Positions 1 to 64,000 of a stretch of 64,000 nucleotides of DNA are shown one piece after another. Source of the DNA: Armatimonadota bacterium (GTDB taxonomy: Bacteria > Armatimonadota > Fimbriimonadia > Fimbriimonadales > Fimbriimonadaceae). The number at the start of each line of letters is the position of its first letter. Positions within the stretch are counted from its first letter, which is position 1. The notes under the pieces were generated by a model. That model saw only the letters and a program-made list of their open reading frames with translations. It made no database searches and had not been told where the DNA came from. The DNA is taken from assembly GCA_023392285.1 (NCBI GenBank), contig JAEVZK010000091.1:5208-69207 (forward strand), given 5' to 3'. The translations under genes and the position numbers were made by a program.

Positions 1-671
1 AGGGGAACATACCAAACGTAGTAGCGAATTGTCTCGGGCACAAGCAAGAGGGCAGCGACCGCACCCGCACTAAGCAGCCCAACGTAGAGGAACCTCCCCA
101 TCTTGAAGAGAAGGAACACGAGGAGGGGAAAGAGCAGGTAGAGCTGCCATTCGATAGCGATGCTCCACAGGACTCCGTTGAGCTTGTACATCCAATCCGC
201 GGAAAAATTGTGGACGAGGAAAACGTGAGCGAGCACATTTTCTTGCGTCACAGGAACGTACTGGCTGAAGGGCATCTGCCCCTGGTTGGGCGTGGTTACG
301 TAGAGCGACACCAGCACGGAGCAGATCAGCGTCGCGTAGTAAGGGGGCAAGATACGCTTGGCACGGCGAGCATAGAACTTGCCGTACTTGTGAATCCGTC
401 CGTCCCTCCCTCCAAAGAGCGACGTTTGCAGGCAGTAGCCCGAAAGCACGATGAACGCGGCCACGGCAAGGTGCCCGTACCAGAAGAAGGGAAAGATCTG
501 CTGCATCCACTCTGGCGCCTTGCTCTTCGTCCCTTCCAAATGGCTGGGGTCGATCATGGAAACAAAGTGCGTGAGCACCACGTACAGCGCGGCAATTCCC
601 CGCAAGCCTTCGATGAAGGCTAAGCGTTCGTGCAGGTTGGCGGAAGGCTTTTTGCCTTGACGACGCCGCAT
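1..671 (-). CDS. Acyltransferase family 3 (OafA/YrhL-like) membrane protein, partial; the C-terminus lies beyond the window start
   Basis: Hand translation of the minus strand from ATG (complement of 669-671) gives MRRRQGKKPSANLHERLAFIEGLRGIAALYVVLTHF...WYGHLAVAAFIVLSGYCL...AKRILPPYYATL...LWSIAIEWQLYLLFPLL. The frame stays open to position 1, so it has no stop in the window and is missing from the ORF track. The LRGIAAL..V..H and WS(L/I)..E.Q.Y motifs are typical of acyltransferase_3. Confidence 0.75.
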   Translation of the reverse strand, partial: MRRRQGKKPSANLHERLAFIEGLRGIAALYVVLTHFVSMIDPSHLEGTKSKAPEWMQQIFPFFWYGHLAVAAFIVLSGYCLQTSLFGGRDGRIHKYGKFYARRAKRILPPYYATLICSVLVSLYVTTPNQGQMPFSQYVPVTQENVLAHVFLVHNFSADWMYKLNGVLWSIAIEWQLYLLFPLLVFLLFKMGRFLYVGLLSAGAVAALLLVPETIRYYVWYVP

Positions 672-743
672 CCGTTTAATGATACTGCTCCACGTCTGCT
701 GGTGACGGCGAGTAAATTCGCCAAGTTATACGCAATTGGACGT

Positions 744-1706
744 ATGAGGAAACGAACTTGTACGTCATTCGTCAGAATTGCGATCGTGGGACTTCTACTT
801 TGCTTTGCCGCCGCTGCTGCCTTGCAGCAGTTTTCTCCCGGCCCCAACGACATCATCCAGTGGCGCACCTACAAGGACGGAGTGAATTCCCAAGCAAGGA
901 CACAGGCCATTGTCGAGATGAATTCGCTGGCCGAGTTCCAAAACTATGTTCGGCAGTACGCTCCCCAAGGCGTTGGCGATGGGCGGGACGTGGATTGGAA
1001 CAAGGAAGAACTCATCGCTGTTCATTGCGGCGAACGCCCATCGACCGGATACCGCGTCGTCGTCGAATCGATCAGCAAAGTCGACCCTCGACATGCACAG
1101 CTGACTTTTACGGAGCGAACTCCAATCAAAGGCGCTCGGCAGTCGCAGGCGACCACCTCTCCCTTTATGATCGTCCGCCTCAATCGCTTCGGTGGACTGC
1201 TGAAGTTTTCGGGCGGAAGCAGGGAGGATTCACTGCCCGGCGGGATCAAGATCATCGGTACTGGCGGATGGAATGGTGAATGCGATCCCTCTGATGAATT
1301 TAGGTTGCCATTCACCATCTTTGCTACCGGCAGCGGGTGTGATGTGATGTTGCCTTCCAACTACGTCATCAATTCGCACGATCAGTTCAATCTCTACCTG
1401 AGGAACTACCGGATGAAGGGGTTAGATGATAGCAGTATTGACTACTATCATGAGCGACTGGTGGCAATCCACCTGGGAACCAAGCTCAATTCAGCCGTCA
1501 GCATCATCGTGCAAAAGGCGGTTGTCACCACCAATAATTTCACCGAATTGACGATCTACGAAGTGATGCCGGAGGGACGAAATGCACTCTCACTCACTCG
1601 TCCGACGGGTCTTTACGTGATTGTGCGCATGCCCCGGGTGGGGCCGAATGTGGTGGTGACGAAAAAGCAGGTTCTCGAATCGCAAGTGCGCTCGATCGGC
1701 TACTAA
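744..1706 (+). CDS. Secreted protein with two PrcB-C-terminal-like domains
   Basis: ORF 630..1706; the likely start is ATG 744 (MRKRTCTSFVRIAIVGLLLCFAAAAALQ, signal/anchor-like). Two repeats resemble the PrcB_C pattern: LIAVHCGERPSTGYRVVVESI...SPFMIVRLNR and LVAIHLGTKLNSAVSIIVQ...GLYVIVRMPR. Confidence 0.55.
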   Translation: MRKRTCTSFVRIAIVGLLLCFAAAAALQQFSPGPNDIIQWRTYKDGVNSQARTQAIVEMNSLAEFQNYVRQYAPQGVGDGRDVDWNKEELIAVHCGERPSTGYRVVVESISKVDPRHAQLTFTERTPIKGARQSQATTSPFMIVRLNRFGGLLKFSGGSREDSLPGGIKIIGTGGWNGECDPSDEFRLPFTIFATGSGCDVMLPSNYVINSHDQFNLYLRNYRMKGLDDSSIDYYHERLVAIHLGTKLNSAVSIIVQKAVVTTNNFTELTIYEVMPEGRNALSLTRPTGLYVIVRMPRVGPNVVVTKKQVLESQVRSIGY

Positions 1707-2245
1707 CCCAGAAGTGCCCGGAACGCGACGACGGCCGCCGTCACATGGACGTTCATCGACCTTCCTTTGCCAAACATGGGCACGAAGACCGCTCCCGAAC
1801 AATGATTCATCACGGCCCCGTAGATGCCGCGAACCTCGTTCCCTAAAGCCAAGCAGACCTTGTCTGGCCACACAAATTGAGTGTAGTCCACCGCTCCTTC
1901 GGCTAGTTCAACTGCAATCAGTGTGTATCCCGCTGCAATGGCATCCAAGCACGCCTCCTCGTGTCGCACATGGTGCCGGAACGAGATGCGCCGATGGTGG
2001 CCCATCGAGGTGACGCTAATTTGCGGATCTGGCGGGACGGCGGATCGACCGCTCATGAAAATCTCCTTGACTCCACAGGCGTCGGCAACGCGAAACAGGC
2101 CGCCCACATTGTATGGGTCATCCCAGTCTTGTAGTAAGAAAGAAAGTTGGGGTCTACCTTCATAATTCTTGCGAACTTCTTGTTGAAGGGAGCGCACACC
2201 CGACTTGGATGCGATAGTCTTTACTGACCGCGACATAAACTTCAT
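1703..2245 (-). CDS. SpoU/TrmH-family RNA 2'-O-methyltransferase
   Basis: 180 aa with YNVGGLFRVADACGV, LALGNEVRGI and SMNVHVTAAVVAF, matching the SPOUT-class motifs. Confidence 0.8.
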   Translation of the reverse strand: MKFMSRSVKTIASKSGVRSLQQEVRKNYEGRPQLSFLLQDWDDPYNVGGLFRVADACGVKEIFMSGRSAVPPDPQISVTSMGHHRRISFRHHVRHEEACLDAIAAGYTLIAVELAEGAVDYTQFVWPDKVCLALGNEVRGIYGAVMNHCSGAVFVPMFGKGRSMNVHVTAAVVAFRALLG

Positions 2246-2255
2246 CTAATATGAC

Positions 2256-2281
2256 AAAAAAATGGTCGCCCAGGGGCGACC
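2256..2281 (-). terminator. Intrinsic-terminator-like hairpin (GGTCGCC-CAGG-GGCGACC) followed on the minus strand by A+T7
   Basis: 7-bp GC stem at 2264-2270/2275-2281. The A7 run at 2256-2262 reads as a U-tract on the minus strand. It lies only ~10 nt upstream of the SpoU-like start codon. Confidence 0.35.
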
Positions 2282-2368
2282 TTTATCTCGTATGAGCAAT
2301 GCGCGAACACAAATCACTGCGTTGCGCGTCATAAATGGAGTTGTCTAAGGGAATAGTATCACAAGACG

Positions 2369-2806
2369 ATGGGAACTATGAAAGATTTGGAACTTTCGAA
2401 GGGCGATTATGAGGCTCTCGCCTCTTTTAGGGCTGCTTTGCGCAAATTTGCACGCTTTTCCGAGGAGGCTGCGCGAGACTTGGGAATTACTCCGCAGCAG
2501 CACCAGGCAATGCTGGGAGTCATGGGACAGCAAGGTCGCGAATTTGCGTCGATCGCGGAGATTGCGGACTTTCTTCAACTGAAGCACCACACCGCCGTCG
2601 GTCTGATCGATCGATGCGTGGCTGCTGGACTTGTGGTGAGAGGTGACGATCCCACAGACCGGCGTCAAGTTCGAATCACCCTGACGAATCGAGGTCGAGC
2701 CATCCTCCAACAGCTCTCAGAGAAGAATCTGATGGAATTGCAAACCTTGCGAAGGTCGCTTAAGCTGAACGTTCTCGACCGAGTCAATCAAGAAGCAAGA
2801 AAGTAG
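2369..2806 (+). CDS. MarR-family transcriptional regulator
   Basis: 145 aa. Winged-HTH region IAEIADFLQLKHHTAVGLIDRCVAAGLVVRGDDPTDRRQVRITLTNRGRAIL is the typical MarR DxR wing. Confidence 0.85.
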   Translation: MGTMKDLELSKGDYEALASFRAALRKFARFSEEAARDLGITPQQHQAMLGVMGQQGREFASIAEIADFLQLKHHTAVGLIDRCVAAGLVVRGDDPTDRRQVRITLTNRGRAILQQLSEKNLMELQTLRRSLKLNVLDRVNQEARK

Positions 2807-4023
2807 TTCTCGTCCAAGTCTGAAACGGCTCTTCGGGCGAGAATAGCCTCTTCGAGCTTGTCGGAGATGAGGTCTTGTTTCTTCGTATCGTGCGTAAAGG
2901 CAAGACCCATCACGAGCGTGCCGCCGTTATCAGCATAGAGTTCGATAAACTCACCGGCGTCGACATCCCCCAGAAACTTGGCCGACTTTCCTCCCTGGGG
3001 ATCGCCTCGAAGCACGAACGCAAGGTCGAACATGTCCGAAAAGAAGTAAGCCACTTTGTCGTAATCGGAAACTTCGCCTGCCATATTCTTGCCAACCTGC
3101 TCCCCTTGCCAGGTCGCATTCATGTAGTGCTCCGCATGCCAGCGTTTCTCAGCGGTTTTGTCTAGAAAAGCCGCAATGTCCCCTGCCGCCCATATGTTGG
3201 GATCGGCCGTCCTCAGGGTTGAATCGGTCTTAATCGCGCCTTTCTCGTCCAAATCGAGTCCAGCCGCTTTAGCCAGCTCGGTGTTGAGCCGAACGCCGAT
3301 TCCCGCCACCACCGCATCGCACGGAATTTCGCTTCCGTCGTCCAGCTGGACAGCACGTACAGACCCGTCTCCAATGATCGAGGCAACTTTCGAATTCATG
3401 CGGAATTGAACGCCACGATCCGAAAAATATTTTTGAAGGAATTCTCCAGACTTCGGGCTTAAGAACTTCGCCCACGGGTGCTCTTCTTGTCCGATGACCG
3501 TCGCTCGCACTCCGACGCCATGCAGCCAGGATGCCACTTCCATTCCGATGTAGCCCGAGCCGATGAAGGCAAACGACTTCTCCTCTTGGGCAGCATCGCG
3601 GATTCGTACCGAGTCGTCGACGGTGCGCAGGTAGAAAATGTTCTTTAGGTCGGAGCCGGTAATGCGCAGATGATTGGGGGTCGAGCCGGTCGCCAGTAGG
3701 AGCTTTCCGTAACCGATTACCCGACCATCGCTCAGGGAGACCGTCTTCTGCTCCCGGTCGATGCTCACCGCCTCGACGCCTTTCATGAGAGCTACCTTGA
3801 ACTTCTCGAAGAAATCGTCTGGCTTGGATTCGACGTCTTCCGGGTCTGCGGGTTTGCCTTGTAGGAAGTTCTTGCTGAGAGGCGGCCGGTCATAAGGTTT
3901 TCGATTTTCTTTGGCGACGATTGCAATCGATCCGTGCGCATCGATCTCGCGAATCGATTGGGCGGCGTTTGCCGAGGTTCTGCCACCGCCGATGAGTAGG
4001 TAATCGTAATGCAATTTGTCCAC
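2788..4023 (-). CDS. FAD/NAD(P)-dependent pyridine nucleotide-disulfide oxidoreductase (ferredoxin-reductase/AIF-like)
   Basis: 411 aa. N-terminal dinucleotide fold YLLIGGGRTSANAA, second fold FIGSGYIGMEVAS, and the IWAAGDIA motif. Confidence 0.8.
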   Translation of the reverse strand: MDKLHYDYLLIGGGRTSANAAQSIREIDAHGSIAIVAKENRKPYDRPPLSKNFLQGKPADPEDVESKPDDFFEKFKVALMKGVEAVSIDREQKTVSLSDGRVIGYGKLLLATGSTPNHLRITGSDLKNIFYLRTVDDSVRIRDAAQEEKSFAFIGSGYIGMEVASWLHGVGVRATVIGQEEHPWAKFLSPKSGEFLQKYFSDRGVQFRMNSKVASIIGDGSVRAVQLDDGSEIPCDAVVAGIGVRLNTELAKAAGLDLDEKGAIKTDSTLRTADPNIWAAGDIAAFLDKTAEKRWHAEHYMNATWQGEQVGKNMAGEVSDYDKVAYFFSDMFDLAFVLRGDPQGGKSAKFLGDVDAGEFIELYADNGGTLVMGLAFTHDTKKQDLISDKLEEAILARRAVSDLDENYFLAS

Positions 4024-4031
4024 ACCCAGTT

Positions 4032-4487
4032 CTACTTCTGCTCGGCGCTGTGCGTAAGCAATTGCCTCACGTGGCGAATCAAATCTCCGTGGCGACTCTC
4101 GCTGAACTGAGTCTCGTGATCAGTTCGCACTTCGAGCGGGAAGCTCAATGGAGGAATGGTTCGCAGCGCTTCAGCCTCATCAGAGTAGCGTGGCCAAATG
4201 TGGGCGTGGAGAAATGGATCGAGGTTTCCGTAGATGGCGAAGTTCACCCGCACGCATTGGGTGGCCCGTTTCACCGCCTCCCCTGCTCGTGCCATGTCTC
4301 GCAGAAACTGCGCCTGTTGTTCGGGTTCGAGCGAGAGCAACTGGTCAACTTTTGGGAATGCCAGCAGTAGGCAATAGCCTCGCAAGAACTGATTTTCAGC
4401 CAGGCATAGGAAACCGGACTCTAATCGGCAGATTAGCGTCGGGTCCATACCGGACGCTAATCTGCTTAATCGTTCATCAGGGGTCAA
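4032..4487 (-). CDS. HIT-family (histidine triad-like) protein
   Basis: 151 aa with the histidine-triad-like LHAHIWPRY near the C-terminal third. Its start overlaps the stop of the upstream gene (ATGA). Confidence 0.55.
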   Translation of the reverse strand: MTPDERLSRLASGMDPTLICRLESGFLCLAENQFLRGYCLLLAFPKVDQLLSLEPEQQAQFLRDMARAGEAVKRATQCVRVNFAIYGNLDPFLHAHIWPRYSDEAEALRTIPPLSFPLEVRTDHETQFSESRHGDLIRHVRQLLTHSAEQK

Positions 4488-6025
4488 TGAACTGTTGCTT
4501 TAACCATATCGAGGTCGATGATTCCCTGGGGAGTGAAGCTGTCAAACTGCACTCGCGCTCGAATCGAACCGTCCGTCTTGATGTAGTTGCTTGCGGCTAC
4601 ATTGGCGAAAGTTACGGTGGAGTTCGTCGCATTCAGTTGCTGTGTGCCGAGCCGGTCAAATTGGCCAGTCGATTTGTTAAGCAGCATCAGCGTCGCCCGC
4701 ATCATAGAGGTCTGACCCTTGACCGTGATGTCCAGCAGATTCTTCACCTTGCTGGTGGTCTGATAGCCCAACTCGACAAAGGCGGAGCCCCGCACCAAGT
4801 GCATCGAATAGGTTATTCCGTCCGCCAAGCGAAGCGTCTTTACGGTGAATGTTCGAGCAGGAGGCGTGCTCGTTCGATAGGAAACGATCGGCGCGCCCAT
4901 GTTCTTCGCCTCACTGGGATCGACGACGAAGAACCCGTCATCGATGTCCGTTAAAATCACGTTGCCACTCGGATAGGCCGTATACAGCCCCCAGTCTCCG
5001 TCGTACGAAAAGTCATCTGGGCCGCCGTAGGTGTCGAAATAGCCCGTTTCAGACATGTGCAACGGATCGCTCGGATCGTAGATGCGAACTCCGCCGCGAT
5101 ACGCTGCTAGAACCAGGTACCCATCTTGCCATTTTGAGTTGTGGTCGATGATGCGAAGTGGATTGTGGAATGTCGTCGTTTCTACGGGATTCGCGAGGTT
5201 TTCGACATTGATGACGTGGGTGGTGCAATCCGGTTCGCTTCCCTGGTTCTCATCGAACTCGTCATTGATCAGAAAATACTTCTTGTCCGGAGTGAGCGTC
5301 CCGCTGTGACAGTAGGTGCCGTTCAGCAGATAGCGAGTTGAGCCAATGACCACGGGTGCGGCTTTATTGGTGACATCGAGGATGTACAGGCCATCCTGAC
5401 CGCAGCAAGCGAAGAGGATCTCCTTGCCAGCGTAAGGGCCGCTCGTGTAGTTCACGGGCAGACTGTCGTGGACGTACTTGGTTGTCCAGCGTCCGACTTC
5501 GACCGGGTCTGCAGGATTCGATGCGTCTAAGAAGACGCAACCACGGTTCGACCCGTTGAGGTAGAGCGTATTCGTCTGCGGATTGGCTTGGATTGTGTGA
5601 ACGGTCGAAAGGCCGTGACCCGAATAGGTGTTTACCAACGTGGCGGTACGAGTTGTATCCATCGCGCTCAGGTCGACGATCTGGACGCCTGATCCGGATT
5701 GGTCGCTGACCAGGTACGCATAGGTGCCCATGCAGACGTTCTCGTGCCACAGGCTGGTCGAACCCGGAATGAACTTCATCAACTCTGGAGCAGTGGGGTT
5801 CGTGATGTCATAAATCACCGCTCCCGTGCGAACCCCCATAACGCCATACTCGCGCCCATTAGGCGAAACCCAGCCTGATCCGCCCGCTCCGCTGGAAGGG
5901 GAACCGGGCATGCTGGAGAAGGGCACGTGAGCAAGCAGGCGAACCTTATTTGCGTCGTACTGGGCCATCGAAGCGCCGGCAAGAACGAGGCCGGACGTGA
6001 GCAGGGCTAATTTGGCAATGTTCAT
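4484..6025 (-). CDS. Secreted LVIVD-repeat / choice-of-anchor-B-like beta-propeller protein
   Basis: ORF 4484..6037. ATG at 6025 gives MNIAKLALLTSGLVLAGASMAQ (signal peptide). Repeated 'YAYLV...G.QIVDLS'-type blades (VIYDITNPTAP, LYILDVTNKAAP, VRIYDPSDP). The start is uncertain (TTG 6037, GTG 6028 or ATG 6025). Confidence 0.6.
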   Translation of the reverse strand: MNIAKLALLTSGLVLAGASMAQYDANKVRLLAHVPFSSMPGSPSSGAGGSGWVSPNGREYGVMGVRTGAVIYDITNPTAPELMKFIPGSTSLWHENVCMGTYAYLVSDQSGSGVQIVDLSAMDTTRTATLVNTYSGHGLSTVHTIQANPQTNTLYLNGSNRGCVFLDASNPADPVEVGRWTTKYVHDSLPVNYTSGPYAGKEILFACCGQDGLYILDVTNKAAPVVIGSTRYLLNGTYCHSGTLTPDKKYFLINDEFDENQGSEPDCTTHVINVENLANPVETTTFHNPLRIIDHNSKWQDGYLVLAAYRGGVRIYDPSDPLHMSETGYFDTYGGPDDFSYDGDWGLYTAYPSGNVILTDIDDGFFVVDPSEAKNMGAPIVSYRTSTPPARTFTVKTLRLADGITYSMHLVRGSAFVELGYQTTSKVKNLLDITVKGQTSMMRATLMLLNKSTGQFDRLGTQQLNATNSTVTFANVAASNYIKTDGSIRARVQFDSFTPQGIIDLDMVKATVH

Positions 6026-6154
6026 CACAGAATCCAAGGCAAAAATGCTTAGGCATCGATTTGAAAACCTAGCGCTTTATGATACGACGGAAAGTCGCTC
6101 TCTTGAAGTTCTAATACAGAAGCCGAATTATAGCTTGACGCTTGGGAGCCCGCT

Positions 6155-8050
6155 TTACTCCGGTTTTCCAGCCAACACTTCTTCGCCCATGATCTCTTTA
6201 ACGATGCTGTTCTGGTTGATTCGATATTTTCTGGCTTTCGGCTCCATGTAGCGCACGTCGATTGGCTCGAAGGCGAAGGTCGGCCCGGACGGAGCGTAAG
6301 TCGCCATCGTTGTCTTCAGCCAATGCAAGTCGTCGCGCTCTGGAGTGTCCATCTTGAAGTGCGCGCCCCGGCTTTCGTCGCGAATAATTGCGCCCCCAAC
6401 AATCGCCTTGGATTGCTCAACCATATTGATGACGGCGCGGGTGAATGGCACCGCCTGGTTGGTCCAGCCCGAATCATCGACCAAGGCGCATTGCCGCGCT
6501 CGTTGGCCAAGCTCCTCCAGCTTGTCCCGCGCTGCGAGCAGGTCACGCTGAGTGCGCCAAATGCCGCAGTTGTTCCACATCGTATCGGCGAGCTCCGCAT
6601 GAAGCCGGTAGGGGTTCTCGGAACCATTGCTCTGCTTCAGCGCCTGATATTCCGCGATCCGTTGAGCGGTGGCATCGGTGTAAAGTCCAGCTGATCCGCT
6701 GTCTGGCTGAGCTTGTCGTAGGTAGGCGCCAACCCCCTGTGCGGCAATCTCGCCGCCTACGAGGCAGGTGAGAAGGGCATTCGCTCCCAGGCGGTTTGCT
6801 CCGTGATATTGGTAGTCGCATTCCCCCGCTGCGAACACGCCGGGCACATTGGTCATCTGGTTCCGAGGTTCATCGACGTTCCACGAGCCGTCTGGATTCA
6901 GGTTGTAATCGACCCAGAGCCCGCCCATCGTATAGTGAACGGCCGGATAGATGCGCATCGGATTATCGATCGGATCCTCGCGCATGAATTTTTCGTAGAT
7001 TTCGAGGACGCCCTCGAGCTTGTCGTTGATCTGATCCCGAGTGTAGGGACCGCCTCGGCTTTGATGCAGCTGGGTGATGTCGAGGTAAACCTGTTGCTTG
7101 CCCTGGATGCCCTTTCCGATTCGGCAAACACAGTAGATGATGAACGAGACCAAGTCGCGCGAGAGAAGATTTTTGTAAACCGGGTCCAGTTCTTCACAGA
7201 CGTACCAGCGATCGGCTTCCGGAATGTCGGCGGCGCGACGCTGATCATAGGGATCGCGTGGAACCCAAACTCGACCGCCTTCGCCACGGACCGATTCGGA
7301 AATGAGGCGGCATTTGTCCTCGCCCGGAATCGCCGTGGGGTGAATCTGCACCATTTCCGGATTGCCGTAGGTGACTCCCTGCTGATAGCAAAGCGAAACC
7401 GCGGAGCCGCTGTTGATGATCGAGTTCGTGCTCTTGCCGAAGATGAGTCCGCAGCCGCCGGTCGCCATCACCACCGCATCCGTGGCGAACGACTGAATCT
7501 CCATCGTCCGAAGGTTTTGGCAGGTGAGACCCACGCAGACGCCCTTCGCGTCCTTGATCAAGCCGAGAAATTCCCAAGATTCGTACTTTTCGACGGCGTT
7601 CATCACTTCCCAGCGACGAACCTGCTCATCGAGGGCGTAAAGAAGCTGCTGTCCGGTAGTGGCGCCAGCGTAAGCAGTGCGATGCTTAAGGGTGCCGCCA
7701 AACCGCCGAAACGACAGCAGGCCCTCGCTGGTTCGGTTGAATGGCACTCCCATTCGATCGAGCAGGTAGATGAGTGCGGGAGCCCGCTCGGCCATACGCA
7801 TCACGGGAGGCTGGTGGTTGAGGAAGTCGCCCCCCATGACGGTGTCTTCGAAGTGCAGATAGGGAGAGTCGCCCTCTCCACGAATATTGACCGCTCCGTT
7901 GATTCCACCTTGAGCGCAAACCGAGTGCGAGCGTTTTACCGGAACGAGCGAAAAGAGCTTAACCTTATGTCCTTGTTCGGCGAGCTTCATCGTCGCCATC
8001 AAACCGGCCAACCCGCCGCCTACTACCGCGATTGTGCGCTGTCCTGCCAT
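6155..8050 (-). CDS. sdhA: Succinate dehydrogenase / fumarate reductase flavoprotein subunit
   Basis: 631 aa. N-terminal FAD fold AVVGGGLAGLMATMKL, the histidine motif RSHSVCAQGGING (covalent FAD), and HYTMGGLWVD. The family is clear, but no Fe-S or cytochrome b subunit gene is adjacent. Confidence 0.9.
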   Translation of the reverse strand: MAGQRTIAVVGGGLAGLMATMKLAEQGHKVKLFSLVPVKRSHSVCAQGGINGAVNIRGEGDSPYLHFEDTVMGGDFLNHQPPVMRMAERAPALIYLLDRMGVPFNRTSEGLLSFRRFGGTLKHRTAYAGATTGQQLLYALDEQVRRWEVMNAVEKYESWEFLGLIKDAKGVCVGLTCQNLRTMEIQSFATDAVVMATGGCGLIFGKSTNSIINSGSAVSLCYQQGVTYGNPEMVQIHPTAIPGEDKCRLISESVRGEGGRVWVPRDPYDQRRAADIPEADRWYVCEELDPVYKNLLSRDLVSFIIYCVCRIGKGIQGKQQVYLDITQLHQSRGGPYTRDQINDKLEGVLEIYEKFMREDPIDNPMRIYPAVHYTMGGLWVDYNLNPDGSWNVDEPRNQMTNVPGVFAAGECDYQYHGANRLGANALLTCLVGGEIAAQGVGAYLRQAQPDSGSAGLYTDATAQRIAEYQALKQSNGSENPYRLHAELADTMWNNCGIWRTQRDLLAARDKLEELGQRARQCALVDDSGWTNQAVPFTRAVINMVEQSKAIVGGAIIRDESRGAHFKMDTPERDDLHWLKTTMATYAPSGPTFAFEPIDVRYMEPKARKYRINQNSIVKEIMGEEVLAGKPE

Positions 8051-8157
8051 GTCATTCTATTCTGGCATCTTCTGCGAAGCGAACTCGAAAGATCGCGTCG
8101 GGAGCTGAATTGGACGACTCCGCTCCTTTGAAGGAAGGCTTGGCGGTGGTTGTTTGG

Positions 8158-8294
8158 TTCACGATGCCTCAGGATGGGAATTACTCGGTGCTGAGAATCA
8201 CCTTCAGCTAAGTCCTGAGGCTATCCGGAGAGCCTCAGGACTTGGGCTGCGACGAATCACATCCGCCAGCTTCCCCGGTCCTGAAGCATGAACA
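8158..8294. repeat. Palindromic intergenic element, copy 1 (slightly degenerate)
   Basis: ~137 bp, near-identical to 8367-8504. Terminal inverted repeats are ATGCCTCAGGATGGGAA and TTCCCCGGTCCTGAAGCAT. The internal perfect hairpin is AGTCCTGAGGCT-atccggag-AGCCTCAGGACT, plus CTCGGTGCTGAG. Confidence 0.85.
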
Positions 8295-8366
8295 GGGACT
8301 CCCGTCATATCGCGAGCGCTGCCGCATCATGCGAATGAACCTGTTATCAGCCTCATAATCCCCTTC

Positions 8367-8504
8367 TTCACGATGCCTCAGGACGGGAGTTACTCAGTGC
8401 TGAGAATCACCTTCAGCTAAGTCTTGGGGCTATCCGGAAAAGCCTCAGGACTTGGGTTGCGACGAATCACATCCGCGCGCTTTTCCCGTCCTGAGGCATG
8501 AACA
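8367..8504. repeat. Palindromic intergenic element, copy 2 (intact)
   Basis: 16-bp perfect terminal inverted repeat ATGCCTCAGGACGGGA / TCCCGTCCTGAGGCAT. Internal hairpins are CTCAGTGCTGAG and (A)GTCTTGGGGCT...AGCCTCAGGACT. It starts 209 bp after copy 1. Confidence 0.85.
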
Positions 8505-8633
8505 CTATCTGTTGTCACTTGACAAGGGAGGAAATTGCGCTCCAGAAACTCCCCTCCATCGAACGAGGCCAAGAGGCTGTTCCCAGCGGCGACCAATGAC
8601 CGTCACCACAAATGCTCCGGCGGTAGGCGTGAA

Positions 8634-9536
8634 TTACCAGCCGCGGACGGCCATCAGCTCTTTCTCGCCCAAGGAACCGACGCTGATGCCGACCATCGGC
8701 TCACCCAAGTTGCGGCTGATTTCCGCCAGTTTTTTCGCATCCTTGTAGAAGAGAACCGAATCCACAATCGCTTTTGCCCGTTTCGCTGGGTCACCGGACT
8801 TAAAGATGCCGGAACCGACGAACACCGTTTCCGCGCCAAGCTTCATCATAAGGGCGGCGTCGGCGGGGGTGGCGATGCCGCCAGCGGAAAAGTTGGGCAC
8901 GGGCAGTTTGCCCGTCTCGTGGACGACGCGAATAAGGTCGAGCGGTGCTTGATGGTTCTTGGCCAAGACATAAAGCTCATCCTCTCGTGCGTTTTGAACC
9001 GTTCGAATTTCGCGCATGATCGTGCGCATGTGGCGGACTGCTTCGACCACGTCGCCGGTGCCGGCTTCGCCCTTCGTGCGAATCATTGCCGCGCCTTCTG
9101 CGCATCGTCGCAGCGCCTCACCCAAGTTCCTTGCGCCGCAAACGAAGGGAACGGTGAATGCGTGCTTGTCGACGTGGTTTTCCTCGTCGGCCGGAGTCAA
9201 GACTTCACTCTCGTCGACGAAATCCACCTCCAGCGCCTGAAGGATTTCCGCCTCGACAAAGTGACCGATTCGACACTTGGCCATCACCGGAATAGTCACC
9301 ACATCCTTGATTCCCTGGATCATTTCGGGATCGCTCATGCGCGACACGCCGCCCTCTCGGCGAATGTCGGCAGGGACCCGCTCCAAAGCCATGACGGCTA
9401 CCGCGCCGGCATCTTCAGCGATTTTGGCTTGCTCGGGGTTGACGACATCCATGATGACGCCCCCTTTAAGCATTTCCGCGAGACCCACCTTCTCGCGCCA
9501 GGTTTTGTTGACATTGTTCGCGGTCAAATCTTTCAT
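8634..9536 (-). CDS. pdxS: Pyridoxal 5'-phosphate synthase lyase subunit PdxS
   Basis: 300 aa. [42 protein letters not shown] and the rest align by eye with PdxS/SNZ throughout. Confidence 0.95.
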
Positions 9537-9620
9537 CGTGGTCCTAAACTCCCTGTCGGAAACGGCCTTGGGGAATGGGTGAAGTATACCGTTCGTCTAC
9601 CTAATTCGAAGTTGGAATCC

Positions 9621-10061
9621 TTAAAGGCCCATGTCGAATACGCGTTTGAACTCGTCGAGATGCTGGATGATGTAGATGCTCGAAATGATATAGAGAATAG
9701 CCACAATCCATGCGACGATCCGGGCCGTTCCCGCGAGAGGCTCCCGGTTACGCGCGGCCATGGCAGCGTAGTAGAACGCGGGTATTAGGCAAAGGCCGCA
9801 GATGAGCAGCGTAAGGAACGAGTAGATGAGCGAGGTAACGGCATGGCGGGTGGCTGAGCCGACCACCTCTTGGCCACGGGGATATTGGAAGTTCCCAAAC
9901 CCGAGTTCCGGGATCGATACCGCGGGGACACTTTGGCCGGTGCCGTCTTGGATCAACTGGGTGTCCGGGCCAATACGGCCTTCCGCAACCCACGCCCGGA
10001 GGCCGTGAAGGTCCACCGGACCGTACAATACACCGTCAGCGCCTCGAACTAAATATCGCAC
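9621..10061 (-). CDS. GYF_2 (DUF4339)-domain membrane protein
   Basis: 146 aa. N-terminal GVLYGPVDLHGLRAWVAEGRIGPDTQL (GYF-like) followed by two hydrophobic helices. Confidence 0.5.
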   Translation of the reverse strand: MRYLVRGADGVLYGPVDLHGLRAWVAEGRIGPDTQLIQDGTGQSVPAVSIPELGFGNFQYPRGQEVVGSATRHAVTSLIYSFLTLLICGLCLIPAFYYAAMAARNREPLAGTARIVAWIVAILYIISSIYIIQHLDEFKRVFDMGL

Positions 10062-10147
10062 CCATTTGTTATTGTGCCTAAATCCCGCAAATAGATGAGT
10101 GGGGCGTTCCTTGTTGGATAATCAAGGCGGAATCGGCTTAGAACGGT

Positions 10148-10918
10148 ATGAGCATGTTTGACAATATTCGATCGCAGGCACGAAGGCAGGGTGCACCCGC
10201 GACCTACGCGATCATCGGTGTGGCGATTGTGTCGTTCGTGATCAGCTTTTTGCTTCAGGGAGCACGCTCCGATCCGCTCGCGTTTTACTCGAACTGGAGT
10301 CAACCCTGGGGTTTGGCGACCTATCCGTTTTCGCTTAGTGGATTCGGGTTAAGCATCATCGCTTTTTTGTTTGAGCTGTGGTGGTTTTTCTGGGTTGGCA
10401 GCTCTGCGGAGCGTGATCTCGGCACACAGAAGTTTGTCGGCGTCTTTTTCGGCTCAACCGTGCTGGCGGGCATTTTCTTGGGGGTAGGTCTAAATATTCT
10501 CGGGATTGTCGATCGCACGCCGATCATCTTTGGGTTCAGTCTTCCGCTCGCCTTCCTGACCGTTATGTGGGGAGTTCGAAATGCGGGAAGCGTGATCCAG
10601 CTCTACATGATTATTCCGGTGCAAGGGCGGATTCTAGCCTGGCTGACTGCAGCGGTCACTTTGTTTAGCTTCGGAGTCTGGTATCACGCGCCACTCTTGG
10701 GCGTTTTCTCGATCCTTCACCTTGGCGTGGCGGTTCTGTTTGCGACGAACCGGCTGCCCTTCTTCCTTTATCGGCGGCAGCAAGTCGTGGACCGGCAAGC
10801 GCAGAAGAAGCAAGAGATGATGAGCAAAGCCTATTACGACGATGTGAACCGTCGCTCGAAAGAGCGCGAAGAGCGAGAGCGGCTGCGCCGCATGTTTGAA
10901 GACAGCATGGACGAATAG
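10148..10918 (+). CDS. Rhomboid-like polytopic membrane protein (catalytic motifs not evident) with a charged C-terminal tail
   Basis: 256 aa with ~6 hydrophobic segments. SAERDLGTQKFVGVFFGSTVLAGIF occupies the position of the rhomboid E..G....GASG helix, but GxSG is replaced by GST. Confidence 0.45.
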   Translation: MSMFDNIRSQARRQGAPATYAIIGVAIVSFVISFLLQGARSDPLAFYSNWSQPWGLATYPFSLSGFGLSIIAFLFELWWFFWVGSSAERDLGTQKFVGVFFGSTVLAGIFLGVGLNILGIVDRTPIIFGFSLPLAFLTVMWGVRNAGSVIQLYMIIPVQGRILAWLTAAVTLFSFGVWYHAPLLGVFSILHLGVAVLFATNRLPFFLYRRQQVVDRQAQKKQEMMSKAYYDDVNRRSKEREERERLRRMFEDSMDE

Positions 10919-10948
10919 CGCTTGGACGAGCAAACTTAGGTTCAAGTG

Positions 10949-10957
10949 TGGTATAAT
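10949..10957 (+). promoter_or_regulatory. Candidate extended -10 promoter element (TGgTATAAT) for the L25/Ctc gene
   Basis: TGGTATAAT at 10949-10957, ~65 nt upstream of the TTG start. A strong RBS (AAAGGAGG) lies at 11008-11015. Confidence 0.35.
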
Positions 10958-11021
10958 TTTTATCGTCACCCAATAATCCTTAGCAATAACGCTGAGATGA
11001 CCAGCCAAAAGGAGGTTTTGT

Positions 11022-11570
11022 TTGGCGATTCTAAAGGCACAAGCCGCACCTAAAACGGGAACGATGATGGACAGTTCCCGCGTCGTTGCCGATCTGAGGC
11101 ACCGAGACGGCGAACGGCATGAAATCGTGACGCTGTCCGCCGAAAACTTGAAGAAGACTCTCGAGGACAACAAGGGCCTCGGCATTTTGGATGTGCAGCT
11201 TCCAGAAGATGCGGAGCCTCGCAAGTGCATCATCAACAAATTCGTTCGCAAGAAGAACGGACAAGGTTTGGCGCACCTCGTCCTGAAGGAAGTTAGCGAC
11301 ACAGACCGGATTCGCTCCCGCGTGCCGATCGTTGCGATTGGCCAACTGGCGGAATCAGCTTCCAAGGGAACCGTGCTAATCCAGAAGCTCCGTGCGCTGG
11401 AGCTGAAGGGCCCGGTTGGCTCGATGGATCACCCCATTCATGTCAATGTCAGCCGTATGCAGAAGAACGATGTTATTCTCGCAAAGGACATCGAACTGCC
11501 GGAGGGTGTGGAGCTAAACTGCGACCCGGAGACTGAAGTCCTTCGTCTGCGTCCAGTCGCGACATCCTAA
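11022..11570 (+). CDS. rplY: 50S ribosomal protein L25 / general stress protein Ctc
   Basis: 182 aa, TTG start with a strong RBS. C-terminal pattern IHVNVSRMQKNDVILAKDIELPEGVELNCDPETEV matches the L25/Ctc 'vDvs.l..gd.i...di.lp.gv.l' signature. Confidence 0.6.
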   Translation: MAILKAQAAPKTGTMMDSSRVVADLRHRDGERHEIVTLSAENLKKTLEDNKGLGILDVQLPEDAEPRKCIINKFVRKKNGQGLAHLVLKEVSDTDRIRSRVPIVAIGQLAESASKGTVLIQKLRALELKGPVGSMDHPIHVNVSRMQKNDVILAKDIELPEGVELNCDPETEVLRLRPVATS

Positions 11571-11698
11571 GAAGAAATCAGTTGAGGGCCTTAGCGGGCG
11601 TTCTCTCGAAAGAGAGGGCGTCCGTTTTGTTTTTCGCGAAGGCCGTGCTTGAGAAGCGAAAGGTCCCTCTTAATCGGGGCTGCGCCTTATACTAAGGC

Positions 11699-13786
11699 AT
11701 GTTCATCTTCGCCGCTCCGCTGTCGCTTCAAATTCAACTGCCAAAGACAGTTAGCTTCGAAAGCAGAGCTTGTCCGCTTTCTCAAGCCTTGGATGGTCTG
11801 TCCTCAAAGACCTCCCTGTCGCTTGGTGCGGCGGATGAACTGGGCAGGCAGATCTGCCTCATCAATCTGCATGAAGCGCCGACCGAAGCGGCACTCGATC
11901 GCATTGCTCTGGTGTTTGCGGCCCGATGGGACAAGGATGGAAGTCGCTGGAAGTTGATTCCGAATCCGGTTGCGCTCAAGGAAAAGAGAGAACGGACGAA
12001 GCAGCAGCGACTCGCTGCATTCACGGCAGCCATGAAGCCAATTCTGGATCGAGGCACGCCCAAGTTCGACCAAGCGGCGGCTTCCGCGCTTCTGCATGCA
12101 GTCGTCGCACAGAGGCAGTTGATCAAAGACAATCCGCGGGACGTTGCCGCAAACAAGAACTTCGCGGCGCTCCAAACGCAGTCGCCATACGGGAGGCTGC
12201 TGACGAAGCTGCTGAAAACAATTTCTCCGTCGACTTTGGCAGAGATCCCAAGCAATTCTCGGACGGTCTTCAGCTTACACCCGACGAAGCGTCAGTTGCC
12301 GTTCGGTCCAGGAGCGGCTGATGCCATGAAGGAATTCCTAGTCGAGCAGCGGCTCTGGTCCGAGCAAGTCTCACAGGTAAAGCTCGATCCCGATGATTCG
12401 ATGACGGTGAGCGATCCCCTTTCTCAGGGAGGTGAGTTTGAAGACGATCCGAAGAATATCGATGTCGTGGTCACCAATTGGCGTCCCGATAGCTTCAACT
12501 GTAATCTGAGATCAACGGCACCTTACGGCTTCCGAGTCATGACGCAGCTTTCGGTGCAGTCTCCTGCAGTAACCGCAGCATATGAAAATCTCTATTCGGG
12601 GGACAAGAACCCTGGAAAAAAGATATCTCCTTCACCTGAGAGTGCCATCTTGCAGAATCTGCTCAGCTCTCGATTTGGCGATTCCTCGAAGCTGGATGCG
12701 ATCGATGACCGTGCGAAAACCTTTCTGCTCGACCCTGTTAAATACGATCCGCTCTCGTTCTATGCAACGGATGCGGTGCTAGCGTTGGCCGAGCCAAAGG
12801 CAGAAAACATTATCGCTTGGATGCCCGATGAATTGTTTGCCTCCACCATCATCTCGAAGGAAGGTCTGACTGCCGAGGGCGTACGCCAGCTCTTAGGCTC
12901 GGTCTGCTATTCCGACATTAGCGAAGGCGACGGATGGCTGACAATTACTCCTCGCGATCCGGATCGAACGATGAGAAACTTAGAGCCGCGGGAAGCGCTG
13001 AGAACCGTCTGCCGGGCGATCGATGCGAAGGGTGGACTCCGCTTGATTGACTTCGCCCAATATGCGGCGCAAGTCGATCACGGAGCTTATGACGGCTTAG
13101 GAGTGGGCTACATCTTCACGCTCGATCCGGCCGCGGGCAGCGTGATGGACGGCAGCGATTGGGACGTTCTTCGCCTTTACGGCTCACTTTCGGCGCAGCA
13201 GAGGCAAACCTTGGCGGCGGGGCAGAACATCGCCTTCTCCTCGCTCTCATCGCGGCAAAAGACGCTCGTAGACATCCTCAGCTTTAGGAGAGAAATCAGT
13301 AACTCCTCTACCACTTCGGATCACTCGTATACGATCAATCAGCCTCAGCAGGAGCCCACCGTCGTTCTCCAAAATGGCGTACCAGCCGACGGCTTCCTTT
13401 CGATGGCCACTGATCATCAAGACCTTCTCTTCGCCTACAGCAAGGATGCCAGCGGCAAGCTCGTTCCAAGTCGATCCGTCAATGAAGAGACGATTGCGAT
13501 GTTCGAGGATCTCAAGGCGCATCCAGACGGCAATCCGATGCGGGGCCAGCTCGAGATGGTGGCTTTCCAAGTTGGAACGCAAGATTTACATCGAATTCGG
13601 CTCAATTACTTTCCGAAGACTTGGAATGAATACCGCATGATCGAGAACGTTCCGCCAGACAAGGGACCGGTGCCATGGACTCAGCTGGACGCATCGAGAG
13701 TCTCCAAAATCAAGGAATCCCTGAAGCGGCGGGAAGAGCAGCGAAACAAGGGCGATCAGACGTCTCCGCCGCCACCGGCTCGATAG
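11699..13786 (+). CDS. Hypothetical 695-aa protein
   Basis: Long ORF with ordinary amino-acid composition and no motif I recognise. It is separated from the CIS operon by a 298-bp AT-richer gap. Confidence 0.5.
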   Translation: MFIFAAPLSLQIQLPKTVSFESRACPLSQALDGLSSKTSLSLGAADELGRQICLINLHEAPTEAALDRIALVFAARWDKDGSRWKLIPNPVALKEKRERTKQQRLAAFTAAMKPILDRGTPKFDQAAASALLHAVVAQRQLIKDNPRDVAANKNFAALQTQSPYGRLLTKLLKTISPSTLAEIPSNSRTVFSLHPTKRQLPFGPGAADAMKEFLVEQRLWSEQVSQVKLDPDDSMTVSDPLSQGGEFEDDPKNIDVVVTNWRPDSFNCNLRSTAPYGFRVMTQLSVQSPAVTAAYENLYSGDKNPGKKISPSPESAILQNLLSSRFGDSSKLDAIDDRAKTFLLDPVKYDPLSFYATDAVLALAEPKAENIIAWMPDELFASTIISKEGLTAEGVRQLLGSVCYSDISEGDGWLTITPRDPDRTMRNLEPREALRTVCRAIDAKGGLRLIDFAQYAAQVDHGAYDGLGVGYIFTLDPAAGSVMDGSDWDVLRLYGSLSAQQRQTLAAGQNIAFSSLSSRQKTLVDILSFRREISNSSTTSDHSYTINQPQQEPTVVLQNGVPADGFLSMATDHQDLLFAYSKDASGKLVPSRSVNEETIAMFEDLKAHPDGNPMRGQLEMVAFQVGTQDLHRIRLNYFPKTWNEYRMIENVPPDKGPVPWTQLDASRVSKIKESLKRREEQRNKGDQTSPPPPAR

Positions 13787-14084
13787 TGTCGAAAGCCCTA
13801 CTCTTGCGGTGTTGTGGATAAATTTGCAAAAGCTGTAAAGTTTGGCAAGTAGCTCGGGTTAAAGTAAATCCGAAAGTCGGTCTTTTCCTGTCAAAACCTG
13901 TACATTTCGAAACTCTCGCTGTCGAGTGTTACGGCCTTTTGCACCTTCACCTAAACATCTCGCAAAATCATTGCGGATTTCCTATTAAGATTTCGCATTT
14001 TTAACGATTCTCTTGTGCTATCGTAACTTTAGCCGAGTCAGGGAATCGACAGAAGATCGACCGGCATTTTGAGGAGGGACATAG

Positions 14085-15935
14085 ATGCCTGAATATTTAG
14101 CACCGGGCGTATTTGTCGAGGAAATTGACAGTGGAAGCAAGCCGATTGAAGGCGTTGGCGTTAACACTGCGGCTTTCATCGGCTATGCGAAGAGCGGTGA
14201 GTTTAACAAACCAACATTCATTAGTAACTGGGGCGATTTCTGCAGAATCTTCGGCGAAGACGACGACATCGTTCTTAACGCACTGAGCGACGAACTCGGT
14301 AAGAGCACGGTCGAGCTTCTTTCTGCGAAGAGGGCTTCTCGCAAGAGCTTGCTCGATTTCGCCCAGAGCGCGGTCGTGAAGGCAGCTCACGATCGAAAGG
14401 CAGCGGGAACGAAGGACAACTCGAAGTCGGGCTCTTGGTCGGACTTCGTGAAGAAGTACAACATTCCGCTTGCTTCTTCTCCGTACATGGAGGACAGCTA
14501 CCTCGCTTACGCGGTGCGCGGCTATTACGATAACGGCGGCGGACGCGCTTACATTATCCGAGTCGCTCGCGAGCAGGATCTGGCTACGTTCAAGAAGAGC
14601 GTTGCCTCGGCTCCGACTCCGGCAACTGCGTCGACGCTGTCCCTGGGCGGATACTCGTTCAAGGCTCTTGAGGCGGGCGCGGGCGGCAATGCCACCAAGG
14701 TCGAAATTCGACACGAAGGCGAAGATGGCTTCACCATGAAGATCACGGGATCGGACGGTAAGACTGAGACCTTCGGCGATAAGAAGCCGTTGACTCCCGG
14801 CAACGTCAAGAACGAAGTCAAGTCCAAGATCGTGGATTTCTCCACGGCTACCGAAACGGCCACTCGGCCCGATGCTGGCGTGTTCAATCTCGTCGGCGGT
14901 GCGGAAGCCACATCGGCGAATGCTCTTGCGAGCCTCCCGCTCAATACGGAGTTGGCCAAGGTAGACGCCGAGGACTTCGTCGGAGACGAAGCGAAGCGAA
15001 GCGGCCTGTCCGCTCTCTCGCTGATCGATGACGTCAACATGATCTCGATTCCCGACCTGATGGCAGGTTGCTGGAAGAAGGAAGCGCTCATCGGTTCCGA
15101 TGCAGTGGTCGAAGTGCTCAACGTTGATGAGAAGCGCAAGCAGCAGATCCTCGACGTGCAGTCGATGCTGATCAGCTACTGCGAGCGAATGGGCGACCGA
15201 ATGTGCATTCTCGACCCAATTCCTGGTTTGAATCCGCAGGAAATGCGCGACACCACCTTGGCCGCTCCTTTCAGCAGCGACCACGGCCAAGCGGCAATTT
15301 ACTATCCGTGGATCAAGGTCATGGACAAGCTCAATCCGCTTAGCAAGCGACAGATCTTCTGCCCGCCCAGCGGACACATTTCTGGCGTTTGGGCGCGAGT
15401 TGGCACCGAGCGCGGAGTTCACAAGGCTCCGGCGAACGAGTCGCTGATGGGCGCTGTCGCTCTCGAGCAGGACATCACCAAGGGTGAGCAGGAAATCCTG
15501 AACCCGAACGGCATCAACTGCATCCGATCCTTCCCTGGCACAGGCATCCGTGTCTGGGGTGCTCGCACCCTCGCGACGGTCGGTAATCCGAGCTGGAAGT
15601 ACGTCAACGTTCGCCGACTCTTCAATTACCTTGAGAAGTCGATGGAGCGCGGACTGCAGTGGGTGGTTTTCGAACCGAACGATCCCGATCTGTGGGGTCG
15701 CGTTCGACGCAACCTTTCGGCATTCCTTTGGATGGAGTGGAAGGAAGGCAAGCTCTTTGGCACGACCGCCGACGAGGCGTTCTATGTCAAGTGCGACGCT
15801 GAGACCAACACTCAGGAAAGCATCGATCTCGGTCGACTCTATGTCGAAATTGGAGTCAATCCGGTCAAGCCGGCAGAGTTCGTCATCGTCCGCATCGGCC
15901 AGTGGTCTGGCGGCGGCGACCGACAGGAAGCCTAA
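14085..15935 (+). CDS. Contractile tail sheath protein (Afp2-4/Pvc2-4-like)
   Basis: 616 aa. N-terminus MPEYLAPGVFVEEIDSGSKPIEGVGVNTAAFIGYA. C-terminus GVHKAPANE...INCIRSFPGTGIRVWGARTL...WKYVNVRRLFNYLEKS...FEPND..LW. These are hallmark phage/CIS sheath motifs. RBS GGAGG is upstream. Confidence 0.95.
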   Translation: MPEYLAPGVFVEEIDSGSKPIEGVGVNTAAFIGYAKSGEFNKPTFISNWGDFCRIFGEDDDIVLNALSDELGKSTVELLSAKRASRKSLLDFAQSAVVKAAHDRKAAGTKDNSKSGSWSDFVKKYNIPLASSPYMEDSYLAYAVRGYYDNGGGRAYIIRVAREQDLATFKKSVASAPTPATASTLSLGGYSFKALEAGAGGNATKVEIRHEGEDGFTMKITGSDGKTETFGDKKPLTPGNVKNEVKSKIVDFSTATETATRPDAGVFNLVGGAEATSANALASLPLNTELAKVDAEDFVGDEAKRSGLSALSLIDDVNMISIPDLMAGCWKKEALIGSDAVVEVLNVDEKRKQQILDVQSMLISYCERMGDRMCILDPIPGLNPQEMRDTTLAAPFSSDHGQAAIYYPWIKVMDKLNPLSKRQIFCPPSGHISGVWARVGTERGVHKAPANESLMGAVALEQDITKGEQEILNPNGINCIRSFPGTGIRVWGARTLATVGNPSWKYVNVRRLFNYLEKSMERGLQWVVFEPNDPDLWGRVRRNLSAFLWMEWKEGKLFGTTADEAFYVKCDAETNTQESIDLGRLYVEIGVNPVKPAEFVIVRIGQWSGGGDRQEA

Positions 15936-15944
15936 GAAGCACTA

Positions 15945-15978
15945 GCTATAGGTCTTATCAAGTGTTAAGGCCTATAGC
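15945..15978 (+). other. Intercistronic hairpin between the sheath and tube genes
   Basis: GCTATAGG (15945-15952) pairs with CCTATAGC (15971-15978) around an 18-nt loop. There is no U-tract. Confidence 0.3.
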
Positions 15979-16009
15979 GAATCAAGAGAATTACGGAGAA
16001 ATATAAGCA

Positions 16010-16444
16010 ATGGCAGAAGGCGTAGCAGCCCTTAGGTGGTACCTCGAGATCGACGGTATCACAGAAGGCGTTTTTAGAGAGGTCACCGGATTGGATTCGG
16101 AGACCGAAGTCGTCGAGCATCGAGTCACTGGAAAGAACGGCAACCTGATCGTTCATAAGGTGCCCGGCGCTCTCAAGTGGTCGAACATCGTGCTTCGGCG
16201 CGGTCTCACCGACGATCAGAAGCTCCACCAGTGGCGCGACAAGATCGAGAAGGGTCAGATCGAATCGAACCGAAAGAACGGCTCCATCACCCTGTATTCG
16301 CCAGACCAGAAGGTCGTCTGCAAGTACACGTTTAAGAATGCGTGGCCTTGCAAGTTCAAGGGTCCGGCTCTCGATGCTGCGAAGAATGAAATCGCGATCG
16401 AAGAGCTCGAGCTCGCGCACGAAGGTCTCGAGCGACAGCAGTAA
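16010..16444 (+). CDS. Tail tube protein (T4 gp19-like; Afp1/Pvc1-like)
   Basis: 144 aa. WYLEIDGITEGVFREVTGLDSETEVVEHR...VHKVPGALKWSNIVLRRGLTDD...LHQWR is the typical 'conserved phage tail region' tube pattern. Confidence 0.9.
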   Translation: MAEGVAALRWYLEIDGITEGVFREVTGLDSETEVVEHRVTGKNGNLIVHKVPGALKWSNIVLRRGLTDDQKLHQWRDKIEKGQIESNRKNGSITLYSPDQKVVCKYTFKNAWPCKFKGPALDAAKNEIAIEELELAHEGLERQQ

Positions 16445-16463
16445 GGGGAAAGAGGTGTTGAGG

Positions 16464-16516
16464 GTTGAGTGTCCAGCATTGAGGAGCCGCGGGGCTCACC
16501 AGGCTTAACACTCAAC
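16464..16516 (+). other. Nested stem-loop between the tube and chaperone-like genes
   Basis: Outer stem GTTGAGTGT (16464-16472) / ACACTCAAC (16508-16516). Inner GC stem GAGCC-gcgg-GGCTC (16484-16497). No U-tract. Confidence 0.3.
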
Positions 16517-16538
16517 GATCAATACCTCAAGGAATTAT

Positions 16539-16898
16539 ATGGCACGAAAATCACCGGGTGGACTTCAAACCGAGTTTGAATTCACCCTGCCTCGCGGTTA
16601 CGTCGATCCGGAAGGCGTGCTCCACAAAAAGGGGCGCATGCGGCTGGCAACGGCGATGGATGAGATTGCTCCTCTGCGCGATCCTCGCGTAAGGGCAAAC
16701 CAGGCTTACCTGGTGATCATCCTTCTCGCCCGAGTCATCACGCAGCTCGGAACGGTCGACGTGATCGACACCGGGGTCATCGAAAATCTCTTTTCTGCCG
16801 ACCTGGCGTTTCTTCAGGACCTTTACCGCAAGATCAACGAGCTTGATCCAGAGGCGGAGATGGAACATGAGGAACAGCCGGCGATGGTGGGGGAATAG
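16539..16898 (+). CDS. Tail-assembly-chaperone-like protein (position equivalent to P2 gpE / lambda gpG)
   Basis: 119 aa, acidic C-terminus, immediately downstream of the tube gene. It ends ...ATG GTG GGG GAA TAG, with a G5 run just before the stop. The call rests mainly on synteny. Confidence 0.5.
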   Translation: MARKSPGGLQTEFEFTLPRGYVDPEGVLHKKGRMRLATAMDEIAPLRDPRVRANQAYLVIILLARVITQLGTVDVIDTGVIENLFSADLAFLQDLYRKINELDPEAEMEHEEQPAMVGE

Positions 16899-16918
16899 CC
16901 CGCTACCCCTCAGACGCC

Positions 16919-17056
16919 TTGTATGAGGAGGTAGCGTACATTGCCTACCATTTCCACTGGTCGATGGATGACATCCTTGCGATGGAACATCGAGAGCGGC
17001 ACAAGTGGGTCGAGCAGATTAGCAAGATCAATCGTCGTTTGAGCGGCGGAAGCTAA
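16919..17056 (+). CDS. DUF6760-like small ORF, possibly expressed as a -1 frameshift extension of 16539..16898
   Basis: The frame -1 relative to the upstream gene is open from 16871 to TAA 17054-17056. It reads GGGIARYPSDALYEEVAYIAYHFHWSMDDILAMEHRERHKWVEQISKINRRLSGGS. The only canonical in-frame start is TTG 16919, which would cut off the conserved-looking YPSDAL. It is not in the ORF track. Confidence 0.5.
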   Translation: MYEEVAYIAYHFHWSMDDILAMEHRERHKWVEQISKINRRLSGGS

Positions 17057-17153
17057 GGCTCCGGCTCGACCGGGAGTTCTGTTTGGAATCGTCTTTTGTG
17101 GCAGATTTTAAGCGGAACTCCCAATAACGTTTTTAAGACTTTTAGCTCCCAAA

Positions 17154-20100
17154 ATGGGTGTTCTCGACGCTCTCGAAGATGTCGGTTCTTCAATAATCGA
17201 CACGGCATCCTCCCTACCTAGCGCAGCCGCTGGGGCAGTTGGCCTCGCCACAGATGTCGCGTCGCGAGTCGGCACCTTTGTGGGAGAGGTGACCGGCGCA
17301 ACCGGCATTCCGGATGCAGTAAGGGGCGTCGTAGGAACAGTTCGAGAAACTGTAAACCACGCGGTCGATCGAGTCACGGATGCGGCGGCAAATCCTCGCC
17401 GGACGATCGCTCGGGCCGCCGATGCGGCGCTGAACGGTGCGTCGCGCGCGCTCGCGAACACGCAATCCTTTGCCGACCGCGTGCTCAGAGGGGCTGGAAA
17501 TTTAGCCAGCGGCGTTGCGGGGGGCATTACAAGCTTCACATCCACTGTGAGCGAGGGTGTGGCGACCGGAATCTCCACCGCAGTTGGCAGGGTCGGTGAT
17601 TTGGTGCTCAAGGGGACCTCGCTGGCTCAGGGAGCGATTTCAAAGGTGGTTGGGGGTGCCGGCTCACTTGCGAATCGCGCTATCGACTTCGGCGGCGAAC
17701 TCGGCACCAGAGCCATCGGTTTGGCGTCCCAAGTGCTGCAAAATGCCGCACACGGTATCGCAGATACGGTTTCTGACGGGATCAATGGCGCGGCAGGTCT
17801 GCTTGCTCGCAAGGCCTCCCAACTTGCGACGGCGGTCAGCCGGGTCGCGAGCGGCACCGCCAACCTCGTTGGACGAGTGGCAACCATGGCGGGCGCCGGC
17901 GTTTCGCGGATTGCCGATCGGATTGGATCAGTGGTCCAACATGCGGCCGGAAATATCGCGCCATACCTGCCGGGTCCCCTTGGCAATCTGGCATTGAGGG
18001 GAGCTGGGGTCGTGGGGCGCGTCACCCAAGGCGTCAGTTCATTCGCCCTTGGCGCAAGTTCCTTCGTTCGGGAGGAATCACAGGCAGCGGCGATCTTCGT
18101 TGCGACTCGCACAGGTGAGGCGAACTCCTTTGTGCAGAATGAAATTGCTTCCATCCGAGCGGAATTGGTGCAGCAGGCGGGGAACTTGGGTGACCTAGCC
18201 GCAAACGGATTCGAACACGTGGGGGAGCGATTGACGGCAATCGTGAGAGGCAAGGTTGCCCGGCTTCACGACCGAGTCAACACGATCTCCAATCGCATTC
18301 AGGATCGAGTGGCTCGCGCGAGTGACTTGATTCGGCAAACCGTCCCGGCAGTGTCTTCAGCGATCGGCCGGGCGGCCCATACAATCGCCTCGCACCTCAG
18401 CGAGCGAGTCGGACACGGTGTCGCGCTTGTGAGAGATCGAATTGGCGAGACGATTGAAGGAGGTCGGCGACTTGTGGGCCGGGGCGCAGATGCCGCGCGT
18501 GGAGCAATGGGCTTGGGGCGACGCATCTTTGATCGCGTGCTCGATGTCGGGTCTGCGGTTACCGAACGAGTTTCTGGATTCGTGGGCGGCGTTGTCTCTG
18601 GCGTTGGAGAGGGTGTCAGAGCGGGAGTCGATCGGATCACCTCCTTCACCATGTCGGCTCGCCCGAATGATGGAGATTTGACCGGGCCCTTTATGCCGGG
18701 CGAGCCGATGGTCGAACCTGATCAGGTGGGCTCGCTGCATGGGCGGAGCAACGCTGGAGCAAGAGAGGGCATGGTGTCGGGGGGAGCGAGCCTCTTCATC
18801 AATGGGATTGACACGAGTCTTGCCGACCACTACCGAGCGGCTCAGCGGCTTGCGAACGAAATTGGCGCCCCCGTGGTGGGCGTTTACAACGCAACTGCTG
18901 GCATGGGGAGCGACCTCTTACAATGCGCGGCCGACAAGTTTTTCGACCGGTCAGGTAATCCGGCGGTGGCGACCCTCACCCGTCTGATTCGAACCTATGG
19001 AGATGCACGTCAGCCCCGTGGGGGACTCAATATTTTTGCGCATTCCCAGGGAAGCCTGATCCTATCCGAGGCTTTGCGCCAGGCGCAGACGGCAGGCGCG
19101 GATATCAGTCACAACGACGTCACCACGTTTGGAAATGCCGCGTTCACCTATCCGGCGGGACCGACCTATCACCATTACATCCACGACGACGATGCGGTGT
19201 CGATGTCGGTGGGAACAGGCAGCTACATCAGCTACTTGATGAATCAAACGACGCTTGGGCGCATGGTGTCAGGATCTGCACTCGGACCGACTGCCGACGT
19301 CCAAGCGACGACGACAACCCTGCACCACGGGGGATCGATGATCGCTCCGCACGCCGTAAACGCGCCGGATGGGCACGATTATATCGGTGACCTGGCGGCT
19401 TTTCGAGCGGCGGAACGCAGTGGCCGCGCCACCCCTGCTCGCAACTATCAGAGGACCCAGGGCGCGGCTGGCTTTGCGATTGCGAGAGGCGTCGGAACCA
19501 TGGCTGCCGACGGAATCGCGTCCGGTTACGGCCGAGTAGACCGAGCGATCACAGCCATGCCCGACTTGCCGGTTGTTGGCAATCTTGGGATTTGGAGCGC
19601 GATCAATTCACGCTTGAGAGCGATTGGGGGCGCGGCGCTTTCGGCTGGTGAATCCTACGGCAGATCACGGGACGCAAGATACTCGGGCATGTCGACGATT
19701 CAGCGAAGCGGCGACGGACCTGAACCTGAGGCAGACGCTCGCGACGTCAAATCCCGCCTCGACCAGAGTGGCTCGATCGGCTTCGCGCCGGATTCGCGCG
19801 TGAACGATCAAGTGAGTGGTGTCCTTGGCCACGACATGAGCCAGGCGCGTCTCCACATTGATCCGGCTGCTCAGTCGATGGCGCGCGACTTGGGCGCGAA
19901 AGCTTTCACGATCGGTCGAGACGTCTACTTTGGGGCGGGGCAGTACCAGCCCAGCACCCCTTCTGGTATGGCTCTGATGGCACACGAGATGACGCACGTG
20001 GTGCAGCAGTCTTCTCCTGACCAGCAGACCCGCTTCTTTACCCAGCAAGGCGGAAACGAAATGGAGCAAGAGGCTCAACGCTCTGCGGAGATGGTGCTCG

Positions 20101-23100
20101 CCAATGCGGGAAATCGTCAGGGGCTGTTCGTGCAGAGGTACGTGAAAGACTACGAGTGCTCGACAGGATTGACCCAAACCGACCTGACCAGATTGGAACG
20201 TATTTCGCAGATGGCACTTGAGAGGGCGGAGGAAAAGCTCGGACCTCGAGCGCTTCGGGCCTTTCAGGTCGATGTGGACATTCACATCGACTTGCAGAAG
20301 ATGAACGATGTGCAGGCCGCGAATGTCTGGGCTCAAGCGATCGTCGAAGGCTTGCGCGACGCTACTTCGCTTCGCCCGACTACCACCACTTCGAAGGCGG
20401 TGCAGAAGTACAACGAGCCCCCGTTCTTCTTCATGCAAGCTCCGCGTTCCGATCACAGCGCTGCCCCTCATCCGGGGGACGATCGAGTGGTCGAGATGAA
20501 CATCACCGTCTTCGGCCGACATTACGGCCCGAGCGTCACCTATCCCGAGGCGTTGGAAGCGATGCGCCAAACCTATGCGCTGCTCAGCGGCCGCTGCGAA
20601 GCAGGTTGGGAGGGCCACGCGGACTTCATGCGCTTCCGCGACGATCACTGGATCGTCGGCGGGATTTCGGACACGTTGGGAGGGGTTTCGATGCCTCCGC
20701 TCGACATGTGGAACGAACCCGCGAACCATCTCAGAGAGGCTTACAACGCGATCGTGTTCACCCGCGATGTGGCAGCCGCGGCGACTCAGCTGAATCAGGC
20801 GGACGTCCTTATCAGACGCTGCGATCACCGCATGTACGAGTATCGCGAGGGGACGATCTCCGGTGCTGGGCGGGCGGTGACTGGCCTTGAAGCGGTGAAG
20901 GTCGGCTCGGCGGTCACCGTTGGCATCTTGTCGGCTGGAACTCTCAGCGCGGGTACGGCGCTCGTGGTGGGCGCTGGCTACACGGCCACTCAAACCATGG
21001 CTCAGCAGGGGATGGAGGTGCATCTTGGGCTGCGCGACCATATTGATTGGGCCGGCATCGGCTTTGATTTTGCGTTCAATCTGGTGATCGGCCGATTCAT
21101 GGGGAACATGTCGAACAACATTGCGGGTCGCCTCCTCCAGAATCCGGCTTTCCGGGGGATGGCGCGAGCGGCAGTAGTTCGCGTGGTGCAAGACGTCGTG
21201 ACGGGCCGCCTGTCGTCTGTCCTGTCGCTTACGGCGCGTCAGATTTTCGACCATGCTCGAAGCTCGCGAGAGGCGATGACTTGGGAGCAGTACGTGCATG
21301 CGATTGGTGAGCAGTTCACCAACCCCGCGCTTTACGTGCAGGACCTAGCTTCGGGAATGGGTGGTCGGGCGGCTGGCCGCCACTACCAATCCACGCATGG
21401 CCAAACGGTCGCCGCTGCGCCAGAAGGTGTGTCATCGACTGCTCAAGCAGTTCTCGATATTCCCGCGCCACAACCGCCGCAGGGACCACCTCCAACCGGA
21501 CAGACTCCGCGTCAGCTTCCGCCGCCCCGCGAGGGCGCAGCAACCCCAACCGAAGGCAACCCGCCGCCGACGACTGGCGCGCCATCGGAGCCCGCCCGAG
21601 TAAGTCAGCCCGAGTTGCCAGCCGTTGCCCCAACTGCTGAAACGATTGCAACTCCGGCCCATCCGGATGCTCCTGGGGCGACCCCTCATCCTGAAGCACC
21701 GGCGGCGACGGCTCCAGCCGAAACCGGCACGCCAGCCGAGACGGGCACAACTTCACGGCGGCAAACCGCTCCTCTGGAGAGGGTCACCGGCCAGCGCCGA
21801 GGGGAATCTGCGGCTCAGAGGCGAGCACGGGTGGCTGACGAGGTGGCGGCACGAAGAACGGCAGAAGGCGAACCCACGCCACAAGAACGCCAGGCAACTG
21901 GAGAAGAACAAGCTGCTCGGCCGGCAGCTGAAACCGCGGCCGCGACGCAACGGCATCTCGATGTGGTCAATGCTGGCGGAGAAGGGGCGGTCAGTGCGGC
22001 GGAGCAACTGATTCGCCGGGTCGGTTCATTCCGGCAGCTGCGCCAGATGGCAACCGGCGAGAGCCCGCAGCTGACACCTGCAGGTGTACGGGCCGTCAAT
22101 GAGGCTCGAGCGCAGATTCAGCGCCGAATCCAAAGCGAGATCGCTCAGCAGTTCCCGAACATCGAATTTCTTGCCCCAGGAACGACCGGCTTCGCCAGCG
22201 ACACAGACGTGACGGTAAGGCCCCGCGATTTCTCGCAGCGCAGCACCCCTGAGCAAATTGCGGAAGGAGTTCGACAAGCGGGTGAGGCGGTCCAGGAGGC
22301 AAATCGCAGAGCCCGAGAAGCGGCAGGGGGTCGAGAGCCCGACGAGTCTCTCGATACGAACTATTACAGTTGGACCGGAGCCGACGCTCCCATCCAGACG
22401 CCGCGAGCCTCTGAACAGGTCGTGGGCAATGCTCGCACGGTCGCGAGCCTTGCTGAGCAGCACCAGGCAATGACCCCCGAGATATGGTCCCAGTATCGTC
22501 AGCAGATGCTTCGCGAGGCAGGGGCGGGTCGCCCGCGCTCGGAGCAGGTGGGAGAAGCGCAGGCAAGATTCGAGGCGGAAACGGTCGCTCACCTCGAGGC
22601 TCAGCTCAATGCGGCTGAGCAAATGTCGACTCGGCTTCGGGCAGAGCGCGAGGCAACTGCCTCCCGGTTGAGAGCCGCCGATCCGACGATTACGGAAGGC
22701 GGAGCCCAAATGCGAGCGCGCGAGCAGCTTGCGGCGCAGTATCGACAGCGCTTGATCGAAGCTCTAGGCAGAAACCCGGTAAATCATGCCGAAGTTGCGT
22801 CGTTGCAAGCTCAGATCACAATGATCGAGCCGGGTGCCTACGCCAGCCGGGCCGGTGTCGCGGACGTTGTCGCAAATCAGCAGACCGCAATGCCTCGCGG
22901 TGAAGTGACCTTTGGGCCGAACGGGGAGAGAAGGGGAACTGGGGACTTTGCGGTTAGACGACAGCAGCTTGCGTCGGGCGAGGTGCTAGAGTCGACGGAA
23001 GGTGCTCATCGCGTGATGGAGCTTGATCCGGTGACCGGTCTGCGTGACCTGGCCGACAGCGCTGGCAGCAGCCTTGCCCAGTTCGAGGCACACGCGGAGC

Positions 23101-23576
23101 ATCCACCAACGAATACCGCTGAGGCTCTCGATCTGATCAAGAATACGATCAAATACTCGAGCCGAATGGCTCATGCGGATCAGGCAACGAGAGCTGGCTC
23201 ACGAAGTACACCGGGCGAATTGACCCGAGGCTACAGCCGTGACCAAGGGCCGGTCGCCGCTCTGGAAGGCATGGCGGGAGGCGAAGTCTCGACCATCGAT
23301 GGAAGGCCACGCGCAGAGGTGCTCTCGGCGCTGGAGCAAGGCGGCGCGGCACGAGATGCAGCCCTTCGCTCCGTCGCGGCAGAGAGCGGACGACGCGGTT
23401 TCGGGAATTCCTTGGAGAGCTTGGCGTCAGCTTATGCGAATTCGAGACTGCCTTATGCTCGCGGGGTCGCCGCCTCGATTCGGGTTCGCGCAACCACGCA
23501 GGAAGCAGGCATGGTGGGCCTGTCTCCGACGATCGTCGCACCTTCTTTGGAGAGTACGCCACCGCCGACACGATGA
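17154..23576 (+). CDS. 2140-aa multidomain CIS-associated protein, a putative effector and/or tape-measure fusion. Parts: N-terminal Gly/Ala-rich helical repeats, alpha/beta-hydrolase (GxSxG), DUF4157 HExxH module, Pro-rich linker, charged helical C-terminal region
   Basis: Nucleophile elbow FAHSQGS (Ser codon 19044-19046), preceded by SLFINGIDTS and VVGVYNATAG. DUF4157-like VLGHDMSQARLHIDPAAQSMARDLGAKAFTIGRDVYFG...MALMAHEMTHVVQQ (HEMTH at 19983-19997). Pro-rich segment ~21460-21740. Confidence 0.8.
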   Translation: MGVLDALEDVGSSIIDTASSLPSAAAGAVGLATDVASRVGTFVGEVTGATGIPDAVRGVVGTVRETVNHAVDRVTDAAANPRRTIARAADAALNGASRALANTQSFADRVLRGAGNLASGVAGGITSFTSTVSEGVATGISTAVGRVGDLVLKGTSLAQGAISKVVGGAGSLANRAIDFGGELGTRAIGLASQVLQNAAHGIADTVSDGINGAAGLLARKASQLATAVSRVASGTANLVGRVATMAGAGVSRIADRIGSVVQHAAGNIAPYLPGPLGNLALRGAGVVGRVTQGVSSFALGASSFVREESQAAAIFVATRTGEANSFVQNEIASIRAELVQQAGNLGDLAANGFEHVGERLTAIVRGKVARLHDRVNTISNRIQDRVARASDLIRQTVPAVSSAIGRAAHTIASHLSERVGHGVALVRDRIGETIEGGRRLVGRGADAARGAMGLGRRIFDRVLDVGSAVTERVSGFVGGVVSGVGEGVRAGVDRITSFTMSARPNDGDLTGPFMPGEPMVEPDQVGSLHGRSNAGAREGMVSGGASLFINGIDTSLADHYRAAQRLANEIGAPVVGVYNATAGMGSDLLQCAADKFFDRSGNPAVATLTRLIRTYGDARQPRGGLNIFAHSQGSLILSEALRQAQTAGADISHNDVTTFGNAAFTYPAGPTYHHYIHDDDAVSMSVGTGSYISYLMNQTTLGRMVSGSALGPTADVQATTTTLHHGGSMIAPHAVNAPDGHDYIGDLAAFRAAERSGRATPARNYQRTQGAAGFAIARGVGTMAADGIASGYGRVDRAITAMPDLPVVGNLGIWSAINSRLRAIGGAALSAGESYGRSRDARYSGMSTIQRSGDGPEPEADARDVKSRLDQSGSIGFAPDSRVNDQVSGVLGHDMSQARLHIDPAAQSMARDLGAKAFTIGRDVYFGAGQYQPSTPSGMALMAHEMTHVVQQSSPDQQTRFFTQQGGNEMEQEAQRSAEMVLANAGNRQGLFVQRYVKDYECSTGLTQTDLTRLERISQMALERAEEKLGPRALRAFQVDVDIHIDLQKMNDVQAANVWAQAIVEGLRDATSLRPTTTTSKAVQKYNEPPFFFMQAPRSDHSAAPHPGDDRVVEMNITVFGRHYGPSVTYPEALEAMRQTYALLSGRCEAGWEGHADFMRFRDDHWIVGGISDTLGGVSMPPLDMWNEPANHLREAYNAIVFTRDVAAAATQLNQADVLIRRCDHRMYEYREGTISGAGRAVTGLEAVKVGSAVTVGILSAGTLSAGTALVVGAGYTATQTMAQQGMEVHLGLRDHIDWAGIGFDFAFNLVIGRFMGNMSNNIAGRLLQNPAFRGMARAAVVRVVQDVVTGRLSSVLSLTARQIFDHARSSREAMTWEQYVHAIGEQFTNPALYVQDLASGMGGRAAGRHYQSTHGQTVAAAPEGVSSTAQAVLDIPAPQPPQGPPPTGQTPRQLPPPREGAATPTEGNPPPTTGAPSEPARVSQPELPAVAPTAETIATPAHPDAPGATPHPEAPAATAPAETGTPAETGTTSRRQTAPLERVTGQRRGESAAQRRARVADEVAARRTAEGEPTPQERQATGEEQAARPAAETAAATQRHLDVVNAGGEGAVSAAEQLIRRVGSFRQLRQMATGESPQLTPAGVRAVNEARAQIQRRIQSEIAQQFPNIEFLAPGTTGFASDTDVTVRPRDFSQRSTPEQIAEGVRQAGEAVQEANRRAREAAGGREPDESLDTNYYSWTGADAPIQTPRASEQVVGNARTVASLAEQHQAMTPEIWSQYRQQMLREAGAGRPRSEQVGEAQARFEAETVAHLEAQLNAAEQMSTRLRAEREATASRLRAADPTITEGGAQMRAREQLAAQYRQRLIEALGRNPVNHAEVASLQAQITMIEPGAYASRAGVADVVANQQTAMPRGEVTFGPNGERRGTGDFAVRRQQLASGEVLESTEGAHRVMELDPVTGLRDLADSAGSSLAQFEAHAEHPPTNTAEALDLIKNTIKYSSRMAHADQATRAGSRSTPGELTRGYSRDQGPVAALEGMAGGEVSTIDGRPRAEVLSALEQGGAARDAALRSVAAESGRRGFGNSLESLASAYANSRLPYARGVAASIRVRATTQEAGMVGLSPTIVAPSLESTPPPTR

Positions 23577-23612
23577 TGCAAATTACAATGCAATACAATA
23601 TAGGGAGTCTAG

Positions 23613-23912
23613 ATGCCAGCTAACATCAACGTTCTGCGTTGCCGCATCCGAGTGACCAATGTGCCGCAGGGGTCGATCGAGCATCAGACGGCGAATGTCG
23701 AGCGTCCAAGCCTGCATTTTGTTCAGCCGGGTGGAAGCGAGACGTCGCATGGAGATGCGCGTCCTTCGCAGACGGCGACGGAGGACCGTAACGCGGCCAC
23801 GAATCGGGAGAGTATTTCGCCCCGAAGCGCCGATCCAAAGCAAATTGCGGATCGAGTTTATGAGTTAATGGTGAGAGAAGTGAAATTGGGAAGAGCGAGA
23901 GGCGAGAGATAA
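23613..23912 (+). CDS. Small CIS-locus protein (99 aa) sharing a C-terminal motif with the 1164-aa protein
   Basis: GGGAG RBS upstream; the stop lies 1 nt before the second tube gene. C-terminus PKQIADRVYELMVREVKLGRARGER parallels AHEINMLANEVWTLLRRKLTFEAERMGRR at the end of 24382..27876. Confidence 0.5.
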   Translation: MPANINVLRCRIRVTNVPQGSIEHQTANVERPSLHFVQPGGSETSHGDARPSQTATEDRNAATNRESISPRSADPKQIADRVYELMVREVKLGRARGER

Positions 23913-23913
23913 G

Positions 23914-24375
23914 ATGCCAGGAAAAGACGAACGACAAGGAAAAGACCATCATCTCGGACTGCGGTTCTGGGTGCAAATCGAGGGCGTCGAGATCGCCGGA
24001 TTCAGTGAAGTTTCGGGGCTCTCGATTGAGACGGAGACGTTTGAGTACGCAGAGGGCGGACTGAACACATTTACTCATAAGCTGCCAGTTAGAGCGAAGT
24101 ACACGAACGTAACCCTGAAGCGAGGTATGGACCGGGGCCACGACCTGTTCACGTGGTACAAGAACTCGCTGGAAGGGCGGCTGCAGAGGAAGAACATCTC
24201 GATCATGGTCTACGGGCCGGAGGGCGGGGAACCGATGTATCAGTGGGACCTTATGGGAGCATTTCCGGTGAAATGGGTCGGTCCCGACATGCGGACCGAG
24301 GCCGGCTCCTCTGCGATCGAAACTCTTGAATTCGCCCACCACGGCCTGATCAATTCCACGCATCGATCTTCGTAA
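23914..24375 (+). CDS. Second tail tube-family protein (Afp5/Pvc5-like tube or tube-initiator paralog)
   Basis: 153 aa. LGLRFWVQIEGVEIAGFSEVSGLSIETETFEYAEGG...HKLPVRAKYTNVTLKRGM...LFTWY shows the same family pattern as 16010..16444. Confidence 0.85.
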   Translation: MPGKDERQGKDHHLGLRFWVQIEGVEIAGFSEVSGLSIETETFEYAEGGLNTFTHKLPVRAKYTNVTLKRGMDRGHDLFTWYKNSLEGRLQRKNISIMVYGPEGGEPMYQWDLMGAFPVKWVGPDMRTEAGSSAIETLEFAHHGLINSTHRSS

Positions 24376-24381
24376 ACAACC

Positions 24382-27300
24382 ATGACCGACCAACGCGCTA
24401 AAGACCTTGCTTCCATCGAGCCACCAAGCTCGATGAAGAAGATTGTCAGCTTTGCCGAGCAACTCAGCTTCGGCCAAGATGCGCTGTTTGCAGGCACCGA
24501 ACTTCCCAAGCCGCACATTGGGCAGAACGGGGTCAACGCGGGCAAACTGGCCCGGCAAATGTCGGTGAATCCGTACTCCATCTTCCCCGGAGTTGGCTCA
24601 GAAGGGCTGGATTCGGTGATGTCGCGCCAGATGGTTCGAACGCGAGACATCCAAGACTTCACGCGCTGGCTCATGAAATTTGACGCTAAGCGTTCCGAAC
24701 TAGTCGTTTACGACACCCCAGAGCAAATCTTCTTCCAGCACGCCACCCCAGAGCTTGCTGAGCAGTTCATGTACCAGCACAATCCTGAGATCGAGCAAAT
24801 CATCCGGGAGGGGCGGCGGCGGCGCACGGTTACTCAAGAGATTGAGACCGAAGAAATTGAAGTTCGGCGAGTCGAGACACGACGCAAGCGAATCAAGACC
24901 GAGCAGGTGGAAACCTTGGAGGCCGAAGAGGAATCGGCTAAAGCGCAGCAGGCGCACGCCCGCTCGGCGAAGCAGGGTGACGGAGCGGAGTCGGCTCAAG
25001 CGGAATCGAATCAAGGAGGACAGAGTCCTGCGGGTGCGGCCACACGCCGGAATATGCTGCGCCGCGACGCAGGAGCGGAACCTTCTTCGGATGCAAACCG
25101 CTATTGGCGCGATTCCGGACCGCGCATGGACGTTGCAAAGACGCCGCCACCGACTGCGGCGCAAATGCAAGCCGAACAGATCACATTCGGTCAGGTGCTG
25201 ACCGCGACCAACCGCAATCTGCTCGTGTCCAACTTCGGCATGTCTAGCTTGGCGGGAGGAATTATTCGCGGGCGAGCGGATGCCGCAGCTTCTTTTCAAG
25301 CGCAAAGTGCGGCAAGCAGCGCGGTCCAGAGTTCGCCGGTTGCGGGTACCTACATGCCGCAAGGCAGCGGCTCTTTTGCTGGCCAAGTCCCATCCCACGC
25401 CTATCCCTCGGGTGTCTACCCATCGGGGGGAATGGCTCAGAGCCATTTCCAGGCACCGGAAGTGTCGATTACTTCTCAACCGCTCGGCACTTTTAGACCT
25501 TCTGGCGCACAGAGCTTGCGAGTTAATGGGGTCGAGGTGACGTCCGATTGGGACGGCGGGCCGGGCATGGTGCCGCCCCCTGGCATGTACACGGGCCCCG
25601 AGTCAGCTGCGATTCCATCCGCTAGAGCGGCCGCAATTCAAGAGGCAGCGGTTGGTAGTCGCTCGATGCGTGGTGCAGCCGTCGCGGGAGCGGCGCTGCT
25701 GGGGCCGATGGCGTTTGCCGCTCTTCCGGCAATGGGTGGAGGTCTCTATCCCGTCGGAGGTCAATCGGTAGCGATTGCCTCGATGACTCCGTTGCAGCTT
25801 GCTGCAATGCAAGGACGAGGCTCCTCTTATGTCGGAGTGCCCGGCTATGCGGGGGCGGTTTCGGAAAGCATGGCGATGAATTTGGCTTCACGAGCCAACG
25901 CCTCGGCCGGGTTGGGAGGAGTGCCCATGCTGATCGGCGACGGCTCGGTCATGCCTGCCGGCCAGGTGGAGCGTAAGGATGTCATGGGAATGGGCTTCGT
26001 AGGTGGAGCTCATCCTTCAGCAATCGCAAGGGGCATTGGGAGTTTCGAACCAGGAGTTCAGACCTCAATTCCAAATAGTCCACTGATGGGGCAGATCACT
26101 CTGATCGCTCCGCCCATGGAAGTTGCATCAGCCGAGGCCGAGCGCGCTGGAACGGCGGTATCGTTCGATGTCAAGACGCTTGCCAAGGGCGCTGGTGCCT
26201 TGGATGCGACCAGCCTCACCATGCTCAAATCGGCGATGCCACAAGGGCTTCAGGCTATTTATCCGGCCCTTCCGCAAAGCCAACTTGGACCTCACGCGGT
26301 CAACATGAAGTTGGCACCTTCGCTGCTCGGCCAGATACTCAATGAAGGCTATGGTGGTCGAGCCGCGCAGATGACTCCGCATTTCGCCGATGCCGCATCG
26401 AAAGTTTCGCTCTCATCTCCGGTGGCAATGCCTATGGAAGCCAGCATCGTTCCGGTAACGAGCCGCCCCGTTGGGGATCAAGCCGGATTACTGGGCGCTG
26501 CGGGCGGTACCGAAAAGGGCTTGGGACAGATTGGGGCAGGGGGCGCATCTCGCGGAGGCGCGCTCGACTTCCTCGGCATGCCGGTCCGACTGGCCCCAAG
26601 TCTCGCCGGCAGTCCAGAGATGTCTGCGGCAGCTGAAGCCAGAAAGGCGATGCCTCCAGGCGCGGCGGCCGTCATGCGTCCAAACGAGTTTGCACCTCTC
26701 CGGTCAAAGCTCTTCCCTGCGTTCGGTTCAGTGAAGGCGGAGCCAGACCAAAAGGCTTGGGAGAAGGCTGCGCCTAGCTATGGAATGAGGAGTGCGCGTC
26801 CGGAGAATCTTCTTTCGCCTGAAGCGCGCCTGAAGCCACCTGCGGGCGGCGCTTCAGTGCCACAAATGCATACGGTGTCGCCGACTGCTACTGCCAAAGC
26901 TTTGGCGGGTGCCGCAGCGGTATCTTCGATTGCCGATGCCGCCATGCCTTCAGGGTTACACGCACTCTCCAGTTCAGCGATGGCTGGGGGAGCTTTGGGA
27001 GCGTTTGCGGGCGGAGGCTTGGCGGCGATGGGCCAGGCAGGTCCGCTTGGGATGATTTCAGGCCTGAGAGGAAGTCGAGGCGGAGTTCCAGCAGTGCCGT
27101 CCTTGGGATCGGTAATGAGCTTGGCGCGACCTAACCCATTGATGGCGGCGGGATTCGCCGGCCGTTTCGCTGGTGGAATGGCTGCTCCAGCGATGAGCTT
27201 TGGCTCGCCAACCCAGCCTGGAATGAGTCCATCTGTGATGAGCCAAAGAGTGGCGTCTCGTTGGTCACCCGCCGCGCCCATGGGCAAGGGGCTGGGCTTA

Positions 27301-27876
27301 CCCAGCTTGAGTTCTACCGTGCCTGCCACTCCCCATTCGCCGGGAATACCATCGGTCAAGACTCACACGAAATCGAGCAATGGCCCGGCTTCTCCCCAAA
27401 TGCCGCGCATGCGGCCAGGCATTCCCGCCACGCCAAGCATGACCCAGAGCCTGAGCAGTTCAGCTCCGGCAATGACCGACTCTCCCATTCCGACGACCGC
27501 CGGAGCGCACCCTGGGATCAGCAATCTGGCCGCGCCTGCCCCTGCGACGCTTCCAAAAATTGGAGGAGAGTCAGCCTCCGTAAGGGAGCGACCGAAGTCG
27601 AGCATTCTGGCCCATCAAGCGCCTGCAATGCCCATCGCGGCATCTGTTGCCGCCGCAAAACCCACTGCCAGCAGCACCTTCGTGCAGCGAGCGCAGATGA
27701 ACGAGGGCATCGCAACTGCGCCCAATTCATCCATCCAAGAGCCGGAACATAGCTCCAGCCGAACGACCAAAGATCCCGGTCAGGCGGCTCACGAAATCAA
27801 CATGCTCGCCAATGAAGTGTGGACGCTTCTGCGGCGCAAGCTCACCTTCGAGGCGGAGCGAATGGGCCGCCGCTAA
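24382..27876 (+). CDS. 1164-aa low-complexity (Ala/Gly/Ser/Pro/Met-rich) protein; tape-measure (Afp14-like) candidate
   Basis: Structured, charged N-terminal ~200 aa, then ~900 aa of low-complexity sequence, then a conserved-looking C-terminal helix. It sits directly upstream of the LysM hub gene. The function is inferred from position only. Confidence 0.45.
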   Translation: MTDQRAKDLASIEPPSSMKKIVSFAEQLSFGQDALFAGTELPKPHIGQNGVNAGKLARQMSVNPYSIFPGVGSEGLDSVMSRQMVRTRDIQDFTRWLMKFDAKRSELVVYDTPEQIFFQHATPELAEQFMYQHNPEIEQIIREGRRRRTVTQEIETEEIEVRRVETRRKRIKTEQVETLEAEEESAKAQQAHARSAKQGDGAESAQAESNQGGQSPAGAATRRNMLRRDAGAEPSSDANRYWRDSGPRMDVAKTPPPTAAQMQAEQITFGQVLTATNRNLLVSNFGMSSLAGGIIRGRADAAASFQAQSAASSAVQSSPVAGTYMPQGSGSFAGQVPSHAYPSGVYPSGGMAQSHFQAPEVSITSQPLGTFRPSGAQSLRVNGVEVTSDWDGGPGMVPPPGMYTGPESAAIPSARAAAIQEAAVGSRSMRGAAVAGAALLGPMAFAALPAMGGGLYPVGGQSVAIASMTPLQLAAMQGRGSSYVGVPGYAGAVSESMAMNLASRANASAGLGGVPMLIGDGSVMPAGQVERKDVMGMGFVGGAHPSAIARGIGSFEPGVQTSIPNSPLMGQITLIAPPMEVASAEAERAGTAVSFDVKTLAKGAGALDATSLTMLKSAMPQGLQAIYPALPQSQLGPHAVNMKLAPSLLGQILNEGYGGRAAQMTPHFADAASKVSLSSPVAMPMEASIVPVTSRPVGDQAGLLGAAGGTEKGLGQIGAGGASRGGALDFLGMPVRLAPSLAGSPEMSAAAEARKAMPPGAAAVMRPNEFAPLRSKLFPAFGSVKAEPDQKAWEKAAPSYGMRSARPENLLSPEARLKPPAGGASVPQMHTVSPTATAKALAGAAAVSSIADAAMPSGLHALSSSAMAGGALGAFAGGGLAAMGQAGPLGMISGLRGSRGGVPAVPSLGSVMSLARPNPLMAAGFAGRFAGGMAAPAMSFGSPTQPGMSPSVMSQRVASRWSPAAPMGKGLGLPSLSSTVPATPHSPGIPSVKTHTKSSNGPASPQMPRMRPGIPATPSMTQSLSSSAPAMTDSPIPTTAGAHPGISNLAAPAPATLPKIGGESASVRERPKSSILAHQAPAMPIAASVAAAKPTASSTFVQRAQMNEGIATAPNSSIQEPEHSSSRTTKDPGQAAHEINMLANEVWTLLRRKLTFEAERMGRR

Positions 27877-27894
27877 ATTTAGGAACAGACAACC

Positions 27895-28545
27895 ATGAGC
27901 CTCACTAAAGCTACGATCACCAACCTCGGGAACAACAGTCAATTTGAAGTGCTGTTCAACCCGACCGAATACACGATTGCAAAGACGAACTCGTGGCAAG
28001 CCCGCCCGGTCGTCGGCCGCAACGTGCCAAGGCTGGACTTTACGGGTGGTGGTTCACGAACCCTTACGCTCGAACTGTTCCTAGACGTGATGGATCGAAG
28101 CGGGGAGACCGACGTTCGTCCGCATGTCGATAAGCTTTGGGAGCTTACGATGATCGACGAGGCGCACCGCAATTCGTCGACCGATCGTTCTCGTCCCCCG
28201 CTGTGCCTGTTCCAATGGGGCGGCAACTGGCACTTCAAGGCGGCGGTGACGAGCCTTTCCGTTCGCTACACGCTGTTCAACGAGGACGGCGTTCCGATTC
28301 GAGCCGTGGCCACTTGCAGCTTCGAAGAAGCGGAAGACGAGAATGAGCAGCCGGGCACGAATCCGACGTCCTATGCCGAAGCCGGCATGCGTCGCCGCGA
28401 AGTGCGTCCGCGTGACACCCTGGCGCTCATTTCCTATGAGGAGTACGGTGATTCTTCGAAATGGAGAATGATTGCCGAAGCCAATTCGATTCATGATCCT
28501 CGAACGCTCACGCCAGGGCAGATTTTAGCCATTCCGGCACTCTAA
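27895..28545 (+). CDS. Tube-initiator/hub adaptor protein with C-terminal LysM domain (Afp7/Pvc7-like; P2 gpX-like LysM)
   Basis: 216 aa. N-terminus FEVLFNPTEYTIAKTNSW...RLDFTGGGSRTLTLELFLD. C-terminal LysM RPRDTLALISYEEYGDSSKWRMIAEANSIHDPRTLTPGQILAIP. Confidence 0.8.
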   Translation: MSLTKATITNLGNNSQFEVLFNPTEYTIAKTNSWQARPVVGRNVPRLDFTGGGSRTLTLELFLDVMDRSGETDVRPHVDKLWELTMIDEAHRNSSTDRSRPPLCLFQWGGNWHFKAAVTSLSVRYTLFNEDGVPIRAVATCSFEEAEDENEQPGTNPTSYAEAGMRRREVRPRDTLALISYEEYGDSSKWRMIAEANSIHDPRTLTPGQILAIPAL

Positions 28546-28549
28546 CTCA

Positions 28550-30403
28550 ATGAACATCAGCAGTGTCCACAATTCAGGAATTCCGTCGCCTTCTGCGGAT
28601 CGAGATACGAGCGTTAATTCGCACTTAGCTCAATGCTTGATCAAGGTTGACGGGACGAATCTGTCGCCGGACATCATGAATGACGTCATCGAGGTGACGG
28701 TAGAGAACAGCATGTTCATGCCCGACTCCTGCCTCATCCGGGTAAATGACACGAAGGTCACCCACGTCGATGCCAGCCAATTCTTCATCGGGAAAGCGGT
28801 CGAAGTCTCTATGGGGGGAAACACCAATGAAATGACCAACATTTTCAAAGGTGAGATCGTGGGGCTGGATGTCGATTTCGCGGCTCATGGGATGTCTTCC
28901 TTTACGGTCCGCTGCTTGAACAAGGCTCACCGTCTGCACCGGGACCGCAAGCGGCGAACGTTCCTACAAGTCAAAGCCTCCGACATCGTGTTGAAAGTGG
29001 CGTCTGATCACGGGCTGTCGTCGGAGGCGGACAGCGTCGGCCCGGTTCACGAGTATGTCTGTCAAAACAATCAAACGGACTGGGAATTCTTACGCGAGAT
29101 TGCGGATCGAAACGACTGCCGACTGTATGTCACTGACAATAAACTGAAGTTCAAGAAAGTGGATCAGCACCAAAACGAGGTTCCTATTCAATGGGGAGAA
29201 GAACTTCGATCATTTCGTCCACGGATCACTTCTGCAGGTCAGATCAACGAGGCTGTCGTCAAGGGTTGGGATCCCGGTCAGAAGAAAGAAATTGTGGCGA
29301 CCAAGACCCAGGTGAATGGGGACCAGCAAACCGGTATCGGCAAATCCGGTGGCGACACTTCAAAGGCTGCTTTTGGTCCGTCGAAACAAGTCGTAGTCGA
29401 CCGTCCAATCAAAACGCCGGCTGAGGCTGAGCAGATGGCTCAGTCGATCATTGATACCCGGCAAACTCGCTTCGTTGAAGCAGACGGGCTATGTACGGGA
29501 AATCCGAAAATTATGTCCGGCACCAGGGTCAATGTCGCGAAAGTCGGTCAGCGACTCACTGGAAAGTACAACGTGACGGCGACCGTTCACACGTATACGC
29601 CGGCTGAAGGCTATACGACTCAATTCATCTGCAGCGGCAAAGATCCGAACTCTCTTCTTGGGCTGATCGATGGCGAACGGCGCGAAGAGAGCAACATCGG
29701 CGGCAACATTGTGATCGGAATCGTCACCGACAACAAAGATCCGGAGAGCCAAGGGCGCATGAAGGTCAAGTTCCCCTGGTTCGAAGACAATTTGGAGAGC
29801 ACATGGTGCCGGCTCGTCTCACCGATGGCAGGCAAAGATCGAGGATTCCTCTTTCTTCCAGAAGTGGACGATGAAGTGCTCGTTGCCTTTGAGCATGGGG
29901 ATATTACACGGCCGTTCGTGCTGGGTGCCCTCTGGAACGGAAAGGACTCGCCGCCCCGAAAGAGCGACGAAGTGGTGCCAAGCGGAGGCGTCGATCGACG
30001 CCTGATCAAGACCCGCGTCGGGCACATCATCATGCTGGACGACAGCAATGACAAGTGCCAAGTATTTGTCCAAACCAAAGCCGGCCACATCATCAATCTC
30101 GACGACGCGAACTCGAAGATCGAGGTGATCGACAAAACGGGCAGCAACAAGATGACGATCGATTCGAACGCCAACTCGATTAAGTTGGAGTGTGCGGGAA
30201 ATTATGATGTGGACGCGAAAGGCAAAGTGACGATCAAAGGGCAGCAGGGGATCCTGCTCGACACGCCGCAAAACTTGGAAGGCAAGGGCATGAAGGTCGC
30301 GTTCGAGGCGCAGACGGCCGCTGAACTGAAGGGAACCGCGTCGGTTACCGTTCAGTCGTCCGGCCAGACGTCGATTAAGGGAACCATGGTGATGATCAAC
30401 TAA
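28550..30403 (+). CDS. VgrG-like spike protein (gpD/gp27-gp5 fusion; Afp8-like)
   Basis: 617 aa. gp5 OB/C-terminal region GRMKVKFPWFEDNLESTWCRLVSPMAGKDRGFLFLPEVDDEVLVAFEHGDITRPFVLGALWNG, followed by beta-helix repeats. Confidence 0.9.
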   Translation: MNISSVHNSGIPSPSADRDTSVNSHLAQCLIKVDGTNLSPDIMNDVIEVTVENSMFMPDSCLIRVNDTKVTHVDASQFFIGKAVEVSMGGNTNEMTNIFKGEIVGLDVDFAAHGMSSFTVRCLNKAHRLHRDRKRRTFLQVKASDIVLKVASDHGLSSEADSVGPVHEYVCQNNQTDWEFLREIADRNDCRLYVTDNKLKFKKVDQHQNEVPIQWGEELRSFRPRITSAGQINEAVVKGWDPGQKKEIVATKTQVNGDQQTGIGKSGGDTSKAAFGPSKQVVVDRPIKTPAEAEQMAQSIIDTRQTRFVEADGLCTGNPKIMSGTRVNVAKVGQRLTGKYNVTATVHTYTPAEGYTTQFICSGKDPNSLLGLIDGERREESNIGGNIVIGIVTDNKDPESQGRMKVKFPWFEDNLESTWCRLVSPMAGKDRGFLFLPEVDDEVLVAFEHGDITRPFVLGALWNGKDSPPRKSDEVVPSGGVDRRLIKTRVGHIIMLDDSNDKCQVFVQTKAGHIINLDDANSKIEVIDKTGSNKMTIDSNANSIKLECAGNYDVDAKGKVTIKGQQGILLDTPQNLEGKGMKVAFEAQTAAELKGTASVTVQSSGQTSIKGTMVMIN

Positions 30404-30708
30404 TGGGAAAACCAGCAGCAAGACTTGGAGATAGCTGTGCCCATGGAGGCACGATTGTGGCAGGTTGTCCGACCGTGCTCATTGGCGGACAACCCGCCGC
30501 TCGCTTGGGCGACATGCACGTTTGTCCGATGTCGACGCCAGCGACGCCACCGATTCCGCACGTAGGAGGGCCGATCTTGCCGCCTTGCTCACCAACGGTG
30601 ATCATTGGCGGGATGCCTGCGGCTAGAGTTGGTGATATGGCGCTGTGTCCTCCTAGTCCGCCGGATTCGATCGTAGCAGGCTGTCCAACCGTGCTTATTG
30701 GCCCATAA
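30403..30708 (+). CDS. PAAR-domain spike-tip protein (Afp10-like)
   Basis: 101 aa with three PAAR(L/V)GD repeats. The start overlaps the vgrG stop (TAATG). Confidence 0.9.
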   Translation: MGKPAARLGDSCAHGGTIVAGCPTVLIGGQPAARLGDMHVCPMSTPATPPIPHVGGPILPPCSPTVIIGGMPAARVGDMALCPPSPPDSIVAGCPTVLIGP

Positions 30709-30791
30709 AGCAATGCTTTGACAGGTTAGAACGGATATAGTGAGATACAGGTTTTCTGGGGAGGAGACCTGGGGGAATTGAGGGAGATAAC

Positions 30792-31196
30792 TTGGATCAG
30801 ACCAAGAACTTTTTAGGATCAGGCTGGAAGTTTCCGCCACGGTTGGATAACCGGGGGCGGATCGAGCTCGTGCATCAGGAAGACGACGTCGAAGAGGCGA
30901 TCCGTATGGTTCTGCTGACTCGCAAGGGAGAAAGACCGATGCGACCCGAATTCGGATGTGAGATTCACGACCTTGTTTTTGCGCCGAACGATGCCGCCAC
31001 TGCTGGTCTTGCTCGCCGATTCGTGACCGAGTCGCTAAAGCGGTGGGAACCTCGCATTCGAGTTCTCAACGTCCACACCGCTCCTGATCGCCAGAATCGC
31101 GAGCGGCTGATGATCAACATTGATTACGAAGTGATCGTCACCCAAGACCGCCGCAATCTCGTTTTCCCGTTCTACGTGATCCCCGGAGAAGATTAA
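30792..31196 (+). CDS. GPW/gp25-family baseplate wedge protein (Afp9-like)
   Basis: 134 aa. GSGWKFPPRLDNRGRIELV..DDVEEAIRMVLLTRKGERPMRPEFGCEIHDLVF is the classic gp25 signature. TTG start. Confidence 0.9.
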   Translation: MDQTKNFLGSGWKFPPRLDNRGRIELVHQEDDVEEAIRMVLLTRKGERPMRPEFGCEIHDLVFAPNDAATAGLARRFVTESLKRWEPRIRVLNVHTAPDRQNRERLMINIDYEVIVTQDRRNLVFPFYVIPGED

Positions 31197-31199
31197 TCC

Positions 31200-33329
31200 A
31201 TGTCGCTTCCAGCACCCAACCTAGATACAAGAAGTTTTCAAGATATCGTCGACGATTCAAAGCGACAGATCGGCCTTCGCTGTCCTGAGTGGACGGATCA
31301 CAACGTCTCCGATCCTGGCATCACGCTCATCGAGCAGTTCGCCTACATGACGGAGATGACGCTCTTCCGGATGAATCAAGTCCCTGAGCGCAATTACATC
31401 AAGTTCCTTGAGATGATCGGAGTCTCGCTTGAGATGCCGGAGGCGGCACGAACCGATCTGCGTTTCCGAATCTCCCGGTACATCAGGGACGAGGAAGGTG
31501 CCGAGGCCAATGAACTGACTCTTTTCGGAGGAAGAACGGTAGCTTCCACGATGCGAACCGAGACTGAGGAAGCGATCGAATTTGTGACCGATGCAGATAT
31601 TCGCATGGTGCGGCCCAAACTCTCGCACACGTTCGCATTGCCCGCTCCTGATAACGACGAAGGACTGAAGGAGGCGCTCGGTGCGAGAATCTACAACGAG
31701 AAGGCGCTGAAAGACGGCTCTTTCCAGATCTTCGGCGCGGTGCCCAAACAAAACGAAGCCATGTATTTCGGCTTTGAAAATGATATCAATGGCAATCTCA
31801 TCGCGCTGGAAGTTGGGGCTCTAACGGCCGCCGCGACCGGTCTCAACGAGAGCTATCCCGCCCAAGTGTGGGAAGTCTGGACCCTCAACGGTTGGGAGCG
31901 GCTTGAGATCGATAACGACAGCACGTTCGGCTTTAACCGCTCAGGCACGGTCGAACTCGCCTTTCCGCGAAATCTCGATCAACGGCTCATTGGAGGCAAG
32001 CGCGCTTACTGGGCGAGAGTGCGCTACACGGTCGATCGTCACGATCTTCCGCCGCGTGGATCGGATTACTCCGGCCCCGACCCTTACCAGAAGTCTCCCG
32101 AGATCACCTCGCTTGCCGCGATGACGATCGGCGGGACGGCTCCGGCAAGCAATGCGACCGTGGTGGTTGGCGAGCTGGTCGGCTTGAGCGATGGTCTTCC
32201 GGGGCAAGTCTTCCGAACTCGATACAACCCGGTGCTGCGGCTCGGTCTCGAAGAAACGGTGGTGGTCGGAGCCATCGGCGAAGATCCGACCGACCTGGAA
32301 AGCTGGACTCGCTGGGAGCGAGTGGAAGATTTCTCTGAATCTACCGCGAATGATCGGCATTTCACCTTCGACGAATTAACGGGCGAAATCGCTTTTGGTC
32401 CCGTCGTCCAGCAGCCGGATGGCACCACCCGTGCGCATGGCTCGGTTCCCGAGAAGGGCCTATCGATCGCTCTCACGAGTTATCGGATTGGCGGTGGAGT
32501 GCAAGGGAACGTGCGTGAGAACAAGGTTCGCACGCTCAAGGCGGCCTATCCTTATATTACGGATGTGCGGAATCCCCGCCCTGCGACCGGGGGAAGAGAT
32601 CAGGAGACTTTGGAGCACGCGAAGCTGCGCGCTCGCGAGTACATCAAGACCCGAAATCGAGCCGTGACCGCCGAAGACTTCGAAGTTTTGGCCGCCAAGG
32701 GATCGCCAGGAGTGGGGCGTGCTCGCTGCGTCCAGCCTCTCATTCATCCAGGCTCTGACGTGGACATCAAGCCCGGAACGGTAAAGGTTTTGATCGTTCC
32801 TGCGATGAGTCGCGACACGATGGTGCCCCAGCCCGCCGACCTGCGCGTGGACCGACGAACGATCGATGAGGTTTATGCCTTCCTGGATGAACGCCGGTTG
32901 CTTACTACGGTGCTGAACGTTGGCGAGCCGGAGTATGTGTTCGTCTCCGTTGACATCAAACTGGTGGCAGACCCTCGGGCAGATGCCGAGCAGGTGGCGC
33001 GGCGCGTCCAAGAACAGCTTAATCTTTACCTGCACCCGCTCTTTGGTGGACCACAGGGGGCGGGCTGGCCATTCAGAAGGGCGCTCACCCTTGCCGACGT
33101 TTACGCCCAAGTCGGCGCTGTCCGCGGTGTTGCTTTCCTGCTCGATGCCAAGATTTTTGTGTCGCGAATTGCCAATTACGAGGAGGGTGTGCTCTCCCAG
33201 GAGACTCAAGTCTCGAACGAGGAAGGTGTCCGCCTCGGCGAATACGAACTGCTAACCAGCCGACAACACAACATTCGCGTCGTGCCCATGAGCGCGGTTG
33301 GACGCGAGGAGGAGACGGTTTCCGTCTAA
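31200..33329 (+). CDS. Baseplate J / gp6-like wedge protein (Afp11-like)
   Basis: 709 aa. N-terminus NLDTRSFQDIVDDSKRQIGLRCPEWTDHNVSDPGITLIEQFAYMTEMTLFRMNQVPERNYIKFLEMIG is typical of the putative baseplate assembly protein family. Confidence 0.9.
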   Translation: MSLPAPNLDTRSFQDIVDDSKRQIGLRCPEWTDHNVSDPGITLIEQFAYMTEMTLFRMNQVPERNYIKFLEMIGVSLEMPEAARTDLRFRISRYIRDEEGAEANELTLFGGRTVASTMRTETEEAIEFVTDADIRMVRPKLSHTFALPAPDNDEGLKEALGARIYNEKALKDGSFQIFGAVPKQNEAMYFGFENDINGNLIALEVGALTAAATGLNESYPAQVWEVWTLNGWERLEIDNDSTFGFNRSGTVELAFPRNLDQRLIGGKRAYWARVRYTVDRHDLPPRGSDYSGPDPYQKSPEITSLAAMTIGGTAPASNATVVVGELVGLSDGLPGQVFRTRYNPVLRLGLEETVVVGAIGEDPTDLESWTRWERVEDFSESTANDRHFTFDELTGEIAFGPVVQQPDGTTRAHGSVPEKGLSIALTSYRIGGGVQGNVRENKVRTLKAAYPYITDVRNPRPATGGRDQETLEHAKLRAREYIKTRNRAVTAEDFEVLAAKGSPGVGRARCVQPLIHPGSDVDIKPGTVKVLIVPAMSRDTMVPQPADLRVDRRTIDEVYAFLDERRLLTTVLNVGEPEYVFVSVDIKLVADPRADAEQVARRVQEQLNLYLHPLFGGPQGAGWPFRRALTLADVYAQVGAVRGVAFLLDAKIFVSRIANYEEGVLSQETQVSNEEGVRLGEYELLTSRQHNIRVVPMSAVGREEETVSV

Positions 33330-33333
33330 TTCC

Positions 33334-34458
33334 ATGGCGATCATTGAGAGTGGAGGCTATATCAAGCGATTGAACGAGCCTCGAATCGATGGAATTGAAG
33401 CCGAGCTGGTGCCCGACTTCAACTTCGTTTCATTGAAACCGAAGCCGGTCGGCATTTCCCCTGCCCGGCTGCGCATGCTGTGGCATGACGGCACCAAGCC
33501 CTCCGGCGCTTCTCTCCGCATTTCGTCGGAGGACGGCAAAAGCCGTAAGTTCAGAATTTGGGTGGAGAGCTCTGATAATCGTTTCCGACCCAATTGGATT
33601 CGTTGGGCGCTTCCCACTCGTCAAGCTCGGGAGCTCAGCGGAGGAGATTCGCTGGTCGCCCAGGATGAGCTGTTTCAAGACGACCAAGTGATGAATTTGA
33701 TGGTGACGGCGGGGGAGACCCGATCCGTCACGCTCGAGTTCGTAGCGAATCTCGATGGATTCACTCCGACCGGAGATTTTCCGTTCGAAATAGTGATTCA
33801 GGACATTACCGACAGCGCCAACGGTAACGCCGGAGTGCATCGGGTCAACGGGACGCTCTGCCTCACTCATCCAGATTCAAAGATCTTAAATGATCTGCCC
33901 GCCCTCTATCGCGAGGCTCTCTGGGATATGCGGGATGATGTGGCGGGGTATCAGGACCCGCCCTTCTTCGAGCGATTTCTGCTCGGTTTCGAAGATGTGG
34001 TCGAGCCGCTGCAGCAGACGCTCGATCAACTGGATCGACTCTTTGGGCCCTACTCGACGCCGCCTGATTTCGTGCTCTGGCTGGGCGCTTGGGTGGCGAT
34101 GCCGCTCGATGAGAATTGGCCCGAGATGCGTCGTCGGAAGCTAGTCAAGGAAGCGGTCAACCTCTACCGATGGCGCGGGACCAAAAAGGGCCTTTCGCGC
34201 TACCTCGAAATTTACTGCGGAGTTAAGCCAGACATTCACGATCAGCCAGTCGACGGCATGAAGCTAGGCCCTGACAACAAGCTCGGTTCAAAGACGGCGA
34301 CTCTTGGAAATGTGCCGCCGCACACCTTTGTGGTTACGGTGGCCATACCGGATTCAGAAAAAATAAAGGAGCAAACGATCCACGACATTATTCGCTATGA
34401 AAAGCCCGCTCACACCGCCTATGCGCTGCGGGTTATCAGACAAGGGAGAGGGGAATAA
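33334..34458 (+). CDS. Phage-tail-protein-I-like baseplate wedge protein (Afp12-like) with an N-terminal Ig-like domain
   Basis: ATG at 33334 (MAIIESGG), 4 nt after the baseplate J stop. C-terminal LPALYRE...FFERFLLGFEDVVEPLQQTLDQLDRLFGPYSTPPDFVLWLGAWVAMPLDENWPE..RRKLVKEAVNLYRWRGTKKGLSRYLEIY matches the P2 gpI-type tail protein domain. Confidence 0.8.
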   Translation: MAIIESGGYIKRLNEPRIDGIEAELVPDFNFVSLKPKPVGISPARLRMLWHDGTKPSGASLRISSEDGKSRKFRIWVESSDNRFRPNWIRWALPTRQARELSGGDSLVAQDELFQDDQVMNLMVTAGETRSVTLEFVANLDGFTPTGDFPFEIVIQDITDSANGNAGVHRVNGTLCLTHPDSKILNDLPALYREALWDMRDDVAGYQDPPFFERFLLGFEDVVEPLQQTLDQLDRLFGPYSTPPDFVLWLGAWVAMPLDENWPEMRRRKLVKEAVNLYRWRGTKKGLSRYLEIYCGVKPDIHDQPVDGMKLGPDNKLGSKTATLGNVPPHTFVVTVAIPDSEKIKEQTIHDIIRYEKPAHTAYALRVIRQGRGE

Positions 34459-34461
34459 ACC

Positions 34462-35622
34462 ATGCCGATAGAGGAACTTATTTCGCGCCGAATTACCGGC
34501 ATATCACCATTTAACGAACTGCCGATCGATGCCGACATCTGGCGCGAGGCTCACGGGCACCACCATACCCACCGGCACCTTCACTCGGTTTCTGTACACC
34601 GTCCGGGCATCGTCTATGGTCTGGAAGTCGTGGTCTCGAAAAAGGATCGTACGCTTGTGGTTGCTCCCGGAGTAGGCATCGACAGCGACGGCAACACGCT
34701 GCTGCTCAGCGAACCGGCTACGTTTTTGATGGAAGAGAAAGGGCAGCTTTACATCACGATCTCGTACGAGGACAACGTCGACAGCAAGTCGGCGGTGACC
34801 GTCGGCGGGGGCAAGAAATATTTCCGCTTGGTCGAGGGCCGTCAGGTGATCGCTACCAAGGATCTGCCGAAAGGCGCTTATCTCGAGTTGGCTCGAATCG
34901 ATCGGTCTGGCAAAGACAAGCCCATCAAGGAGGCCGCCAATCCGTTCGATCCGGCCGAGGACGAGTTGAACCTCCTATATCGCCAGCAAGCGTTTCCTGC
35001 GTGCTACGCAGATGGCGGCATTGGCGAGGTCGTCTTCCTGCCAAAGTCCGATCCATCTGCATGGAAGCCGAATCGGGCTGGACTTTACGGCTTGGTTCGT
35101 GAGGCGAATGGCTGCGGATTTCATCTTGATTTCAGCGGTCTCTACAATCTTCGAGCGCCGGGTCCGGAAATGCCGATATTTCTCTATGTAGCCTGTGCGG
35201 GCGATTTCCAGCCCCTTTCCGATGAGCAGGTGAGTGGGCTCAAGAAATACCTCGACAACGGGGGCACACTTGTGGCTGAAGCCAGTAAAGGAGATGCCGG
35301 TTTTGCGAAAGCTTTTGCGGATGTCTCGAAAAAAATCGGCGCAACGATGAAAAAAGTGGCGAAAGGAAGCCCGTTGCTGACGTCGCATCATATGTTTTCC
35401 GCGCCGCCGGCCGGAGCGCAGGATAAGGGCGAGGTTCAGGCAGATCTGGATCGAGGCGTGATCTTATCGACCTTCGATTACGGGGCGGCGTGGCAAGGCG
35501 AAGTGGCTAGCCCGGATGCAACGGATGCGCGAGATCGCATTCGTGCAGCCCAAGAATTCGGACATAACATCATTGCGTTCGCGGCCAAAAGGAAAAGGCT
35601 CAGCGAATTAGCTCGACTATAA
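34462..35622 (+). CDS. CIS-locus protein: N-terminal baseplate-associated-looking domain fused to a DUF4159-like C-terminal domain
   Basis: 386 aa. The C-terminal half (MPIFLYVACAGDFQPLSDEQVSGLKKYLDNGGTLVAEASKGDAGFAKAFADV...LLTSHHMF) resembles the DUF4159 pattern 'P.l.m.G...f.ls..E...Lr.YL..GG.l..D'. Confidence 0.5.
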   Translation: MPIEELISRRITGISPFNELPIDADIWREAHGHHHTHRHLHSVSVHRPGIVYGLEVVVSKKDRTLVVAPGVGIDSDGNTLLLSEPATFLMEEKGQLYITISYEDNVDSKSAVTVGGGKKYFRLVEGRQVIATKDLPKGAYLELARIDRSGKDKPIKEAANPFDPAEDELNLLYRQQAFPACYADGGIGEVVFLPKSDPSAWKPNRAGLYGLVREANGCGFHLDFSGLYNLRAPGPEMPIFLYVACAGDFQPLSDEQVSGLKKYLDNGGTLVAEASKGDAGFAKAFADVSKKIGATMKKVAKGSPLLTSHHMFSAPPAGAQDKGEVQADLDRGVILSTFDYGAAWQGEVASPDATDARDRIRAAQEFGHNIIAFAAKRKRLSELARL

Positions 35623-35631
35623 GGAAGATTA

Positions 35632-38160
35632 TTGAGGACAAGTCAGAAGAGAAGTTGGTCGAACCCGACTCCCGGCACCATACTGGATGTACCGCAGGGA
35701 GAAACGGCTGAAGTTCGGTTCACATGCAATAACGACCAGCAAAAGGTGGTTCGTTTTGAGCTGGAAGCTTCCGGCCTCGGTTCTTGGGCGCAAGCTACGA
35801 CCGAGCATGCAGTGGCCCCTTTCGATACTTCTGACCTGATATTCGAAATCACCCCGAAAGCGACCGCAGACCTCGGAGACTACTCCTTTACGGTGAGACT
35901 CACCTGCGGTGGCGATCTCGTCGAGCCACTTGGCGAACGGAATTTAATCCTTAGAGTCGTGGAAGGAGCGGCACCTGAGCCAGTCACTCCCGAGCCACCT
36001 GCTCCTGTTCCGGTGAGCGAACTCGCGCCGCCAGTTGAGGCGGAGAAGCCTAAACCCAAGGAAAAGAAGGCGGCGGCTGAAAAGCCGAAAGTTGAAGAAG
36101 AAGTCGCTAAGACTCCTAGAACCACTGGCCGAAAGAAGGCTGTCCCGGAAGAGTCGTCAGCAGTGAATGGTTCCACAGCGGTTCAGCCCCCGGTTCCGAC
36201 GCCCGATCCGCAACCCGAACCGGTACCGCCGATTCCGACCCCGGAGCCAATCCCGCCTACTCCTACACCAGAGCCGCCCTCGCCTCCAATCCCGGTTGCG
36301 GAGGAGCCGACCATCGTGGAGGAGGCACCCGTCGCTCCAGAGCCCGAGGTCAAGTTTGCGCCAGAACCCGAGCCCGAGCCGGAACCCAAATTTGCTCCTG
36401 AACCCGAACCTGAACCTGAACCTGAGCCGGAACCCGAACCCGTTTACACGCAGCCGGAGCCGGAAATCGTTTACGTCGAGGAGCCAAAGCCAGAGCCTGC
36501 GCCAGATCCGGTGCCCGTCTCCAGACCAGAGCCGAAGGTGGTGAAAGTCGTCGACCTTGGTCCACAGCAGGTGGCTTCGGCTCCGACCGCGTGGGAAGAA
36601 GAGGATGAACGGGCGCACAAGCTCCAAATTGAAGCCGATGCAATCGTAGGAAATCCCAAAGAGGGAACCACCATCTACGCCCGCCCAGGCGAAAAGGTGC
36701 TTGTTCGGTTTAGCATCAAGAACGAACAAGGTGGTGTGCGCACCTACGTCATTCAGGAGGATCGAGCTCTTCCTCACGAGTGGATCGCTCTGGTCCAGGA
36801 TCAAGTGAACATCACCCCAGGGGGAACCGGCGATGTCTCGTTTATCCTAACGCCGCCGCTGTCGGCTGAACCCGCCACTTATCCGTTCAACATTTCCTAC
36901 GGCATCCTTGGCCAGCCACTGACGCCGGTTTACCTCCAGCTCTGTGTGCAAGCCGCGCCCGCGGTGAGGTTGAAGGCAAAGGCGACCACTTCGCGCGTGT
37001 TCGTTCCGTTTGCGCGCTCGCCAGAATTCGATTTCGTGGTCGAGAGCCAGGGCAACGCCGACACCGCATACCGAATCGGCGTCAAGGATCCGCTCGCAGA
37101 GAAGGACGATAAAGGACGAACGAAGGGGCCGGACGACCTCTATGAAACGCCGACTTGGCGGTACATCTTCGATCGCGAGTTGGACACGCTTTCGTCTCCC
37201 AGTGCCAACCGCGCGCCAACTCCGGAGAACCACAAGATGAAGCTTGTGCGAAAGGGTGTTTGGTGGTTTGGCTGGGTCGAGAAGCATAAGATGAACGTCT
37301 CGGCGAGGCCGGTGACGGATCAGGAGAATGGGGGCAAGGTCGACAACTCGGTTGAGATCGTTGGTCGCCGATGGCGAATTTTCCCTCTGCCGGGTTTTCT
37401 GATGATTCCGCTACTCATCATTGCCTTTATCCTGATTGGTTCGGGTGCGGATAACCTACGTGTCACCAACGGAAAGATAAGCGACGACGGCTACTATTAC
37501 GTGGTGGGCGATAAGCTCGGTGACACGAACCTGCCGGTGAAGCTCAAATGGAATGCACCGTTCTATGCGTTCTTGAAGGGCAGCAAACTGGAGGCAGGAG
37601 CGGGCGCGCCGCTCGACATGAACCGGGGTAACGCAACCGATGTCGTCGCTCTCCAGGATTACGGCCAATCGAGGAAAATAACCTACAGCGTCGGTTCTAA
37701 GTTCTCTTGGGCCAGAAAGGAAGTTAATGTTCGGTTCGTCCCGCTGAAAACGGAGGGCCAGCTAGCGATTCTCGATGGAAACGGGGTCAAACAGGTTGGC
37801 GAGGCGAGCGAAGGCAAGATTGGTGAAGATCAGGTCCCGACGCGAGACCGCGAAATTGTGATTCCGGTAAAGAAGGGAGGCACGACTCGACTGAACTTTC
37901 GCAATCTCACTGGGGTGAAGGGCATAAACGGCCAGCAAGTTGTCTTGTGGACTTTGCATGCGCCCGAAGGATTCACGATCAACGACTTCTTGTATAAGAA
38001 TGGAGACAACCAGATTGTGAACCCAGCTGCGACGGTTACGGCCAAGATTCAGCACAACGATGACGGCCAAGTACCGGAGGACGGCGCGGTGTGGGAACTC
38101 ATGAGCACGGACAGCTACTATCAGCACTTAAAGATTCGATTCAAGGTGGTGGGCAACTAA
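35632..38160 (+). CDS. 842-aa mid-chain single-pass membrane protein: two Ig-like (CARDB/NEW3-like) domains split by a Pro-rich (PE)n linker, a TM helix, and a C-terminal beta-rich region
   Basis: TTG start and no N-terminal signal peptide. [12 protein letters not shown]...[13 protein letters not shown] and [13 protein letters not shown]...ATYPFNISY look like Ig-like domains. [12 protein letters not shown] is duplicated. The TM segment [22 protein letters not shown] is encoded at ~37384-37446. Confidence 0.6.
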
Positions 38161-40418
38161 TGAAGCTGCTTCACACCGAAGTCGATGTCGTGCCGGGGCG
38201 GAAGCCGCAGAAGCAGCCTCTTCCCGAGGGTTACGTCGGCGCGGGAACGGCCGTGCTGCGCATTACCAACACAACCCACCGGCAGAACGCGTACACGATC
38301 CGCCTGCGGTGCGAGGAACCCTACTGGCAGGATGCTTGGTATCAGCTCGCCGCCTTACCGCCTTCCGGAGGCGAGGAAAATCAGCCGCCGCCTGGAAAGC
38401 CGGACCAGCTTGGACCGCGCAATCAGTCGCTGACCATCTATGTCAAAGATGGTGGGACGCGGGATATCTTCATCTCCTATTTCGTTCCGGAAAAGAGCGA
38501 GTGCCGAGCGGGTGCCTATCCGGTCAAGGTCATCGTCGAAACTCGGATTTTGAGCGACGATCCTCAGGTGGCTCGACAGGAGCGAATCACCGAATTGCCA
38601 AGCACCGTCATCGTGCGGCCTTTTTACAAGTGGCAGGTGAGCTACTCGCCGGAAGAGCGAAAAGTCGGATTTTTTAAGCGTGGAAAGGAATTTGAGGTCG
38701 TCGTCGACAACCAGGGCAATGACTGGCTCTACTGCGACTTGAAGATGCCTCGACCCCAAAACGTGTTGGTGGAGACGCCCACGGCAAGAATGGCGGTGCC
38801 TCCTCCCGAGCCGGGCGCAGATTCGGTGAGGACGGTCCCGTTCAAAGCTACCAGCCGGGTTAAGACGATTCGGGGCAACACCCAAGCGCTGCCTTTGCCC
38901 ATCACGGTGCAGCGTGTGGACGCCCCCACGGTACCCCCGCTTCCCGAAGACGCAATGCTCGGGCCATCCGGGGCAAACGTCAAAGCGGCGGTGTGTCATT
39001 CGGAGACCACCGACGTTGGAGTTTCCGATGTTCAGCCGCAGCTGATGTATCATCCGCTGATTCCGGCCACCTTTATCGGCTTTTTCCAAGCAATCGGACG
39101 GAATATCAAGGCCCTAATCATTACGGTGATCGGCTTGATCATTGCCTGGAACATGGCCGTATTCTGCTATGAGTATTTCATCCGATCCATCAGCGAATTT
39201 CACTCGATGACGACTGAGGTTCAGTTGAACAAGGTGTTCTACGTGCGTGGGCGCAACTTACAAGGCTCGAAGATTATCGTCTTCGACGAGACCGGCAAGA
39301 ACCAGATCGGTGAGCCAATCACGCCTAAGTACACAACCGAGTCGATCACGAGCGATAAGGTAGGGGTCATCTTGACCGATCCCTCGCTCGATCATAAGAA
39401 GATTCGGATCGGCGCTCAGCGCTATGGCGCTTTCACGTTCCTTCGCGCTTTCCTGCCGATCGAGAAAGACCCTTCGGTTATCCAGGTGGGCAAGGAGACC
39501 GTCACCCGAGGAACGGCAGCCGGTTCGATCAGCCCGCAAATTCCGCCTGGACAGCCGTTGACGATCGGCGGAGCCAACTTCGGCGACGAGAAGGGCAAGG
39601 TCATGCTAAACGGAAACCAGGCACCCATCCTGAGTTGGACCGACGGCAAAATCACGGTCAAAGTGCCACAGGCCCTACAAGCAAGCGGTGAGTTGATTAC
39701 GGTGCTCGTGTTCGACCCGAGCAACAATCCGATCAACGTCTCGCCGAATCAATTCCAAGTGGCGCTGCCAGTTGAATCAACGGCGGGAACGACTGGCGGC
39801 GACGTGCCACCTCCCGACACCACGGCTGGATCAACCGGTGGCGCTCCCGACACGAGCACTGGCGGAACCGGTGGCGATCCGACCTCATCGGGCTCGACGG
39901 GCGGAACATCCGGTGGTTCAACCGGAACCACAGGAGTCTCTCTTACGCCTCCCAAGGGCTATGCTTCGCTTCTTCCGGATACTCGCGCTGCTTATGTGAA
40001 TGCGGTATCTCAGGCGAGCGGACCATCGGCTGGCCAACTGGCGATCAAGGCTTATGCACTCGCGTCGGTCGGTAAGCTGGACGACGCCAAGCAGGCACTC
40101 ATCCAATCGAATCAGAAGCTTGGGGATAAGAGCCAAGGAGTCGATGTCGCGCTCTTCTATCTGGCTCAAGCGCGTGTGGTTGAAAAGCTGAACCCAGACA
40201 AGGGAGATGCGGCCTACGCCGCCGCTGATGAGAAGGCGAATGCAGCCGCGCCAGGCTTCGCGTTCAACGACATCGCGATCGCTCGCTTCAAGATCAGCCA
40301 AGGTAAGTGGGGAGAAGCGCGAGCGCTTTTGACCAACGCGTCTCAAGGCAATCTCTCAGCTGCGGAAAAGGCGACTGTAAACAAGATGATGCAGCAGGTA
40401 CAGAGCCGGTCGCAGTAG
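38160..40418 (+). CDS. 752-aa mid-chain single-pass membrane protein: N-terminal Ig-like domains, TM helix, IPT/TIG-like domain, Gly/Thr/Ser linker, TPR-like C-terminus
   Basis: ATG 38160 overlaps the upstream stop (TAATG). The ORF-track start at 38091 lies inside the upstream gene. TM IKALIITVIGLIIAWNMAVFCYEYFI is encoded at ~39103-39183. IPT-like GQPLTIGGANFGDEKGKVMLNGNQAPILSWTDGKITVKVP. Linker STGGTGGDPTSSGSTGGTSGGSTGTTG. Confidence 0.6.
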   Translation: MKLLHTEVDVVPGRKPQKQPLPEGYVGAGTAVLRITNTTHRQNAYTIRLRCEEPYWQDAWYQLAALPPSGGEENQPPPGKPDQLGPRNQSLTIYVKDGGTRDIFISYFVPEKSECRAGAYPVKVIVETRILSDDPQVARQERITELPSTVIVRPFYKWQVSYSPEERKVGFFKRGKEFEVVVDNQGNDWLYCDLKMPRPQNVLVETPTARMAVPPPEPGADSVRTVPFKATSRVKTIRGNTQALPLPITVQRVDAPTVPPLPEDAMLGPSGANVKAAVCHSETTDVGVSDVQPQLMYHPLIPATFIGFFQAIGRNIKALIITVIGLIIAWNMAVFCYEYFIRSISEFHSMTTEVQLNKVFYVRGRNLQGSKIIVFDETGKNQIGEPITPKYTTESITSDKVGVILTDPSLDHKKIRIGAQRYGAFTFLRAFLPIEKDPSVIQVGKETVTRGTAAGSISPQIPPGQPLTIGGANFGDEKGKVMLNGNQAPILSWTDGKITVKVPQALQASGELITVLVFDPSNNPINVSPNQFQVALPVESTAGTTGGDVPPPDTTAGSTGGAPDTSTGGTGGDPTSSGSTGGTSGGSTGTTGVSLTPPKGYASLLPDTRAAYVNAVSQASGPSAGQLAIKAYALASVGKLDDAKQALIQSNQKLGDKSQGVDVALFYLAQARVVEKLNPDKGDAAYAAADEKANAAAPGFAFNDIAIARFKISQGKWGEARALLTNASQGNLSAAEKATVNKMMQQVQSRSQ

Positions 40419-40455
40419 TGTAACGCCTGCAAATTGCGGGCGTCTGGAAACTAGC

Positions 40456-42192
40456 ATGAAGGGGAACATGAGCAGAGAAGTTATGTCGCATCGATTGCGA
40501 TTGTGGATGGTTGCAGCATTGCTCTCCCTGTCCCTCTCGGCTCTGGCCGACAAGGCGGTTGTAGTCGGCGTGCAAGAGTATGCGCCACTCGTTGCGGCCA
40601 GTACGCTTCGGGGGTGCTTGAATGACGCGAACGCAGTCGCAGACGTGCTGCGCAAGAACAAGTTCGACGTCATTCAGCTATCGAACGAAAAGGCAACTCG
40701 CCAGGGGATCCTCGACACCCTCGCCGGATTGATTAAAACCTCCAAGGCGAGTGAACGCTTTGTGTTTTATTTTGCGGGACATGGCCGAAGAACGCCTCAT
40801 CCTGCCCTGATGCCTCACGATGCGACCAGTGATGGGAACGACATCACCACCGACGACCTGAATGCGGTGATCTCAAAGATTCCGGCGAGGAGCCGAACGG
40901 TCATTCTGGATGCTTGTTTCTCAGGCGGAATGGCGGCGGGTGAGATGGCGAGAGGCATCAAGGACGATGGGTTGACCGCGCGTTTTTATGAAGACGCCAC
41001 GGCTCAGGCGAGAAGTCTCGATTTCGGGCCAGCGAAAGCCCCGGTCAACAACCAGGACACCAATGCGAAGCTGGAGAATGGCTCGAACATCTGTTATTAC
41101 ACGGCCTGCACGAGCAACGAACAAGCGTTGGAAGGCTCCTTCGATGGTCAGCGGCACGGCCTGTTCACCTACGCCCTGCTCAGTAATCTGAAAGATGATT
41201 CGGAGCCTTGGGGTGAAGTGCATAACGGGGTCAAGACCCAAATGCAGGGCAAGCTGGAGAATACGGGACGCCAACAAAACCCGACGATTTCCAAGAACTA
41301 CCTAAACGCCCACGCGTTGGATAATGACATCGCGAAGCCGGTAGAACCGAAGCCAACCAAGACACTCATCGACGTCTGGAATTTAGAGAATCCTGATCCG
41401 AAGAAGATCTCACTAGAGCTCTCTCCGAATTCGAATGTTTACGAAGCGGGACGCAATATTGCGATGACCGCGACGGTTGGCCAAGAGGGCTACCTCGTCA
41501 TCTTGGGTGAAGTCGATGGCCACTACTACCAGTTCTTTCCCGCTGGCAAATTCGATCCCGACGACGCTCACGTCAAGGCGGGCAAAATTCCCTGGCCATC
41601 GCCGGGAAACGTTCTGTTTTTCGACAGCTTCGGGGCCAATCAGGTGAAGGCGATCCTCTTTTCCGATACTCAGAAGGCAGCTAAGCTGCTGGATGCGATG
41701 CGAGAGATGAACGGTGCCGCCGACATCAGCAACAAGGATCTGATTCTCACCCGATCTCTCAATGAGCCGGAATTCACCTCGCGCCTCAGCGTGGCGGTTT
41801 CGGACAATCTGGTCGGCGGGAGCCGGTTTAAAGACTTAAACGGCTTGATCAAAAAGGTGGCTGCCCAAGACGCGCCGCTGACAAAGCGGATATGGGAGTT
41901 GATGGGGCGGGTTGCGACCAGTAAGCCGCATCAGGATTGGATGGCGAACACGGATTTCAATCAGGAAATCACCTTAAAGTCACGTGGAGTTTTCGTGGCG
42001 CTCCTTAACCGTGTCCTGCAATCATTCCCGCTTTACGAGGAAGATGTGTTCCAGGGGATCAAACTCGACAAGAAGACTTCCGATCTGTTAAAGAAGAATC
42101 CAAAGGGTGACGATCTGATACGCCTGAATAGGCAACTTCTCGTCGCTGCTTTTCCTGCCGAAGTAAATCCCGACGAGGCGAATTCCAAATGA
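40456..42192 (+). CDS. Secreted caspase-family (peptidase C14) protease with a DUF4384-like domain
   Basis: 578 aa. Signal peptide LWMVAALLSLSLSALA. Catalytic dyad contexts FYFAGHGRR (His codon 40780-40782) and VILDACFSGG (Cys codon 40915-40917). DUF4384-like YEAGRNIAMTATVGQEGYLVILGEVDGHYYQFFP. Confidence 0.8.
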   Translation: MKGNMSREVMSHRLRLWMVAALLSLSLSALADKAVVVGVQEYAPLVAASTLRGCLNDANAVADVLRKNKFDVIQLSNEKATRQGILDTLAGLIKTSKASERFVFYFAGHGRRTPHPALMPHDATSDGNDITTDDLNAVISKIPARSRTVILDACFSGGMAAGEMARGIKDDGLTARFYEDATAQARSLDFGPAKAPVNNQDTNAKLENGSNICYYTACTSNEQALEGSFDGQRHGLFTYALLSNLKDDSEPWGEVHNGVKTQMQGKLENTGRQQNPTISKNYLNAHALDNDIAKPVEPKPTKTLIDVWNLENPDPKKISLELSPNSNVYEAGRNIAMTATVGQEGYLVILGEVDGHYYQFFPAGKFDPDDAHVKAGKIPWPSPGNVLFFDSFGANQVKAILFSDTQKAAKLLDAMREMNGAADISNKDLILTRSLNEPEFTSRLSVAVSDNLVGGSRFKDLNGLIKKVAAQDAPLTKRIWELMGRVATSKPHQDWMANTDFNQEITLKSRGVFVALLNRVLQSFPLYEEDVFQGIKLDKKTSDLLKKNPKGDDLIRLNRQLLVAAFPAEVNPDEANSK

Positions 42193-44315
42193 AGCGCTTG
42201 TTCTCTGCCCTTCTTGTGGCGCTTTCGGCCATCGCGACGGCGCAACAGGATCTGCCGAATCTCGTCGTCGATATGAATGATCGGCCCGCCGAACTCAAGC
42301 CGGTTATGCTCGAGTTGAATGAATATCTGGTGCCGTTGCGCCCGGCCGTCGAGTTGCTGACCGGAGGCAAAGGTGCCCTCGGAATCGACGGAAAGACTTA
42401 CACCATTAGCATCGATAACAAAGTGCTCGTCCGCATCCCTCAAGAAGGTGGGGGAAAGGAAGCCCTGATTTATTCCGAAACCGATTCGAATCCAGTGAGG
42501 CGGCTCTCCATGGAAGATTTCCCGCACGAGGTGATTACCAAGGAGCGGGGTCCAACGGCGATGGTCGACCTGGATTTGCTTGCCGCCTGCTTGGGAGTCA
42601 CCGTCGACATCGATGGCAAGCGGCTTTCGCTTTACACGACGGATTACTGGTGCGGAAAAATCGGCATCAGCGCGGACAAGGTTGAAAATCGGCTGCAGAA
42701 AGGAATCGCGCTCGTACCCGACTTTGGAGTGTCGCCACCAGCGAAAACATTGCTCTTCTGGGTCAGGCCACCCGTCACGTCGTACGTTCAGGCGTTTCGG
42801 TTGAATGACAACGCGCCGGAGCCCATGCTTGGCATCAATGCGCTGGATGACGAGGTCGATATCCTGACTCCGGGGAACCGTCCGAAGATGCGCCAAGCCG
42901 ACCAGCAATCGCCGATCAGAGCGGAAACCTACAACTATGGGTCGGAAGTGGGCAAGGTGGCCACCTACGTCGCGGTGGTCCTGAAGAAGGATGTTGGAAT
43001 GGCAAGCCCGATCGAAGCGATCAATTCAGGGGCCGCAGGCGACGATTGGGCGGTGATCGGAATCCGTCAGCGCGTCGGACGGATGCCGATCCTTTTTGAA
43101 AATCGAGAAGTCTTGCCAGGGGAAGACATCGGTGCCTTTGCGACTCGAAACAAGACGACGCCCTCGGTGATTAAATCCGTGAACGGCCTGCGGACTGGTG
43201 AGAAATTACGTCCCAAATCAAAGTTGGCGGTCATTGTTGGCTTGGATGAAAACGCGATTAGGCTGATGCAAGCCGCACCGTTCAAGATCACTGGACTTTA
43301 TGAGGTTCAGCCGGGCGAAACTCTCAAGGACCTCGCTCACTCCTGGGGTGTGAGCGAAGATGAAATATTAGCAGCGAATACTACTATTCCTCCAGGAGGC
43401 GAACCTGAACCTGGCGATCTGATCAACGCGATCGCAAAGGATGCTCCCTCCAATCCAGGCAATCCCAACCCGCAGCCCGTTAACCCTTCGATCGCCAAGA
43501 ACGAATCGGTCGCCTTTATGGGCACTGCGGTTGCCACTGCGCCACTCCAGCTTCGGGAGACATCAGTAGCTGGCTCTACGGTCGTTGGCTCGGCGCCCAA
43601 GAATACATTCGTCGAGCTCGTCGGCTACATGCCGGCTCAGCAGATGTATCGAGTGCGAATCGACGGCGGAGTGATTGGTTATGTTCCTGCCAGTTCCCTG
43701 CGTGTTCGCGCTGGAAGCGGGGGCGCAACGGTCGTTGCGGCGAACATCAATCCCTCCAATAATCCGGTTGCGAACGAAGCTCTCAAGTATTTGGGAACCC
43801 CCTATGTTTGGGGAGGCAACGGCCTGACCACCGGCATCGACTGCTCGCACTTCGTCGCTCAGGTGTATACAAGGATAGGCTGGCCCGCTCCGCCCGCTCC
43901 GGTCACGACTCAGGAGACCATCGGCGACATCGTTCATTACAAGCCGGGACAAGCGCGTCGAGCGGGTCGAACGATCATCCTCCCCAATGCGGTGGTCGCA
44001 CCGCGTGCTTCACCCGACCTGAGAACCTTGCAGCCGGGCGACCGAATTATCTTTCAACGTGGCAACACGGATGCGTCAGGTACGCGCCACACGGCTATTT
44101 ATATCGGACGAGTCCCACCTGCCTGGCAGAAAAAATTCGGCGATATTCCGTGGGCATTCGTTCATGCCTCCTCATCCCGAGGCGTCACCGTCAGCAGCCT
44201 CACTCAAAAATATTATTGGAATATCTATAAATTTAGCTGCCGCAGCGCTCACCGCAAGACCGTTGCATCCACTCCTGACGAGGCCATTGCATCCGCGATG
44301 TTGGGTGGCAAATGA
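42189..44315 (+). CDS. Secreted multidomain peptidoglycan hydrolase: amine-oxidase-N-like stalk, LysM, SH3b, NlpC/P60 (C40) peptidase
   Basis: 708 aa. Signal peptide MKRLFSALLVALSAIATAQQ. LysM YEVQPGETLKDLAHSWGVSEDEILAAN. SH3b-like TFVELVGYMPAQQMYRVRIDGGVIGYVPASSL. NlpC/P60 YLGTPYVWGGNGLTTGIDCSHFVAQVY (Cys codon 43842-43844), HTAIYIG and FVHAS. The start overlaps the caspase stop (ATGA). Confidence 0.85.
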   Translation: MKRLFSALLVALSAIATAQQDLPNLVVDMNDRPAELKPVMLELNEYLVPLRPAVELLTGGKGALGIDGKTYTISIDNKVLVRIPQEGGGKEALIYSETDSNPVRRLSMEDFPHEVITKERGPTAMVDLDLLAACLGVTVDIDGKRLSLYTTDYWCGKIGISADKVENRLQKGIALVPDFGVSPPAKTLLFWVRPPVTSYVQAFRLNDNAPEPMLGINALDDEVDILTPGNRPKMRQADQQSPIRAETYNYGSEVGKVATYVAVVLKKDVGMASPIEAINSGAAGDDWAVIGIRQRVGRMPILFENREVLPGEDIGAFATRNKTTPSVIKSVNGLRTGEKLRPKSKLAVIVGLDENAIRLMQAAPFKITGLYEVQPGETLKDLAHSWGVSEDEILAANTTIPPGGEPEPGDLINAIAKDAPSNPGNPNPQPVNPSIAKNESVAFMGTAVATAPLQLRETSVAGSTVVGSAPKNTFVELVGYMPAQQMYRVRIDGGVIGYVPASSLRVRAGSGGATVVAANINPSNNPVANEALKYLGTPYVWGGNGLTTGIDCSHFVAQVYTRIGWPAPPAPVTTQETIGDIVHYKPGQARRAGRTIILPNAVVAPRASPDLRTLQPGDRIIFQRGNTDASGTRHTAIYIGRVPPAWQKKFGDIPWAFVHASSSRGVTVSSLTQKYYWNIYKFSCRSAHRKTVASTPDEAIASAMLGGK

Positions 44316-46030
44316 GACGGCTGTTCCTACTCGCGGCCTTGGCGTTATCGGCGTGGGCTGGAGCGGAGCGGTATGCGATCTTGGTCGCGGTCGACAGCTA
44401 TCCTATCATCAAACCGCCGCAGCGGCAGCTCTCGGGCTCCGCCTATGACCTTCGCCTAATGGGCAAGATGATGGAGTTCTATAACTTCCAGGTGACCCAG
44501 CTTGCTCGCGGTGATGCGACGCGAGGAAAGATCATCGAGCAGATGTCTCTGCTGCAGCCTAAAATCAAGGCTGGAGATGAGGTGGTGTTTTACTTCTCGG
44601 GACGCGGGTCCGTCGCTCCACCAGTCGACGCTCCGAAGGCGAAGGTAAATTTCGAGCCGACGATCGTGCCCTATGACGGAAAGGAAACGGTCGTCGATTA
44701 CGACATCCGCATGAGCCGCCTCGAAGATTGGGCGAAGTCGATCGCCGAGCATGGCGGGAATGTCACCTTCATCATCGACGCGAGCTTCCAGTCGATTGCA
44801 CGAGACGACGTTGGCCGTCCATATAACCCGACCCCGCGCACACTTACCCGCAAGTCGACCTCCGACGGAGCGGTCCGCGACAAGCCTTACATGGGCCCTG
44901 GAATCTATCTCGGAGCTGTTCCAACCGGCGGCAGTGCGTACGAGTACCTCGTGAACACAAGCAACAACACTTGGGCAGGAGCCTTCACCGACATGCTCGT
45001 GAACGAGGTGATCAGCAAACTGCGAAACGGAGAATCTCCCACCTACTCGTCCGCCATGCGGGAGATTGAAGCGTATTTCAAAGATAAAGTCCGCCAAGAC
45101 TACATGCCGGGTTTGGCACCCTACCCCTTCACGAAAACTTTGGTGGAAGAGGCGCAGACCTATGACCGCCCCTTGTTCGGTGGCCTCAACCCGCAGACCG
45201 TGCCGCCGCCTCAGCAAGCCGAAATTCAGCATATGGACGAGGATCGGAAGGCCCGTGAGCGGAAGCTCCGCATCGGGCTAAGCTTTCCGGCGGTCCGCGA
45301 CAGGGCGTCCACCCGTGGAGACGGGTTGGAGGATGGCCGTGATCCGAAGCTGGTAGAAGACTTCACCAAGAGCGTGAGCGCGAATCTTCCTTATGCCGAG
45401 GTCGTTCCGGTTGGCGCGCCGGTGGACACCGTGGTCGCTTTTGTCAAGCAGGCCAATGGATCGTTCGAGGCTCGCATATTTGGTGACGAGGTCGATCAGA
45501 AGCGCAATCTTCGCTTTCCGGGAGCGAACGTCGAGCAAATGATGGCGGCTGGACTACGCGATCAGCTGGAACGGCAGGCACTTACGGTGAAGCTCTTCAA
45601 GCTGATCGATGAGGGCAAAGGAACCCTCGACGGTGTAGATCTTAGCGTGGAAAAAGACACCTATGCGCCATCGGATCGCTTTGCGCTTCACTTTAAGACC
45701 GGTGCCCCATCCCTCCTTTACGTCTTCGATCGAGACGATGCGGATGGCATTACTCAACTCACCTTCCCAACGATGGGCGCGACCGAGAATCTGCTTCCTG
45801 CGGGAGGCCGCGATTTCACGCCCATGATTGCGGAAGGCAGCCCCACCGGGAAAATGATGGTCAAGGGTCTCTTCGTCGAACCGTCCCCCGACCTTCCCTC
45901 CATCGAGGGGACCGATGAAAAGACGTTCAACGAAAATCTGCTCAAACACCTTCGAGCGCTAGTGCCCTTGATCGAGGGGAACAAGCTGAAATGGTTTGCC
46001 AAGGAAATTAGCCTCACGATCAAGCCGTGA
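44312..46030 (+). CDS. Secreted caspase-fold paralog with a substituted catalytic dyad (pseudo-caspase) and a DUF4384-like domain
   Basis: 572 aa. Signal peptide MRRLFLLAALALSAWAGA. Same architecture as 40456..42192, but His->Arg (FYFSGRGSV, codon 44603-44605) and Cys->Ser (FIIDASFQS, codon 44783-44785). The start overlaps the upstream stop. Confidence 0.7.
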   Translation: MRRLFLLAALALSAWAGAERYAILVAVDSYPIIKPPQRQLSGSAYDLRLMGKMMEFYNFQVTQLARGDATRGKIIEQMSLLQPKIKAGDEVVFYFSGRGSVAPPVDAPKAKVNFEPTIVPYDGKETVVDYDIRMSRLEDWAKSIAEHGGNVTFIIDASFQSIARDDVGRPYNPTPRTLTRKSTSDGAVRDKPYMGPGIYLGAVPTGGSAYEYLVNTSNNTWAGAFTDMLVNEVISKLRNGESPTYSSAMREIEAYFKDKVRQDYMPGLAPYPFTKTLVEEAQTYDRPLFGGLNPQTVPPPQQAEIQHMDEDRKARERKLRIGLSFPAVRDRASTRGDGLEDGRDPKLVEDFTKSVSANLPYAEVVPVGAPVDTVVAFVKQANGSFEARIFGDEVDQKRNLRFPGANVEQMMAAGLRDQLERQALTVKLFKLIDEGKGTLDGVDLSVEKDTYAPSDRFALHFKTGAPSLLYVFDRDDADGITQLTFPTMGATENLLPAGGRDFTPMIAEGSPTGKMMVKGLFVEPSPDLPSIEGTDEKTFNENLLKHLRALVPLIEGNKLKWFAKEISLTIKP

Positions 46031-46059
46031 TGCAATAAACTACGAGATAGAGGATATTC

Positions 46060-47205
46060 ATGCTAAAGAGGATTTTATTGGCGGGCATTCTGGCGGCTTT
46101 AACGCTGCCCGTATTCGCCGCGCCACAGCAGGACAACAGTGCCAAGTACAAGTCGGCAATCGCATGGCTCCATAAGCTGGAGCCGCAATTTTCCGCAGAG
46201 ACCAAGGAAATGGTTCCGTCGATCGAAGCGATCTTGGAACGGTATTACATGCATCCGGATGAGCTTCGGGCGAGCGAAAAGTCAATTGCAGAAGCTTTTA
46301 TCGCCACGATGCCTGAGGAAGGGGATGGCTTAAGCGGTCGAGGCTCAGCCGAAGATCGCATGAAGGAATTTGAGGGCTTGCTCGGCTCTTCTGCTCCGAA
46401 GCCAGCACCCGCAAAGGCGCCGGTAAAGAAGCCTGCGAAGAAGACTACGGCAAAGAAGCCGCCTGTGAAGAAGCCAACGCCGCCGGTGGTTCGCCGCCCA
46501 AGTACGGCCAAGTTCAAAATTCCAGGCATCACGGTACGGCCAAGCTTCAGTGCGGTGGAACGAGCCGCTCCTGGCGGCAGCCGCATCGGCGCGGTGATGG
46601 TGTCGATCGATGGCCGCAAGAAAACCGTGATCGAAATTTTGTCTCAGTCGGGTGGACTTTCTCTTCAGAAGCGAGCTCAAATAGTTGCCAATCGAATGAC
46701 CGCTCTGTCGAAGAAAAATCCGCTTTGGTGGACCACGGTTAAGGGTGGCACCGCCAAAGGGGAGGCGGTCGTCCTTGCCAGCGGTGCCCCAAGCGGATTT
46801 CTGGTGACGGCGGACAAGCAGTTTGCAAGTGAATGCGGAATGTCGCCTTCGAAGCTGGCATCCACGCTCGCGATGAAGATCCGGAATACTTTTGACCCTG
46901 ACCGCGGGGACGACTTTGGCGGGCGAGATACGACTCCGGAGGATCTGCGGCAAGCCGCGATCGACTTGCGTCAAGAAGGCGACGAACTCTATTCGACCTC
47001 TCCTGCCCAGGCGGAATCCAAATATCTGGCGGCAATTCAGAACGATTCGTCGTATCACCTCTCTTATTTGAGGCTTGCGGACATGTACAAGTCGCAGGGC
47101 AACACGGAGAAAGCCAAGGCCATCCTAAACCAAGGTATGGCGGTTGCGGCGATTACCGGCGAACAGCGCCAGGAACTCGAAGCGAAGCTAAAGAGTTTAG
47201 GCTAA
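46060..47205 (+). CDS. Secreted protein with a Lys/Pro-rich linker and TPR-like C-terminus
   Basis: 381 aa. Signal peptide ILLAGILAALTLPVFAAP. Linker KPAPAKAPVKKPAKKTTAKKPPVKKPTPP. C-terminal TPR-like YLAAIQNDSSYHLSYLRLADMYKSQGNTEKAKAILNQG. Confidence 0.6.
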   Translation: MLKRILLAGILAALTLPVFAAPQQDNSAKYKSAIAWLHKLEPQFSAETKEMVPSIEAILERYYMHPDELRASEKSIAEAFIATMPEEGDGLSGRGSAEDRMKEFEGLLGSSAPKPAPAKAPVKKPAKKTTAKKPPVKKPTPPVVRRPSTAKFKIPGITVRPSFSAVERAAPGGSRIGAVMVSIDGRKKTVIEILSQSGGLSLQKRAQIVANRMTALSKKNPLWWTTVKGGTAKGEAVVLASGAPSGFLVTADKQFASECGMSPSKLASTLAMKIRNTFDPDRGDDFGGRDTTPEDLRQAAIDLRQEGDELYSTSPAQAESKYLAAIQNDSSYHLSYLRLADMYKSQGNTEKAKAILNQGMAVAAITGEQRQELEAKLKSLG

Positions 47206-47229
47206 CAACCCAAGCGCGTTTTGACATTT

Positions 47230-47262
47230 AGCCCCGTTCCTGCAACGGGGCTATCCTTTTAA
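47230..47262 (+). terminator. Rho-independent terminator closing the long plus-strand gene array
   Basis: Perfect 9-bp stem AGCCCCGTT (47230-47238) / AACGGGGCT (47244-47252), 5-nt loop, followed by ATCCTTTTAATT. Confidence 0.65.
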
Positions 47263-47278
47263 TTGTAAGACAAAGACC

Positions 47279-47968
47279 ATGCTGCAGATCTGGGACTACA
47301 TTAGGCACCTCGATGAACACATCGCGGAGATGATCAAGAACTACGGTGCCTGGTCGTATGGCATTCTGTTTGGCATTGTTTTCGCAGAAACCGGGTTCGT
47401 GATCACGCCCTTTCTTCCTGGGGACACGCTCCTTTTCGCGGCGGGTCTGTTCTCTCGTCCGGAAACGGCAGACCACACGGGCGGCCTCAACATTTGGCTT
47501 ACACTGGCCGTGCTGACGGCGGCACCCCTTTGCGGCGACAACATCAACTATTTCTTCGGGAAATGGCTTGGCCCGAGGCTGTTCAAAAACGAGAATTCAA
47601 AGATCTTCCGCAAGAGCTACTTGGACCGGACCCACGCATTTTTCGAGAAGCACGGGGCAAAAACAATCATCCTCGCTCGATGGGTGCCGATTGTTCGAAC
47701 CTTTGCCCCGTTTGTGGCCGGAATGGGAGCGATGCCTTATCTCCAGTTCCTTCGCAATAGCATTATCGGCGCGATTCTCTGGGTCTGGCTACTTGTGAGT
47801 GCGGGTTATTTCTTTGGTGGCCTGCCCTGGGTGCGAGACAACTTTGAGTTAGCGATGGTCGCGATGATCTTTATCACAGCTGGCCCGGTTGCTTTCGAAG
47901 TCATCAAGAGTCGCTATCATGCGAAAAAAGAGGCGAAAGAACCTGCTGCCGCCGTGGATAGTCACTAA
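47279..47968 (+). CDS. DedA-family (VTT domain) membrane protein
   Basis: 229 aa. FAETGFVITPFLPGDTLLFAAG and ARWVPIVRTFAPFVAGMGAM are DedA hallmarks. Confidence 0.9.
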   Translation: MLQIWDYIRHLDEHIAEMIKNYGAWSYGILFGIVFAETGFVITPFLPGDTLLFAAGLFSRPETADHTGGLNIWLTLAVLTAAPLCGDNINYFFGKWLGPRLFKNENSKIFRKSYLDRTHAFFEKHGAKTIILARWVPIVRTFAPFVAGMGAMPYLQFLRNSIIGAILWVWLLVSAGYFFGGLPWVRDNFELAMVAMIFITAGPVAFEVIKSRYHAKKEAKEPAAAVDSH

Positions 47969-48029
47969 TCTCTAGCTTCGAGATTAGGAGACCAGCATAC
48001 AAATTGTAAGAACCGGCCAAATTGCCCGA

Positions 48030-49640
48030 GTGCTTGCTAAGCACGGACTCGACTGGCTGTCGCATAGCGACAGTCCGTGGCGAGTTCTTGCGCTGCCAAA
48101 GAAGTGGTTTAAGCACCGACCGGAAAGGACTCAAGCGGAGCGTGTGCGGCTTGCGATTGAAGAGCTGGGCACCACCTATATCAAACTGGGACAGGCGATC
48201 AGCACACGCACCGATCTTCTGCCTCCTGAGTACATCGTCGAGCTAAGCAAACTTCAAGATGACGCTCCCTCGATTCCCTATGAGGAAGTCCGAAAAGTCA
48301 TAGAATCGGAGCTTGGGGAGTCGCCGGAACTCTTGTTCAAATGCTTCGAAAAGGAGCCGGAAGCGGCCGCCTCGATCGGTCAAGTCCATCGCGCGGTCTT
48401 GTTCGACGGCACCGAAGTCGTGGTTAAAGTGCAGCGCCCCGGCACAAGTGAGCGCGTCGAGCAAGATCTCGCGGTGCTGAAAGATTTCGCTCAGCTGGTC
48501 ACCGCAAACACGAATCTCGGCCGTCGGTATGACTTTTTGGGTTGGCTGGAGGAGTTTGCGTTCACCATTAGAAACGAATTGGATTTCCGGCGAGAGGGCC
48601 GCAACGCCGATCGCATTCGGGAGAATTTTCTGGATGACCCAGACCTGATTATTCCAAAGATCTTCTGGAAATACACATCCAAGAAAGTCATCGTGATGCA
48701 AATGATTCGCGGCATCAAGCTGAGCGATGCCGACGCGCTGGAGCGGGCTAATGTCGACAAGCTGCAGCTCGCGAGGACGTGCGCACGAATCGTCTTGACG
48801 GAGATCTTTCGGCACGGCTTCTTTCATGCCGATCCTCACCCCGGTAATTTTTTCGTTTTTCCCGACGGCAAAATTGCAATGATTGACCTGGGGATGGTCG
48901 GACGGCTCGACGAGGCCACGCGAGAATCTCTGATGAGGGTAACGCTCGACCTCGCCCACGAGGATGCTGATGCGCTGGTCGACGAACTCCTGATCCTTGG
49001 GGTGCCGCGCGCTCCAGTTCGGAGGCAAGATCTGCGAATTCAGTTGGACAAGCTCATCCAAACTTATGTCGAGGGCCCGCCCGAAGATTTTTCGGTCGCT
49101 CGTCTCCTCAATGGAGTGCTCGCCATCGCCGCCAAGCATCGCATTCACGTTCCGAATGATTTGCTTTTCCTAGCGAAAACCATTGCGATGTGTGAGGGGC
49201 TGAGCACGATGCTGGACTCGAACTTTAAGCTCGTGGATTACCTGCGCAGCTTTCTGGAAGCGTACATGCACGAGATGAGGCAGCCTTCGGTTATCCAATC
49301 GCGGCTCAAGGCAAATTCGGTGGATATGGCCGATCTGGCGCTCACATTACCAAAGAAGGCGAGAAGATTATTCGGACAGCTGGAGCGGGGCGAAATTACG
49401 TTTGTGGCTCGCCTCGAGGAAGGCGACAAATACCTGCGCGGCTTGCAACGAGCGGCGAACCGTCTCTCGACCGCAGTGGTCTTAGCGAGTCTGATCGTTG
49501 GATTGAGTTACGTGATCAGCCGTTCGCCCAATTCAGGCTTCATCACGACCATGTACCAGTTGATCCTGCTCGCTCTCGCCGTCGTTGGAATCGGGCTTAT
49601 CGTCTCGACCATACGGTCGAAAGAAAATTCAGGTGAATAG
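48030..49640 (+). CDS. ABC1/UbiB-family atypical kinase
   Basis: 536 aa. LGTTYIKLGQAISTRTDLLPPEYIVELSKLQDD, PEAAASIGQVHRA, FFHADPHPGNFFV and IAMIDLGMVG, with C-terminal TM helices. Confidence 0.9.
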   Translation: MLAKHGLDWLSHSDSPWRVLALPKKWFKHRPERTQAERVRLAIEELGTTYIKLGQAISTRTDLLPPEYIVELSKLQDDAPSIPYEEVRKVIESELGESPELLFKCFEKEPEAAASIGQVHRAVLFDGTEVVVKVQRPGTSERVEQDLAVLKDFAQLVTANTNLGRRYDFLGWLEEFAFTIRNELDFRREGRNADRIRENFLDDPDLIIPKIFWKYTSKKVIVMQMIRGIKLSDADALERANVDKLQLARTCARIVLTEIFRHGFFHADPHPGNFFVFPDGKIAMIDLGMVGRLDEATRESLMRVTLDLAHEDADALVDELLILGVPRAPVRRQDLRIQLDKLIQTYVEGPPEDFSVARLLNGVLAIAAKHRIHVPNDLLFLAKTIAMCEGLSTMLDSNFKLVDYLRSFLEAYMHEMRQPSVIQSRLKANSVDMADLALTLPKKARRLFGQLERGEITFVARLEEGDKYLRGLQRAANRLSTAVVLASLIVGLSYVISRSPNSGFITTMYQLILLALAVVGIGLIVSTIRSKENSGE

Positions 49641-49666
49641 GCTCCCCGTCTGAGTAGACGAGGAGC
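49641..49666. other. Hairpin between convergent genes (possible bidirectional terminator; no clear U-tract)
   Basis: GCTCCCCGTCT-gagt-AGACGAGGAGC, an 11-bp stem with one mismatch. Confidence 0.3.
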
Positions 49667-49675
49667 ACAAAATTC

Positions 49676-50233
49676 CTAGAGCTTCCAGAAAAGGAAGGAC
49701 AGTTTCAATTCGTAGCCGCTAAAGTCAAAATCGTCAGCTTTCGAGAAGTAATTGTAGGCTGCAGAAAGGCGGATCCGCTCGCTCAGAAGGATTCCGACTT
49801 CGGCGTTCGCCGTAAATGATACGCGATTGTTCGTAATTCGGTTGCTGCCGCTCGGATCAATCGAATAGTCGAGATAGGCGGCACCCGCGCCAACGCGGTA
49901 GTAAGGTCGGGTCGAGCTGCCCGGCACGCCGAACTGCTGGCCCACGCCAACCGTCACGGGAACGGCCAAGAAACGGTTTCCATCGCGGCTTGCGCCAATG
50001 ACCGCGAAATTGAACTGCGGCTTGAACTTGTTCGGCTGATTGTTGTTAATAAAATTGAGACCGAATCGGGGAAGCGTCGAGCCGAAAACATTTTTAATCA
50101 CGCTGTCGGTCGGGAAATATGCTCCGACTTCGACGCCAAGGTATGTTCCGCTTCCACCCGGATTCTGAGCGAAAGCGCATGTGACCGAAGCGGCCGCCAC
50201 GGCTGTCGCGAGAATATTCCACTTAAATTGCAT
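49676..50233 (-). CDS. Small outer-membrane beta-barrel protein (OmpW/porin-family-like)
   Basis: ATG at 50233 preceded by GGAGGAACA. MQFKWNILATAVAAASVTCAFAQ is a signal peptide. Alternating beta-strand pattern and C-terminal ...LKLSFLFWKL. Confidence 0.7.
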   Translation of the reverse strand: MQFKWNILATAVAAASVTCAFAQNPGGSGTYLGVEVGAYFPTDSVIKNVFGSTLPRFGLNFINNNQPNKFKPQFNFAVIGASRDGNRFLAVPVTVGVGQQFGVPGSSTRPYYRVGAGAAYLDYSIDPSGSNRITNNRVSFTANAEVGILLSERIRLSAAYNYFSKADDFDFSGYELKLSFLFWKL

Positions 50234-50277
50234 TGTTCCTCCTGCTTTACGCAAACCTACTAAAACATGATTATGGT

Positions 50278-51057
50278 CTACTTCGCAATGTTTCCACAGA
50301 TTGAGGGTGAAAAGTTCTCCTGAGTGAAGGGCAGCGTAAGGTTGACTTGGTGACCAATGGGCACAAATCCGAGCGAAGCGTACAGCTTCGGAGCGGTTGC
50401 CGAAAGCCAGACGAGAGGCTCTCCCGTGCCGAAGGCGTGAGCAAGGAGCAGTTCGCAGGCCTGCCGTGCGAGCCCCCGCCCCCGGAACTTCGGCCGAGTC
50501 GCCACGGAAACCAGCTCCATCACGTCCCCTTCGATGGTGAGCATCGCGCTCGACGCAGGTTCCCCGTCATGCCTGAGAAGCGCCGCTACCAGGTTCCCCC
50601 CTCGAATCCGTTCCAATCGACGATTTACCGCGCTCTGGTCCACTTCGAACGGATGGCCAAACGCCTCCGCTTCGATCATGGCCACTTGGATCATTTCATC
50701 TTGGGTAGAAACTGGGCGAGCGGAAGAATTCTTGGCAATGACCGGACGATCGCAGATCATCAAGGGCAGCCTCATTTCGGCGAGAAAGCCTTCACTTAGG
50801 AGCAATCGGTTGACATCCGGCCAGAGCGGCTCAAGCAACTCGACTCTTGGAGTTTTGCCACGTGACCGAAAGGCCTGCACCATCTGACAAACCTCTGCCG
50901 GAGAACTCGATTCTTTTACTGGTACGGCGAAGTTCGTCCATGGGCGGTCTGAACCGGCCAGCTGCATCAGGTGGAACGCGCCGACATCGAAATGTTCTCG
51001 ATCTCGCCTCCCCGCCGAAATCATCGATTGATTCAGGCGGAGCAGCAGATCGCGCAT
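50278..51057 (-). CDS. GNAT-family N-acetyltransferase
   Basis: 259 aa. Acetyl-CoA motif VSVATRPKFRGRGLARQACELLLAHAF. The start overlaps the dnaA stop by 1 nt (TGATG). Confidence 0.8.
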   Translation of the reverse strand: MRDLLLRLNQSMISAGRRDREHFDVGAFHLMQLAGSDRPWTNFAVPVKESSSPAEVCQMVQAFRSRGKTPRVELLEPLWPDVNRLLLSEGFLAEMRLPLMICDRPVIAKNSSARPVSTQDEMIQVAMIEAEAFGHPFEVDQSAVNRRLERIRGGNLVAALLRHDGEPASSAMLTIEGDVMELVSVATRPKFRGRGLARQACELLLAHAFGTGEPLVWLSATAPKLYASLGFVPIGHQVNLTLPFTQENFSPSICGNIAK

Positions 51058-52439
51058 CAGAATTCGCGATGGAGCGTATTGATGAGCATCTTCACGGCTG
51101 ACTTGAGATCGTTGTCGCGGAGCATCATCTCGTTGACCCGGTTATAGCCATGCATCATCGAAGTGTGGTCCCGATCGCCAAATAGGTGGCCGATGTGCTT
51201 CCAGGAATCTTTGGTGAGCTCGCGGGTGACGAAAATCGCCACATGGCGGGCATGAACGATCGGAGCCTTTCTGGAAGAACCCTGAATGTCCGAACTTGGA
51301 ATCTTATAGTGTCGGCTTACCGCCTCGACGATCTCTTGGAAGCCCGGCTTTTCGGTGATTTCGCGTGAATAGTCTTTCTCGATTAAGGTTTCCGCCGATT
51401 GCTTGGTGATCGGCTGGTGATAAACGCTCGATTCCACCGCCAGCTTCGTCATCGCTCCCACTAGGCGACGGATATTTCCCGGCACATTCTCAGCGAGATA
51501 CATCGCCACTTCGAGAGGAAGTTGAACCGCCTCCTGCTTGGCCTTGGACATCAGAATGGCGCAGCGCGTCTCGGTATCCGGCATCTGAATGTCGGCGACC
51601 AAACCCGCTTCGAACCGAGAACGAAGTCGCTCATCCATGAGGTACAGGTCGCGAGGGGGCCGATCGGACGTGAGCACGATCTGCTTACCCAGGCTTTGCA
51701 GGTGGTTGAACGTATGAAAGAATTCTTCCGATGTCTTGGTTTTCTCGGCGATGAATTGAATGTCATCGATGAGCCACAGGCTGACGTTCCGCTGCTGTCG
51801 CCGGAAGGATTCGATTCTATTGTTCTGCAGCGCTTGGATAAAGCCTTCCGCAAACTGTTGAGCCGTGATGTAGACGAGAGAAAAATTCGGTACCCGGCCC
51901 TGAATTTCTCGAGCAATCGCATGCAGTAGATGGGTCTTGCCAACCCCAGACGCACCATAGATGAAGAGCGGATTGTATTTCTTACCGGGATCGGAGGCGA
52001 CGTTCTTCGCGCCAGCAAAGGCAAGCCGATTACTTTGCCCCACGATGAACGATTCGAATGAATACCGATCGTTCGGAATGAAGACTTCTTTCTCCGGGGC
52101 GGGAGCGGGCATGCTGATGGAAGAATTCTTCTCGACTCCGTTCTTCTCGCGAAGCTCAAGGTTGAGCTCGATCATCACCGCCATGCCAAGCTCGTCGCCT
52201 AAATAATTTTGAAGAATATTGAGATACCGCTCTCGCACCCATTCCAACACGAACCGCCCTGGAACGGCGATTTTGACCTGCGTCCCGTCGACGCCAAGGG
52301 GTCGTAACGGTTTTAGAAAACGTTCAAACCACTGGGGCGGCACGTCGGGAGACAGCCTTCGGAGGGTGTTCTGCCAAGCTTGTTGTAATCGGATGTTGTC
52401 GGGTGAATCATCAAAGGAATACTGGTCTCTCATCTTCAC
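51057..52439 (-). CDS. dnaA: Chromosomal replication initiator protein DnaA
   Basis: 460 aa. Walker A GASGVGKTHLLHAI, DDIQFIAEKTKTSEEFFHTFN, sensor/box VII SDRPP, and the C-terminal DNA-binding region RKAPIVHARHVAIFVTRELT...HTSMMHGYNRV. Confidence 0.95.
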   Translation of the reverse strand: MKMRDQYSFDDSPDNIRLQQAWQNTLRRLSPDVPPQWFERFLKPLRPLGVDGTQVKIAVPGRFVLEWVRERYLNILQNYLGDELGMAVMIELNLELREKNGVEKNSSISMPAPAPEKEVFIPNDRYSFESFIVGQSNRLAFAGAKNVASDPGKKYNPLFIYGASGVGKTHLLHAIAREIQGRVPNFSLVYITAQQFAEGFIQALQNNRIESFRRQQRNVSLWLIDDIQFIAEKTKTSEEFFHTFNHLQSLGKQIVLTSDRPPRDLYLMDERLRSRFEAGLVADIQMPDTETRCAILMSKAKQEAVQLPLEVAMYLAENVPGNIRRLVGAMTKLAVESSVYHQPITKQSAETLIEKDYSREITEKPGFQEIVEAVSRHYKIPSSDIQGSSRKAPIVHARHVAIFVTRELTKDSWKHIGHLFGDRDHTSMMHGYNRVNEMMLRDNDLKSAVKMLINTLHREF

Positions 52440-52683
52440 TTCAAGGCGGTCAAAAATGACCGGGCGGGGAAGGAAAGTATAACACGCAAAAACGCTTGCA
52501 TCGCCGAAGATCAGGCATTGAAAATTGTTGAAATTTCAGCCATCGCAGTCTGCGAATGGCAGATACAACCGAATATGAACGTTTTCCTGCATTTTTCTGC
52601 GGTTATTGAAAATGCTAGGTGAAACTCTGATGTGGACTAACAAGTGTCTACCACAATGCAAAGGTTGATAGTAGCGCAAACTA

Positions 52684-53310
52684 ATGAGAATTTTAGGAGT
52701 TTTGGACGGCAACGACGTGGAGGATTTCGATCTCCGAAAATGGGTTGAATCGGCCGAATTCGTCATTGCTGCGGATGGTGCTGCAAACCGGTTGAGCTTG
52801 ATCGGATCGACGCCTGACCTCATTGTTGGCGACCTAGATTCGGTTTGGCCAGATGTACCCGGGCAGCGGTTTCATGTGGTCGACCAAGACCACACCGATT
52901 GCGAAAAGCTTCTTGAACAGGTCGCTCGCCAGGGTGCCGATTCGCTGACCCTAATCGGTGTAGAAGGTGATCGCCTTGATCATGTTTTGGCGACCCTTTC
53001 CGCTTGTGCAGCCTCCAATCTTAACGTGAGGCTTGTGCTACGTCGGCAAATCGGCCATCTTGTGAGGGGCGCGTTGACGATCGGGTGTCGTCCCGATTCG
53101 CTTGTGTCCCTCATGCCGATCACGCCTTGTTCGGGTGTGACGTTCTCCGGTGTGGCGTGGCCGCTTGCGGGGGCGGATCTCGAGCCGGGCAAACTTGTCA
53201 GTGTGTCGAACCGCGCGGTCGAGGAGAAGATCGGCGTCACGATTGCGAGCGGAGTTGCGCTGCTGCTAACCGAGCGCACGCCGGATCAGGAGTCGGATTG
53301 GCACGCGTAA
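52684..53310 (+). CDS. thiN: Thiamine pyrophosphokinase
   Basis: 208 aa. VIAADGAANRL, IVGDLDSV, DQDHTDCEKLL and GVEGDRLDHVLA match TPK catalytic-domain motifs. Confidence 0.75.
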   Translation: MRILGVLDGNDVEDFDLRKWVESAEFVIAADGAANRLSLIGSTPDLIVGDLDSVWPDVPGQRFHVVDQDHTDCEKLLEQVARQGADSLTLIGVEGDRLDHVLATLSACAASNLNVRLVLRRQIGHLVRGALTIGCRPDSLVSLMPITPCSGVTFSGVAWPLAGADLEPGKLVSVSNRAVEEKIGVTIASGVALLLTERTPDQESDWHA

Positions 53311-54785
53311 CTTTTCAACCCGCGGACTGGTTCGTATTCTTCCTTTTTGGCTCGGGAATACTTGCGCTCGGTTTTTCGGCGAAACTGCGCGATTCGTCCA
53401 TCTTCCAGTTTCTAACCGCAGGCAGATCGCTCTCGCTTCCTGCATTTGTTGCCACTCTGGTCACCGTCTGGTACGGAGGAATTCTTGGAATCGGCGAAAG
53501 CGTCACCTATTACGGGATCGGAACTTGGCTTCTGTTTGGCGTTCCTTACTACGTTTTCGCCCTCCTCTACGCCTTCGTGATCGCCCGAAAAGTTCGCCAG
53601 TCCGATCAGATTACGATTCCGGAAAGGATCGCGGCGACGTGGGGTCAGACGGCTGGGCTGACGGCAGCGGTCCTCATCTTCTTCTTGGCCGTGCCCGCGG
53701 CGCATGTCTTAATGATCGGCACCCTCTTACAAGCGGTTACCGCGATTCCGCTCCTGCCCTGTGTTCTCATTGCAACGCTTATAGGGGGAGCCTTTCTGTA
53801 TAAGGGTGGGCTGCTGGCGGACGTTCGGGTCGGATTTCTGGCCTTCATTCTGATGTATGTTGGTTTCGCTTCCATGCTCGTGTTCTGTCTCTCCCATTTC
53901 GACATCGCTGCGGTTGGGAGAGACCTCGACGGGAAGCAGCTCCTCAACTGGTCGGGAGGCAAGGGGATGTTAGTGGTCGTGACTTACTTCATTCTCGGCG
54001 CTTGGACCCTCGTCGACCCTGGCTTTCACCAACGAGTGACGAGCGGCAAAACGCCGCAAACCTCTCGCAATGGAGTGCTGATCGCGGTTGGCTTTTGGCT
54101 GCTTTTCGACGTCCTGAGCATCGCGACCGCCCTCTTCGCGGTGTCGCAGTCTCACCCGCTTCCAGAAGATGGAAAGCTGCTCTACCCCATGTTTGCAGAT
54201 CAGGTGCTTCCGCCGGGGCTGAAGGCGATCTTCTTCTGCGGAATGATCGGAACGATCCTGTCCGCGCTGGTTGGCTACACGCTTGTGGGCGGAACGACGG
54301 TGGGTCGCGAAATTGTGGGACGCCTGAAGGGAGACATTCAGTCGGTCGAGGTGACGCGTTGGTCGCGGCTCGCGATTCTCCTGAGCTGCCTTCTTTCTGC
54401 TTTTTTGGCGATCAATATCCACAGCGTCGTAAGTCTCTGGTACAGCTGGGGAGGGTGCATCATCGGCGCGCTGCTTACCCCTGTGATGCTCGCCTATCTC
54501 GGGAAAACGAGAATTCCGCCCGGAGTGATCAGCGCCTCGATGGCCATCTCGTTTCTGGTTAGTCTCGCCTGGCTCGTTTACGGACTCCAAACTAAAAACG
54601 AGTTCCTGAACGTCGCTGTAGTAACAGGAGAGGGAGGTTTGTCCGTCAGATCGGAGCCCGAAGCAGGGGAGCCAGTGAAAGGGAGAACCGATATTCCTCT
54701 TGGCACAATGATGCCGGCTTTGGTAGTATCGAGTGCAGTCGTAGGAATCGGAGTCCTCTTTAGAAGGAGAAAAACACATGGTTGA
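53298..54785 (+). CDS. Sodium:solute symporter (SSS) family transporter
   Basis: ORF 53085..54785, but its first ~70 codons overlap the TPK gene. The hydrophobic core starts at WFVFFLFGSGILALGF, and TTG 53298 is a plausible start (uncertain). AGRSLSLPAFVATLVTVWYGGILGIGE is SSS-like. Confidence 0.75.
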   Translation: MARVTFQPADWFVFFLFGSGILALGFSAKLRDSSIFQFLTAGRSLSLPAFVATLVTVWYGGILGIGESVTYYGIGTWLLFGVPYYVFALLYAFVIARKVRQSDQITIPERIAATWGQTAGLTAAVLIFFLAVPAAHVLMIGTLLQAVTAIPLLPCVLIATLIGGAFLYKGGLLADVRVGFLAFILMYVGFASMLVFCLSHFDIAAVGRDLDGKQLLNWSGGKGMLVVVTYFILGAWTLVDPGFHQRVTSGKTPQTSRNGVLIAVGFWLLFDVLSIATALFAVSQSHPLPEDGKLLYPMFADQVLPPGLKAIFFCGMIGTILSALVGYTLVGGTTVGREIVGRLKGDIQSVEVTRWSRLAILLSCLLSAFLAINIHSVVSLWYSWGGCIIGALLTPVMLAYLGKTRIPPGVISASMAISFLVSLAWLVYGLQTKNEFLNVAVVTGEGGLSVRSEPEAGEPVKGRTDIPLGTMMPALVVSSAVVGIGVLFRRRKTHG

Positions 54786-55242
54786 CGAGTCAATGGTTGA
54801 GCAAGAACACTCGGCAGAAGAGCCGCAGGAGTCGAACTCCGATCATCCCCACGCAGGAGTAGCGGAAGAAGGGTGGTCGGCCCCCGATGCGGCGAGTTGT
54901 CACCTTGCCAAGCTGATTGTCAAGCGTAGCGGCGCGGAGACAGAACTTGAATTCCACGTCAATCCGCCCTGCATTATTGGGCGCTTCGATGCGGCGGTAG
55001 GGCCGATCGACATCGATCTGGGCTCCATGCCAGAAGGCAACTATGTCTCGCGCAAGCATGCGAAGATCGAATGCGACGATGGGACTTGGAAAATCACCGA
55101 TCTCGGCTCCTCTAACGGGACTTTTCTGCTTCGGGATGATTTCGAAAAGGTCGATACCGCTGAACTAAAGGATGGTGACGAAATCGCCTTGGGAAATGCC
55201 AGGTTCGTGTTTCACACCGTGGACTCACCCGCTCCCACCTAA
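54778..55242 (+). CDS. FHA-domain protein
   Basis: 154 aa. CIIGRFD...VSRKHAKIECDDGTWKITDLGSSNGTFL...L.DGDEIALGN is the canonical FHA pattern. Confidence 0.85.
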   Translation: MVDESMVEQEHSAEEPQESNSDHPHAGVAEEGWSAPDAASCHLAKLIVKRSGAETELEFHVNPPCIIGRFDAAVGPIDIDLGSMPEGNYVSRKHAKIECDDGTWKITDLGSSNGTFLLRDDFEKVDTAELKDGDEIALGNARFVFHTVDSPAPT

Positions 55243-55261
55243 GCTCTGGTAACGTGATCAG

Positions 55262-56299
55262 ATGAGCGAGCCTTTATCTTATCGTGATGCCGGAGTGGAC
55301 ATCGATGAGGCTCAGCGGGCGCTGAGAGCCATCCAGAAGAGCGTTCAAATGACCCATTCTCCCGAAGTGGTGGGGGGCGTCGGTGGATTTGGGGGCCTCT
55401 TTCAAGCCAACTTCGAAGACATCGCCAAGCCTTTGTTGGTGAGCAGCATCGACGGGATCGGCACGAAGACGAAGGTTGCGGCCATGGTGGGCGAATTCGG
55501 CGGACTTGGAAAGGACATTGTCCACCACTGCGTAAACGACATTCTTTGTCAGGGCGCGAAGCCTTTGTTCTTCCTCGATTATTACGGCTGTAGCAAGTTC
55601 GCTGGCCTCCAGTTCGAGGAAATTCTGCACGGCATGTCGGAAGCATGCCGCGATCTCAACATCAGCCTCATTGGCGGAGAAACCGCTGAGATGCCAGGCG
55701 TCTATCACGATGACGAAATCGACATCGTCGGCAGCATCATCGGTGTGGTGGATGCGGAGCGAAAACTGCCACGCGGCAAGATGAAGCCGGGAGACATCAT
55801 TGTGGGACTTGAAAGCGATGGCCTGCATACCAACGGTTTCTCTCTCGCCCGAAGAGCGCTTTTCGAACAGTCGGGAATGTCCGTTCGTGATCCCTTGCCC
55901 GAGACTGACCAGACCATTGGCGCAGCTTTGGTAGCTCCTCACCGATGCTACTTCAAGGCCGTCTATCCCCTGATGCAAAGTGAGTCGGGGATCTTTGCCG
56001 CGGCACATATCACCGGCGGAGGCCTTTACGACAATCCTCCGCGGGTCATGCCTTCCGACGTTCGCGCGGTGTTTGAGAAACGATCTTGGACGGTTCCTCC
56101 GATCTTCAAGCTCATTCAGGCGGCGGGCCGCATCCCTGAACAGGAAATGTATCGAGCCTTCAACATGGGAATCGGATTCATCTTATTCGTGGATCGCTTT
56201 GCAGTTGAGCGGGTGGTGAGCGCTTTAAATGAAGCCGGAGAGCGAGCTCACGTCATTGGCGAGCTATCGAGCGGCAGTCAGGATATCCAAATCATTTAG
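55262..56299 (+). CDS. purM: Phosphoribosylformylglycinamidine cyclo-ligase (AIR synthetase)
   Basis: 345 aa. SYRDAGVDIDEA, VSSIDGIGTKTKVA, DIVHHCVNDILCQGAKPLFFLDY and HITGGGL. Confidence 0.95.
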   Translation: MSEPLSYRDAGVDIDEAQRALRAIQKSVQMTHSPEVVGGVGGFGGLFQANFEDIAKPLLVSSIDGIGTKTKVAAMVGEFGGLGKDIVHHCVNDILCQGAKPLFFLDYYGCSKFAGLQFEEILHGMSEACRDLNISLIGGETAEMPGVYHDDEIDIVGSIIGVVDAERKLPRGKMKPGDIIVGLESDGLHTNGFSLARRALFEQSGMSVRDPLPETDQTIGAALVAPHRCYFKAVYPLMQSESGIFAAAHITGGGLYDNPPRVMPSDVRAVFEKRSWTVPPIFKLIQAAGRIPEQEMYRAFNMGIGFILFVDRFAVERVVSALNEAGERAHVIGELSSGSQDIQII

Positions 56300-56333
56300 C
56301 ATTCCTCGCGGGTAAAATCTGCACTCCGACTGT

Positions 56334-56409
56334 GGGTCGGTAGCTCAGTCGGTAGAGCATCGGCCTTTTAAGCCGTTGGTCCCGGGTTCGAGTCCCGGCC
56401 GACCCACCA
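56334..56409 (+). tRNA. tRNA-Lys (anticodon UUU), CCA encoded
   Basis: Hand-folded cloverleaf. Acceptor stem GGGTCGG/CCGACCC, D-arm GCTC-AGTCGGTA-GAGC, anticodon loop CTTTTAA, T-arm CCGGG-TTCGAGT-CCCGG, discriminator A plus CCA. Closely resembles E. coli tRNA-Lys. Confidence 0.9.
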
Positions 56410-56596
56410 TTTTCCAAGAAACTGTGGAATAAGGCTTTTAGCAGCCTTTGAACCTCGTCTGCCTTCTTGCCGACTGGGGTTGCTTTAAGCATCAAACATG
56501 CTTCAACGGAGCTCTATGCCTCCGCTCGTCTTTGCTGCGCACTTTCGCCAGCTTTCTCAAAAGCGAGTAATTCTGCTGGGTCGATTCGCAGGAAAA

Positions 56597-57079
56597 ATGC
56601 GGAAGGAAGGCTTCGTGAGTTCTCGATCCCAAAAACAAAAGCGACGAAGGGGACACGTCTTCATCGAAATTCTCTTCGCGATTTTCCTACTCGGGCTAGC
56701 AGCTACGATCTTGGCTGCGACGATGCCTGTGGCAAACCGGGCTCGAGCCACCGCCGATCTGAATAACAAAGCGGTTAGCATGGCTCAGAAGCAGTTGGAG
56801 GCGATTCGCGGCCTAGGGTATGCGAATGCGACTCCCGAACAGCTCTTCTCGAATGGCCTAATCGACACCACCACCCCGAGCGCGACCAACACCTATCCGT
56901 TCACCAATTCGGACAGCACGTCTCTGGATAACCCTTCACGCATTCTGCCAAGCGGCACCGGAACGGTCAAGGTCGAGCAAGTTGACCTCGACTTGCGACG
57001 GGTGACGATTACCGTGAAGTACGTGATGCGGGGCAGCAATCGCACTTTTACTATTGGAACTCTCATCGCAAACCTATGA
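56597..57079 (+). CDS. Prepilin-type N-terminal cleavage/methylation-domain protein (minor pilin/pseudopilin)
   Basis: ATG 56597. Class III signal RRRG|HVFIEILFAIFLLGLAATILA with Glu at +5. Confidence 0.7.
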   Translation: MRKEGFVSSRSQKQKRRRGHVFIEILFAIFLLGLAATILAATMPVANRARATADLNNKAVSMAQKQLEAIRGLGYANATPEQLFSNGLIDTTTPSATNTYPFTNSDSTSLDNPSRILPSGTGTVKVEQVDLDLRRVTITVKYVMRGSNRTFTIGTLIANL

Positions 57080-57642
57080 AAAGAAGAATCAACCGTGGAG
57101 CGACTCTGGTCGAGGTCACCTTTGCCGCAGCGCTATCAACCGTCGTGCTCTTTGGTGCAATCAGCTCCTTCCTCAGCGGAATGACTTCCTGGGCACGCGG
57201 GCAAGGCCGTATCGATGCTGAAAACGGCAGTCAGCGAGCCACCCGGCAGATTGCACGAGAGCTCCGCCAAGCAATGTCGGTCGTGGTGGATGCGGACGGC
57301 AATGGACTGACTTATCGCATGCCTGCGATGGACACGGGCGGCAGCTTCAAGATGCCGGTGATTTGGGACAACGTCACTCGCAGGATCTACGTTAGCAACA
57401 ACTCCATTTATGTGTCCGGCGGCGGCACCGCACGCCGGCTGTGTACCGGAGTGATCGGTACCGATCCTCAGAGTCCCGGCGGAACCGGTTCCTACAAATT
57501 ATTTACAGCAGGATCTGGAAGCATCACTCGATCTCTGTCGGTCATGGTGGTCAGCCGCCAGATCGCAGACAAAAACAATACTGCCGTCAGCCGCAGCCGA
57601 GAGACGATCTTCCTGCGCAACATTCCGCAGTTGGTGAAATAA
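57076..57642 (+). CDS. Prepilin-type N-terminal domain protein (minor pilin/pseudopilin)
   Basis: RINRG|ATLVEVTFAAALSTVVLFGAI with Glu at +5. The start overlaps the upstream stop (ATGA). Confidence 0.7.
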   Translation: MKRRINRGATLVEVTFAAALSTVVLFGAISSFLSGMTSWARGQGRIDAENGSQRATRQIARELRQAMSVVVDADGNGLTYRMPAMDTGGSFKMPVIWDNVTRRIYVSNNSIYVSGGGTARRLCTGVIGTDPQSPGGTGSYKLFTAGSGSITRSLSVMVVSRQIADKNNTAVSRSRETIFLRNIPQLVK

Positions 57643-57643
57643 C

Positions 57644-59497
57644 ATGGCACAACGAACCAGAACATCGAAACGACGAGGAAGCGCAATGATTACGACCTTT
57701 ATGGTCGCGGCGTTGCTATCGGTCGGCGGCGTCGCCTTCATCAATAGCGCCACCCAAGCTACGAGGGACAGCAAGCGCATGTCCTTTGAGGTGAAGACGA
57801 CTCACCTTTGCGAAGCGGGAACGCAGACGGTGCTTCGCTCGCTTTGGAGACCTTTCAAGATCACCCAAAAGTTTGACGACCTGGATGACCGTACCAACGG
57901 CGCTTCCGAGTCGAATCCACAGGTCAGCATGAGCGGCTCAATCGATGGTGTCGGGAAGTTTGCGGCTGGCGTCATCTCCTCCTATCAACCCGGAAGCGAC
58001 AGCTACTCACGATACGTGAAAGTTCGATGCGTCGGCTGGGTCGACTATAACAACAACGATGTTGTAGATTCGGGAGAACCGCAGAAGATCGTCGACGTGG
58101 TCGCCGTCTACCAACTTGCTCGCAGCCAGGTGTTCGACTACACCTACTTCGTCAACAACTACGGTTGGATGAACGGCTTCGGCGCAAACGATCTGATCGT
58201 CAATGGCGACATGCGCGCCAACGGAAACTTTGATTTCACCGGCGGGTCTCCGACCGTAAATGGCTCGGTCATCGCTTCGCTGAACGACAAGCTCAGCCCA
58301 CCAGCGGCCGGAATCGTCAACACGATGCCGATCAAGTGGAGCAACTCAACTTACGCAAGTAAGAATGGCACCAATGGCCGGATTCGCCAAGCCTATGACT
58401 CTGGCAAGATGGGATCGAAAGGAAGCGATGGTTACGAGAATTGGCGCGACTTCATCTTCGAGAGCAGCGGCAGTATTGTCAATAACCGTTTAGATGGCGC
58501 CATTGCGGCAGATTCGAGTGGAAGTTCCTCTTGGACTCGCACCGGTTCGGGCGACGCGACTTCAAACATCCTCGATTCGACGCCAACAGAAGAGATCATC
58601 ATGCCCGACCTGAGCAATCTCTCCTACTATCAGAATCTCAGCAGCACATACCGCGATCCCAAGGCGACGTACGAAGACGGGACCGCGAATCCGAATTACG
58701 GGGAAAAAGCTTGGATCAAAGTATGGGATCCGACCAAGAAAGGTGGCAAGGGAGACTATGTCGATATCACGACGAACGGCAACGTGTCCGGTTCGGCGTC
58801 GATGATTGGTACCGCCGATCACCCAATCCTTCTGCACGGTCCGGTCACTTTCTCTCAGGATGCGGTCATCAAAGGCTATGTCTCGGGTCAAGGGACGCTT
58901 TATACCGGCCGGAATGTGCATGTCGTCGGCTCAATTCGATACTCGAATCCTCCGGATTTCAGAGGTTCTGATCAGACGGCGATCGACAACGCAAATGAGA
59001 AGAAGGACCTCATCGCCCTTGCTGCGCGCGGTTCCGTTATTCTCGGCGACACTTCCACCTTTAATGACAGCTATCCGCTCAAGTACATGACGCCACCCTT
59101 TACCAAAGGTCGCTATGACGAGAATGGCAATTGGATTCCTCCGTTCGACGCCAAAACCGTGGATTCGAGCGGCAAGATGAAGTACCAGTCAACCCTTGGC
59201 GACAGCTATATCCATTCGATCAGCGAGAGCGTGAACCAAATCGATGCGATCCTCTACACCAACTTCGTCGGAGGTGGAGACATCGGGACCGGAGGCGGCG
59301 GCGTCCAGTTCAACGGATCGATCATCAGTAAGGATGAAGCGATGGTTGTCTTCTCGCTGCCCATGTACATGAATTACGATTCGCGCATTCGTGAGCGCGC
59401 CCTGTCGAAAACACCTTTGATCGATCTCCAACTCCCTCGAAGCCCAGTCATGCTTCGAAGCTCCTGGCAAGATCGCGGATTTACTCTGAGAAACTAA
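57644..59497 (+). CDS. Large pilus-associated protein (PilX/PilY-like position) with an N-terminal hydrophobic helix
   Basis: 617 aa. RRGSAMITTFMVAALLSVGGVAFINSAT. Starts 1 nt after the upstream stop. No Glu at +5. The function is inferred from context only. Confidence 0.45.
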   Translation: MAQRTRTSKRRGSAMITTFMVAALLSVGGVAFINSATQATRDSKRMSFEVKTTHLCEAGTQTVLRSLWRPFKITQKFDDLDDRTNGASESNPQVSMSGSIDGVGKFAAGVISSYQPGSDSYSRYVKVRCVGWVDYNNNDVVDSGEPQKIVDVVAVYQLARSQVFDYTYFVNNYGWMNGFGANDLIVNGDMRANGNFDFTGGSPTVNGSVIASLNDKLSPPAAGIVNTMPIKWSNSTYASKNGTNGRIRQAYDSGKMGSKGSDGYENWRDFIFESSGSIVNNRLDGAIAADSSGSSSWTRTGSGDATSNILDSTPTEEIIMPDLSNLSYYQNLSSTYRDPKATYEDGTANPNYGEKAWIKVWDPTKKGGKGDYVDITTNGNVSGSASMIGTADHPILLHGPVTFSQDAVIKGYVSGQGTLYTGRNVHVVGSIRYSNPPDFRGSDQTAIDNANEKKDLIALAARGSVILGDTSTFNDSYPLKYMTPPFTKGRYDENGNWIPPFDAKTVDSSGKMKYQSTLGDSYIHSISESVNQIDAILYTNFVGGGDIGTGGGGVQFNGSIISKDEAMVVFSLPMYMNYDSRIRERALSKTPLIDLQLPRSPVMLRSSWQDRGFTLRN

Positions 59498-59498
59498 C

Positions 59499-59984
59499 AT
59501 GAACGCAAAAGCATCATTGATTCTAATGCTCGTTTTGGCGAGCACCCTATCCTTCGGCTCAATCAAAGATCCACGGAAGAATGTGAAGCTCCGTCCCGAA
59601 CTTTCACAATCCGAAGTTTCCAAGCAGCAGGCGGACCAGAAGCGTCAAGGCGAGCGAGGAATCGTGGAGCAGAGAACGGATGAAGTCGATCCGCAATCGA
59701 CTCAGACGTCTCCAGAGGCTAAGAGTGTGCTCTCAAGCGTCAAACCCAATTCAGGGGATGACGACAACTCGCCGTCGTCGAAAAATGTCCTGCAAGGGGC
59801 AAACCAAGATCTGGAAGCGAGTGCGGCGGCTCCGGCGAAAACTGCGATGGGGCTGTTCTGGTGGCTGTTAGCCGCGGTGCTGCTTGTCGCAGGCTTCATT
59901 TACGGTTTGAACAAGCTCGCGCCGATGTCGCAACGGGAACAGAAGGCACCGGCCGCTCCTGGCCCTAAATCCGTTAAGTTCTAA
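59499..59984 (+). CDS. Hypothetical protein with a signal peptide and a C-terminal TM anchor
   Basis: 161 aa. N-terminus SLILMLVLASTLSFG, C-terminal TM LFWWLLAAVLLVAGFIYGL. Starts 1 nt after the upstream stop. Confidence 0.45.
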   Translation: MNAKASLILMLVLASTLSFGSIKDPRKNVKLRPELSQSEVSKQQADQKRQGERGIVEQRTDEVDPQSTQTSPEAKSVLSSVKPNSGDDDNSPSSKNVLQGANQDLEASAAAPAKTAMGLFWWLLAAVLLVAGFIYGLNKLAPMSQREQKAPAAPGPKSVKF

Positions 59985-60089
59985 ACTCGAGCGGCGCGTC
60001 CTTCGCCCGCGGGACCCAACCCGCGGGTGCTTATGGCGCGTTTCGGCGTCATAATAGAAGAGGAAGCGGCTCGCCGCATCCGGAGATTT

Positions 60090-60344
60090 ATGGGAAGAAG
60101 AAGAGCACCTTACAAGCCACAGGACGACAAAGAGAAAGGCATCGAAGTAGAGGGTCAGGTTCTCGAGAACCTGCCGAACGCACGCTTTCGCGTCAAACTG
60201 GATGAAGGTGAACTCGAGATTTTGGCCCATGTGAGCGGGAAGATGCGCATGAACTATATTAGAATTCTTCCCGGCGACCGAGTGCGTGTCGAGCTTTCTC
60301 CTTATGATCTAACTCTTGGTCGCATTGTTTACCGATATAAGTAA
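60090..60344 (+). CDS. infA: Translation initiation factor IF-1
   Basis: ATG 60090. [67 protein letters not shown] is near-canonical IF-1, with a short basic N-terminal extension. Confidence 0.9.
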
Positions 60345-60442
60345 GCGGCGGCCTCTTGTTCTTCGATTTATTTCATTCGGTGACGGGTTAATCAGTAAAC
60401 CATTCCACCAGCCATAAGGGGAGACTGCCGGGTTCTTGTTAT

Positions 60443-61183
60443 CTATGGTCCCTCAGGGGGCAGCACCGTAAGGACCTTCGCGATGAAGTCGTGGAATTCC
60501 GCCATGTAGTTCCTCAGGAACTCCTCAGTCGAGGCGTTGGTTACGGTTCCATCCTCGGTGATTAGGTCGGGAGTGAAGGTGATGTAGGCCTCAGGCGAGT
60601 TCATCTGCGGAGCGTTGAGGAAGCTGAGCACGCTGCGCAGGCTCTGTTGGGCTACGGCGGTGCCGATGGAACCGGGGGAGGTACCGATCACGGCTGAAGG
60701 CTTGCGAGCGAACGAGTTCTTGCCCCACGGCCGGCTGCCCCAGTCGATCGCATTCTTGAGGCCACCGGGGATGGAGCGATTGTATTCCGGCGTCACGAAG
60801 AGAATCGCGTGAGACCTGGCGATCGCGGACTTCAGAGCTTGCGCCTCGGGCGGATAGTCACCGTCGTAGTCGCTGCTGTAGAGCGAAAGATTCCTGATGG
60901 GAATCTCTTCAAACTCCAGCTCTTCCGGTGCGAGACGTACAAGTGCATTGGCGAGGCGGCGGTTGATGGAAGTCGAGGCAAGGCTGCCAACGAAGTAACC
61001 CACTTTGTATTTCATAGAATGATGGTGCTCCGGTGTCACATTAGCATAAATGTTTGGATTGTCCGCGATCGCTTCTGTGTAGATGGAAATCGGGTCGCTC
61101 GCAGGAAAGCTTTCGCTCAAGGCTTCGTCAAGCCTCTCATCCACCCGTTGCTGGCGGGTTTCGTTTGCTTTGGATTTAGGCAT
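60443..61183 (-). CDS. NADPH-dependent FMN reductase-family protein with a ~55-aa N-terminal extension
   Basis: 246 aa. VGYFVGSLASTSINRRLA, AILFVTPEYNRSIPGGLKNAIDWGS. The N-terminal extension contains the motif LDEALSESFPASDP. Confidence 0.8.
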   Translation of the reverse strand: MPKSKANETRQQRVDERLDEALSESFPASDPISIYTEAIADNPNIYANVTPEHHHSMKYKVGYFVGSLASTSINRRLANALVRLAPEELEFEEIPIRNLSLYSSDYDGDYPPEAQALKSAIARSHAILFVTPEYNRSIPGGLKNAIDWGSRPWGKNSFARKPSAVIGTSPGSIGTAVAQQSLRSVLSFLNAPQMNSPEAYITFTPDLITEDGTVTNASTEEFLRNYMAEFHDFIAKVLTVLPPEGP

Positions 61184-61486
61184 GAGTGTTCATCACCTCT
61201 TCGATGGCCAAAGCGCCTGCTCTAGGCGGTAGAGAATGGCACGAGAGCCCATGGCATGGCATCCAAAGCGGGGTCCGCTCTCGACGAACGAACGGTAACC
61301 GCTCCAAGAGGGAGACTGATGTCAGGGAAGGCATGGGGTCGAGCGTATCTGCACGTGTTTTGGCGTAGTCGCTATACTGTACATGATCCTTTCACTCGCC
61401 AGATGAGGGAAGATTCTGCGAATCCAAGGACCGCTATAAGTTGCGATAAGGAGACGCGAAACAACAACGCAGGAGTCGATCGAGCC

Positions 61487-61972
61487 ATGGAGAACCGAGC
61501 CATTCATCCAAGCACGCGAATCGGGCACGTCCACCTTCGCGTGGCGAACTTAGATCGTGCACTTGCCTTCTATCATGGGATTTTGGGGTTTGGCCTGACG
61601 CAGCGCTATGGAGAAAGTGCAGTCTTCCTGTCTGCTGGGAGTTACCACCATCACATCGGCTTGAATACCTGGGAGAGCTTGGGCGGCTCTCCGCCCGCGC
61701 CTGGCACGACAGGGCTCTTCCACCTTGCGATCCTGTACCCAACGCGAGCCGAGCTTGCAGACGCCCTGCGGCGCCTGACTGAGGCCGGATGGCCACTCGA
61801 TGGCGCATCGGATCACGGAGTGAGCGAAGCGCTTTATCTACGCGATCCCGATTCAAACGGTGTGGAACTCTATTGGGACAGGCCTGAATCGGAATGGCCC
61901 CGAGACGCCGAGGGAAATTTGGCGATGTTTACGCGTCCTCTCGACCTGCGCGGATTGCTGGCTGAATTTTAG
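61487..61972 (+). CDS. VOC/glyoxalase-family protein (extradiol-dioxygenase-like fold)
   Basis: ATG 61487 (MENRAIHPSTRIGHVHLRVANLDRALAFYHGILGF...). Second half GLFHLAILYPTRAELADAL...GVSEALYLRDPDSNGVELYWD. Confidence 0.8.
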   Translation: MENRAIHPSTRIGHVHLRVANLDRALAFYHGILGFGLTQRYGESAVFLSAGSYHHHIGLNTWESLGGSPPAPGTTGLFHLAILYPTRAELADALRRLTEAGWPLDGASDHGVSEALYLRDPDSNGVELYWDRPESEWPRDAEGNLAMFTRPLDLRGLLAEF

Positions 61973-62046
61973 AGGCGAGCCCCTCCCATTTGACCCAGTT
62001 GATTGGCGAAGGAGCGACGGATTTCCATTTCATACTGTAGCAAGGT

Positions 62047-62379
62047 ATGGTGATGGAAAACATGTACGTGTTCACGGATAACGCCTTCCTCAGCATCGTC
62101 GCGCATGAGTTCGACGAGCGACTTCTGGAGGTTCGCGGGCAGTATCCTGGGGACATCGAGCGTACATTCCCCGAAGCGGAGGTCGCCTTCAATGCGGACG
62201 ATGAATTCCCCTACTGCACCGCGATCCAACGAGACCGGGTAGCAGAGCGGATCGCTCTCCGGGTGCAGCATGTCGGCTACCATTCCTTCAATCCGCTTTC
62301 CGAAGAGCCTTGGAGGCAGGACGTGTATTCGAAGGTGGTGGAGGCAGTGAAGTCCGAAAGCGGGCCGATTCCAAACTAA
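62047..62379 (+). CDS. Hypothetical 110-aa protein
   Basis: ORF with ordinary composition and no recognisable motif. The antisense ORFs in the track look like shadows. Confidence 0.35.
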   Translation: MVMENMYVFTDNAFLSIVAHEFDERLLEVRGQYPGDIERTFPEAEVAFNADDEFPYCTAIQRDRVAERIALRVQHVGYHSFNPLSEEPWRQDVYSKVVEAVKSESGPIPN

Positions 62380-62430
62380 TTTTTCCGATCTGCCGGTTTT
62401 CTGAAGAACTGTGATATGGTTTAGTTAGCC

Positions 62431-64000
62431 ATGTCGCTGCAAACAATGACGTTACCCTCGGTTCAGGCCTGGAAATGTGCGGTTCTAGCCGTTACTCTCT
62501 TGATCTTTGCTTTCGGCGGAATGAAAGCTTCGCCCAGCGTAGCATTTGGCATCACCGGAGGAGGCACGACCGGATCGGGAGGAGGGACGAGTTCAACACC
62601 CCACTGGGATGTGACCTACACAGTGTCTAATGACACCAGCGAAACCGATGGCCCAGGTGGCGATTGGGTTGCCGCTTGGACGTCCCCATTCAATTCTGGC
62701 GGAGCAAACTCTGGGGCGGCGGACCGATTCTATTCACCCTCGGATACGGCACCGCGAATACCAGCGGAGAGGTGACCGCCCATTTTTCTTGGAATGGTGG
62801 CAGCGCAAATCTCGATCCTCCAGAGGCAGTGATCGTTGAGGAACGCTCCATAGCCTCGTGGACGGGTGACTCGGGTACGTGCGACTGCGGCTTGGAAGTG
62901 GTGGATTCTCACAACGTGAGCGGGCAAAGTGGAGACGAATCTGGACTCCGATGGACGGTGAAAGAGAACCCAGGCGCGAGCTTTACTCTCACTTCCTCAT
63001 GCTCGATGTCGGCGAGCGTTGCAGTCGCTCAAGGTTCACCAAACCATTTTTACGGAAGCTGTTCGGTGACCTATACCGCCACCCCCCACGATGTACGGCT
63101 CGTTCTTGCCGGAGGAAAGCTGGACGCGCCCGGAACGAGCTACCTCATTGGACAGCGTCTAACCGGCACAGTCGATTCGGCGTACCCGATCGCCTCTCAA
63201 ACCTGGTCCGTCTCAGGCGGCGATCCGTTTAAGAGCTTCGATCATGATTATGTCGGCGGGGCTTTGTATTCATACGGGCACCGTGTCAATCTAAATTCTT
63301 CAGATCTGTCCGCATCGTCGCTTGTGTGTAGTTTCGCCAAACCTGCGAGCTGTACTGTCAGCTGCCAATTACACCTCACCCTGCCGGAGCTAAACCCTAG
63401 CGGAGGCTTGGCTCTGACCGTGGGAAAGCAAACCAGCGCGGTTGCTCCAACGTCAACTCTTGTAATCGCTGACGGTCGGGTCCAACTAATCAACCCAAGT
63501 TCCCGCAGCGGTGCCTTCATTGGTGTTTATAATGCAAGTCCTCCGTCCAGTCCGGTAATAGGAATTAATTGGACAGGCAACGCTACAAGCCCATCCGGTT
63601 ATGGTTCCGGGGGTGGCTGGTTATACCTCCAATTGATTACGCTCGGTTCAAACCGATTTACGCCTCCAACTACGACGGAAAGCGAGCAATGCGGAAGTGG
63701 TACGACTTGGTGGACGAATGGCTTAGATTCCACCTACCCCTATGAGCCGCTAGATGATGGAGTAAACAGTCTGTTCTCAAGTGGGACCGATGGTTTTGCG
63801 GAAGATCATCCAAATTTCGCCTTAGATGCTCCTGCCACCTCTTACACCGCTTCTCAATCTTTTGAGGATTACATGATGTTCTTGCCTCCCGGTGCCGGCA
63901 GTCAGCTTGTTCCATTGAAAAAATTTACTTGGAGCTGGGGAGGATTGGCATCTTGGAACGGGACAGCTTGGTCGCTGAGTAGCCCAAGTCACAGTTCCAC
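62431..64000 (+). pseudogene. Secreted hypothetical protein, apparently frameshifted near 62705-62725 (or two ORFs); 3' end beyond the window
   Basis: Frame 1 (62431..62775) encodes a signal-anchor plus Gly/Thr-rich start and stops at 62773-62775. Another frame, open from 62634, reads ...GGGPILFTLGYGTANTSGEVTAHFSWNGGSANLDPPEAVIV... and runs uninterrupted to 64000. It is not in the ORF track because it has no stop in the window. GTG 62772 is the alternative independent start. Confidence 0.45.

Follow-up and report, generated by a model that had tools for sequence, protein, structure and literature searches.

A contractile injection system locus of an uncultured Fimbriimonadaceae bacterium with possible links to the cell envelope

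The contractile injection system (CIS) locus described here comes from an uncultured Fimbriimonadaceae bacterium of the phylum Armatimonadota and lies within a 64-kb stretch of DNA (the window). It comprises 21 co-oriented plus-strand genes (14085-47205; Table 1), not the 25 counted in the initial annotation. The tight gene spacing noted there is borne out, with gaps mostly of -4 to 37 nt and four of 74-97 nt, as is the clean operon end: the closing terminator is strong and is the top-ranked plus-strand match across 33-48.5 kb. The dnaA gene (51057-52439, minus strand) is 3.9 kb away, so that the proximity stressed earlier is real, but we found no evidence that it matters, and the 5' flank differs in a relative of 89% sheath identity.

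Table 1. Genes of the CIS locus and its terminator
Feature	Length	Coordinates	Strand	Evidence
Contractile sheath	616 aa	14085..15935	+	Pfam Phage_sheath_1 and 1C, E 1e-17
Inner tube protein 1	144 aa	16010..16444	+	Pfam Phage_T4_gp19, E 3e-39
Tail assembly chaperone-like protein	119 aa	16539..16898	+	phrog_508 tail assembly chaperone, E 1.8e-6
DUF6760 small protein	45-aa ORF	16919..17056	+	Pfam DUF6760, E 7e-16; weak Phage_P2_GpE match
Tme-like giant protein	2140 aa	17154..23576	+	Pfam eCIS_core at aa 881-954, E 8e-26
Small protein	99 aa	23613..23912	+	Tape-measure-type C-terminal motif at end
Tube protein 2 / tube initiator	153 aa	23914..24375	+	Pfam Phage_T4_gp19, E 2e-39
Low-complexity protein, second tape-measure-like candidate	1164 aa	24382..27876	+	Conserved C-terminus
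Tube-baseplate adaptor with LysM	216 aa	27895..28545	+	Pfam CIS_tube, E 6e-31, and LysM; best solved 9gtp_P
VgrG-like spike	617 aa	28550..30403	+	Pfam Phage_base_V and Phage_GPD; best solved 9gtr_q, E 2e-55
PAAR spike tip	101 aa	30403..30708	+	Pfam PAAR_motif, E 9e-29
gp25-like sheath initiator	134 aa	30792..31196	+	Pfam GPW_gp25, E 2e-25; best solved 9gtp_V
Baseplate J-like wedge protein	709 aa	31200..33329	+	Pfam Baseplate_J; best solved 9gtp_1K, E 4e-115
Tail_P2_I / Cis12-like wedge protein	386 aa	33298..34458	+	Pfam Tail_P2_I, E 1e-11; solved match 9gtp_E
Fibre-position adaptor	386 aa	34462..35622	+	TssK / receptor-binding-protein shoulder N-domain and Pfam DUF4159 head
Single-pass membrane protein 1	842 aa	35632..38160	+	TM helix 583-601 (hydropathy)
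Single-pass membrane protein 2	752 aa	38160..40418	+	TM helix 318-336; Pfam TIG
Exported orthocaspase	578 aa	40456..42192	+	Pfam Peptidase_C14, E 1.5e-26; signal peptide
Exported LysM-SH3-NlpC/P60 peptidoglycan peptidase	708 aa	42189..44315	+	Pfam NLPC_P60, LysM, SH3_3
Exported pseudo-caspase	572 aa	44312..46030	+	Pfam Peptidase_C14, E 1e-11
Exported TPR protein	381 aa	46060..47205	+	Signal peptide; weak TPR_8 match
Intrinsic terminator closing the operon		47229..47253	+	10-bp stem, 6 GC pairs, T-rich tail

Pfam confirms every member of the contractile-tail core claimed previously: sheath, two tube proteins, LysM hub, VgrG, PAAR, gp25, Baseplate J and gpI-like wedge. The PAAR gene start overlaps the VgrG stop, and for the Tail_P2_I gene ATG 33334 is a possible start instead of 33298. 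For the sheath, J, VgrG, gp25, LysM-tube and Cis12 proteins the best solved relatives are chains of the S. coelicolor CIS (8bky, 9gtp, 9gtr); the sheath reaches E 2e-130 against 8bky/9gtp, and is 85-89% identical to proteins of Fimbriimonadaceae metagenome-assembled genomes. Tube protein 2 matches chain 9gtp_a (E 7e-15) of the S. coelicolor baseplate entry, named there just "Phage tail protein". Going by such best matches to solved structures, we place the locus in a family that spans the phylum and is akin to the cytoplasmic type IId CIS of Streptomyces.

The chaperone-like gene of the earlier reading is supported by its PHROG match, and its product is 76-84% identical in distant relatives. 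The DUF6760 protein encoded next is conserved in every relative examined and, judging from its sequence, is the second half of a chaperone pair like E/E' of phage P2. The P2 tape-measure gene follows the chaperone pair, a position taken here by the 2140-aa gene. Its product runs from a tape-measure-like N-terminus (aa 13-502 matched by five tape-measure PHROGs, best E 1.7e-9) through an alpha/beta-hydrolase-like segment, with sub-threshold Abhydrolase_8 and DUF900 matches around an AHSQGS motif, and a DUF4157/eCIS_core zincin domain (HEMTH) to a Gly-rich hydrophobic stretch, a linker rich in Pro and, at the end, a variable C-terminus; similarity to relatives is confined to patches. A single giant payload between the chaperone and second tube genes had been called unusual, which its tape-measure position and matches contradict, as does its resemblance to published DUF4157 giant effectors of the Tme type (PMC11126660, PMC8213781). 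On these sequence features it is likely a tape-measure-related CIS cargo. Two further proteins share a C-terminal motif: the 99-aa protein, whose tail in Capsulimonas is fused onto the end of the eCIS_core protein, and the 1164-aa protein, which gave no family match in Pfam, NCBIfam or PHROG profile searches and has the C-terminus NxLAxEVWxLLRRxLxxEAERMGR in common with orthologs of 597-1460 aa.

No fibre had been recognised at first, which is half wrong: the DUF4159 fusion stands at the fibre position and carries a fibre or TssK-type baseplate-anchor domain. Its AlphaFold model (pLDDT 89.6) has an N-domain that Foldseek matches to TssK, the phi812 baseplate and three chains of similar length in the Anabaena tCIS 7b5h, probably the Cis19 crown trimer, and that hits phage tail-fibre and receptor-binding proteins (RBPs) in a viral library; the head matches 4i66, with a ThuA-like or GATase-like fold. 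There is also a weak NCBIfam CIS13_fam match. The gene follows Tail_P2_I in all related loci with that DNA (about 38), and the head is 50-90% identical among the 120 matches listed of 164 homologs. From the modelled fold, we consider the fusion a fibre-position protein with an N-domain of the TssK/RBP shoulder type; in keeping with this, a published fibre catalogue likens eBAP3 and Tail_P2_I to TssK and TssG (PMC12923769). The short receptor-binding fibre of a released extracellular CIS (eCIS) looks the same, however, with a globular head on an anchor of the shoulder type.

The next two genes encode the mid-chain single-TM proteins reported earlier, each with one mid-chain hydrophobic helix, and every family locus of sufficient length to show them has orthologs. 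Membrane protein 1 is predicted to have Ig-like domains and a Pro/Glu linker before the helix and about 240 aa outside; the positive-inside flank in five orthologs (3-4 K/R vs 0-2) clearly predicts a cytoplasmic N-terminus. Membrane protein 2 was listed as 775 aa but has 752, starting at ATG 38160 in a TAATG overlap with the preceding stop. In five aligned orthologs its layout is a conserved 315-aa N-domain, the helix, a TIG domain, a Gly/Thr/Ser linker and a helical-repeat C-terminus; about 80 representatives of the N-domain were matched among 1.84 billion proteins. Its flank charges are ambiguous for topology, and its structure model, with a pLDDT of 45, is too poor for use.

That the operon continues into an exported caspase / NlpC-P60 / pseudo-caspase module is upheld by Pfam, signal peptides and dyad motifs. 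The orthocaspase dyad is intact by sequence (GHG and DACFSG), while that of the pseudo-caspase is replaced (SGRGS and DASFQS). The NlpC/P60 protein has a signal peptide and a DCSHF catalytic Cys motif, and its gene overlaps the orthocaspase gene (ATGA). The same series, with or without the TPR gene, follows membrane protein 2 in related loci L006/L020, L018, L019, L024, L026 and L055; TPR homologs adjoin the CIS in L008, L024, L028 and L029. Neighbours of the caspase, CHAT, TPR or WD40 type are also found at L007, L008, L028, L029, L053 and the distant L047, and those checked all have signal peptides or lipoboxes. Once, in L055, a TPR-CHAT gene lies inside the operon, between VgrG and gp25. 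Such neighbours are recurrent, not universal: downstream of L025, L030, L031 and L032 lie housekeeping genes, L035 (unscanned) gave no match to the module, and in Capsulimonas the cap and ATPase genes occupy its downstream place.

The reported lack of cap and ATPase genes extends to all 64 kb: neither was found by Pfam among neighbouring ORFs or by tblastn with the relatives' proteins, and the best hit of a cap-family HMM in the six-frame translation had E 1.8. As a peculiarity of the locus it stands only in part. Most relatives have no ATPase within the DNA examined, and the sequences indicate that lacking a nearby ATPase is common in the family, whereas lacking the cap is confined to the closest relatives: sister lineages retain an Afp16-type cap, and a cap gene lies beside the sheath gene in a relative of 75% sheath identity, with none there in the 89% relative. 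Most likely the cap is encoded elsewhere in this genome. Since the cargo would be a tape-measure-like protein assembled within the tube, the system can probably do without a loading ATPase of the Afp15 type. The DUF4159 fusion and the two membrane proteins had been taken to replace the ATPase and cap, but Capsulimonas corticalis has all five together; since the membrane proteins also accompany cap and ATPase in relatives, they are not substitutes.

The membrane-associated or lysis-coupled mode suggested at the outset is the best supported. The core proteins have their nearest kin in the cytoplasmic S. coelicolor CIS. Firing of that system requires CisA, a membrane protein with a single pass whose gene comes right behind those for the baseplate (PMC12237407); our two predicted membrane proteins resemble CisA in architecture and gene position. 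Our tentative preference is for a CIS docked at the inner membrane and coupled to the envelope. The particle would assemble in the cytoplasm, and its wedge-borne DUF4159 adaptors might attach to the Ig-like cytoplasmic domains of both membrane proteins and so hold the baseplate at the inner membrane. The periplasmic parts (TIG domain, helical repeats) could be linked with the four exported proteins (caspase, pseudo-caspase, TPR, NlpC/P60); these would sense or carry out envelope damage, and firing would therefore be coupled to cell-wall breakdown or lysis, comparable to the stress-induced death seen with the Streptomyces and Anabaena systems. We did not find this set of partners (TssK-like adaptor, two membrane proteins, exported caspase-type proteases) in the published literature.

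Two other uses of an intact machine seem unlikely to a similar degree. (i) The docked particle could act like a type VI secretion system (T6SS), fired on contact outward into neighbours, with NlpC/P60 making a local opening in the peptidoglycan and the Tme-like protein as toxin. To our knowledge, neither an Afp16-type cap nor an Afp15-type ATPase occurs in T6SSs, and in that respect the window is alike. The TssK-like adaptor fold, the two membrane proteins with periplasmic domains, the exported peptidase within the operon and the VgrG-PAAR spike would also fit, as would the published likening of eBAP3 and Tail_P2_I baseplates to TssK and TssG (PMC12923769). Against this, no scanned protein has a family match to TssJ/L/M, TssA or ClpV, nothing resembling an immunity gene is evident next to the giant protein, sister lineages keep their cap, and the nearest relatives with solved structures are self-directed systems of the cytoplasm (PMC12237407, PMC12998442). 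(ii) In a classical released eCIS, the DUF4159 fusion would be a short receptor-binding fibre, lysis by NlpC/P60 and protease would free the particle, and the membrane proteins would have a part in release or regulation instead of docking. The eCIS core set (PMC8213781) is for the most part present, the N-domain matches phage shoulder domains and eBAP3/4 fibre anchors, the head could bind a ligand, and the exported hydrolase could be the lysin. The head's conservation is, however, unlike that of fast-evolving receptor binders, and membrane proteins of 750-840 aa with conserved cytoplasmic domains are unlike holins. Neither DUF4159 nor Armatimonadota appears in the text and part of the supplements of the catalogue of 3445 fibres (PMC12923769). 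The cytoplasmic kinship tells against release as well, and the extended form of the Chloroflexota relatives is reported to be unstable on purification (PMC12998442).

Decay of the locus into a non-functional remnant after cap and ATPase loss would accord with their absence and the rearranged 5' flank, but is very improbable: all 21 ORFs are unbroken, including those of 2140 and 1164 aa, translational coupling is kept, and dN/dS is 0.07-0.21 against the 89% relative, itself capless upstream of the sheath, values that indicate retained function. A prophage tail module can be practically dismissed despite the sheath, tube, chaperone, tape-measure and hub order generally known from P2, in agreement with the initial annotation, as none of the window ORFs scanned is a capsid, terminase, portal or integrase gene, the locus carries the CIS markers DUF4157/eCIS_core, PAAR and CIS_tube, and by Pfam of neighbouring ORFs the flanks are housekeeping genes, here and in relatives.

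The locus consists of 21 tightly packed plus-strand genes rather than the 25 counted in the initial annotation. Most intergenic distances fall between -4 and 37 nt and four measure 74-97 nt; genes overlap start to stop at two ATGA junctions and one TAATG at 38160. The named core parts were all confirmed by Pfam: sheath, two gp19-type tube paralogs, CIS_tube+LysM, VgrG, PAAR, gp25, Baseplate_J and Tail_P2_I. From the eCIS core Pfam set as defined by Geller et al. 2021 (PMC8213781), we found Phage_sheath_1, Phage_T4_gp19, Phage_GPD, PAAR, GPW_gp25 and Baseplate_J, together with eCIS_core/DUF4157, which lies within a 2140-aa protein (E 8e-26, aa 881-954) and bears an HExxH motif. The small gene after tube 1 matches the phage tail-assembly-chaperone family phrog_508, and the 45-aa ORF after the chaperone-like gene belongs to DUF6760 and weakly matches P2 GpE; from these matches the two look like an E/E'-type chaperone pair. 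The terminator proposed to close the operon is the strongest plus-strand hit of the region, and none comparable lies between the gene for membrane protein 2 and the caspase gene. A prophage tail is ruled out by the housekeeping flanks (L25, SdhA, PdxS, DedA, ABC1 kinase, DnaA and similar) and by the absence of head and integrase genes, as the flanking ORFs scanned in the window include no capsid, portal, terminase, integrase or head gene adjoining the locus. No support was found for the proximity to dnaA being meaningful: 5' flanks vary among relatives and the window has no GC-skew inflection.

Features of the contractile injection system (CIS) locus, its surroundings and related loci
Sequence	Coordinates	Strand	Feature
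Window	11699-13786		695-aa ORF directly 5' of sheath
Window	14085-47205	+	CIS locus
Window	14097-15422	-	antisense ORF
Window	17154-23576	+	2140-aa giant protein
Window	19665-21299	-	antisense ORF
Window	23613-23912	+	99-aa protein
Window	23626-24558	-	antisense ORF
Window	24382-27876	+	1164-aa low-complexity protein
Window	34462-35622	+	DUF4159 fusion (adaptor)
Window	35632-38160	+	membrane protein 1
Window	38160-40418	+	membrane protein 2
Window	40456-42192	+	C14 orthocaspase
Window	42189-44315	+	NlpC/P60 protein
Window	44312-46030	+	pseudo-caspase
Window	46060-47205	+	TPR protein
Window	47229-47253	+	terminator
Window	56498-59984		four co-oriented genes
L005 (Capsulimonas)	777-965		99-aa-type tail as C-terminus of eCIS_core protein
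L005 (Capsulimonas)	16415-20223		cap/ATPase/eCIS_core unit, 3' of cluster
L047	8231-15338		region with distant DUF4159 fusion after Tail_P2_I
L050	9995-14203		region with distant DUF4159 fusion after Tail_P2_I
L053 (Chthonomonadaceae)	9381-14844		cap/ATPase/eCIS_core unit, 5' of cluster
L055 (GCA_964576205.1)	2989-6051		TPR-CHAT protein

Sheath homologs labelled Fimbriimonadaceae occur at 85-89% identity, and the CIS family continues at 52-77% sheath identity into Chthonomonadaceae and Capsulimonadaceae. An ENA metagenome contig matches the window, and complete MAGs with this type of locus include GCA_035545155.1, GCA_030835105.1 and GCA_964576205.1. The top solved match for six core proteins (sheath, baseplate J, VgrG, gp25, LysM-tube and Cis12) is CIS-Sc, the cytoplasmic type IId CIS of Streptomyces coelicolor (8bky, 9gtp, 9gtr; entries identified in PMC12237407), with E of 2e-130 for sheath and 4e-115 for baseplate J and with scores far above those for the thylakoid-anchored CIS of Anabaena (tCIS), PVC, AFP and AlgoCIS. 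As judged by best solved matches, the best-supported assignment of the tail is IId-related. Type IId members in Chloroflexota and Deinococcota are likewise cytoplasmic (PMC12998442). CIS-Sc and the window both have a Tail_P2_I-type wedge, no long receptor-binding fibre, and a gene for a single-pass membrane protein directly 3' of the baseplate genes, the usual fibre place. They differ in that the CIS-Sc particle has a Cis16 cap, its cluster genes being numbered cis1-cis16, whereas the window lacks both cap and ATPase; neither a DUF4159 adaptor nor a caspase module figures in the published descriptions of CIS-Sc consulted. Two related loci are peculiar: (i) L011 (JBPBQB010000086.1), labelled as a Janthinobacterium lividum MAG, carries a CIS of Armatimonadota type whose sheath and cap are 58% and 65% identical, respectively, to those of family members, and the contig is probably mis-binned; (ii) in L007 (GCA_049317025.1, Fimbriimonas sp.) the baseplate half, from gp25 to the membrane proteins, begins right after an opposite-strand helicase gene, so that the cluster appears split from its sheath/tube half in that genome.

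The claim that no recognisable fibre is present held only in part. The DUF4159 fusion gene lies directly 3' of Tail_P2_I in every related locus covering that DNA (about 38), and the predicted model of its product (from 74 sequences, pLDDT 89.6) has an N-domain similar in fold to TssK, to baseplate proteins of phi812 and to three chains of similar length from the Anabaena tCIS baseplate (7b5h), which are probably the Cis19 crown trimer. From this fold and this position, the locus does have a fibre-position protein; its head is the conserved globular DUF4159 and not a variable receptor binder. The TssK match covers the N-domain only (E 4e-4, TM-score 0.26), and the same fold is found in phage receptor-binding proteins; in the viral structure library the N-domain matches shoulder domains of tail fibres and receptor-binding proteins, and the NCBIfam CIS13_fam match is weak. 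In the model the C-domain resembles 4i66, a crystal structure of DUF4159, as well as ThuA-like/flavodoxin-like folds. There are 164 homologs at E <=1e-5, the best 120 of which are nearly all 380-400 aa, the named ones almost all being from Armatimonadota. By description, the protein resembles the eBAP3/eBAP4 anchors (PMC12923769) in its ~190-aa N-terminal anchor encoded right after Tail_P2_I and in its TssK-like, tCIS-crown-like fold; that 2026 fibre catalogue itself draws the TssK/TssG analogy for such baseplates (PMC12923769), and its text and the supplements searched name neither DUF4159 nor Armatimonadota hosts. Five His residues (H31, H34, H37, H41, H46) are invariant in 74 homologs within aa 24-46, one predicted N-terminal helix, and they could form a metal-binding ladder on a trimer axis. 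Other CIS lineages (L047, L049, L050) have distant DUF4159 fusions, 31-34% identical, that likewise come after Tail_P2_I, and in these the two Armatimonadota-type membrane proteins are absent; L050 has Ig-like/zinc-ribbon and TIG proteins alongside the fusion.

Both membrane proteins are kept in all family loci of sufficient length, and their conserved cores are 33-45% identical to those in Capsulimonas and other members. In membrane protein 1 an Ig-like N-domain is followed by a Pro/Glu linker of 200-300 aa, a highly conserved juxtamembrane region and a single TM helix, which is clearly positive-inside on its N-terminal flank; ~240 aa lie beyond the helix. Membrane protein 2 has a conserved 315-aa N-domain (~80 representatives matched among 1.84 billion proteins), a single TM helix, a TIG domain and, after a Gly/Thr/Ser linker, helical repeats; its single-sequence structure prediction had a pLDDT of 45, too low for use. 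A profile-profile comparison of the two for paralogy gave a probability of 8%. In a distant DUF4159-bearing locus the equivalent genes encode CARDB/FixG_C Ig-like and TIG domains. A published counterpart would be CisA of Streptomyces, encoded at the usual fibre position and required for firing (PMC12237407), to which the membrane proteins appear analogous in gene position, single-pass design and cytoplasmic N-terminus. CisA differs in having 468 aa, an unstructured N-terminus and a substrate-binding-like periplasmic domain, whereas the window proteins have 842 and 752 aa and structured cytoplasmic Ig-like domains.

The best-supported reading of these parts is a cytoplasmic, membrane-docked, envelope-linked tail; the parts themselves are observed, and we infer every contact between them. 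The IId-related tail would be assembled in the cytoplasm, its wedges would carry the TssK-fold/DUF4159 adaptors, these would dock on the two inner-membrane proteins, and the periplasmic sides of the latter would communicate with the exported protease, TPR and peptidoglycan-hydrolase proteins. Firing may be self-directed and lysis-coupled, as in Streptomyces and Anabaena. Like tCIS (PMC8894136), the system would be an intracellular CIS tethered to a membrane via modified fibre-position and baseplate proteins and associated with lysis, which in tCIS is stress-induced. In tCIS, by contrast, the fibre-like Cis13 itself bears the TM helix, whereas the window encodes a soluble adaptor and has its TM helices in other proteins; tCIS also has a cap, and its sheath is only distantly related to that of the window (160 bits versus 439 bits). 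Firing may instead be outward and contact-dependent, as in T6SS, which the locus resembles in the TssK-like N-terminal shoulder fold predicted for the adaptor (5y0e, 5mwn, 6n38), in the adjoining TssG-like Tail_P2_I and in the logic of linking baseplate to inner membrane. It differs from T6SS in its adaptor head, which is DUF4159 and not the TssK C-domain, and in its core proteins of eCIS/IId type; no sequence homologs of TssJ/L/M, TssA or ClpV were found (for TssJ/L/M and ClpV, by Pfam and NCBIfam of the locus proteins). The locus may also encode a released eCIS of the classical kind that has a short fibre and an atypical lysis cassette. The window shares with Afp/PVC the core set of PMC8213781 (sheath, tube, LysM adaptor, VgrG, PAAR, gp25, baseplate J, DUF4157), and differs from them in lacking the DUF4255/Pvc16_N cap, AAA ATPase and adenovirus-type fibre, in its Tail_P2_I-type wedge partner, and in having cargo at the tape-measure position rather than at the 3' end.

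The continuation of the operon into a caspase/NlpC-P60/pseudo-caspase module is borne out by motifs and signal peptides. The His-Cys dyad is intact in the first C14 protein and both of its residues are gone from the second, the NlpC/P60 protein keeps its Cys motif, and all four downstream proteins have signal peptides predicting export. Membrane protein 2 is followed by this caspase-NlpC-pseudocaspase(-TPR) string also in L006/L020, L018, L019, L024, L026 and L055. In L055 a 1020-aa exported TPR-CHAT protease with intact His and Cys motifs is also encoded between VgrG and gp25, roughly the place of PAAR in the window. Further arrangements are a WD40-C14 fusion (L007), TPR, C14 and WD40 genes on the opposite strand (L053), C14 and TPR (L029), TPR homologs (L008, L028) and, next door to the distant DUF4159-bearing CIS of L047, TPR-CHAT and DUF4384 lipoproteins. 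All caspase/CHAT/TPR/WD40 neighbours checked have predicted export. The association is not universal, L025, L030, L031 and L032 having housekeeping neighbours; L035, a locus outside the scan, gave no module match, and a scan of metagenome contigs with the NlpC/P60 protein alone gave none. A limited literature check turned up no paper that connects CIS loci to genes of the caspase family, nor is there such a link in the text of Geller et al. (PMC8213781). This exported caspase-family pairing, which includes one TPR-CHAT gene inside a core operon, is the main interest of the family, joining two machineries each associated with regulated cell death.

The giant protein was initially annotated as an unusual single payload between the chaperone and the second tube gene; its position stands, while the pattern is a published one. 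It is the largest ORF of the cluster and lies upstream of the baseplate genes, directly after the chaperone pair; in phage P2, gpT follows E/E'. Five tape-measure PHROGs match aa 13-502 (best E 1.7e-9), and the protein occupies the tape-measure position. Other features are a segment surrounding an AHSQGS motif that matches alpha/beta-hydrolases below threshold, a Gly-rich hydrophobic stretch and a linker rich in Pro. Similarity to relatives, one of which has a glucosaminidase domain, is in patches only, and the C-termini of the giant proteins differ between relatives. Its aa 1600-2140 have no Pfam, NCBIfam or PDB match, and PDB sequence search with this and the other unassigned locus proteins gave only trivial TIG, Pro-rich and low-complexity matches. 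Multidomain DUF4157 eCIS toxins with very long linkers have been described (PMC8213781), as has Tme, a tape-measure-related effector of Streptomyces davawensis (PMC11126660), whose sheath clade is distant from CIS-Sc (PMC11126660). Tme shares with the window protein its rank as largest ORF upstream of the baseplate genes, DUF4157, a distant homology to tape-measure proteins, hydrophobic segments and long regions of disorder. It differs in that its DUF4157 is N-terminal rather than mid-chain and its C-terminus is an EndA-like nuclease, none being detected in the window protein; moreover, in the window a tube gene and the disordered 1164-aa protein intervene between giant protein and hub. The 99-aa and 1164-aa proteins share a C-terminal motif, ~[IV]A[DN][RE]V[YW]xL[ML][KR]xE...R.GR, and in Capsulimonas a 99-aa-type tail forms the C-terminus of an eCIS_core protein. 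We read these C-termini, from their sequence, as being of tape-measure type, and the shared motif may signal the docking of tape-measure-like cargo at the hub or in the lumen.

The reported lack of cap and ATPase was upheld throughout the window: there is no Pfam hit for DUF4255 (Pvc16_N), and the sole AAA hit is DnaA. The six-frame window gave at best E 1.8 with tblastn of four relatives' caps and a six-cap HMM, and E 0.5 with tblastn of the Capsulimonas CIS ATPase, of Afp15 type. Relatives carry the cap in two forms: (i) a Pvc16_N+CarboxypepD_reg protein encoded directly 5' of the sheath (L003, L009-L012, L053, L054), and (ii) a movable three-gene unit of short cap, AAA ATPase and small eCIS_core protein, found on either side of the cluster. 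The Chthonomonadaceae locus has two Pvc16_N genes. The membrane proteins, first taken as stand-ins for cap and ATPase, do not replace them, because Capsulimonas carries both sets together. A genome-contig scan with narrow patterns from a 3-cap alignment gave 7 loci, and those it added have the cap upstream of the sheath. The DNA around the adaptor gene gave neither a cap nor an ATPase hit in any of 36 metagenome loci, and a 1.5-Mb contig has the cap upstream and no ATPase within 10 kb of either cluster end; ATPase absence near the locus is thus common in the family. The Capsulimonas ATPase has at least 120 homologs at 58-65% identity in many phyla; among the matches listed, no hit is named Fimbriimonadaceae, and contigs that also carry a sheath match have only sheaths at <=61% identity, which is suggestive. 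Afp15/Pvc15-type ATPases have been associated with moving payload into the tube (bioRxiv 10.1101/2023.08.15.553202); a tape-measure-built cargo might not need one.

The relative at 75% sheath identity has both a cap beside the sheath and the caspase module. The window and its relative at 89% lack a cap beside the sheath, and their 5' flanks differ from each other, which suggests that a breakpoint lies immediately 5' of the sheath, and the locus looks rearranged at this boundary. Our default assumption is that the cap would have been relocated elsewhere in the genome. The dN/dS between window and 89% relative is 0.07-0.21, so the system is under constraint. The 695-aa ORF directly 5' of the sheath occupies the place where relatives carry the cap gene. 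It was rejected as a divergent cap or ATPase, having no family match (Pfam, NCBIfam, PHROG or PDB) and being absent from the 89% relative. The family offers a natural series on the need for these parts: cap and ATPase (Capsulimonas, Chthonomonadaceae), cap only, and neither in the locus.

The CIS class is known, as are several of the features flagged in the initial annotation; the partner set of adaptor, membrane proteins and caspases, with a cap-less and ATPase-less locus, was not found in the CIS literature searched. A stronger proposal, which we hold to be rather unlikely, is that the TssK-fold DUF4159 adaptor, two single-pass inner-membrane proteins, periplasmic caspase-family proteases, TPR/WD40 and NlpC/P60 proteins form in Armatimonadota an envelope-spanning docking apparatus for an eCIS/IId-type tail, T6SS-independent in origin, that gates firing or lysis; in the lineage of the window it would do so while the locus, and possibly the whole genome, lacks cap and ATPase genes. 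The literature searched describes two membrane ties of contractile systems other than T6SS, the TM-bearing fibre of Anabaena tCIS (PMC8894136) and CisA of Streptomyces (PMC12237407); if real, this would make three, and it would be the first one set in an envelope of Gram-negative type with periplasmic partners that can be identified. Among the hosts, the named species Capsulimonas corticalis has a complete genome record of 7.6 Mb. It has been cultured, and as a cultured member would open the family to experiment.

Elsewhere in the window, four co-oriented close-packed genes (193, 188, 617 and 161 aa) have no Pfam match, and long antisense ORFs of up to 544 aa lie inside plus-strand genes of the locus; the latter most likely arise as artefacts from a GC content of 58-63% and are not genes.

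Follow-up and report, generated by a model that had tools for sequence, protein, structure and literature searches.

A protein of 2140 amino acids, encoded in the 64,000-nucleotide stretch of Armatimonadota DNA analyzed here (the window), is probably a polymorphic effector that derives from a tape measure and is loaded into the lumen of a phage-tail-like contractile injection system (CIS) lacking an ATPase, and as such a variant of the Tme class. An earlier note had taken it for a chimeric protein. Its multi-module make-up stands, but it is no one-off: judged by sequence comparison, it belongs to a conserved polymorphic family that joins a tape-measure-like stretch, a lipase/esterase-type enzyme, a zinc-protease-like domain and a swappable toxin end. 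The reading frame is genuine, with 2140 open codons from ATG to stop, and all motifs quoted in that note were recovered at the coordinates given there, namely SLFINGIDTS (aa 546-555), VVGVYNATAG (aa 574-583), NIFAHSQGS (aa 626-634) and HEMTH (aa 944-948), the predicted serine codon (TCC, 19044-19046) being exactly that of Ser 631. The start MGVLDALEDVG agrees with the N-termini of homologues, the complete architecture is also present in a 2060-aa protein (37% identity overall, rising to 39% in the best local alignment), and about 36 further large representatives have it as well, which rules out a chance reading frame or an assembly chimera. The features of the locus are compiled in Table 1.

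Table 1. Features of the 2140-aa protein and of the surrounding gene cluster, in positions of the window.
Feature	Position	Strand	Basis
Contractile sheath, 616 aa	14085..15935	+	Phage_sheath_1C E 6e-18, Phage_sheath_1 E 1e-16
Tube, gp19/Cis1-like, 144 aa	16010..16444	+	Phage_T4_gp19 E 2.9e-39
Tail assembly chaperone, lambda G / Mu gp41-like, 119 aa	16539..16898	+	phrog_508 E 1.8e-6
DUF6760 / P2 gpE-like frame, -1 relative to chaperone	16871..17056	+	DUF6760 E 7.3e-16, Phage_P2_GpE E 0.0066
2140-aa protein in tape-measure slot, eCIS_core-containing polymorphic cargo/effector	17154..23576	+	ORF, Pfam, homologue comparison
Ala/Gly/Val-rich helical, hendecad-periodic tape-measure-like module, aa 1-505	17154..18668	+	PHROG, periodicity, conserved N-terminal motif
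DGDLTGPF motif, aa 506-513, directly upstream of hydrolase	18669..18692	+	Alignment A6, motif positions in 36 proteins
Alpha/beta-hydrolase domain, aa 540-760	18771..19433	+	Homologue conservation, Pfam matches of members, AF2, Foldseek
eCIS_core (DUF4157), aa 881-954, HEMTH at 19983-19997	19794..20015	+	PF13699 E 7.6e-26
Conserved DUF4157-module extension, aa 955-1090	20016..20423	+	Alignment A6, blastp
Variable "mid" module, aa 1091-1430	20424..21443	+	blastp, hydropathy
Pro/Ala/Thr-rich disordered linker, aa 1431-1595	21444..21938	+	Composition
Variable C-terminal domain, aa 1596-2140 (545 aa)	21939..23573	+	Alignment A4, AF2
99-aa conserved protein, candidate spike "plug" (Cis6/Afp6/Alg6-like)	23613..23912	+	Orthologues, layout
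Second tube-family protein, 153 aa	23914..24375	+	Phage_T4_gp19 E 2e-39
1164-aa protein, rival tape-measure candidate	24382..27876	+	Position, conserved ends
CIS_tube + LysM hub/tube-initiator, Afp7/Cis7-like	27895..28545	+	CIS_tube E 5.7e-31, LysM E 8e-4, Phage_P2_GpU E 1.3e-3 (weak)
VgrG-like spike	28550..30403	+	Phage_GPD + Phage_base_V
PAAR baseplate gene	30403-30708	+	Profile match
gp25 baseplate gene	30792-31196	+	Profile match
Baseplate_J gene	31200-33329	+	Profile match
Tail_P2_I baseplate gene	33298-34458	+	Profile match

The gene occupies the classical tape-measure slot, right after the tail-assembly chaperone and the gpE/DUF6760 frame. The window was compared with five further contigs (L001, L002, L003, L005 and L006), all of which share the order tube, chaperone, giant protein, ~100-aa protein and second tube protein, followed, where the contig extends, by a ~1000-aa protein, the LysM hub and VgrG. 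Chaperone orthologues in L001 and L003 are very similar as judged by eye, the L001 copy weakly matching Gp41_Mu, and a gene of 116-119 aa holds the same position in L005 and L006. The DUF6760 frame, open from 16871, overlaps the 3' end of the chaperone gene by 28 nt at GTG GGG GAA TAG; its peptide is 75-87% identical in the five contigs and begins with Leu or Ile, never with Met. It is probably a -1 frameshift extension of the chaperone, of the G/GT or E/E+E' type. The 99-aa protein, built of an N-terminal strand, a long linker and a C-terminal helix, fits the description of Alg6 (PMC8894135) and by this analogy is a candidate spike plug; orthologues occur in L001 (with a weak DUF5908 match, E 0.052) and L003, and genes of similar size in L005, L006 and a JGI contig. 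The 153-aa protein is probably the tube initiator (Cis5-like). Within the 64 kb, DnaA is the sole real P-loop ATPase, a pyridine-nucleotide oxidoreductase reading frame carrying an incidental motif match, and no AAA match was obtained among the cluster genes. With no AAA+ loading ATPase encoded in the window, loading is probably chaperone-driven.

The Gly/Ala/Val-rich helical start of about 500 aa, described before from the letters, is borne out by the composition of the first 505 residues (Ala 17%, Gly 14%, Val 12%, Pro just 1.6%) and by a strong hydrophobicity period of 3.67 residues (11/3) across aa 1-250. Five PHROG tape-measure families (1272, 58, 4200, 1535 and 167) match the N-terminal 520 aa with E values of 4e-10 to 9e-5, and no functional class besides tape measure appeared in this search at E < 0.01. 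HMM scores can be inflated by repeat-rich helical sequence; as a composition control, the equally Ala/Gly-rich 1164-aa protein matches none of the PHROG tape-measure families. Weak matches of the module are of the apolipoprotein, perilipin and alpha-synuclein type. The 2140-aa protein matched no Pfam tape-measure model and no CIS_TMP model, and a tblastn search of 50,697 phage records with the N-terminus returned nothing, so that the resemblance of the first ~505 aa to phage tape measures is one at profile level only. The N-terminal motif MG(L/I)LDA is conserved among homologues, in which the helical module ranges from ~290 to 760 aa, and DGDLTGPF is almost invariant among the large ones (A6 consensus DGxLTGPFYP). 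The earlier argument from the slot is strengthened by the chaperone match to phrog_508, the -1 DUF6760 frame, the five PHROG families and the published Tme precedent.

The missing BLAST-level likeness to phage tape measures would also suit a pure oversized cargo, in which the giant N-terminus is a loading or packing sequence of merely compositional likeness, and the true tape measure is the 1164-aa protein, held in the hub through its conserved C-terminal helix. The genes of the LysM hub and VgrG come directly after that of the 1164-aa protein. Both ends of this protein are conserved in its counterparts from L001 (1010 aa) and L003 (883 aa), the corresponding slot in L005 contains a gene of 1157 aa, and the C-terminal helix (NMLANEVWTLLRRKL..ERMGRR) is similar to the one in the plug-like 99-aa protein. 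Known DUF4157 cargo moreover has the layout NTD-DUF4157-CTD with an N-terminal loading signal. In this context one should recall that canonical tape measures dock in the hub through a conserved C-terminus, whereas that of the giant protein is variable, which counts against a tape-measure-derived effector. On the other hand, the 1164-aa protein has no match in Pfam, NCBIfam, PHROG or PDB, tape-measure and CIS_TMP models included. Behind a small N-terminal domain, some 850 Ala/Gly/Ser/Pro-rich residues are disordered rather than helical, given 10% Pro and 13% Gly, and among close loci the protein measures anywhere from 883 to 1164 aa. The chaperone/frameshift pair, which serves the tape measure in phages, sits directly 5' of the giant gene and not of the 1164-aa gene, and a loading ATPase is absent from the window. 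A pure cargo is considered unlikely.

Both enzymatic domains proposed earlier hold up. For the alpha/beta hydrolase, the assignment is established by family-wide conservation, transitive Pfam matches and a fold search, and holds at the level of family, triad and fold. The site comprises an oxyanion NG (550-551), the nucleophile elbow A-H-S631-Q-G, Asp 680 (19191-19193) and His 733 (19350-19352); among 667 representative homologues, N550, G551, N579, D587, S631 and D680 are invariant, and H630, Q632, G633 and H733 are at least 90% conserved. Taken alone, the sequence stays below the Pfam cut-off of 20.5 bits for both Abhydrolase_8 (18.2) and DUF900 (16.5), while family members match DUF676, Abhydrolase_6, Palm_thioest, Abhydrolase_8, DUF900, PE-PPE and Tle3. 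The AF2 model of the core reaches a pLDDT of 80-94, and every one of its best 50 Foldseek matches in the PDB is an alpha/beta hydrolase. Alignments and model point to a new, unnamed alpha/beta-hydrolase family without a Pfam model of its own and with a conserved Ser631-Asp680-His733 triad. The DUF4157 block ending in MAHEMTHVVQQ is a strong match to PF13699 (eCIS_core, formerly DUF4157; 90.5 bits, cut-off 22), and its HExxH is invariant in the 25 homologues of alignment A6. Glu 971 (20064-20066) lies 23 residues past His 948; a Glu at +23-24 is invariant in the 25 homologues, within a motif ME.EAQ whose invariant E and A were assigned by eye to E971 and A974, and it is a candidate third zinc ligand. 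Among the large homologues, 33 show a blastp match to the extension of this domain.

Domain-by-domain blastp indicates that about 36 large homologue clusters retain the N-terminal ~1090 aa and differ in their C-terminal halves; the homologue in L003 departs past aa ~1090. The helical module, alpha/beta hydrolase, DUF4157 HExxH...E and the 130-aa extension make up, by alignment, a constant ~1090-aa module, both enzymes lying outside the variable warhead. In a Pfam scan of 25 homologues, eCIS_core was present in all, the other domains being Muramidase, Pesticin, AHH, Endonuclea_NS_2, RelA_SpoT and NLPC_P60. The exchangeable half begins here with a hairpin-bearing mid module and continues through a Pro-rich linker into a DxD domain. 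The mid module, with a conserved YEYREGTISGA and a hairpin predicted from hydropathy at aa 1253-1274 (nt 20910-20975) and 1299-1317, is common only to P0007, P0001/P0022 and P0023, weakly to P0013 and P0010, and has no match in Pfam, NCBIfam or PHROG. The linker, previously placed at ~21460-21740, was found with slightly wider limits (Pro 22%, Ala 18%, Thr 14% over aa 1431-1560); its sequence is not conserved, yet the 2060-aa homologue has one. The final region had been described as a charged helical C-terminus, of which the region stands and the description does not, as it is a discrete conserved domain with invariant Asp 1683/Asp 1685 (SDxD, 22200-22208) and a conserved LDTN (Asp 1734) in alignment A4. 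AF2 (pLDDT 77, pTM 0.75) places strands at the GT, DxD and LDTN positions. The domain has no match in Pfam and no Foldseek neighbor in PDB or BFVD; a profile of its core meets MNT nucleotidyltransferase (E 0.041) and TUT7 (E 0.26) in the PDB at the catalytic motif, and on these matches of E 0.04 to 0.3 it is a candidate nucleotidyltransferase-like toxin.

These C-termini bear on two further readings. The giant protein might be the sole bona fide tape measure, a length ruler with embedded enzymes whose primary role is structural and whose C-terminus is accessory. Slot, chaperones and PHROG matches agree with this, its gene is the largest reading frame of the cluster, and PMC13277306 cites examples of enzymatic motifs embedded in phage tape measures (its references 44 and 45). 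A ruler sits poorly with a helical module of such variable length, or with a tape-measure-like share of just ~500 of 2140 residues; since the relatives' C-terminal halves hold bona fide toxin domains, the C-terminus, at any rate, serves first of all as an effector, and the sole ruler appears somewhat doubtful. It is very improbable, finally, that the protein is not injected and acts in the producer cell, e.g. as membrane anchor, firing adaptor or lysis/release factor using hairpin, esterase and peptidase on the cell's own envelope. The presence of a hydrophobic hairpin would suit this, some Streptomyces CIS do act inside the producer (PMC11126660, PMC13277306), and the cluster encodes NlpC/P60 and caspase-like peptidases. 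Nor is an immunity gene evident beside the toxin end, a point that also counts against the effector reading favored here. Yet polymorphic C-termini (nucleases, muramidases and similar) are typical of delivered toxins, the slot and chaperone indicate the lumen, and DUF4157 proteins localized so far are in the tube lumen or spike-bound.

The fusion of tape measure and effector, suggested before, is supported by the slot and by the PHROG, hydrolase and DUF4157 matches, packaging being a proposal. For such a tape-measure-derived effector, the helical N-terminal module would be held by the G/GT-like chaperone pair as the tube polymerizes around it, loading being co-assembly as with a phage tape measure and not Afp15-type ATPase threading. 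Sheath contraction would expel a largely unfolded chain behind the spike, the target envelope could be made passable to the chain by its hydrophobic segments and the hydrolase of lipase/esterase type, and the DUF4157 metallopeptidase might cut the polyprotein, releasing the enzyme at the C-terminus, which may here be a toxin of nucleotidyltransferase type. The processing step is a proposal only, because loading in AlgoCIS does not depend on DUF4157 and the toxicity of Cgo1 is independent of the HExxH motifs; the DUF4157 cargo proteins Cgo1 and Cgo2 are located in the tube lumen (PMC8894135, bioRxiv 10.64898/2026.05.27.728243). The giant protein thus looks like a tape measure turned toxin carrier. 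The published precedent is Tme ("tape-measure-related effector") of Streptomyces davawensis, which purifies together with VgrG and the tube initiator (PMC11126660), and to whose class the 2140-aa protein, known here from its sequence, is likened as a variant.

The open reading frame of the giant protein is genuine (2140 open codons), and the landmarks quoted in the earlier note were all found where they had been placed: SLFINGIDTS (aa 546-555), VVGVYNATAG (aa 574-583), NIFAHSQGS (aa 626-634, with Ser631 encoded at 19044-19046), HEMTH (aa 944-948, nt 19983-19997), and the Pro-rich stretch (aa 1431-1595). The ATG can be accepted as the true start, because the homologues open with the same MG(L/I)LDAxxDxG motif. 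The protein is the longest product of the cluster, the runner-up having 1164 aa. It contains just 15 Lys among its 2140 residues, with Arg used instead, and the G+C content of its gene is 61-63%, compared with 54-58% in most of the remaining window. A word-index homology search with the full sequence returned just two matches, a PDB sequence search with the whole protein gave nothing significant, and an NCBIfam search gave nothing relevant.

In the N-terminal module (aa 1-505), Ala accounts for 17%, Gly for 14% and Val for 12% of the residues but Pro for just 1.6%, and the hydrophobicity of aa 1-250 shows a sharp 3.67-residue (11/3, hendecad) period. Residues 12-495 match five PHROG tape-measure families (E 4e-10, 5e-8, 6e-7, 8e-7 and 9e-5); the similarly Ala/Gly-rich 1164-aa protein matches none of them, which argues that these matches are not purely a compositional artefact. 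No Pfam tape-measure model matched the giant protein, and phage genomes searched by tblastn with the N-terminus contained nothing similar, so that the tape-measure resemblance of this module must be regarded as remote. The module is followed by the sequence DGDLTGPF (aa 506-513), which is nearly invariant among the homologues.

The giant gene lies within a contractile injection system (CIS) cluster, with genes for sheath, tube, LysM hub, VgrG, PAAR, gp25, J and I arranged around this DUF4157 protein. Directly upstream are a tail assembly chaperone and a DUF6760/gpE-like frame, which is unannotated here and was overlooked by gene callers in five other contigs as well. This frame covers the last 28 nt of the chaperone gene in the -1 frame, at GTG GGG GAA TAG, and its peptide, without a Met start, is 75-87% identical across the five other contigs. 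A programmed -1 frameshift of the G/GT or E/E+E' type probably occurs at G GGG GAA TAG; the predicted junction peptide would read ...MVG-GIARYPSDALYEEV... across 16871-16898. A chaperone with an overlapping -1 DUF6760/GpE frame is the signature of a G/GT or E/E+E' pair, and the giant gene thus occupies the classical tape-measure slot.

Features of the injection-system cluster and its borders (window coordinates)
Feature	Position	Strand	Remark
256-aa ORF upstream of cluster	10148-10918	+	weak rhomboid-protease (GlpG) NCBIfam match, E 3e-6, far under cut-off
695-aa ORF upstream of sheath	11699-13786		cap-like position
Sheath	14085-15935		gene order of CIS cluster
Tube	16010-16444		gene order of CIS cluster
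119-aa protein, tail assembly chaperone	16539-16898	+	phrog_508 E 1.8e-6
DUF6760/gpE-like frame	16871-17056	+	DUF6760 E 7e-16; weak P2 GpE match E 0.0066
Giant protein, 2140 aa	17154-23576	+	open for 2140 codons
99-aa protein	23613-23912	+	gene order of CIS cluster
Second tube-family protein	23914-24375		gene order of CIS cluster
1164-aa protein	24382-27876	+	gene order of CIS cluster
CIS_tube+LysM hub	27895-28545		gene order of CIS cluster
VgrG	28550-30403		gene order of CIS cluster
PAAR, gp25, J, I	30403-34458		gene order of CIS cluster
DUF4159 protein	34462-35622	+	after P2_I-like baseplate gene
842-aa protein	35632-38160	+	without matches
775-aa protein	38091-40418	+	IPT/TIG domain
Caspase-like C14 peptidase	40456-42192	+	distal cluster end
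LysM-SH3-NlpC/P60 cell-wall hydrolase	42189-44315	+	distal cluster end
Caspase-like C14 peptidase	44312-46030	+	distal cluster end
TPR protein	46060-47205	+	distal cluster end

The cluster is embedded in ordinary chromosomal DNA. A prophage was ruled out by the housekeeping flanks, i.e. genes for SdhA, ribosomal protein L25, UbiB and DnaA, and neither capsid nor terminase appeared among the genes scanned. The three products of 34462-40418 are candidates for fibre or receptor-binding parts, and the two C14 peptidases, the NlpC/P60 hydrolase and the TPR protein at the distal end may have a role in particle release or regulation.

Two proteins are candidates for setting the length of the particle. 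An alternative, which we consider unlikely, holds that the 1164-aa protein is the real tape measure and the giant protein pure cargo. The 1164-aa protein has a conserved N-terminal domain of about 150 aa and a Glu/Arg-rich helix; then come about 850 disordered residues, rich in Ala, Gly, Ser, Pro and Met, and finally a C-terminal helix with strong conservation (NMLANEVWTLLRRKL..ERMGRR). Its orthologues range from 883 to 1164 aa. That helix, together with a gene adjoining the hub gene, would suit a ruler, and it resembles the C-terminal helix of the 99-aa protein; furthermore, the C-terminus of the giant protein is variable, whereas canonical tape measures have a conserved docking C-terminus. 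On the other hand, the 1164-aa protein has no similarity to tape measures and found no match in any library searched, the PDB sequence search included, its 850-residue stretch (10% Pro, 13% Gly) has to be regarded as disordered, and the chaperones are located upstream of the giant gene and not of the 1164-aa gene. In the 99-aa protein itself, a long loop of low complexity joins a strand-like motif at the N-terminus to a C-terminal helix (IADRVYELMVREV). This layout would fit the description of the Alg6/Afp6 spike plug, and the orthologue of the protein in the related contig L001 gave a weak DUF5908 match. Its gene was also considered as an immunity gene; this was ruled out, as it is conserved beside different toxins.

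The alpha/beta-hydrolase block with a GxSxG-type serine that the earlier note had proposed is borne out by conserved Ser-Asp-His residues, the AlphaFold (AF2) fold and Foldseek matches, all of which agree. Taken alone, the segment (aa 540-760) remains below the Pfam cut-off of 20.5 bits with Abhydrolase_8 (18.2 bits) and DUF900 (16.5 bits). A word-index search with it returned no match, though the representative homologue P0001 shares 10-residue identities, and PDB sequence searches with the segment and with 4- and 60-sequence hydrolase profiles gave nothing significant, the best hint being a lipase nucleophile elbow (E 0.48). Word-index searches were nearly blind to the family, which was opened up by exhaustive HMMER search: 667 representative relatives were found. 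About 35 of them are proteins of 1200-2750 aa in which the relative position of the domain is unchanged; the others are stand-alone proteins of 200-500 aa. Family members match DUF676, Abhydrolase_6, Palm_thioest, Abhydrolase_8 (9.7e-6), DUF900, PE-PPE, Tle3 and others; these Pfam matches are weak and spread over 11 different clan families, essentially all of them alpha/beta-hydrolase.

Within the 60-sequence hydrolase alignment (A3), N550, G551, N579, D587, S631 and D680 are invariant, and H630, Q632, G633 and H733 are at least 90% conserved. D680 and H733 are likewise both at least 90% conserved in the alignment of 25 large homologues (A6), giving the order Ser-Asp-His. The AF2 model has a core pLDDT of 80-94 and places Ser631 directly after a strand (106-110 of the model), in a nucleophile elbow A-H-S631-Q-G whose serine is invariant in 60/60 and 25/25 sequences. 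The 50 best Foldseek matches in the PDB are all alpha/beta hydrolases, namely esterases, lipases, cutinases or thioesterases (E 3e-4 to 3e-3, probability about 1, TM 0.3-0.56). Conservation, Pfam clan matches and fold together establish the Ser-Asp-His hydrolase as real, and it represents an undescribed family in the alpha/beta-hydrolase fold superfamily (Pfam clan CL0028), one for which Pfam has no dedicated model. A stand-alone copy with a canonical GESQG elbow was seen in a Myxococcota MAG contig (L004, JANQQN010000234.1, 9272-10705), outside any injection-system context and with a histidine kinase, a sigma factor and a signal peptidase among its neighbours; most of the 667 representatives are small proteins of this kind. 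Between hydrolase and DUF4157 (window 19500-19560, aa ~785-800), there is a short motif, (G/A)Y(G/N)xxDxxhR, of which the giant protein has one or two copies and some homologues, such as P0015 and P0023, have about eight in a tandem-like row.

The presence of a DUF4157 block, also claimed earlier, was confirmed by a match to PF13699 (now renamed eCIS_core) at aa 881-954, which scored 90.5 bits where the cut-off is 22 (E 7.6e-26), and HExxH is intact. The motif (H944-E945-M-T-H948) and a glutamate 23 residues past His948 (E971) are invariant in 25 aligned homologues. This arrangement is consistent with a thermolysin-like (gluzincin) zinc site, a reading that draws on established metalloprotease motifs. 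Along with DUF4157, a 130-aa extension that reaches to aa 1090 has been conserved. A PDB sequence search with the DUF4157 region gave nothing significant; tblastn of the hydrolase-DUF4157 part against plasmids gave DUF4157 matches only and no combination of the two, and no paper linking DUF4157 with an alpha/beta hydrolase in such an arrangement was found in the literature searched.

In this context one should note that DUF4157 is a marker of eCIS toxins and is usually found N-terminal to the toxin, at times with linkers of more than 1000 aa (PMC8213781), that the tube lumen of AlgoCIS holds DUF4157 cargo (PMC8894135), and that ATPase-dependent loading is directed by the N-terminal region of the cargo and not by DUF4157 (preprint 10.64898/2026.05.27.728243). 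DUF4157, the most specific marker of eCIS toxins, is dispensable for ATPase-driven loading in published experiments. Its context here is fixed: it follows a tape-measure-like segment and a conserved esterase and precedes exchangeable toxins, and the clusters concerned lack a loading ATPase. This setting leads to a concrete hypothesis: chaperone-mediated co-assembly, followed by proteolytic release.

Beyond aa 1090 lies the mid module (aa 1091-1430), which matched nothing in the databases and carries a hydrophobic hairpin at aa 1253-1317, and the Pro/Ala/Thr-rich linker (aa 1431-1595) leads to a C-terminal domain of 545 aa (aa 1596-2140), predicted to be largely helical with a small sheet (pLDDT 77, pTM 0.75). 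Asp1683 and Asp1685 (SDxD) are invariant even among the most distant relatives in the alignment of this domain (A4). The motifs G1676-T, S-D1683-x-D1685 and LD1734TN fall on predicted strands 75-78, 89-95 and 140-144, with a G[ST]-to-D spacing of just 7 residues. The domain has no match in Pfam, and Foldseek with its model (pLDDT 77) gave nothing below E 0.87 in the PDB or below E 0.05 in BFVD. With a core profile of the sheet region, weak matches to the nucleotidyltransferases MNT (5yep; E 0.041) and TUT7 (E 0.26) were obtained, at their catalytic motif. The domain was not filed as a nucleotidyltransferase, since no fold neighbour was found in PDB or BFVD, and a putative Pol-beta-type identity may serve as a lead only. 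A word-index search with the C-terminal profile yielded nothing but a 288-aa fragment, found in JGI sample 3300056388, whose sequence is identical to the window.

The contig collection has no entry for the exact protein. In five fetched contigs, however, a giant eCIS_core protein is encoded within the same arrangement of genes. Two metagenomic contigs (L001 and L002) encode the same 2060-aa protein, with 37% overall identity to the giant protein; the Armatimonadota MAG L003, the closest named genome with a homologue, encodes 2458 aa, L005 the closest relative (2191 aa), and L006 a protein of 2397 aa. Domain-by-domain blastp located the hydrolase in about 36 large representatives, nearly all of which also have DUF4157 and the extension. 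The short hydrolase-DUF4157 linker could be detected in 13, the mid module in just 4-6, and the C-terminal domain in seven plus two distant relatives. The L003 protein diverges completely past window residue ~1090. All 25 homologues subjected to a Pfam scan contain eCIS_core, and individual ones carry Muramidase, Pesticin, AHH nuclease, Endonuclea_NS_2, RelA_SpoT, NlpC/P60 or PG_binding_1; hydrophobic, transmembrane-like segments occur somewhere in almost all members. As far as sequence comparison goes, a constant delivery part with exchangeable warheads is the pattern of polymorphic toxins, which would make hydrolase and DUF4157 part of the delivery module rather than of the warhead.

With respect to loading, no AAA+ ATPase of the Afp15/Pvc15 type was found within the 64-kb window, and the cluster genes gave no AAA Pfam match; DnaA is the sole bona fide P-loop ATPase, and one further ORF, a pyridine-nucleotide oxidoreductase, has an incidental Walker-A motif match. 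Along these lines, the called genes of L001 gave no AAA Pfam match either. A cap gene of the Pvc16_N/Afp16 type was not detected in the window. L001 and L003 carry a Pvc16-like gene upstream of the sheath, and tblastn of these caps against the window gave no match. The 695-aa ORF in the cap-like position was considered as a Pvc16/Afp16 cap and rejected, having no similarity to the L001 or L003 caps; it has no database match whatever.

The explanation that we favor, and hold to be somewhat probable, is that the giant protein is a tape-measure-derived lumen cargo, whether or not it also acts as a ruler. The chaperone pair would load the N-terminal helical module as the tube grows round it, and contraction would then expel the chain; hydrolase and hydrophobic segments could help to breach the target envelope, and the DUF4157 peptidase would free the C-terminal enzyme. 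This proposal rests on the slot with its chaperone, the tape-measure profile matches, the fold and triad of the hydrolase, an intact HExxH...E site, the polymorphism of the C-termini, and the window without an ATPase. A more far-reaching reading, which seems doubtful to us at present, is that of an ATPase-less lineage in which the role of delivery vehicle has passed to the tape measure itself. Its constant module, composed of hendecad helices, a dedicated alpha/beta hydrolase and the DUF4157 gluzincin, would act as a self-contained membrane-breaching and self-processing translocator, loaded by G/GT-type chaperones and equipped with interchangeable warheads, including the 545-aa DxD toxin. If true, DUF4157 would be given a concrete job, the in-cis maturation of a tape-measure polyprotein, a second and ATPase-free CIS loading route would exist, and the DxD warhead would be a toxin with a fold so far absent from the PDB. 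With the lumen-cargo reading, nothing is overturned; the cluster offers a natural system for testing the function of DUF4157 and how a tape measure turned toxin carrier. Two uncharacterized domain families have been exposed, the alpha/beta hydrolase (667 representatives) and the DxD domain without a structural neighbor, and the constant 1090-aa carrier with its swappable C-termini is a natural template for cargo engineering.

Several known systems invite comparison. With Afp14/Pvc14/Alg14 the giant protein shares the presumed lumen location and the helical N-terminal module; unlike these, it does not match CIS_TMP (PF19268), and its gene position differs (Afp14 follows the fibre gene). Afp14-type systems have a separate ATPase (Afp15) and cap (Afp16), neither of which was detected in the window. 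Owing to the lack of a profile match, the protein is not considered a tape measure of the Afp14/CIS_TMP type. Cgo1 and Cgo2 of AlgoCIS, shown to reside in the tube lumen (Xu et al. 2022, PMC8894135; PROCIS preprint 10.64898/2026.05.27.728243), likewise have an N-terminal region followed by DUF4157 and a variable C-terminal domain. However, the loading signal of these proteins (498 and 1228 aa) is a short disordered stretch at the N-terminus, and they depend on the AAA+ protein Alg15 and are encoded outside the tape-measure slot, in contrast to the 880 aa preceding DUF4157 here, which include a folded enzyme. As no ATPase gene occurs in the window, the giant protein is not considered an ATPase-loaded cargo of the AlgoCIS type.

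Phage tape measures with G/GT (lambda) or E/E+E' (P2) chaperones share with the present cluster the order sheath, tube, chaperone, frameshifted chaperone (predicted here), long helical protein and hub, and with the giant protein the PHROG profile matches and hydrophobic segments; some even carry embedded enzymatic domains. In contrast to them, the giant protein matches no Pfam tape-measure model, BLAST showed nothing similar to it among phage records, its tape-measure-like part makes up just one quarter of the sequence, and its C-terminus is variable instead of a conserved hub-docking end. Polymorphic toxins of the Rhs, CdiA and MafB type (PMC4436062) resemble it in having a constant N-terminal trafficking part, a membrane-associated pre-toxin module and exchangeable C-terminal toxins, AHH nuclease among others, but they are delivered by T5SS, T6SS or T7SS, whereas a contractile tail is the candidate here, and no cognate immunity gene is adjacent. 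The Tle lipases of the T6SS and the eCIS toxin EAT17, with its PGAP1-like domain (PMC11297309), also represent a Ser-Asp-His alpha/beta-hydrolase fold in a contractile machine, and members of the hydrolase family weakly match Tle3 and DUF676 (PGAP1-like clan). Unlike Tle and EAT17, the hydrolase of the giant protein resides in the constant delivery module upstream of DUF4157 and belongs to a separate family below Pfam thresholds.

The closest described system, by comparison with its published description, is the CIS of Streptomyces davawensis with Tme (BN159_7576), a tape-measure-related effector of 2247 aa which contains DUF4157 and has the spike and the tube initiator as binding partners (PMC11126660; Nagakubo et al. 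2024). In Tme, DUF4157 resides in the N-terminal region, no alpha/beta hydrolase was reported, and the C-terminus is an EndA-like nuclease; in the giant protein, DUF4157 is central (aa 881-954 of 2140), behind 505 aa of tape-measure-like repeats and the hydrolase, and the C-terminal DxD domain is unrelated. The giant gene lies upstream of the hub and spike genes, with three genes between (99 aa, second tube protein, 1164 aa). Both proteins are products of the largest ORF of their CIS cluster (Tme about 2200 aa), upstream of baseplate genes, and both combine DUF4157, hydrophobic or transmembrane segments, long disordered stretches and remote tape-measure similarity with an enzymatic C-terminal domain (putatively enzymatic in the giant protein), in a cluster type spread over distant phyla. 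The recently proposed link from tape measure to effector is extended beyond Streptomyces, to at least 36 sequence clusters.

Follow-up and report, generated by a model that had tools for sequence, protein, structure and literature searches.

Two unannotated protein families accompany one lineage of contractile injection systems in Armatimonadota and may link it to the inner membrane

Contraction of the cytoplasmic contractile injection system (CIS) of Streptomyces coelicolor, CIS-Sc, requires the membrane protein CisA (SCO4242; Casu et al. 2025, PMC12237407), while the thylakoid-anchored CIS (tCIS) of Anabaena is held at an internal membrane through Cis13 and Cis12 (Weiss et al. 2022, PMC8894136). 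Here we describe a CIS operon in a window of 64,000 nucleotides from an Armatimonadota (Fimbriimonadaceae) genome, identified as such by its sheath, tube, VgrG, PAAR, gp25, Baseplate_J and P2_I genes and representing the only CIS locus of this genome. An earlier note on this DNA cited the CisA-dependent Streptomyces CIS for comparison, and kinship with this intracellular system is borne out. Among solved structures, that of the cytoplasmic CIS of Streptomyces (PDB 9GTP) stands nearest by sequence: the top solved relatives are 9gtp_1K for Cis11 (E 3.5e-116) and 8bky/9gtp for the sheath (E 1.9e-130). Behind its baseplate genes lie those of two proteins, A and B, that are members of two unannotated families (Table 1).

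Table 1. Features of the CIS operon around A and B, with positions in the window.
Feature	Position	Strand	Extent	Basis or remark
Cis12 / gpI-like wedge protein	33334..34458	+	374 aa	ATG after Cis11 stop; Pfam Tail_P2_I E 1e-11
Cis12 lineage-specific N-terminal extension	33334-33948	+	~205 aa	kept in 5 loci
Ig-like part of Cis12 extension	~33664-33948	+		hhalign with B-D1 92.8%
Conserved P2_I core of Cis12	from 33949	+		
Soluble DUF4159 protein, first tail-fibre slot	34462..35622	+	386 aa	Pfam DUF4159 E 2.5e-10, aa 240-374
Protein A, predicted bitopic membrane protein	35632..38160	+	842 aa	ORF, start, AF2 model m152af7c60b15
A-D1, N-terminal cytoplasmic Ig-like "head"	35653..35961	+	aa 8-110	beta-sandwich, pLDDT ~88
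Disordered Pro/Glu-rich tether of A	35974..36624	+	aa 115-331	pLDDT 35-48, no secondary structure
A-D2 and A-D3, juxtamembrane cytoplasmic beta-sandwich domains	36640..37374	+	aa 337-581	AF2 model
Transmembrane helix of A	37384..37440	+	aa 585-603	hydrophobic segment aa 584-603 (nt 37381-37440), Kyte-Doolittle (KD) 2.55; model helix 588-603
Predicted periplasmic part of A, two beta-sandwich domains	37450..38151	+	aa 607-705 and 711-840	pLDDT ~90
Protein B, predicted bitopic membrane protein	38160..40418	+	752 aa from ATG	AF2 model mccc311f04672, pLDDT 85.5
B-D1 and B-D2, cytoplasmic Ig-like pair	38160..38921	+	aa 1-254	AF2 model
Short helix, then transmembrane helix of B	39072..39179	+	aa 305-314, then 316-340	TM nt 39105-39179, KD 2.40
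Predicted periplasmic beta domain and IPT/TIG domain of B	39192..39761	+	aa 345-445 and 454-534	Pfam TIG, model
Disordered Gly/Thr/Ser linker and helical TPR-like end of B	39768..40412	+	aa 537-594 and 600-751	AF2 model
Exported module: caspase, NlpC/P60-LysM-SH3, second caspase-fold protein, TPR protein	40456..47205	+		Pfam
Terminator-like hairpin, strongest in region	47229..47253	+		10-bp stem, 6 GC pairs, then T-rich tail

Protein A starts at a TTG codon 9 nt 3' of AGGAAG, and the starts of both proteins agree with the N-termini of their homologues. The two genes share the TAATG overlap seen before (38158-38162), yet whole-protein comparison of A and B detected no similarity. In AlphaFold2 models, both calculated as monomers, the supposed Ig-like N-terminal parts indeed appear as beta-sandwich domains, with a pLDDT for A of 73.5 overall and around 88-93 within domains. 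The A-D1 head is homologous to A-D2 (hhalign 99%, E 7e-18), and the tether behind it differs greatly in length between homologues (alignment A1). A-D2 and A-D3, with the invariant block WWFGW..PVTD..RWR in their region, are the best-conserved part of A (mean identity 65% and 53%, versus 36-40% for the periplasmic part, which gave no family match). Protein A as a whole matched no family in Pfam, NCBIfam, PHROG or PADLOC, and none of its 21 homologues is annotated. Of B, we found 68 homologues and, among 1.84 billion representatives, 77 clusters at E<1e-30, and again the cytoplasmic pair is most conserved (58-60% mean identity, versus 29-32% in the periplasmic part). The TIG domain (Pfam TIG E 2.8e-8, aa 456-533) lies in a region whose profile matches the TIG-like domain of cyclodextrin glycosyltransferases in the PDB, and the linker and TPR-like end form an exchangeable module replaced in homologues by PASTA, YARHG or TPR_16. 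The C-terminal series of TIG domain, linker and TPR-like end that the earlier note ascribed to both proteins thus belongs to B only, while A ends in two beta-sandwich domains.

Each protein has exactly one strongly hydrophobic segment, which lies two-thirds of the way along A as described (0.68) but not along B (0.42); the homologues of each show the same placement. No signal peptide precedes it (maximal 10-residue Kyte-Doolittle value within the first 45 aa 0.24 for A and 1.43 for B), and 583 residues of A and 315 of B lie as folded N-terminal sequence before the helix. Protein A satisfies the positive-inside rule, with 3.4 K+R within 15 aa on the N side of its helix versus 1.3 on the C side and a more K+R-rich N side in 18 of 20 sequences; the flanks of the B helix are neutral (1.95 versus 2.08) and therefore uninformative on orientation. 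Among B homologues, one carries an N-terminal TIR domain and others C-terminal PASTA or YARHG domains, and in the proteins P0282, P0283, P0291 and P0278 the same kind of Ig repeats is flanked by cytoplasmic kinase/FHA domains on one side and a TM helix on the other. The charge bias of A, these domain fusions and the FHA/kinase relatives all argue for cytoplasmic Ig parts and periplasmic C-termini, the topology proposed at the outset. A Foldseek search retrieved generic Ig arrays only (ciliary ASH-type proteins and cadherins) and no functional homologue.

The FHA/kinase proteins belong to the same class of cytoplasmic Ig repeats beside a TM helix, and B shares with them SRAGxYPF and NxGN motifs as well as faint Pfam matches to FixG_C, HYDIN and Cep192, though this similarity is weak (E 1e-4 to 1e-6) and confined to aa 98-260 of B. 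Their genes, like those of A and B, lie close behind baseplate genes, directly after Cis11 and Cis12; P0282, which was chosen only by its similarity to the Ig module of B, turned out to be encoded at the fibre position of a further CIS locus (L112). What sets these proteins apart from A and B are their FHA and Ser/Thr kinase domains and an ectodomain that is small or missing. In the literature searched, we found no description of such proteins in a CIS fibre slot.

Two neighbours of A and B on the baseplate side deserve attention. Cis12 carries an N-terminal extension that is missing from the Cis12 of CIS-Sc, as the 190-aa S. coelicolor protein (PDB 9gtp_E) covers only aa 218-381 of the listed ORF. 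The proposed link between the Ig-like domains and this extension (GETRSVTLEFVAN...GDFPFEIVIQD) is real but short, with 46 columns aligned to aa 86-131 of B-D1 (hhalign 92.8%, E 4e-7). The DUF4159 protein, in which we found neither a TM segment nor a signal peptide, has no equivalent in PDB 9GTP and shows a weak likeness to NCBIfam CIS13_fam at aa 34-134 (E 3.5e-4, far under the cut-off); it is a possible connector from baseplate to membrane. Downstream of B, all four proteins of the exported module begin with a hydrophobic signal-like segment (KD 2.3-2.9) and are encoded with tight or overlapping junctions; the loci L001 and L002 have these genes behind B as well. The genome encodes an Omp85/BamA protein and the cell therefore has a periplasm, where the exported proteins are possible partners of A and B. 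The genes of A and B are coupled by overlap or 3-9 nt gaps in an operon that runs on to 47205, and its likely end is the hairpin just beyond. This site is suggestive only, as shuffled sequence contains at least as many of the kind overall.

A and B are constant companions of a single lineage of phage-tail-like injection machines. Across 301 Armatimonadota genomes, A, B and a high-scoring Cis11 occur in an identical set of 16 genomes (16/16 carriers, 0/285 others), and a chance coincidence of two 16-genome sets has a probability of ca. 7e-27. The order Cis11-Cis12-DUF4159-A-B is invariable in nine loci including L001-L005, L109, L110 and L111, with the DUF4159 gene always between Cis12 and A, and extends to B homologues found only by profile (E 2.8e-6).

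The comparison with CisA holds as an analogy but not as homology, since a CisA profile of 40 Streptomyces sequences reached an hhalign probability below 2% against A, B and every domain of either. Like A and B, CisA is bitopic with its N-terminus in and its C-terminus out and is encoded just past the baseplate genes in the eCIS tail-fibre slot, following Cis12 in Streptomyces (L051; PMC12237407) where A and B follow Cis12 and the DUF4159 gene. This slot is common to both proteins, whereas the layout of small N-terminal folded head, long disordered tether, juxtamembrane domain, single TM helix and beta-sandwich ectodomain is matched by A. CisA differs in having zinc ribbons and an F5/8-type C ectodomain (PF25302); in A and B, the cytoplasmic domains are Ig-like and the ectodomains are of other kinds. 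CIS-Sc has CisA as one protein in place of two, lacks both the DUF4159 protein and the Cis12 extension and, in contrast to the CisA system, the host of A and B is a diderm. The Anabaena tCIS resembles the arrangement proposed for our locus in being held by proteins encoded behind the wedge genes and in a lineage-specific extension of Cis12 that takes part in the connection (PMC8894136), though its target is the thylakoid and not the cytoplasmic membrane. Its Cis13 forms a trimeric fibre that has a TM helix at aa 122-154 but lacks an ectodomain, in contrast to the Ig arrays and large periplasmic parts of A and B, neither of which matched CIS13_fam. With TssK and TssL/TssM of the T6SS there is a functional analogy only, in that a soluble connector, possibly the DUF4159 protein, would stand between the wedge and inner-membrane proteins with cytoplasmic domains; A, B and the DUF4159 protein matched no T6SS family in Pfam or NCBIfam, and we found no outer-membrane lipoprotein partner here.

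In sum, each protein has a single TM helix and lacks a signal peptide, the cytoplasmic Ig-like domains are conserved while the periplasmic ones evolve fast and are exchangeable (overall identity 53-65% versus 29-40%), and both genes strictly co-occur with the baseplate genes at a fixed place beside them. The reading of A and B that we consider best and reasonably likely is that they sit in the inner membrane, N-terminus cytoplasmic and C-terminus periplasmic, and form, together with the DUF4159 protein and the Cis12 extension, a module for membrane docking or for the triggering or control of firing in an intracellular, Streptomyces-type (CIS-Sc- or subtype IId-like) CIS. They would then probably connect the machine with the inner membrane of its own cell, where we infer physical docking, and could do so as a static anchor like in the tCIS or T6SS or, as with CisA, as an adaptor or trigger that acts transiently and depends on a signal. 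The conserved Ig modules would bind the periphery of the baseplate, with B-D1/D2 acting beside the membrane and the A-D1 head reaching out on its tether of ca. 215 residues, either directly, via the related Ig-like domain on Cis12 or via the DUF4159 protein. Such contact might pull the baseplate to the inner membrane and license contraction there. We propose that the periplasmic beta-sandwiches, TIG and TPR-like domains monitor or bind the envelope as well as the exported proteins of the caspase and NlpC/P60 types, which would couple the state of the envelope to firing.

A variant of the docking idea with another mode of action, possible though rather unlikely, takes the machine to be T6SS-like and A and B to be its static anchor across the envelope, permanently assembled in the membrane and comparable in function to TssL/TssM. 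The DUF4159 protein would act as TssK does, the baseplate would be held at the inner membrane and the tube fired outward via the periplasm into neighbouring cells, with the NlpC/P60 enzyme opening the wall. The diderm organism, a LysM- and SH3-bearing wall hydrolase predicted to be encoded on the same transcript and the weak fibre-type (CIS13) likeness near the N-terminus of the DUF4159 protein are in line with this, as is the fact that B has no long tether and its Ig pair thus sits at the membrane. T6SS membrane complexes require wall-remodelling enzymes, and the Amoebophilus subtype-iv T6SS is an eCIS-like machine whose anchoring proteins are unknown. However, this CIS has its closest relative in CIS-Sc, which floats freely and kills its own cell, we identified neither an outer-membrane component nor a recycling ATPase among the proteins scanned, and caspase-type partners and the long tether of A fit capture or triggering better than a rigid channel.

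A role in sensing or signal transduction at the envelope, in which A and B would regulate the CIS or the periplasmic caspase module but would not dock the particle, seems unlikely to us. Their periplasmic domains would sense wall or envelope damage, and their cytoplasmic Ig modules would oligomerise and signal to a cytoplasmic partner. The exchangeable, sensor-like periplasmic ends (PASTA, YARHG, TPR) and the related Ig repeats of kinase/FHA membrane proteins would suit such a role, and in an orphan B homologue (L006) without visible CIS context a cytoplasmic TIR domain takes the place of a CIS partner, so that the scaffold can work without a CIS. Yet the fold of the cytoplasmic domains is neither enzymatic nor one known from signalling, linkage is strictly to baseplate genes rather than to a regulator, and the related Ig-like extension on Cis12 of the same lineage points to structural contact.

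Very improbable in our view is a role as fibre-like parts of a released extracellular particle, carried on the baseplate like Afp13/Cis13 fibres, with the hydrophobic helix serving retention before lysis or insertion into a target membrane. Though the genes occupy the tail-fibre position, the C-terminal domains vary as in receptor-binding proteins and a TM helix is also present in Cis13, the fibre of the tCIS (PMC8894136), neither model shows a fibre-type N-terminal domain, coiled coil or trimeric shaft, and A and B have no PHROG tail-fibre or CIS13 match. Moreover, it is the N-terminal Ig array that is conserved, and variation falls beyond the TM helix, which would place the "receptor-binding" end across the membrane from the baseplate.

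That A and B are unrelated envelope proteins and chance neighbours of the CIS operon, as a widespread paralogous Ig-TM-Ig family beside mreBCD elsewhere in genomes of Armatimonadota might suggest, is hardly credible and already contradicted by the phyletic and synteny data, namely the co-occurrence given above, a gene order fixed in nine loci despite deep divergence and the tight spacing inside the operon; these paralogues do mean that the architecture alone is not specific to CIS. The locus L004 additionally encodes a truncated B paralogue that consists of the cytoplasmic module and TM helix only.

The window carries a complete contractile injection system (CIS) operon, in which neighboring genes overlap or are separated by 3-37 nt and which includes two adjacent genes for predicted bitopic membrane proteins, here called A and B. 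The best candidate for the end of this operon, which would start at the sheath gene and span ~33 kb, is a terminator-like hairpin directly behind the last gene of an exported module (see table). In sequence comparisons, the closest solved relatives of the core proteins are those of the cytoplasmic CIS of Streptomyces coelicolor (CIS-Sc; PDB 9GTP). The Baseplate_J wedge protein Cis11 matches 9gtp_1K at E 3.5e-116, with the next system at E 6e-11, and the sheath matches 8bky/9gtp at E 1.9e-130; the match of the gpI-like wedge protein Cis12 to 9gtp_E is confined to the C-terminal half of Cis12. We would thus place the system in the CIS-Sc type (IId-like), a subtype assigned by similarity alone. 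Relative to CIS-Sc it has gained a Cis12 extension of ~205 residues, a DUF4159 protein, A, B, and the exported module. The DUF4159 protein has no counterpart in 9GTP, and we note a weak match of its N-terminal aa 34-134 to NCBIfam CIS13_fam (E 3.5e-4, 19.9 bits at a cut-off of 370). No fibre family was found in the operon with Pfam, NCBIfam, or PHROG. The source genome, which falls in Fimbriimonadaceae (Armatimonadota) going by the source names of homologues, harbors one CIS locus and encodes an Omp85/BamA protein, which indicates a diderm organism with a periplasm. None of 14 control genomes contained a CIS, and our literature search found no papers on CIS in Armatimonadetes/Armatimonadota or on DUF4159 in connection with contractile injection.

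Features of the CIS operon (window positions in nt) and domain layouts of A and B (residues)
Feature	Position	Strand	Details
Sheath	start 14085		
Tube	start 16010		
2140-aa protein	start 17154		
Tube/LysM	start 27895		
VgrG	start 28550		
PAAR	start 30403		
gp25	start 30792		
Baseplate_J / Cis11	start 31200		
P2_I / Cis12	start 33334		
DUF4159 protein	34462-35622		
Gene A	35632-38160	+	TTG start 9 nt past preceding stop; AGGAAG upstream; 842 aa
Gene B	38160-40418	+	ATG inside TAATG overlap with A; 752 aa
Exported caspase, NlpC/P60-LysM, second caspase-fold protein, TPR protein	3' of B, up to 47205		
Terminator-like hairpin	47229-47253		10-bp, GC-rich, T-rich tail; directly after TPR gene; strongest such hairpin
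A-D1, Ig-like head	aa 8-110		AlphaFold2
A, disordered Pro/Glu-rich segment	aa 115-331		AlphaFold2
A-D2 and A-D3, beta-sandwich domains	aa 337-439, 446-581		AlphaFold2
A, transmembrane helix	aa 588-603		AlphaFold2
A, C-terminal beta-sandwich pair	aa 607-705, 711-840		AlphaFold2
B-D1 and B-D2, beta-sandwich domains, then extension	aa 1-152, 158-254		AlphaFold2
B, short helix, then transmembrane helix	aa 305-314, 316-340		AlphaFold2
B, beta domain and TIG domain	aa 345-445, 454-534		AlphaFold2
B, disordered linker	aa 537-594		AlphaFold2
B, helical TPR-like domain	aa 600-751		AlphaFold2

The start codons of A and B agree with the N-termini of their homologues, and neither protein has a hydrophobic N-terminal stretch of the kind present in all four proteins encoded downstream. 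Each contains a single strongly hydrophobic segment (A aa 584-603, B aa 316-340), in agreement with the transmembrane (TM) helices located by an earlier note that had proposed the pair as membrane anchors of the CIS. Its placement of the helix two-thirds along the chain is right for A (0.68) and wrong for B (0.42), which is true across both families. Similarly, the TIG domain, Gly/Thr/Ser linker, and TPR-like end that it ascribed to both proteins are found in B, where Pfam IPT/TIG (PF01833) covers aa 456-533 with 34.1 bits (gathering cut-off 20.9); A has no Pfam match to IPT/TIG, and its C-terminal part comprises two unclassified beta-sandwich domains. The domain layouts were taken from AlphaFold2 models built with family alignments, and profile comparison of the domains bore out both the Ig-like repeat motif and its proposed link to the wedge protein. 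A-D1 is homologous to A-D2 (99%), and B-D1 resembles the N-terminal extension of Cis12 (92.8%, E 4e-7) over a short stretch of 46 columns; between A-D3 and B-D2 there is a weak likeness (73%, 23 columns). Pairwise BLASTP of A against B gave nothing significant.

Beyond the TIG domain of B, no family in Pfam, NCBIfam, PHROG, or PADLOC covers either protein, and a Pfam search of ten domain slices at E values up to 5 returned only sub-threshold Ig matches (NPCBM_assoc, Ig_VWA7, E about 0.15). Apart from low-complexity matches, searching PDB sequences with both family profiles retrieved just cyclodextrin glycosyltransferases, by way of their TIG-like domain. The top PDB matches in Foldseek were the SPD-2 domain of CEP192 and ASH-type Ig proteins that are cytoplasmic and belong to the central apparatus of cilia, all with low TM-scores; across PDB and BFVD the search yielded generic Ig arrays (TM-scores 0.1-0.2) and no informative homologue.

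Judged by phyletic distribution and synteny, A and B are part of the CIS. Full-length B occurs in 16 of 301 Armatimonadota genomes, which are spread over four families, and A together with a high-scoring Cis11 occurs in exactly the same 16; the chance of two 16-genome sets coinciding is about 7e-27. Four more Armatimonadota genomes have neither A nor B, and the one kind of Cis11 in them is a distant one (37% identity). Wherever upstream DNA exists, the order Cis11-Cis12-DUF4159-A-B is kept (loci L001/L002, L003, L004, L005, L109, L110, and L111), including loci with B homologues at 30% identity and one with a homologue detectable by profile only (P0281, E 2.8e-6). All A-like and B-like genes match their own family profile and encode one TM segment, placed as is typical of the family; in the DUF4159 proteins of the compared loci there is none. 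A search of 1.84 billion representative sequences with a profile built on B's cytoplasmic module found only 111 proteins, 77 of them with E<1e-30, and in almost all of these 77 the module occupies residues 1-345 and is followed by diverse C-termini.

Individual loci vary on this theme. At L109:12569-14491, the VgrG gene lies downstream of B and not upstream of gp25, so that the A/B pair is embedded among structural genes. The distant locus L110:7626-15891 encodes an A-like protein with a YARHG domain and, after B, a VMAP-C-domain caspase plus an AAA_5-type ATPase in place of the caspase/NlpC-P60 set. At L004:8774-9964, an additional gene of 396 aa between A and a PASTA-bearing B encodes a shortened paralogue of B (E 4e-164 against the B profile), in which nothing but a short tail follows the cytoplasmic module and TM helix. 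The Cis11 matches of two congeneric genomes (G184:C1:7310293-7312404 and G284:C89:3385-5502) are each reported with a single in-frame TGA, which may be genuine or stem from the sequencing or from the end of the alignment. G184, a 7.6-Mb genome in a single contig, carries both A and B.

Both proteins are predicted to be bitopic, with the N-terminus in the cytoplasm and the C-terminus outside of it. In each case, the residues ahead of the helix (583 in A, 315 in B) include folded domains and are not preceded by a signal peptide. For A, lysine and arginine within 15 residues of the helix average 3.4 on the N-terminal and 1.3 on the C-terminal side, and the N-terminal side is the richer one in 18 of 20 sequences, as the positive-inside rule demands. 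The flanking charge of B is neutral (1.95 vs 2.08) and therefore uninformative, so its orientation rests on other arguments. One B homologue (P0049) bears a TIR domain at its N-terminus. PASTA and YARHG domains are typically extracytoplasmic, and other B homologues carry them at the C-terminus (PASTA in P0087, YARHG in P0050/51). In addition, four weak yet significant relatives of B-D1/D2 (P0282, P0283, P0291, and P0278; E 1e-4 to 1e-6) contain the same Ig repeats, preceded by FHA or Ser/Thr kinase domains and followed by a TM helix near the C-terminus. Ig repeats of this class are thereby placed in the cytoplasm, and these relatives, together with the domain fusions, support the predicted N-in orientation of B.

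The two faces of these CIS-specific proteins with their one predicted TM helix each differ in conservation. Mean identity is 65% for A-D2, 53% for A-D3, and 58-60% for B-D1/D2 on the cytoplasmic side; the periplasmic domains are divergent (29-40%) and swapped among homologues. One would expect such a pattern of proteins that bind a conserved partner in the cytoplasm and adjust their periplasmic face to signals or to the envelope.

The nearest CIS type offers a point of comparison in CisA (SCO4242), a membrane adaptor needed for contraction of the CIS and for the cell death that depends on it; CisA is absent from purified particles and predicted to bind Cis11 via its largely unstructured cytoplasmic part (PMC12237407). 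Since the best 120 listed Cis11 homologues were all Armatimonadota-type sequences, Streptomyces loci were retrieved with a degenerate DNA pattern taken from the 9gtp_E alignment. In S. coelicoflavus (L051), the CisA homologue (483 aa) is encoded directly after Cis12. It has a zinc ribbon (Zn_Ribbon_1), then ~250 disordered residues with a further CxxC motif resembling a zinc ribbon behind them; a TM helix and an F5/8-type C domain (PF25302) complete the protein. A and B occupy the same slot downstream of the baseplate genes, and A repeats the layout of CisA: a head on a long disordered tether, then a juxtamembrane domain, the TM helix, and an ectodomain of beta-sandwich type. However, both lack the zinc ribbon and the F5/8-type C / solute-binding-like ectodomain (no Pfam match to Zn_Ribbon_1 or PF25302 in either), and they are not members of the CisA family, given that a profile of 40 Streptomyces CisA sequences compared to the family alignments of A and B and to nine domain alignments reached hhalign probabilities of only 0.1-1.7%; BLASTP E values were above 6. 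The thylakoid-anchored CIS of Anabaena solves the problem differently, by an extension of Cis12 and a fibre that bears a TM helix (PMC8894136). Among components of other systems, we found no Pfam or NCBIfam match of A, B, or the DUF4159 protein to TssJ, TssL, or TssM of type VI secretion systems (T6SS).

We consider it probable that A and B mediate baseplate docking and envelope-licensed firing. Their Ig modules would bind the baseplate periphery, most likely at Cis12, which has the related Ig-like extension, or at the DUF4159 protein. A, with its head on a Pro/Glu-rich tether of ~215 residues, could capture particles, and B might form a membrane-proximal platform. The periplasmic domains would touch either the wall or the exported proteins encoded alongside, caspase and NlpC/P60, and the state of the envelope would then license docking and firing. 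The main alternative, to which we give clearly less credit, is that the same docking is permanent and serves, as in a T6SS, to anchor the machine for firing outwards. Pure sensing without docking seems less likely still. It is highly improbable that A and B are particle-borne fibres, considering that they match neither NCBIfam CIS13_fam nor any PHROG tail-fibre family and that their models are Ig arrays without the coiled coil or shaft of CIS13/Afp13-type fibres. That they are chance neighbours of the CIS is the least likely reading and is contradicted by their distribution and fixed gene order.

CisA, described in 2025 and with a so far putative binding partner, is the sole characterised factor joining cytoplasmic phage-tail-like machines to a membrane, and it has been reported for Streptomyces and other actinomycetes only. 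The A/B locus would add another way of making this connection, not homologous to CisA and found in a diderm phylum, combining folded Ig-like cytoplasmic domains with a matching Ig-like extension on a wedge protein. Such folded domains may suit binding tests and structural studies better than the disordered N-terminal region of CisA. The docking model may be testable in Capsulimonas corticalis, a cultured species whose Cis11 is 58% identical to that of the window, provided that A and B are present there. The DUF4159 protein may be a fibre-derived, TssK-like connector in which the fibre has been replaced by the DUF4159 domain. More speculatively, and with considerable doubt on our part, bitopic proteins with ASH-type cytoplasmic Ig repeats together with this connector might form a general, undescribed membrane receptor of Streptomyces-type cytoplasmic CIS outside actinomycetes, with the periplasmic ends in Armatimonadota wired to an exported caspase/wall-hydrolase module; the receptor would there act as a trans-envelope switch that sets the time of firing.

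Related Ig-TM proteins are also found elsewhere. P0282, picked solely for its weak match to the Ig module of B, turned out to be the immediate downstream neighbour of Cis11 and an FHA-bearing Cis12 in a further CIS locus, among kinase-FHA-Ig proteins. In this locus (L112:5564-19227, GCA_975970865.1), Cis12 is fused to an N-terminal FHA domain and followed by four large proteins in which the same Ig repeats occur together with TM helices and with FHA and Ser/Thr kinase domains. The arrangement suggests phosphorylation-controlled docking, and the recurrence of the Ig-TM theme suggests a broader class. The B homologue P0049 (L006:389-2830) has a 270-residue N-terminal TIR domain and has lost the TPR end; it stands alone, with 388 nt of non-coding DNA upstream and unrelated neighbours, and has the look of a B scaffold fitted with a TIR effector to serve as a membrane sensor. 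A C-terminal position of this TIR 'effector' was discarded, as the alignment puts the domain at the N-terminus. A paralogous Ig-TM-Ig family of 512-600 aa occurs at L007:4997-6643 (G090:C1) and in about 50 other Armatimonadota genomes. Its members have two N-terminal Ig-like domains (in L007, FixG_C at E 8.8e-9 and HYDIN-like), one TM helix, and periplasmic Ig repeats, and they match B aa 95-220 at E 1e-6 to 1e-11. Given the orphan TIR-B fusion and this family, of which the L007 member adjoins purH-mreB-mreC-mreD, the architecture of A and B is not restricted to CIS. The CIS-linked proteins may have arisen from the Ig-TM-Ig family as their housekeeping ancestor.
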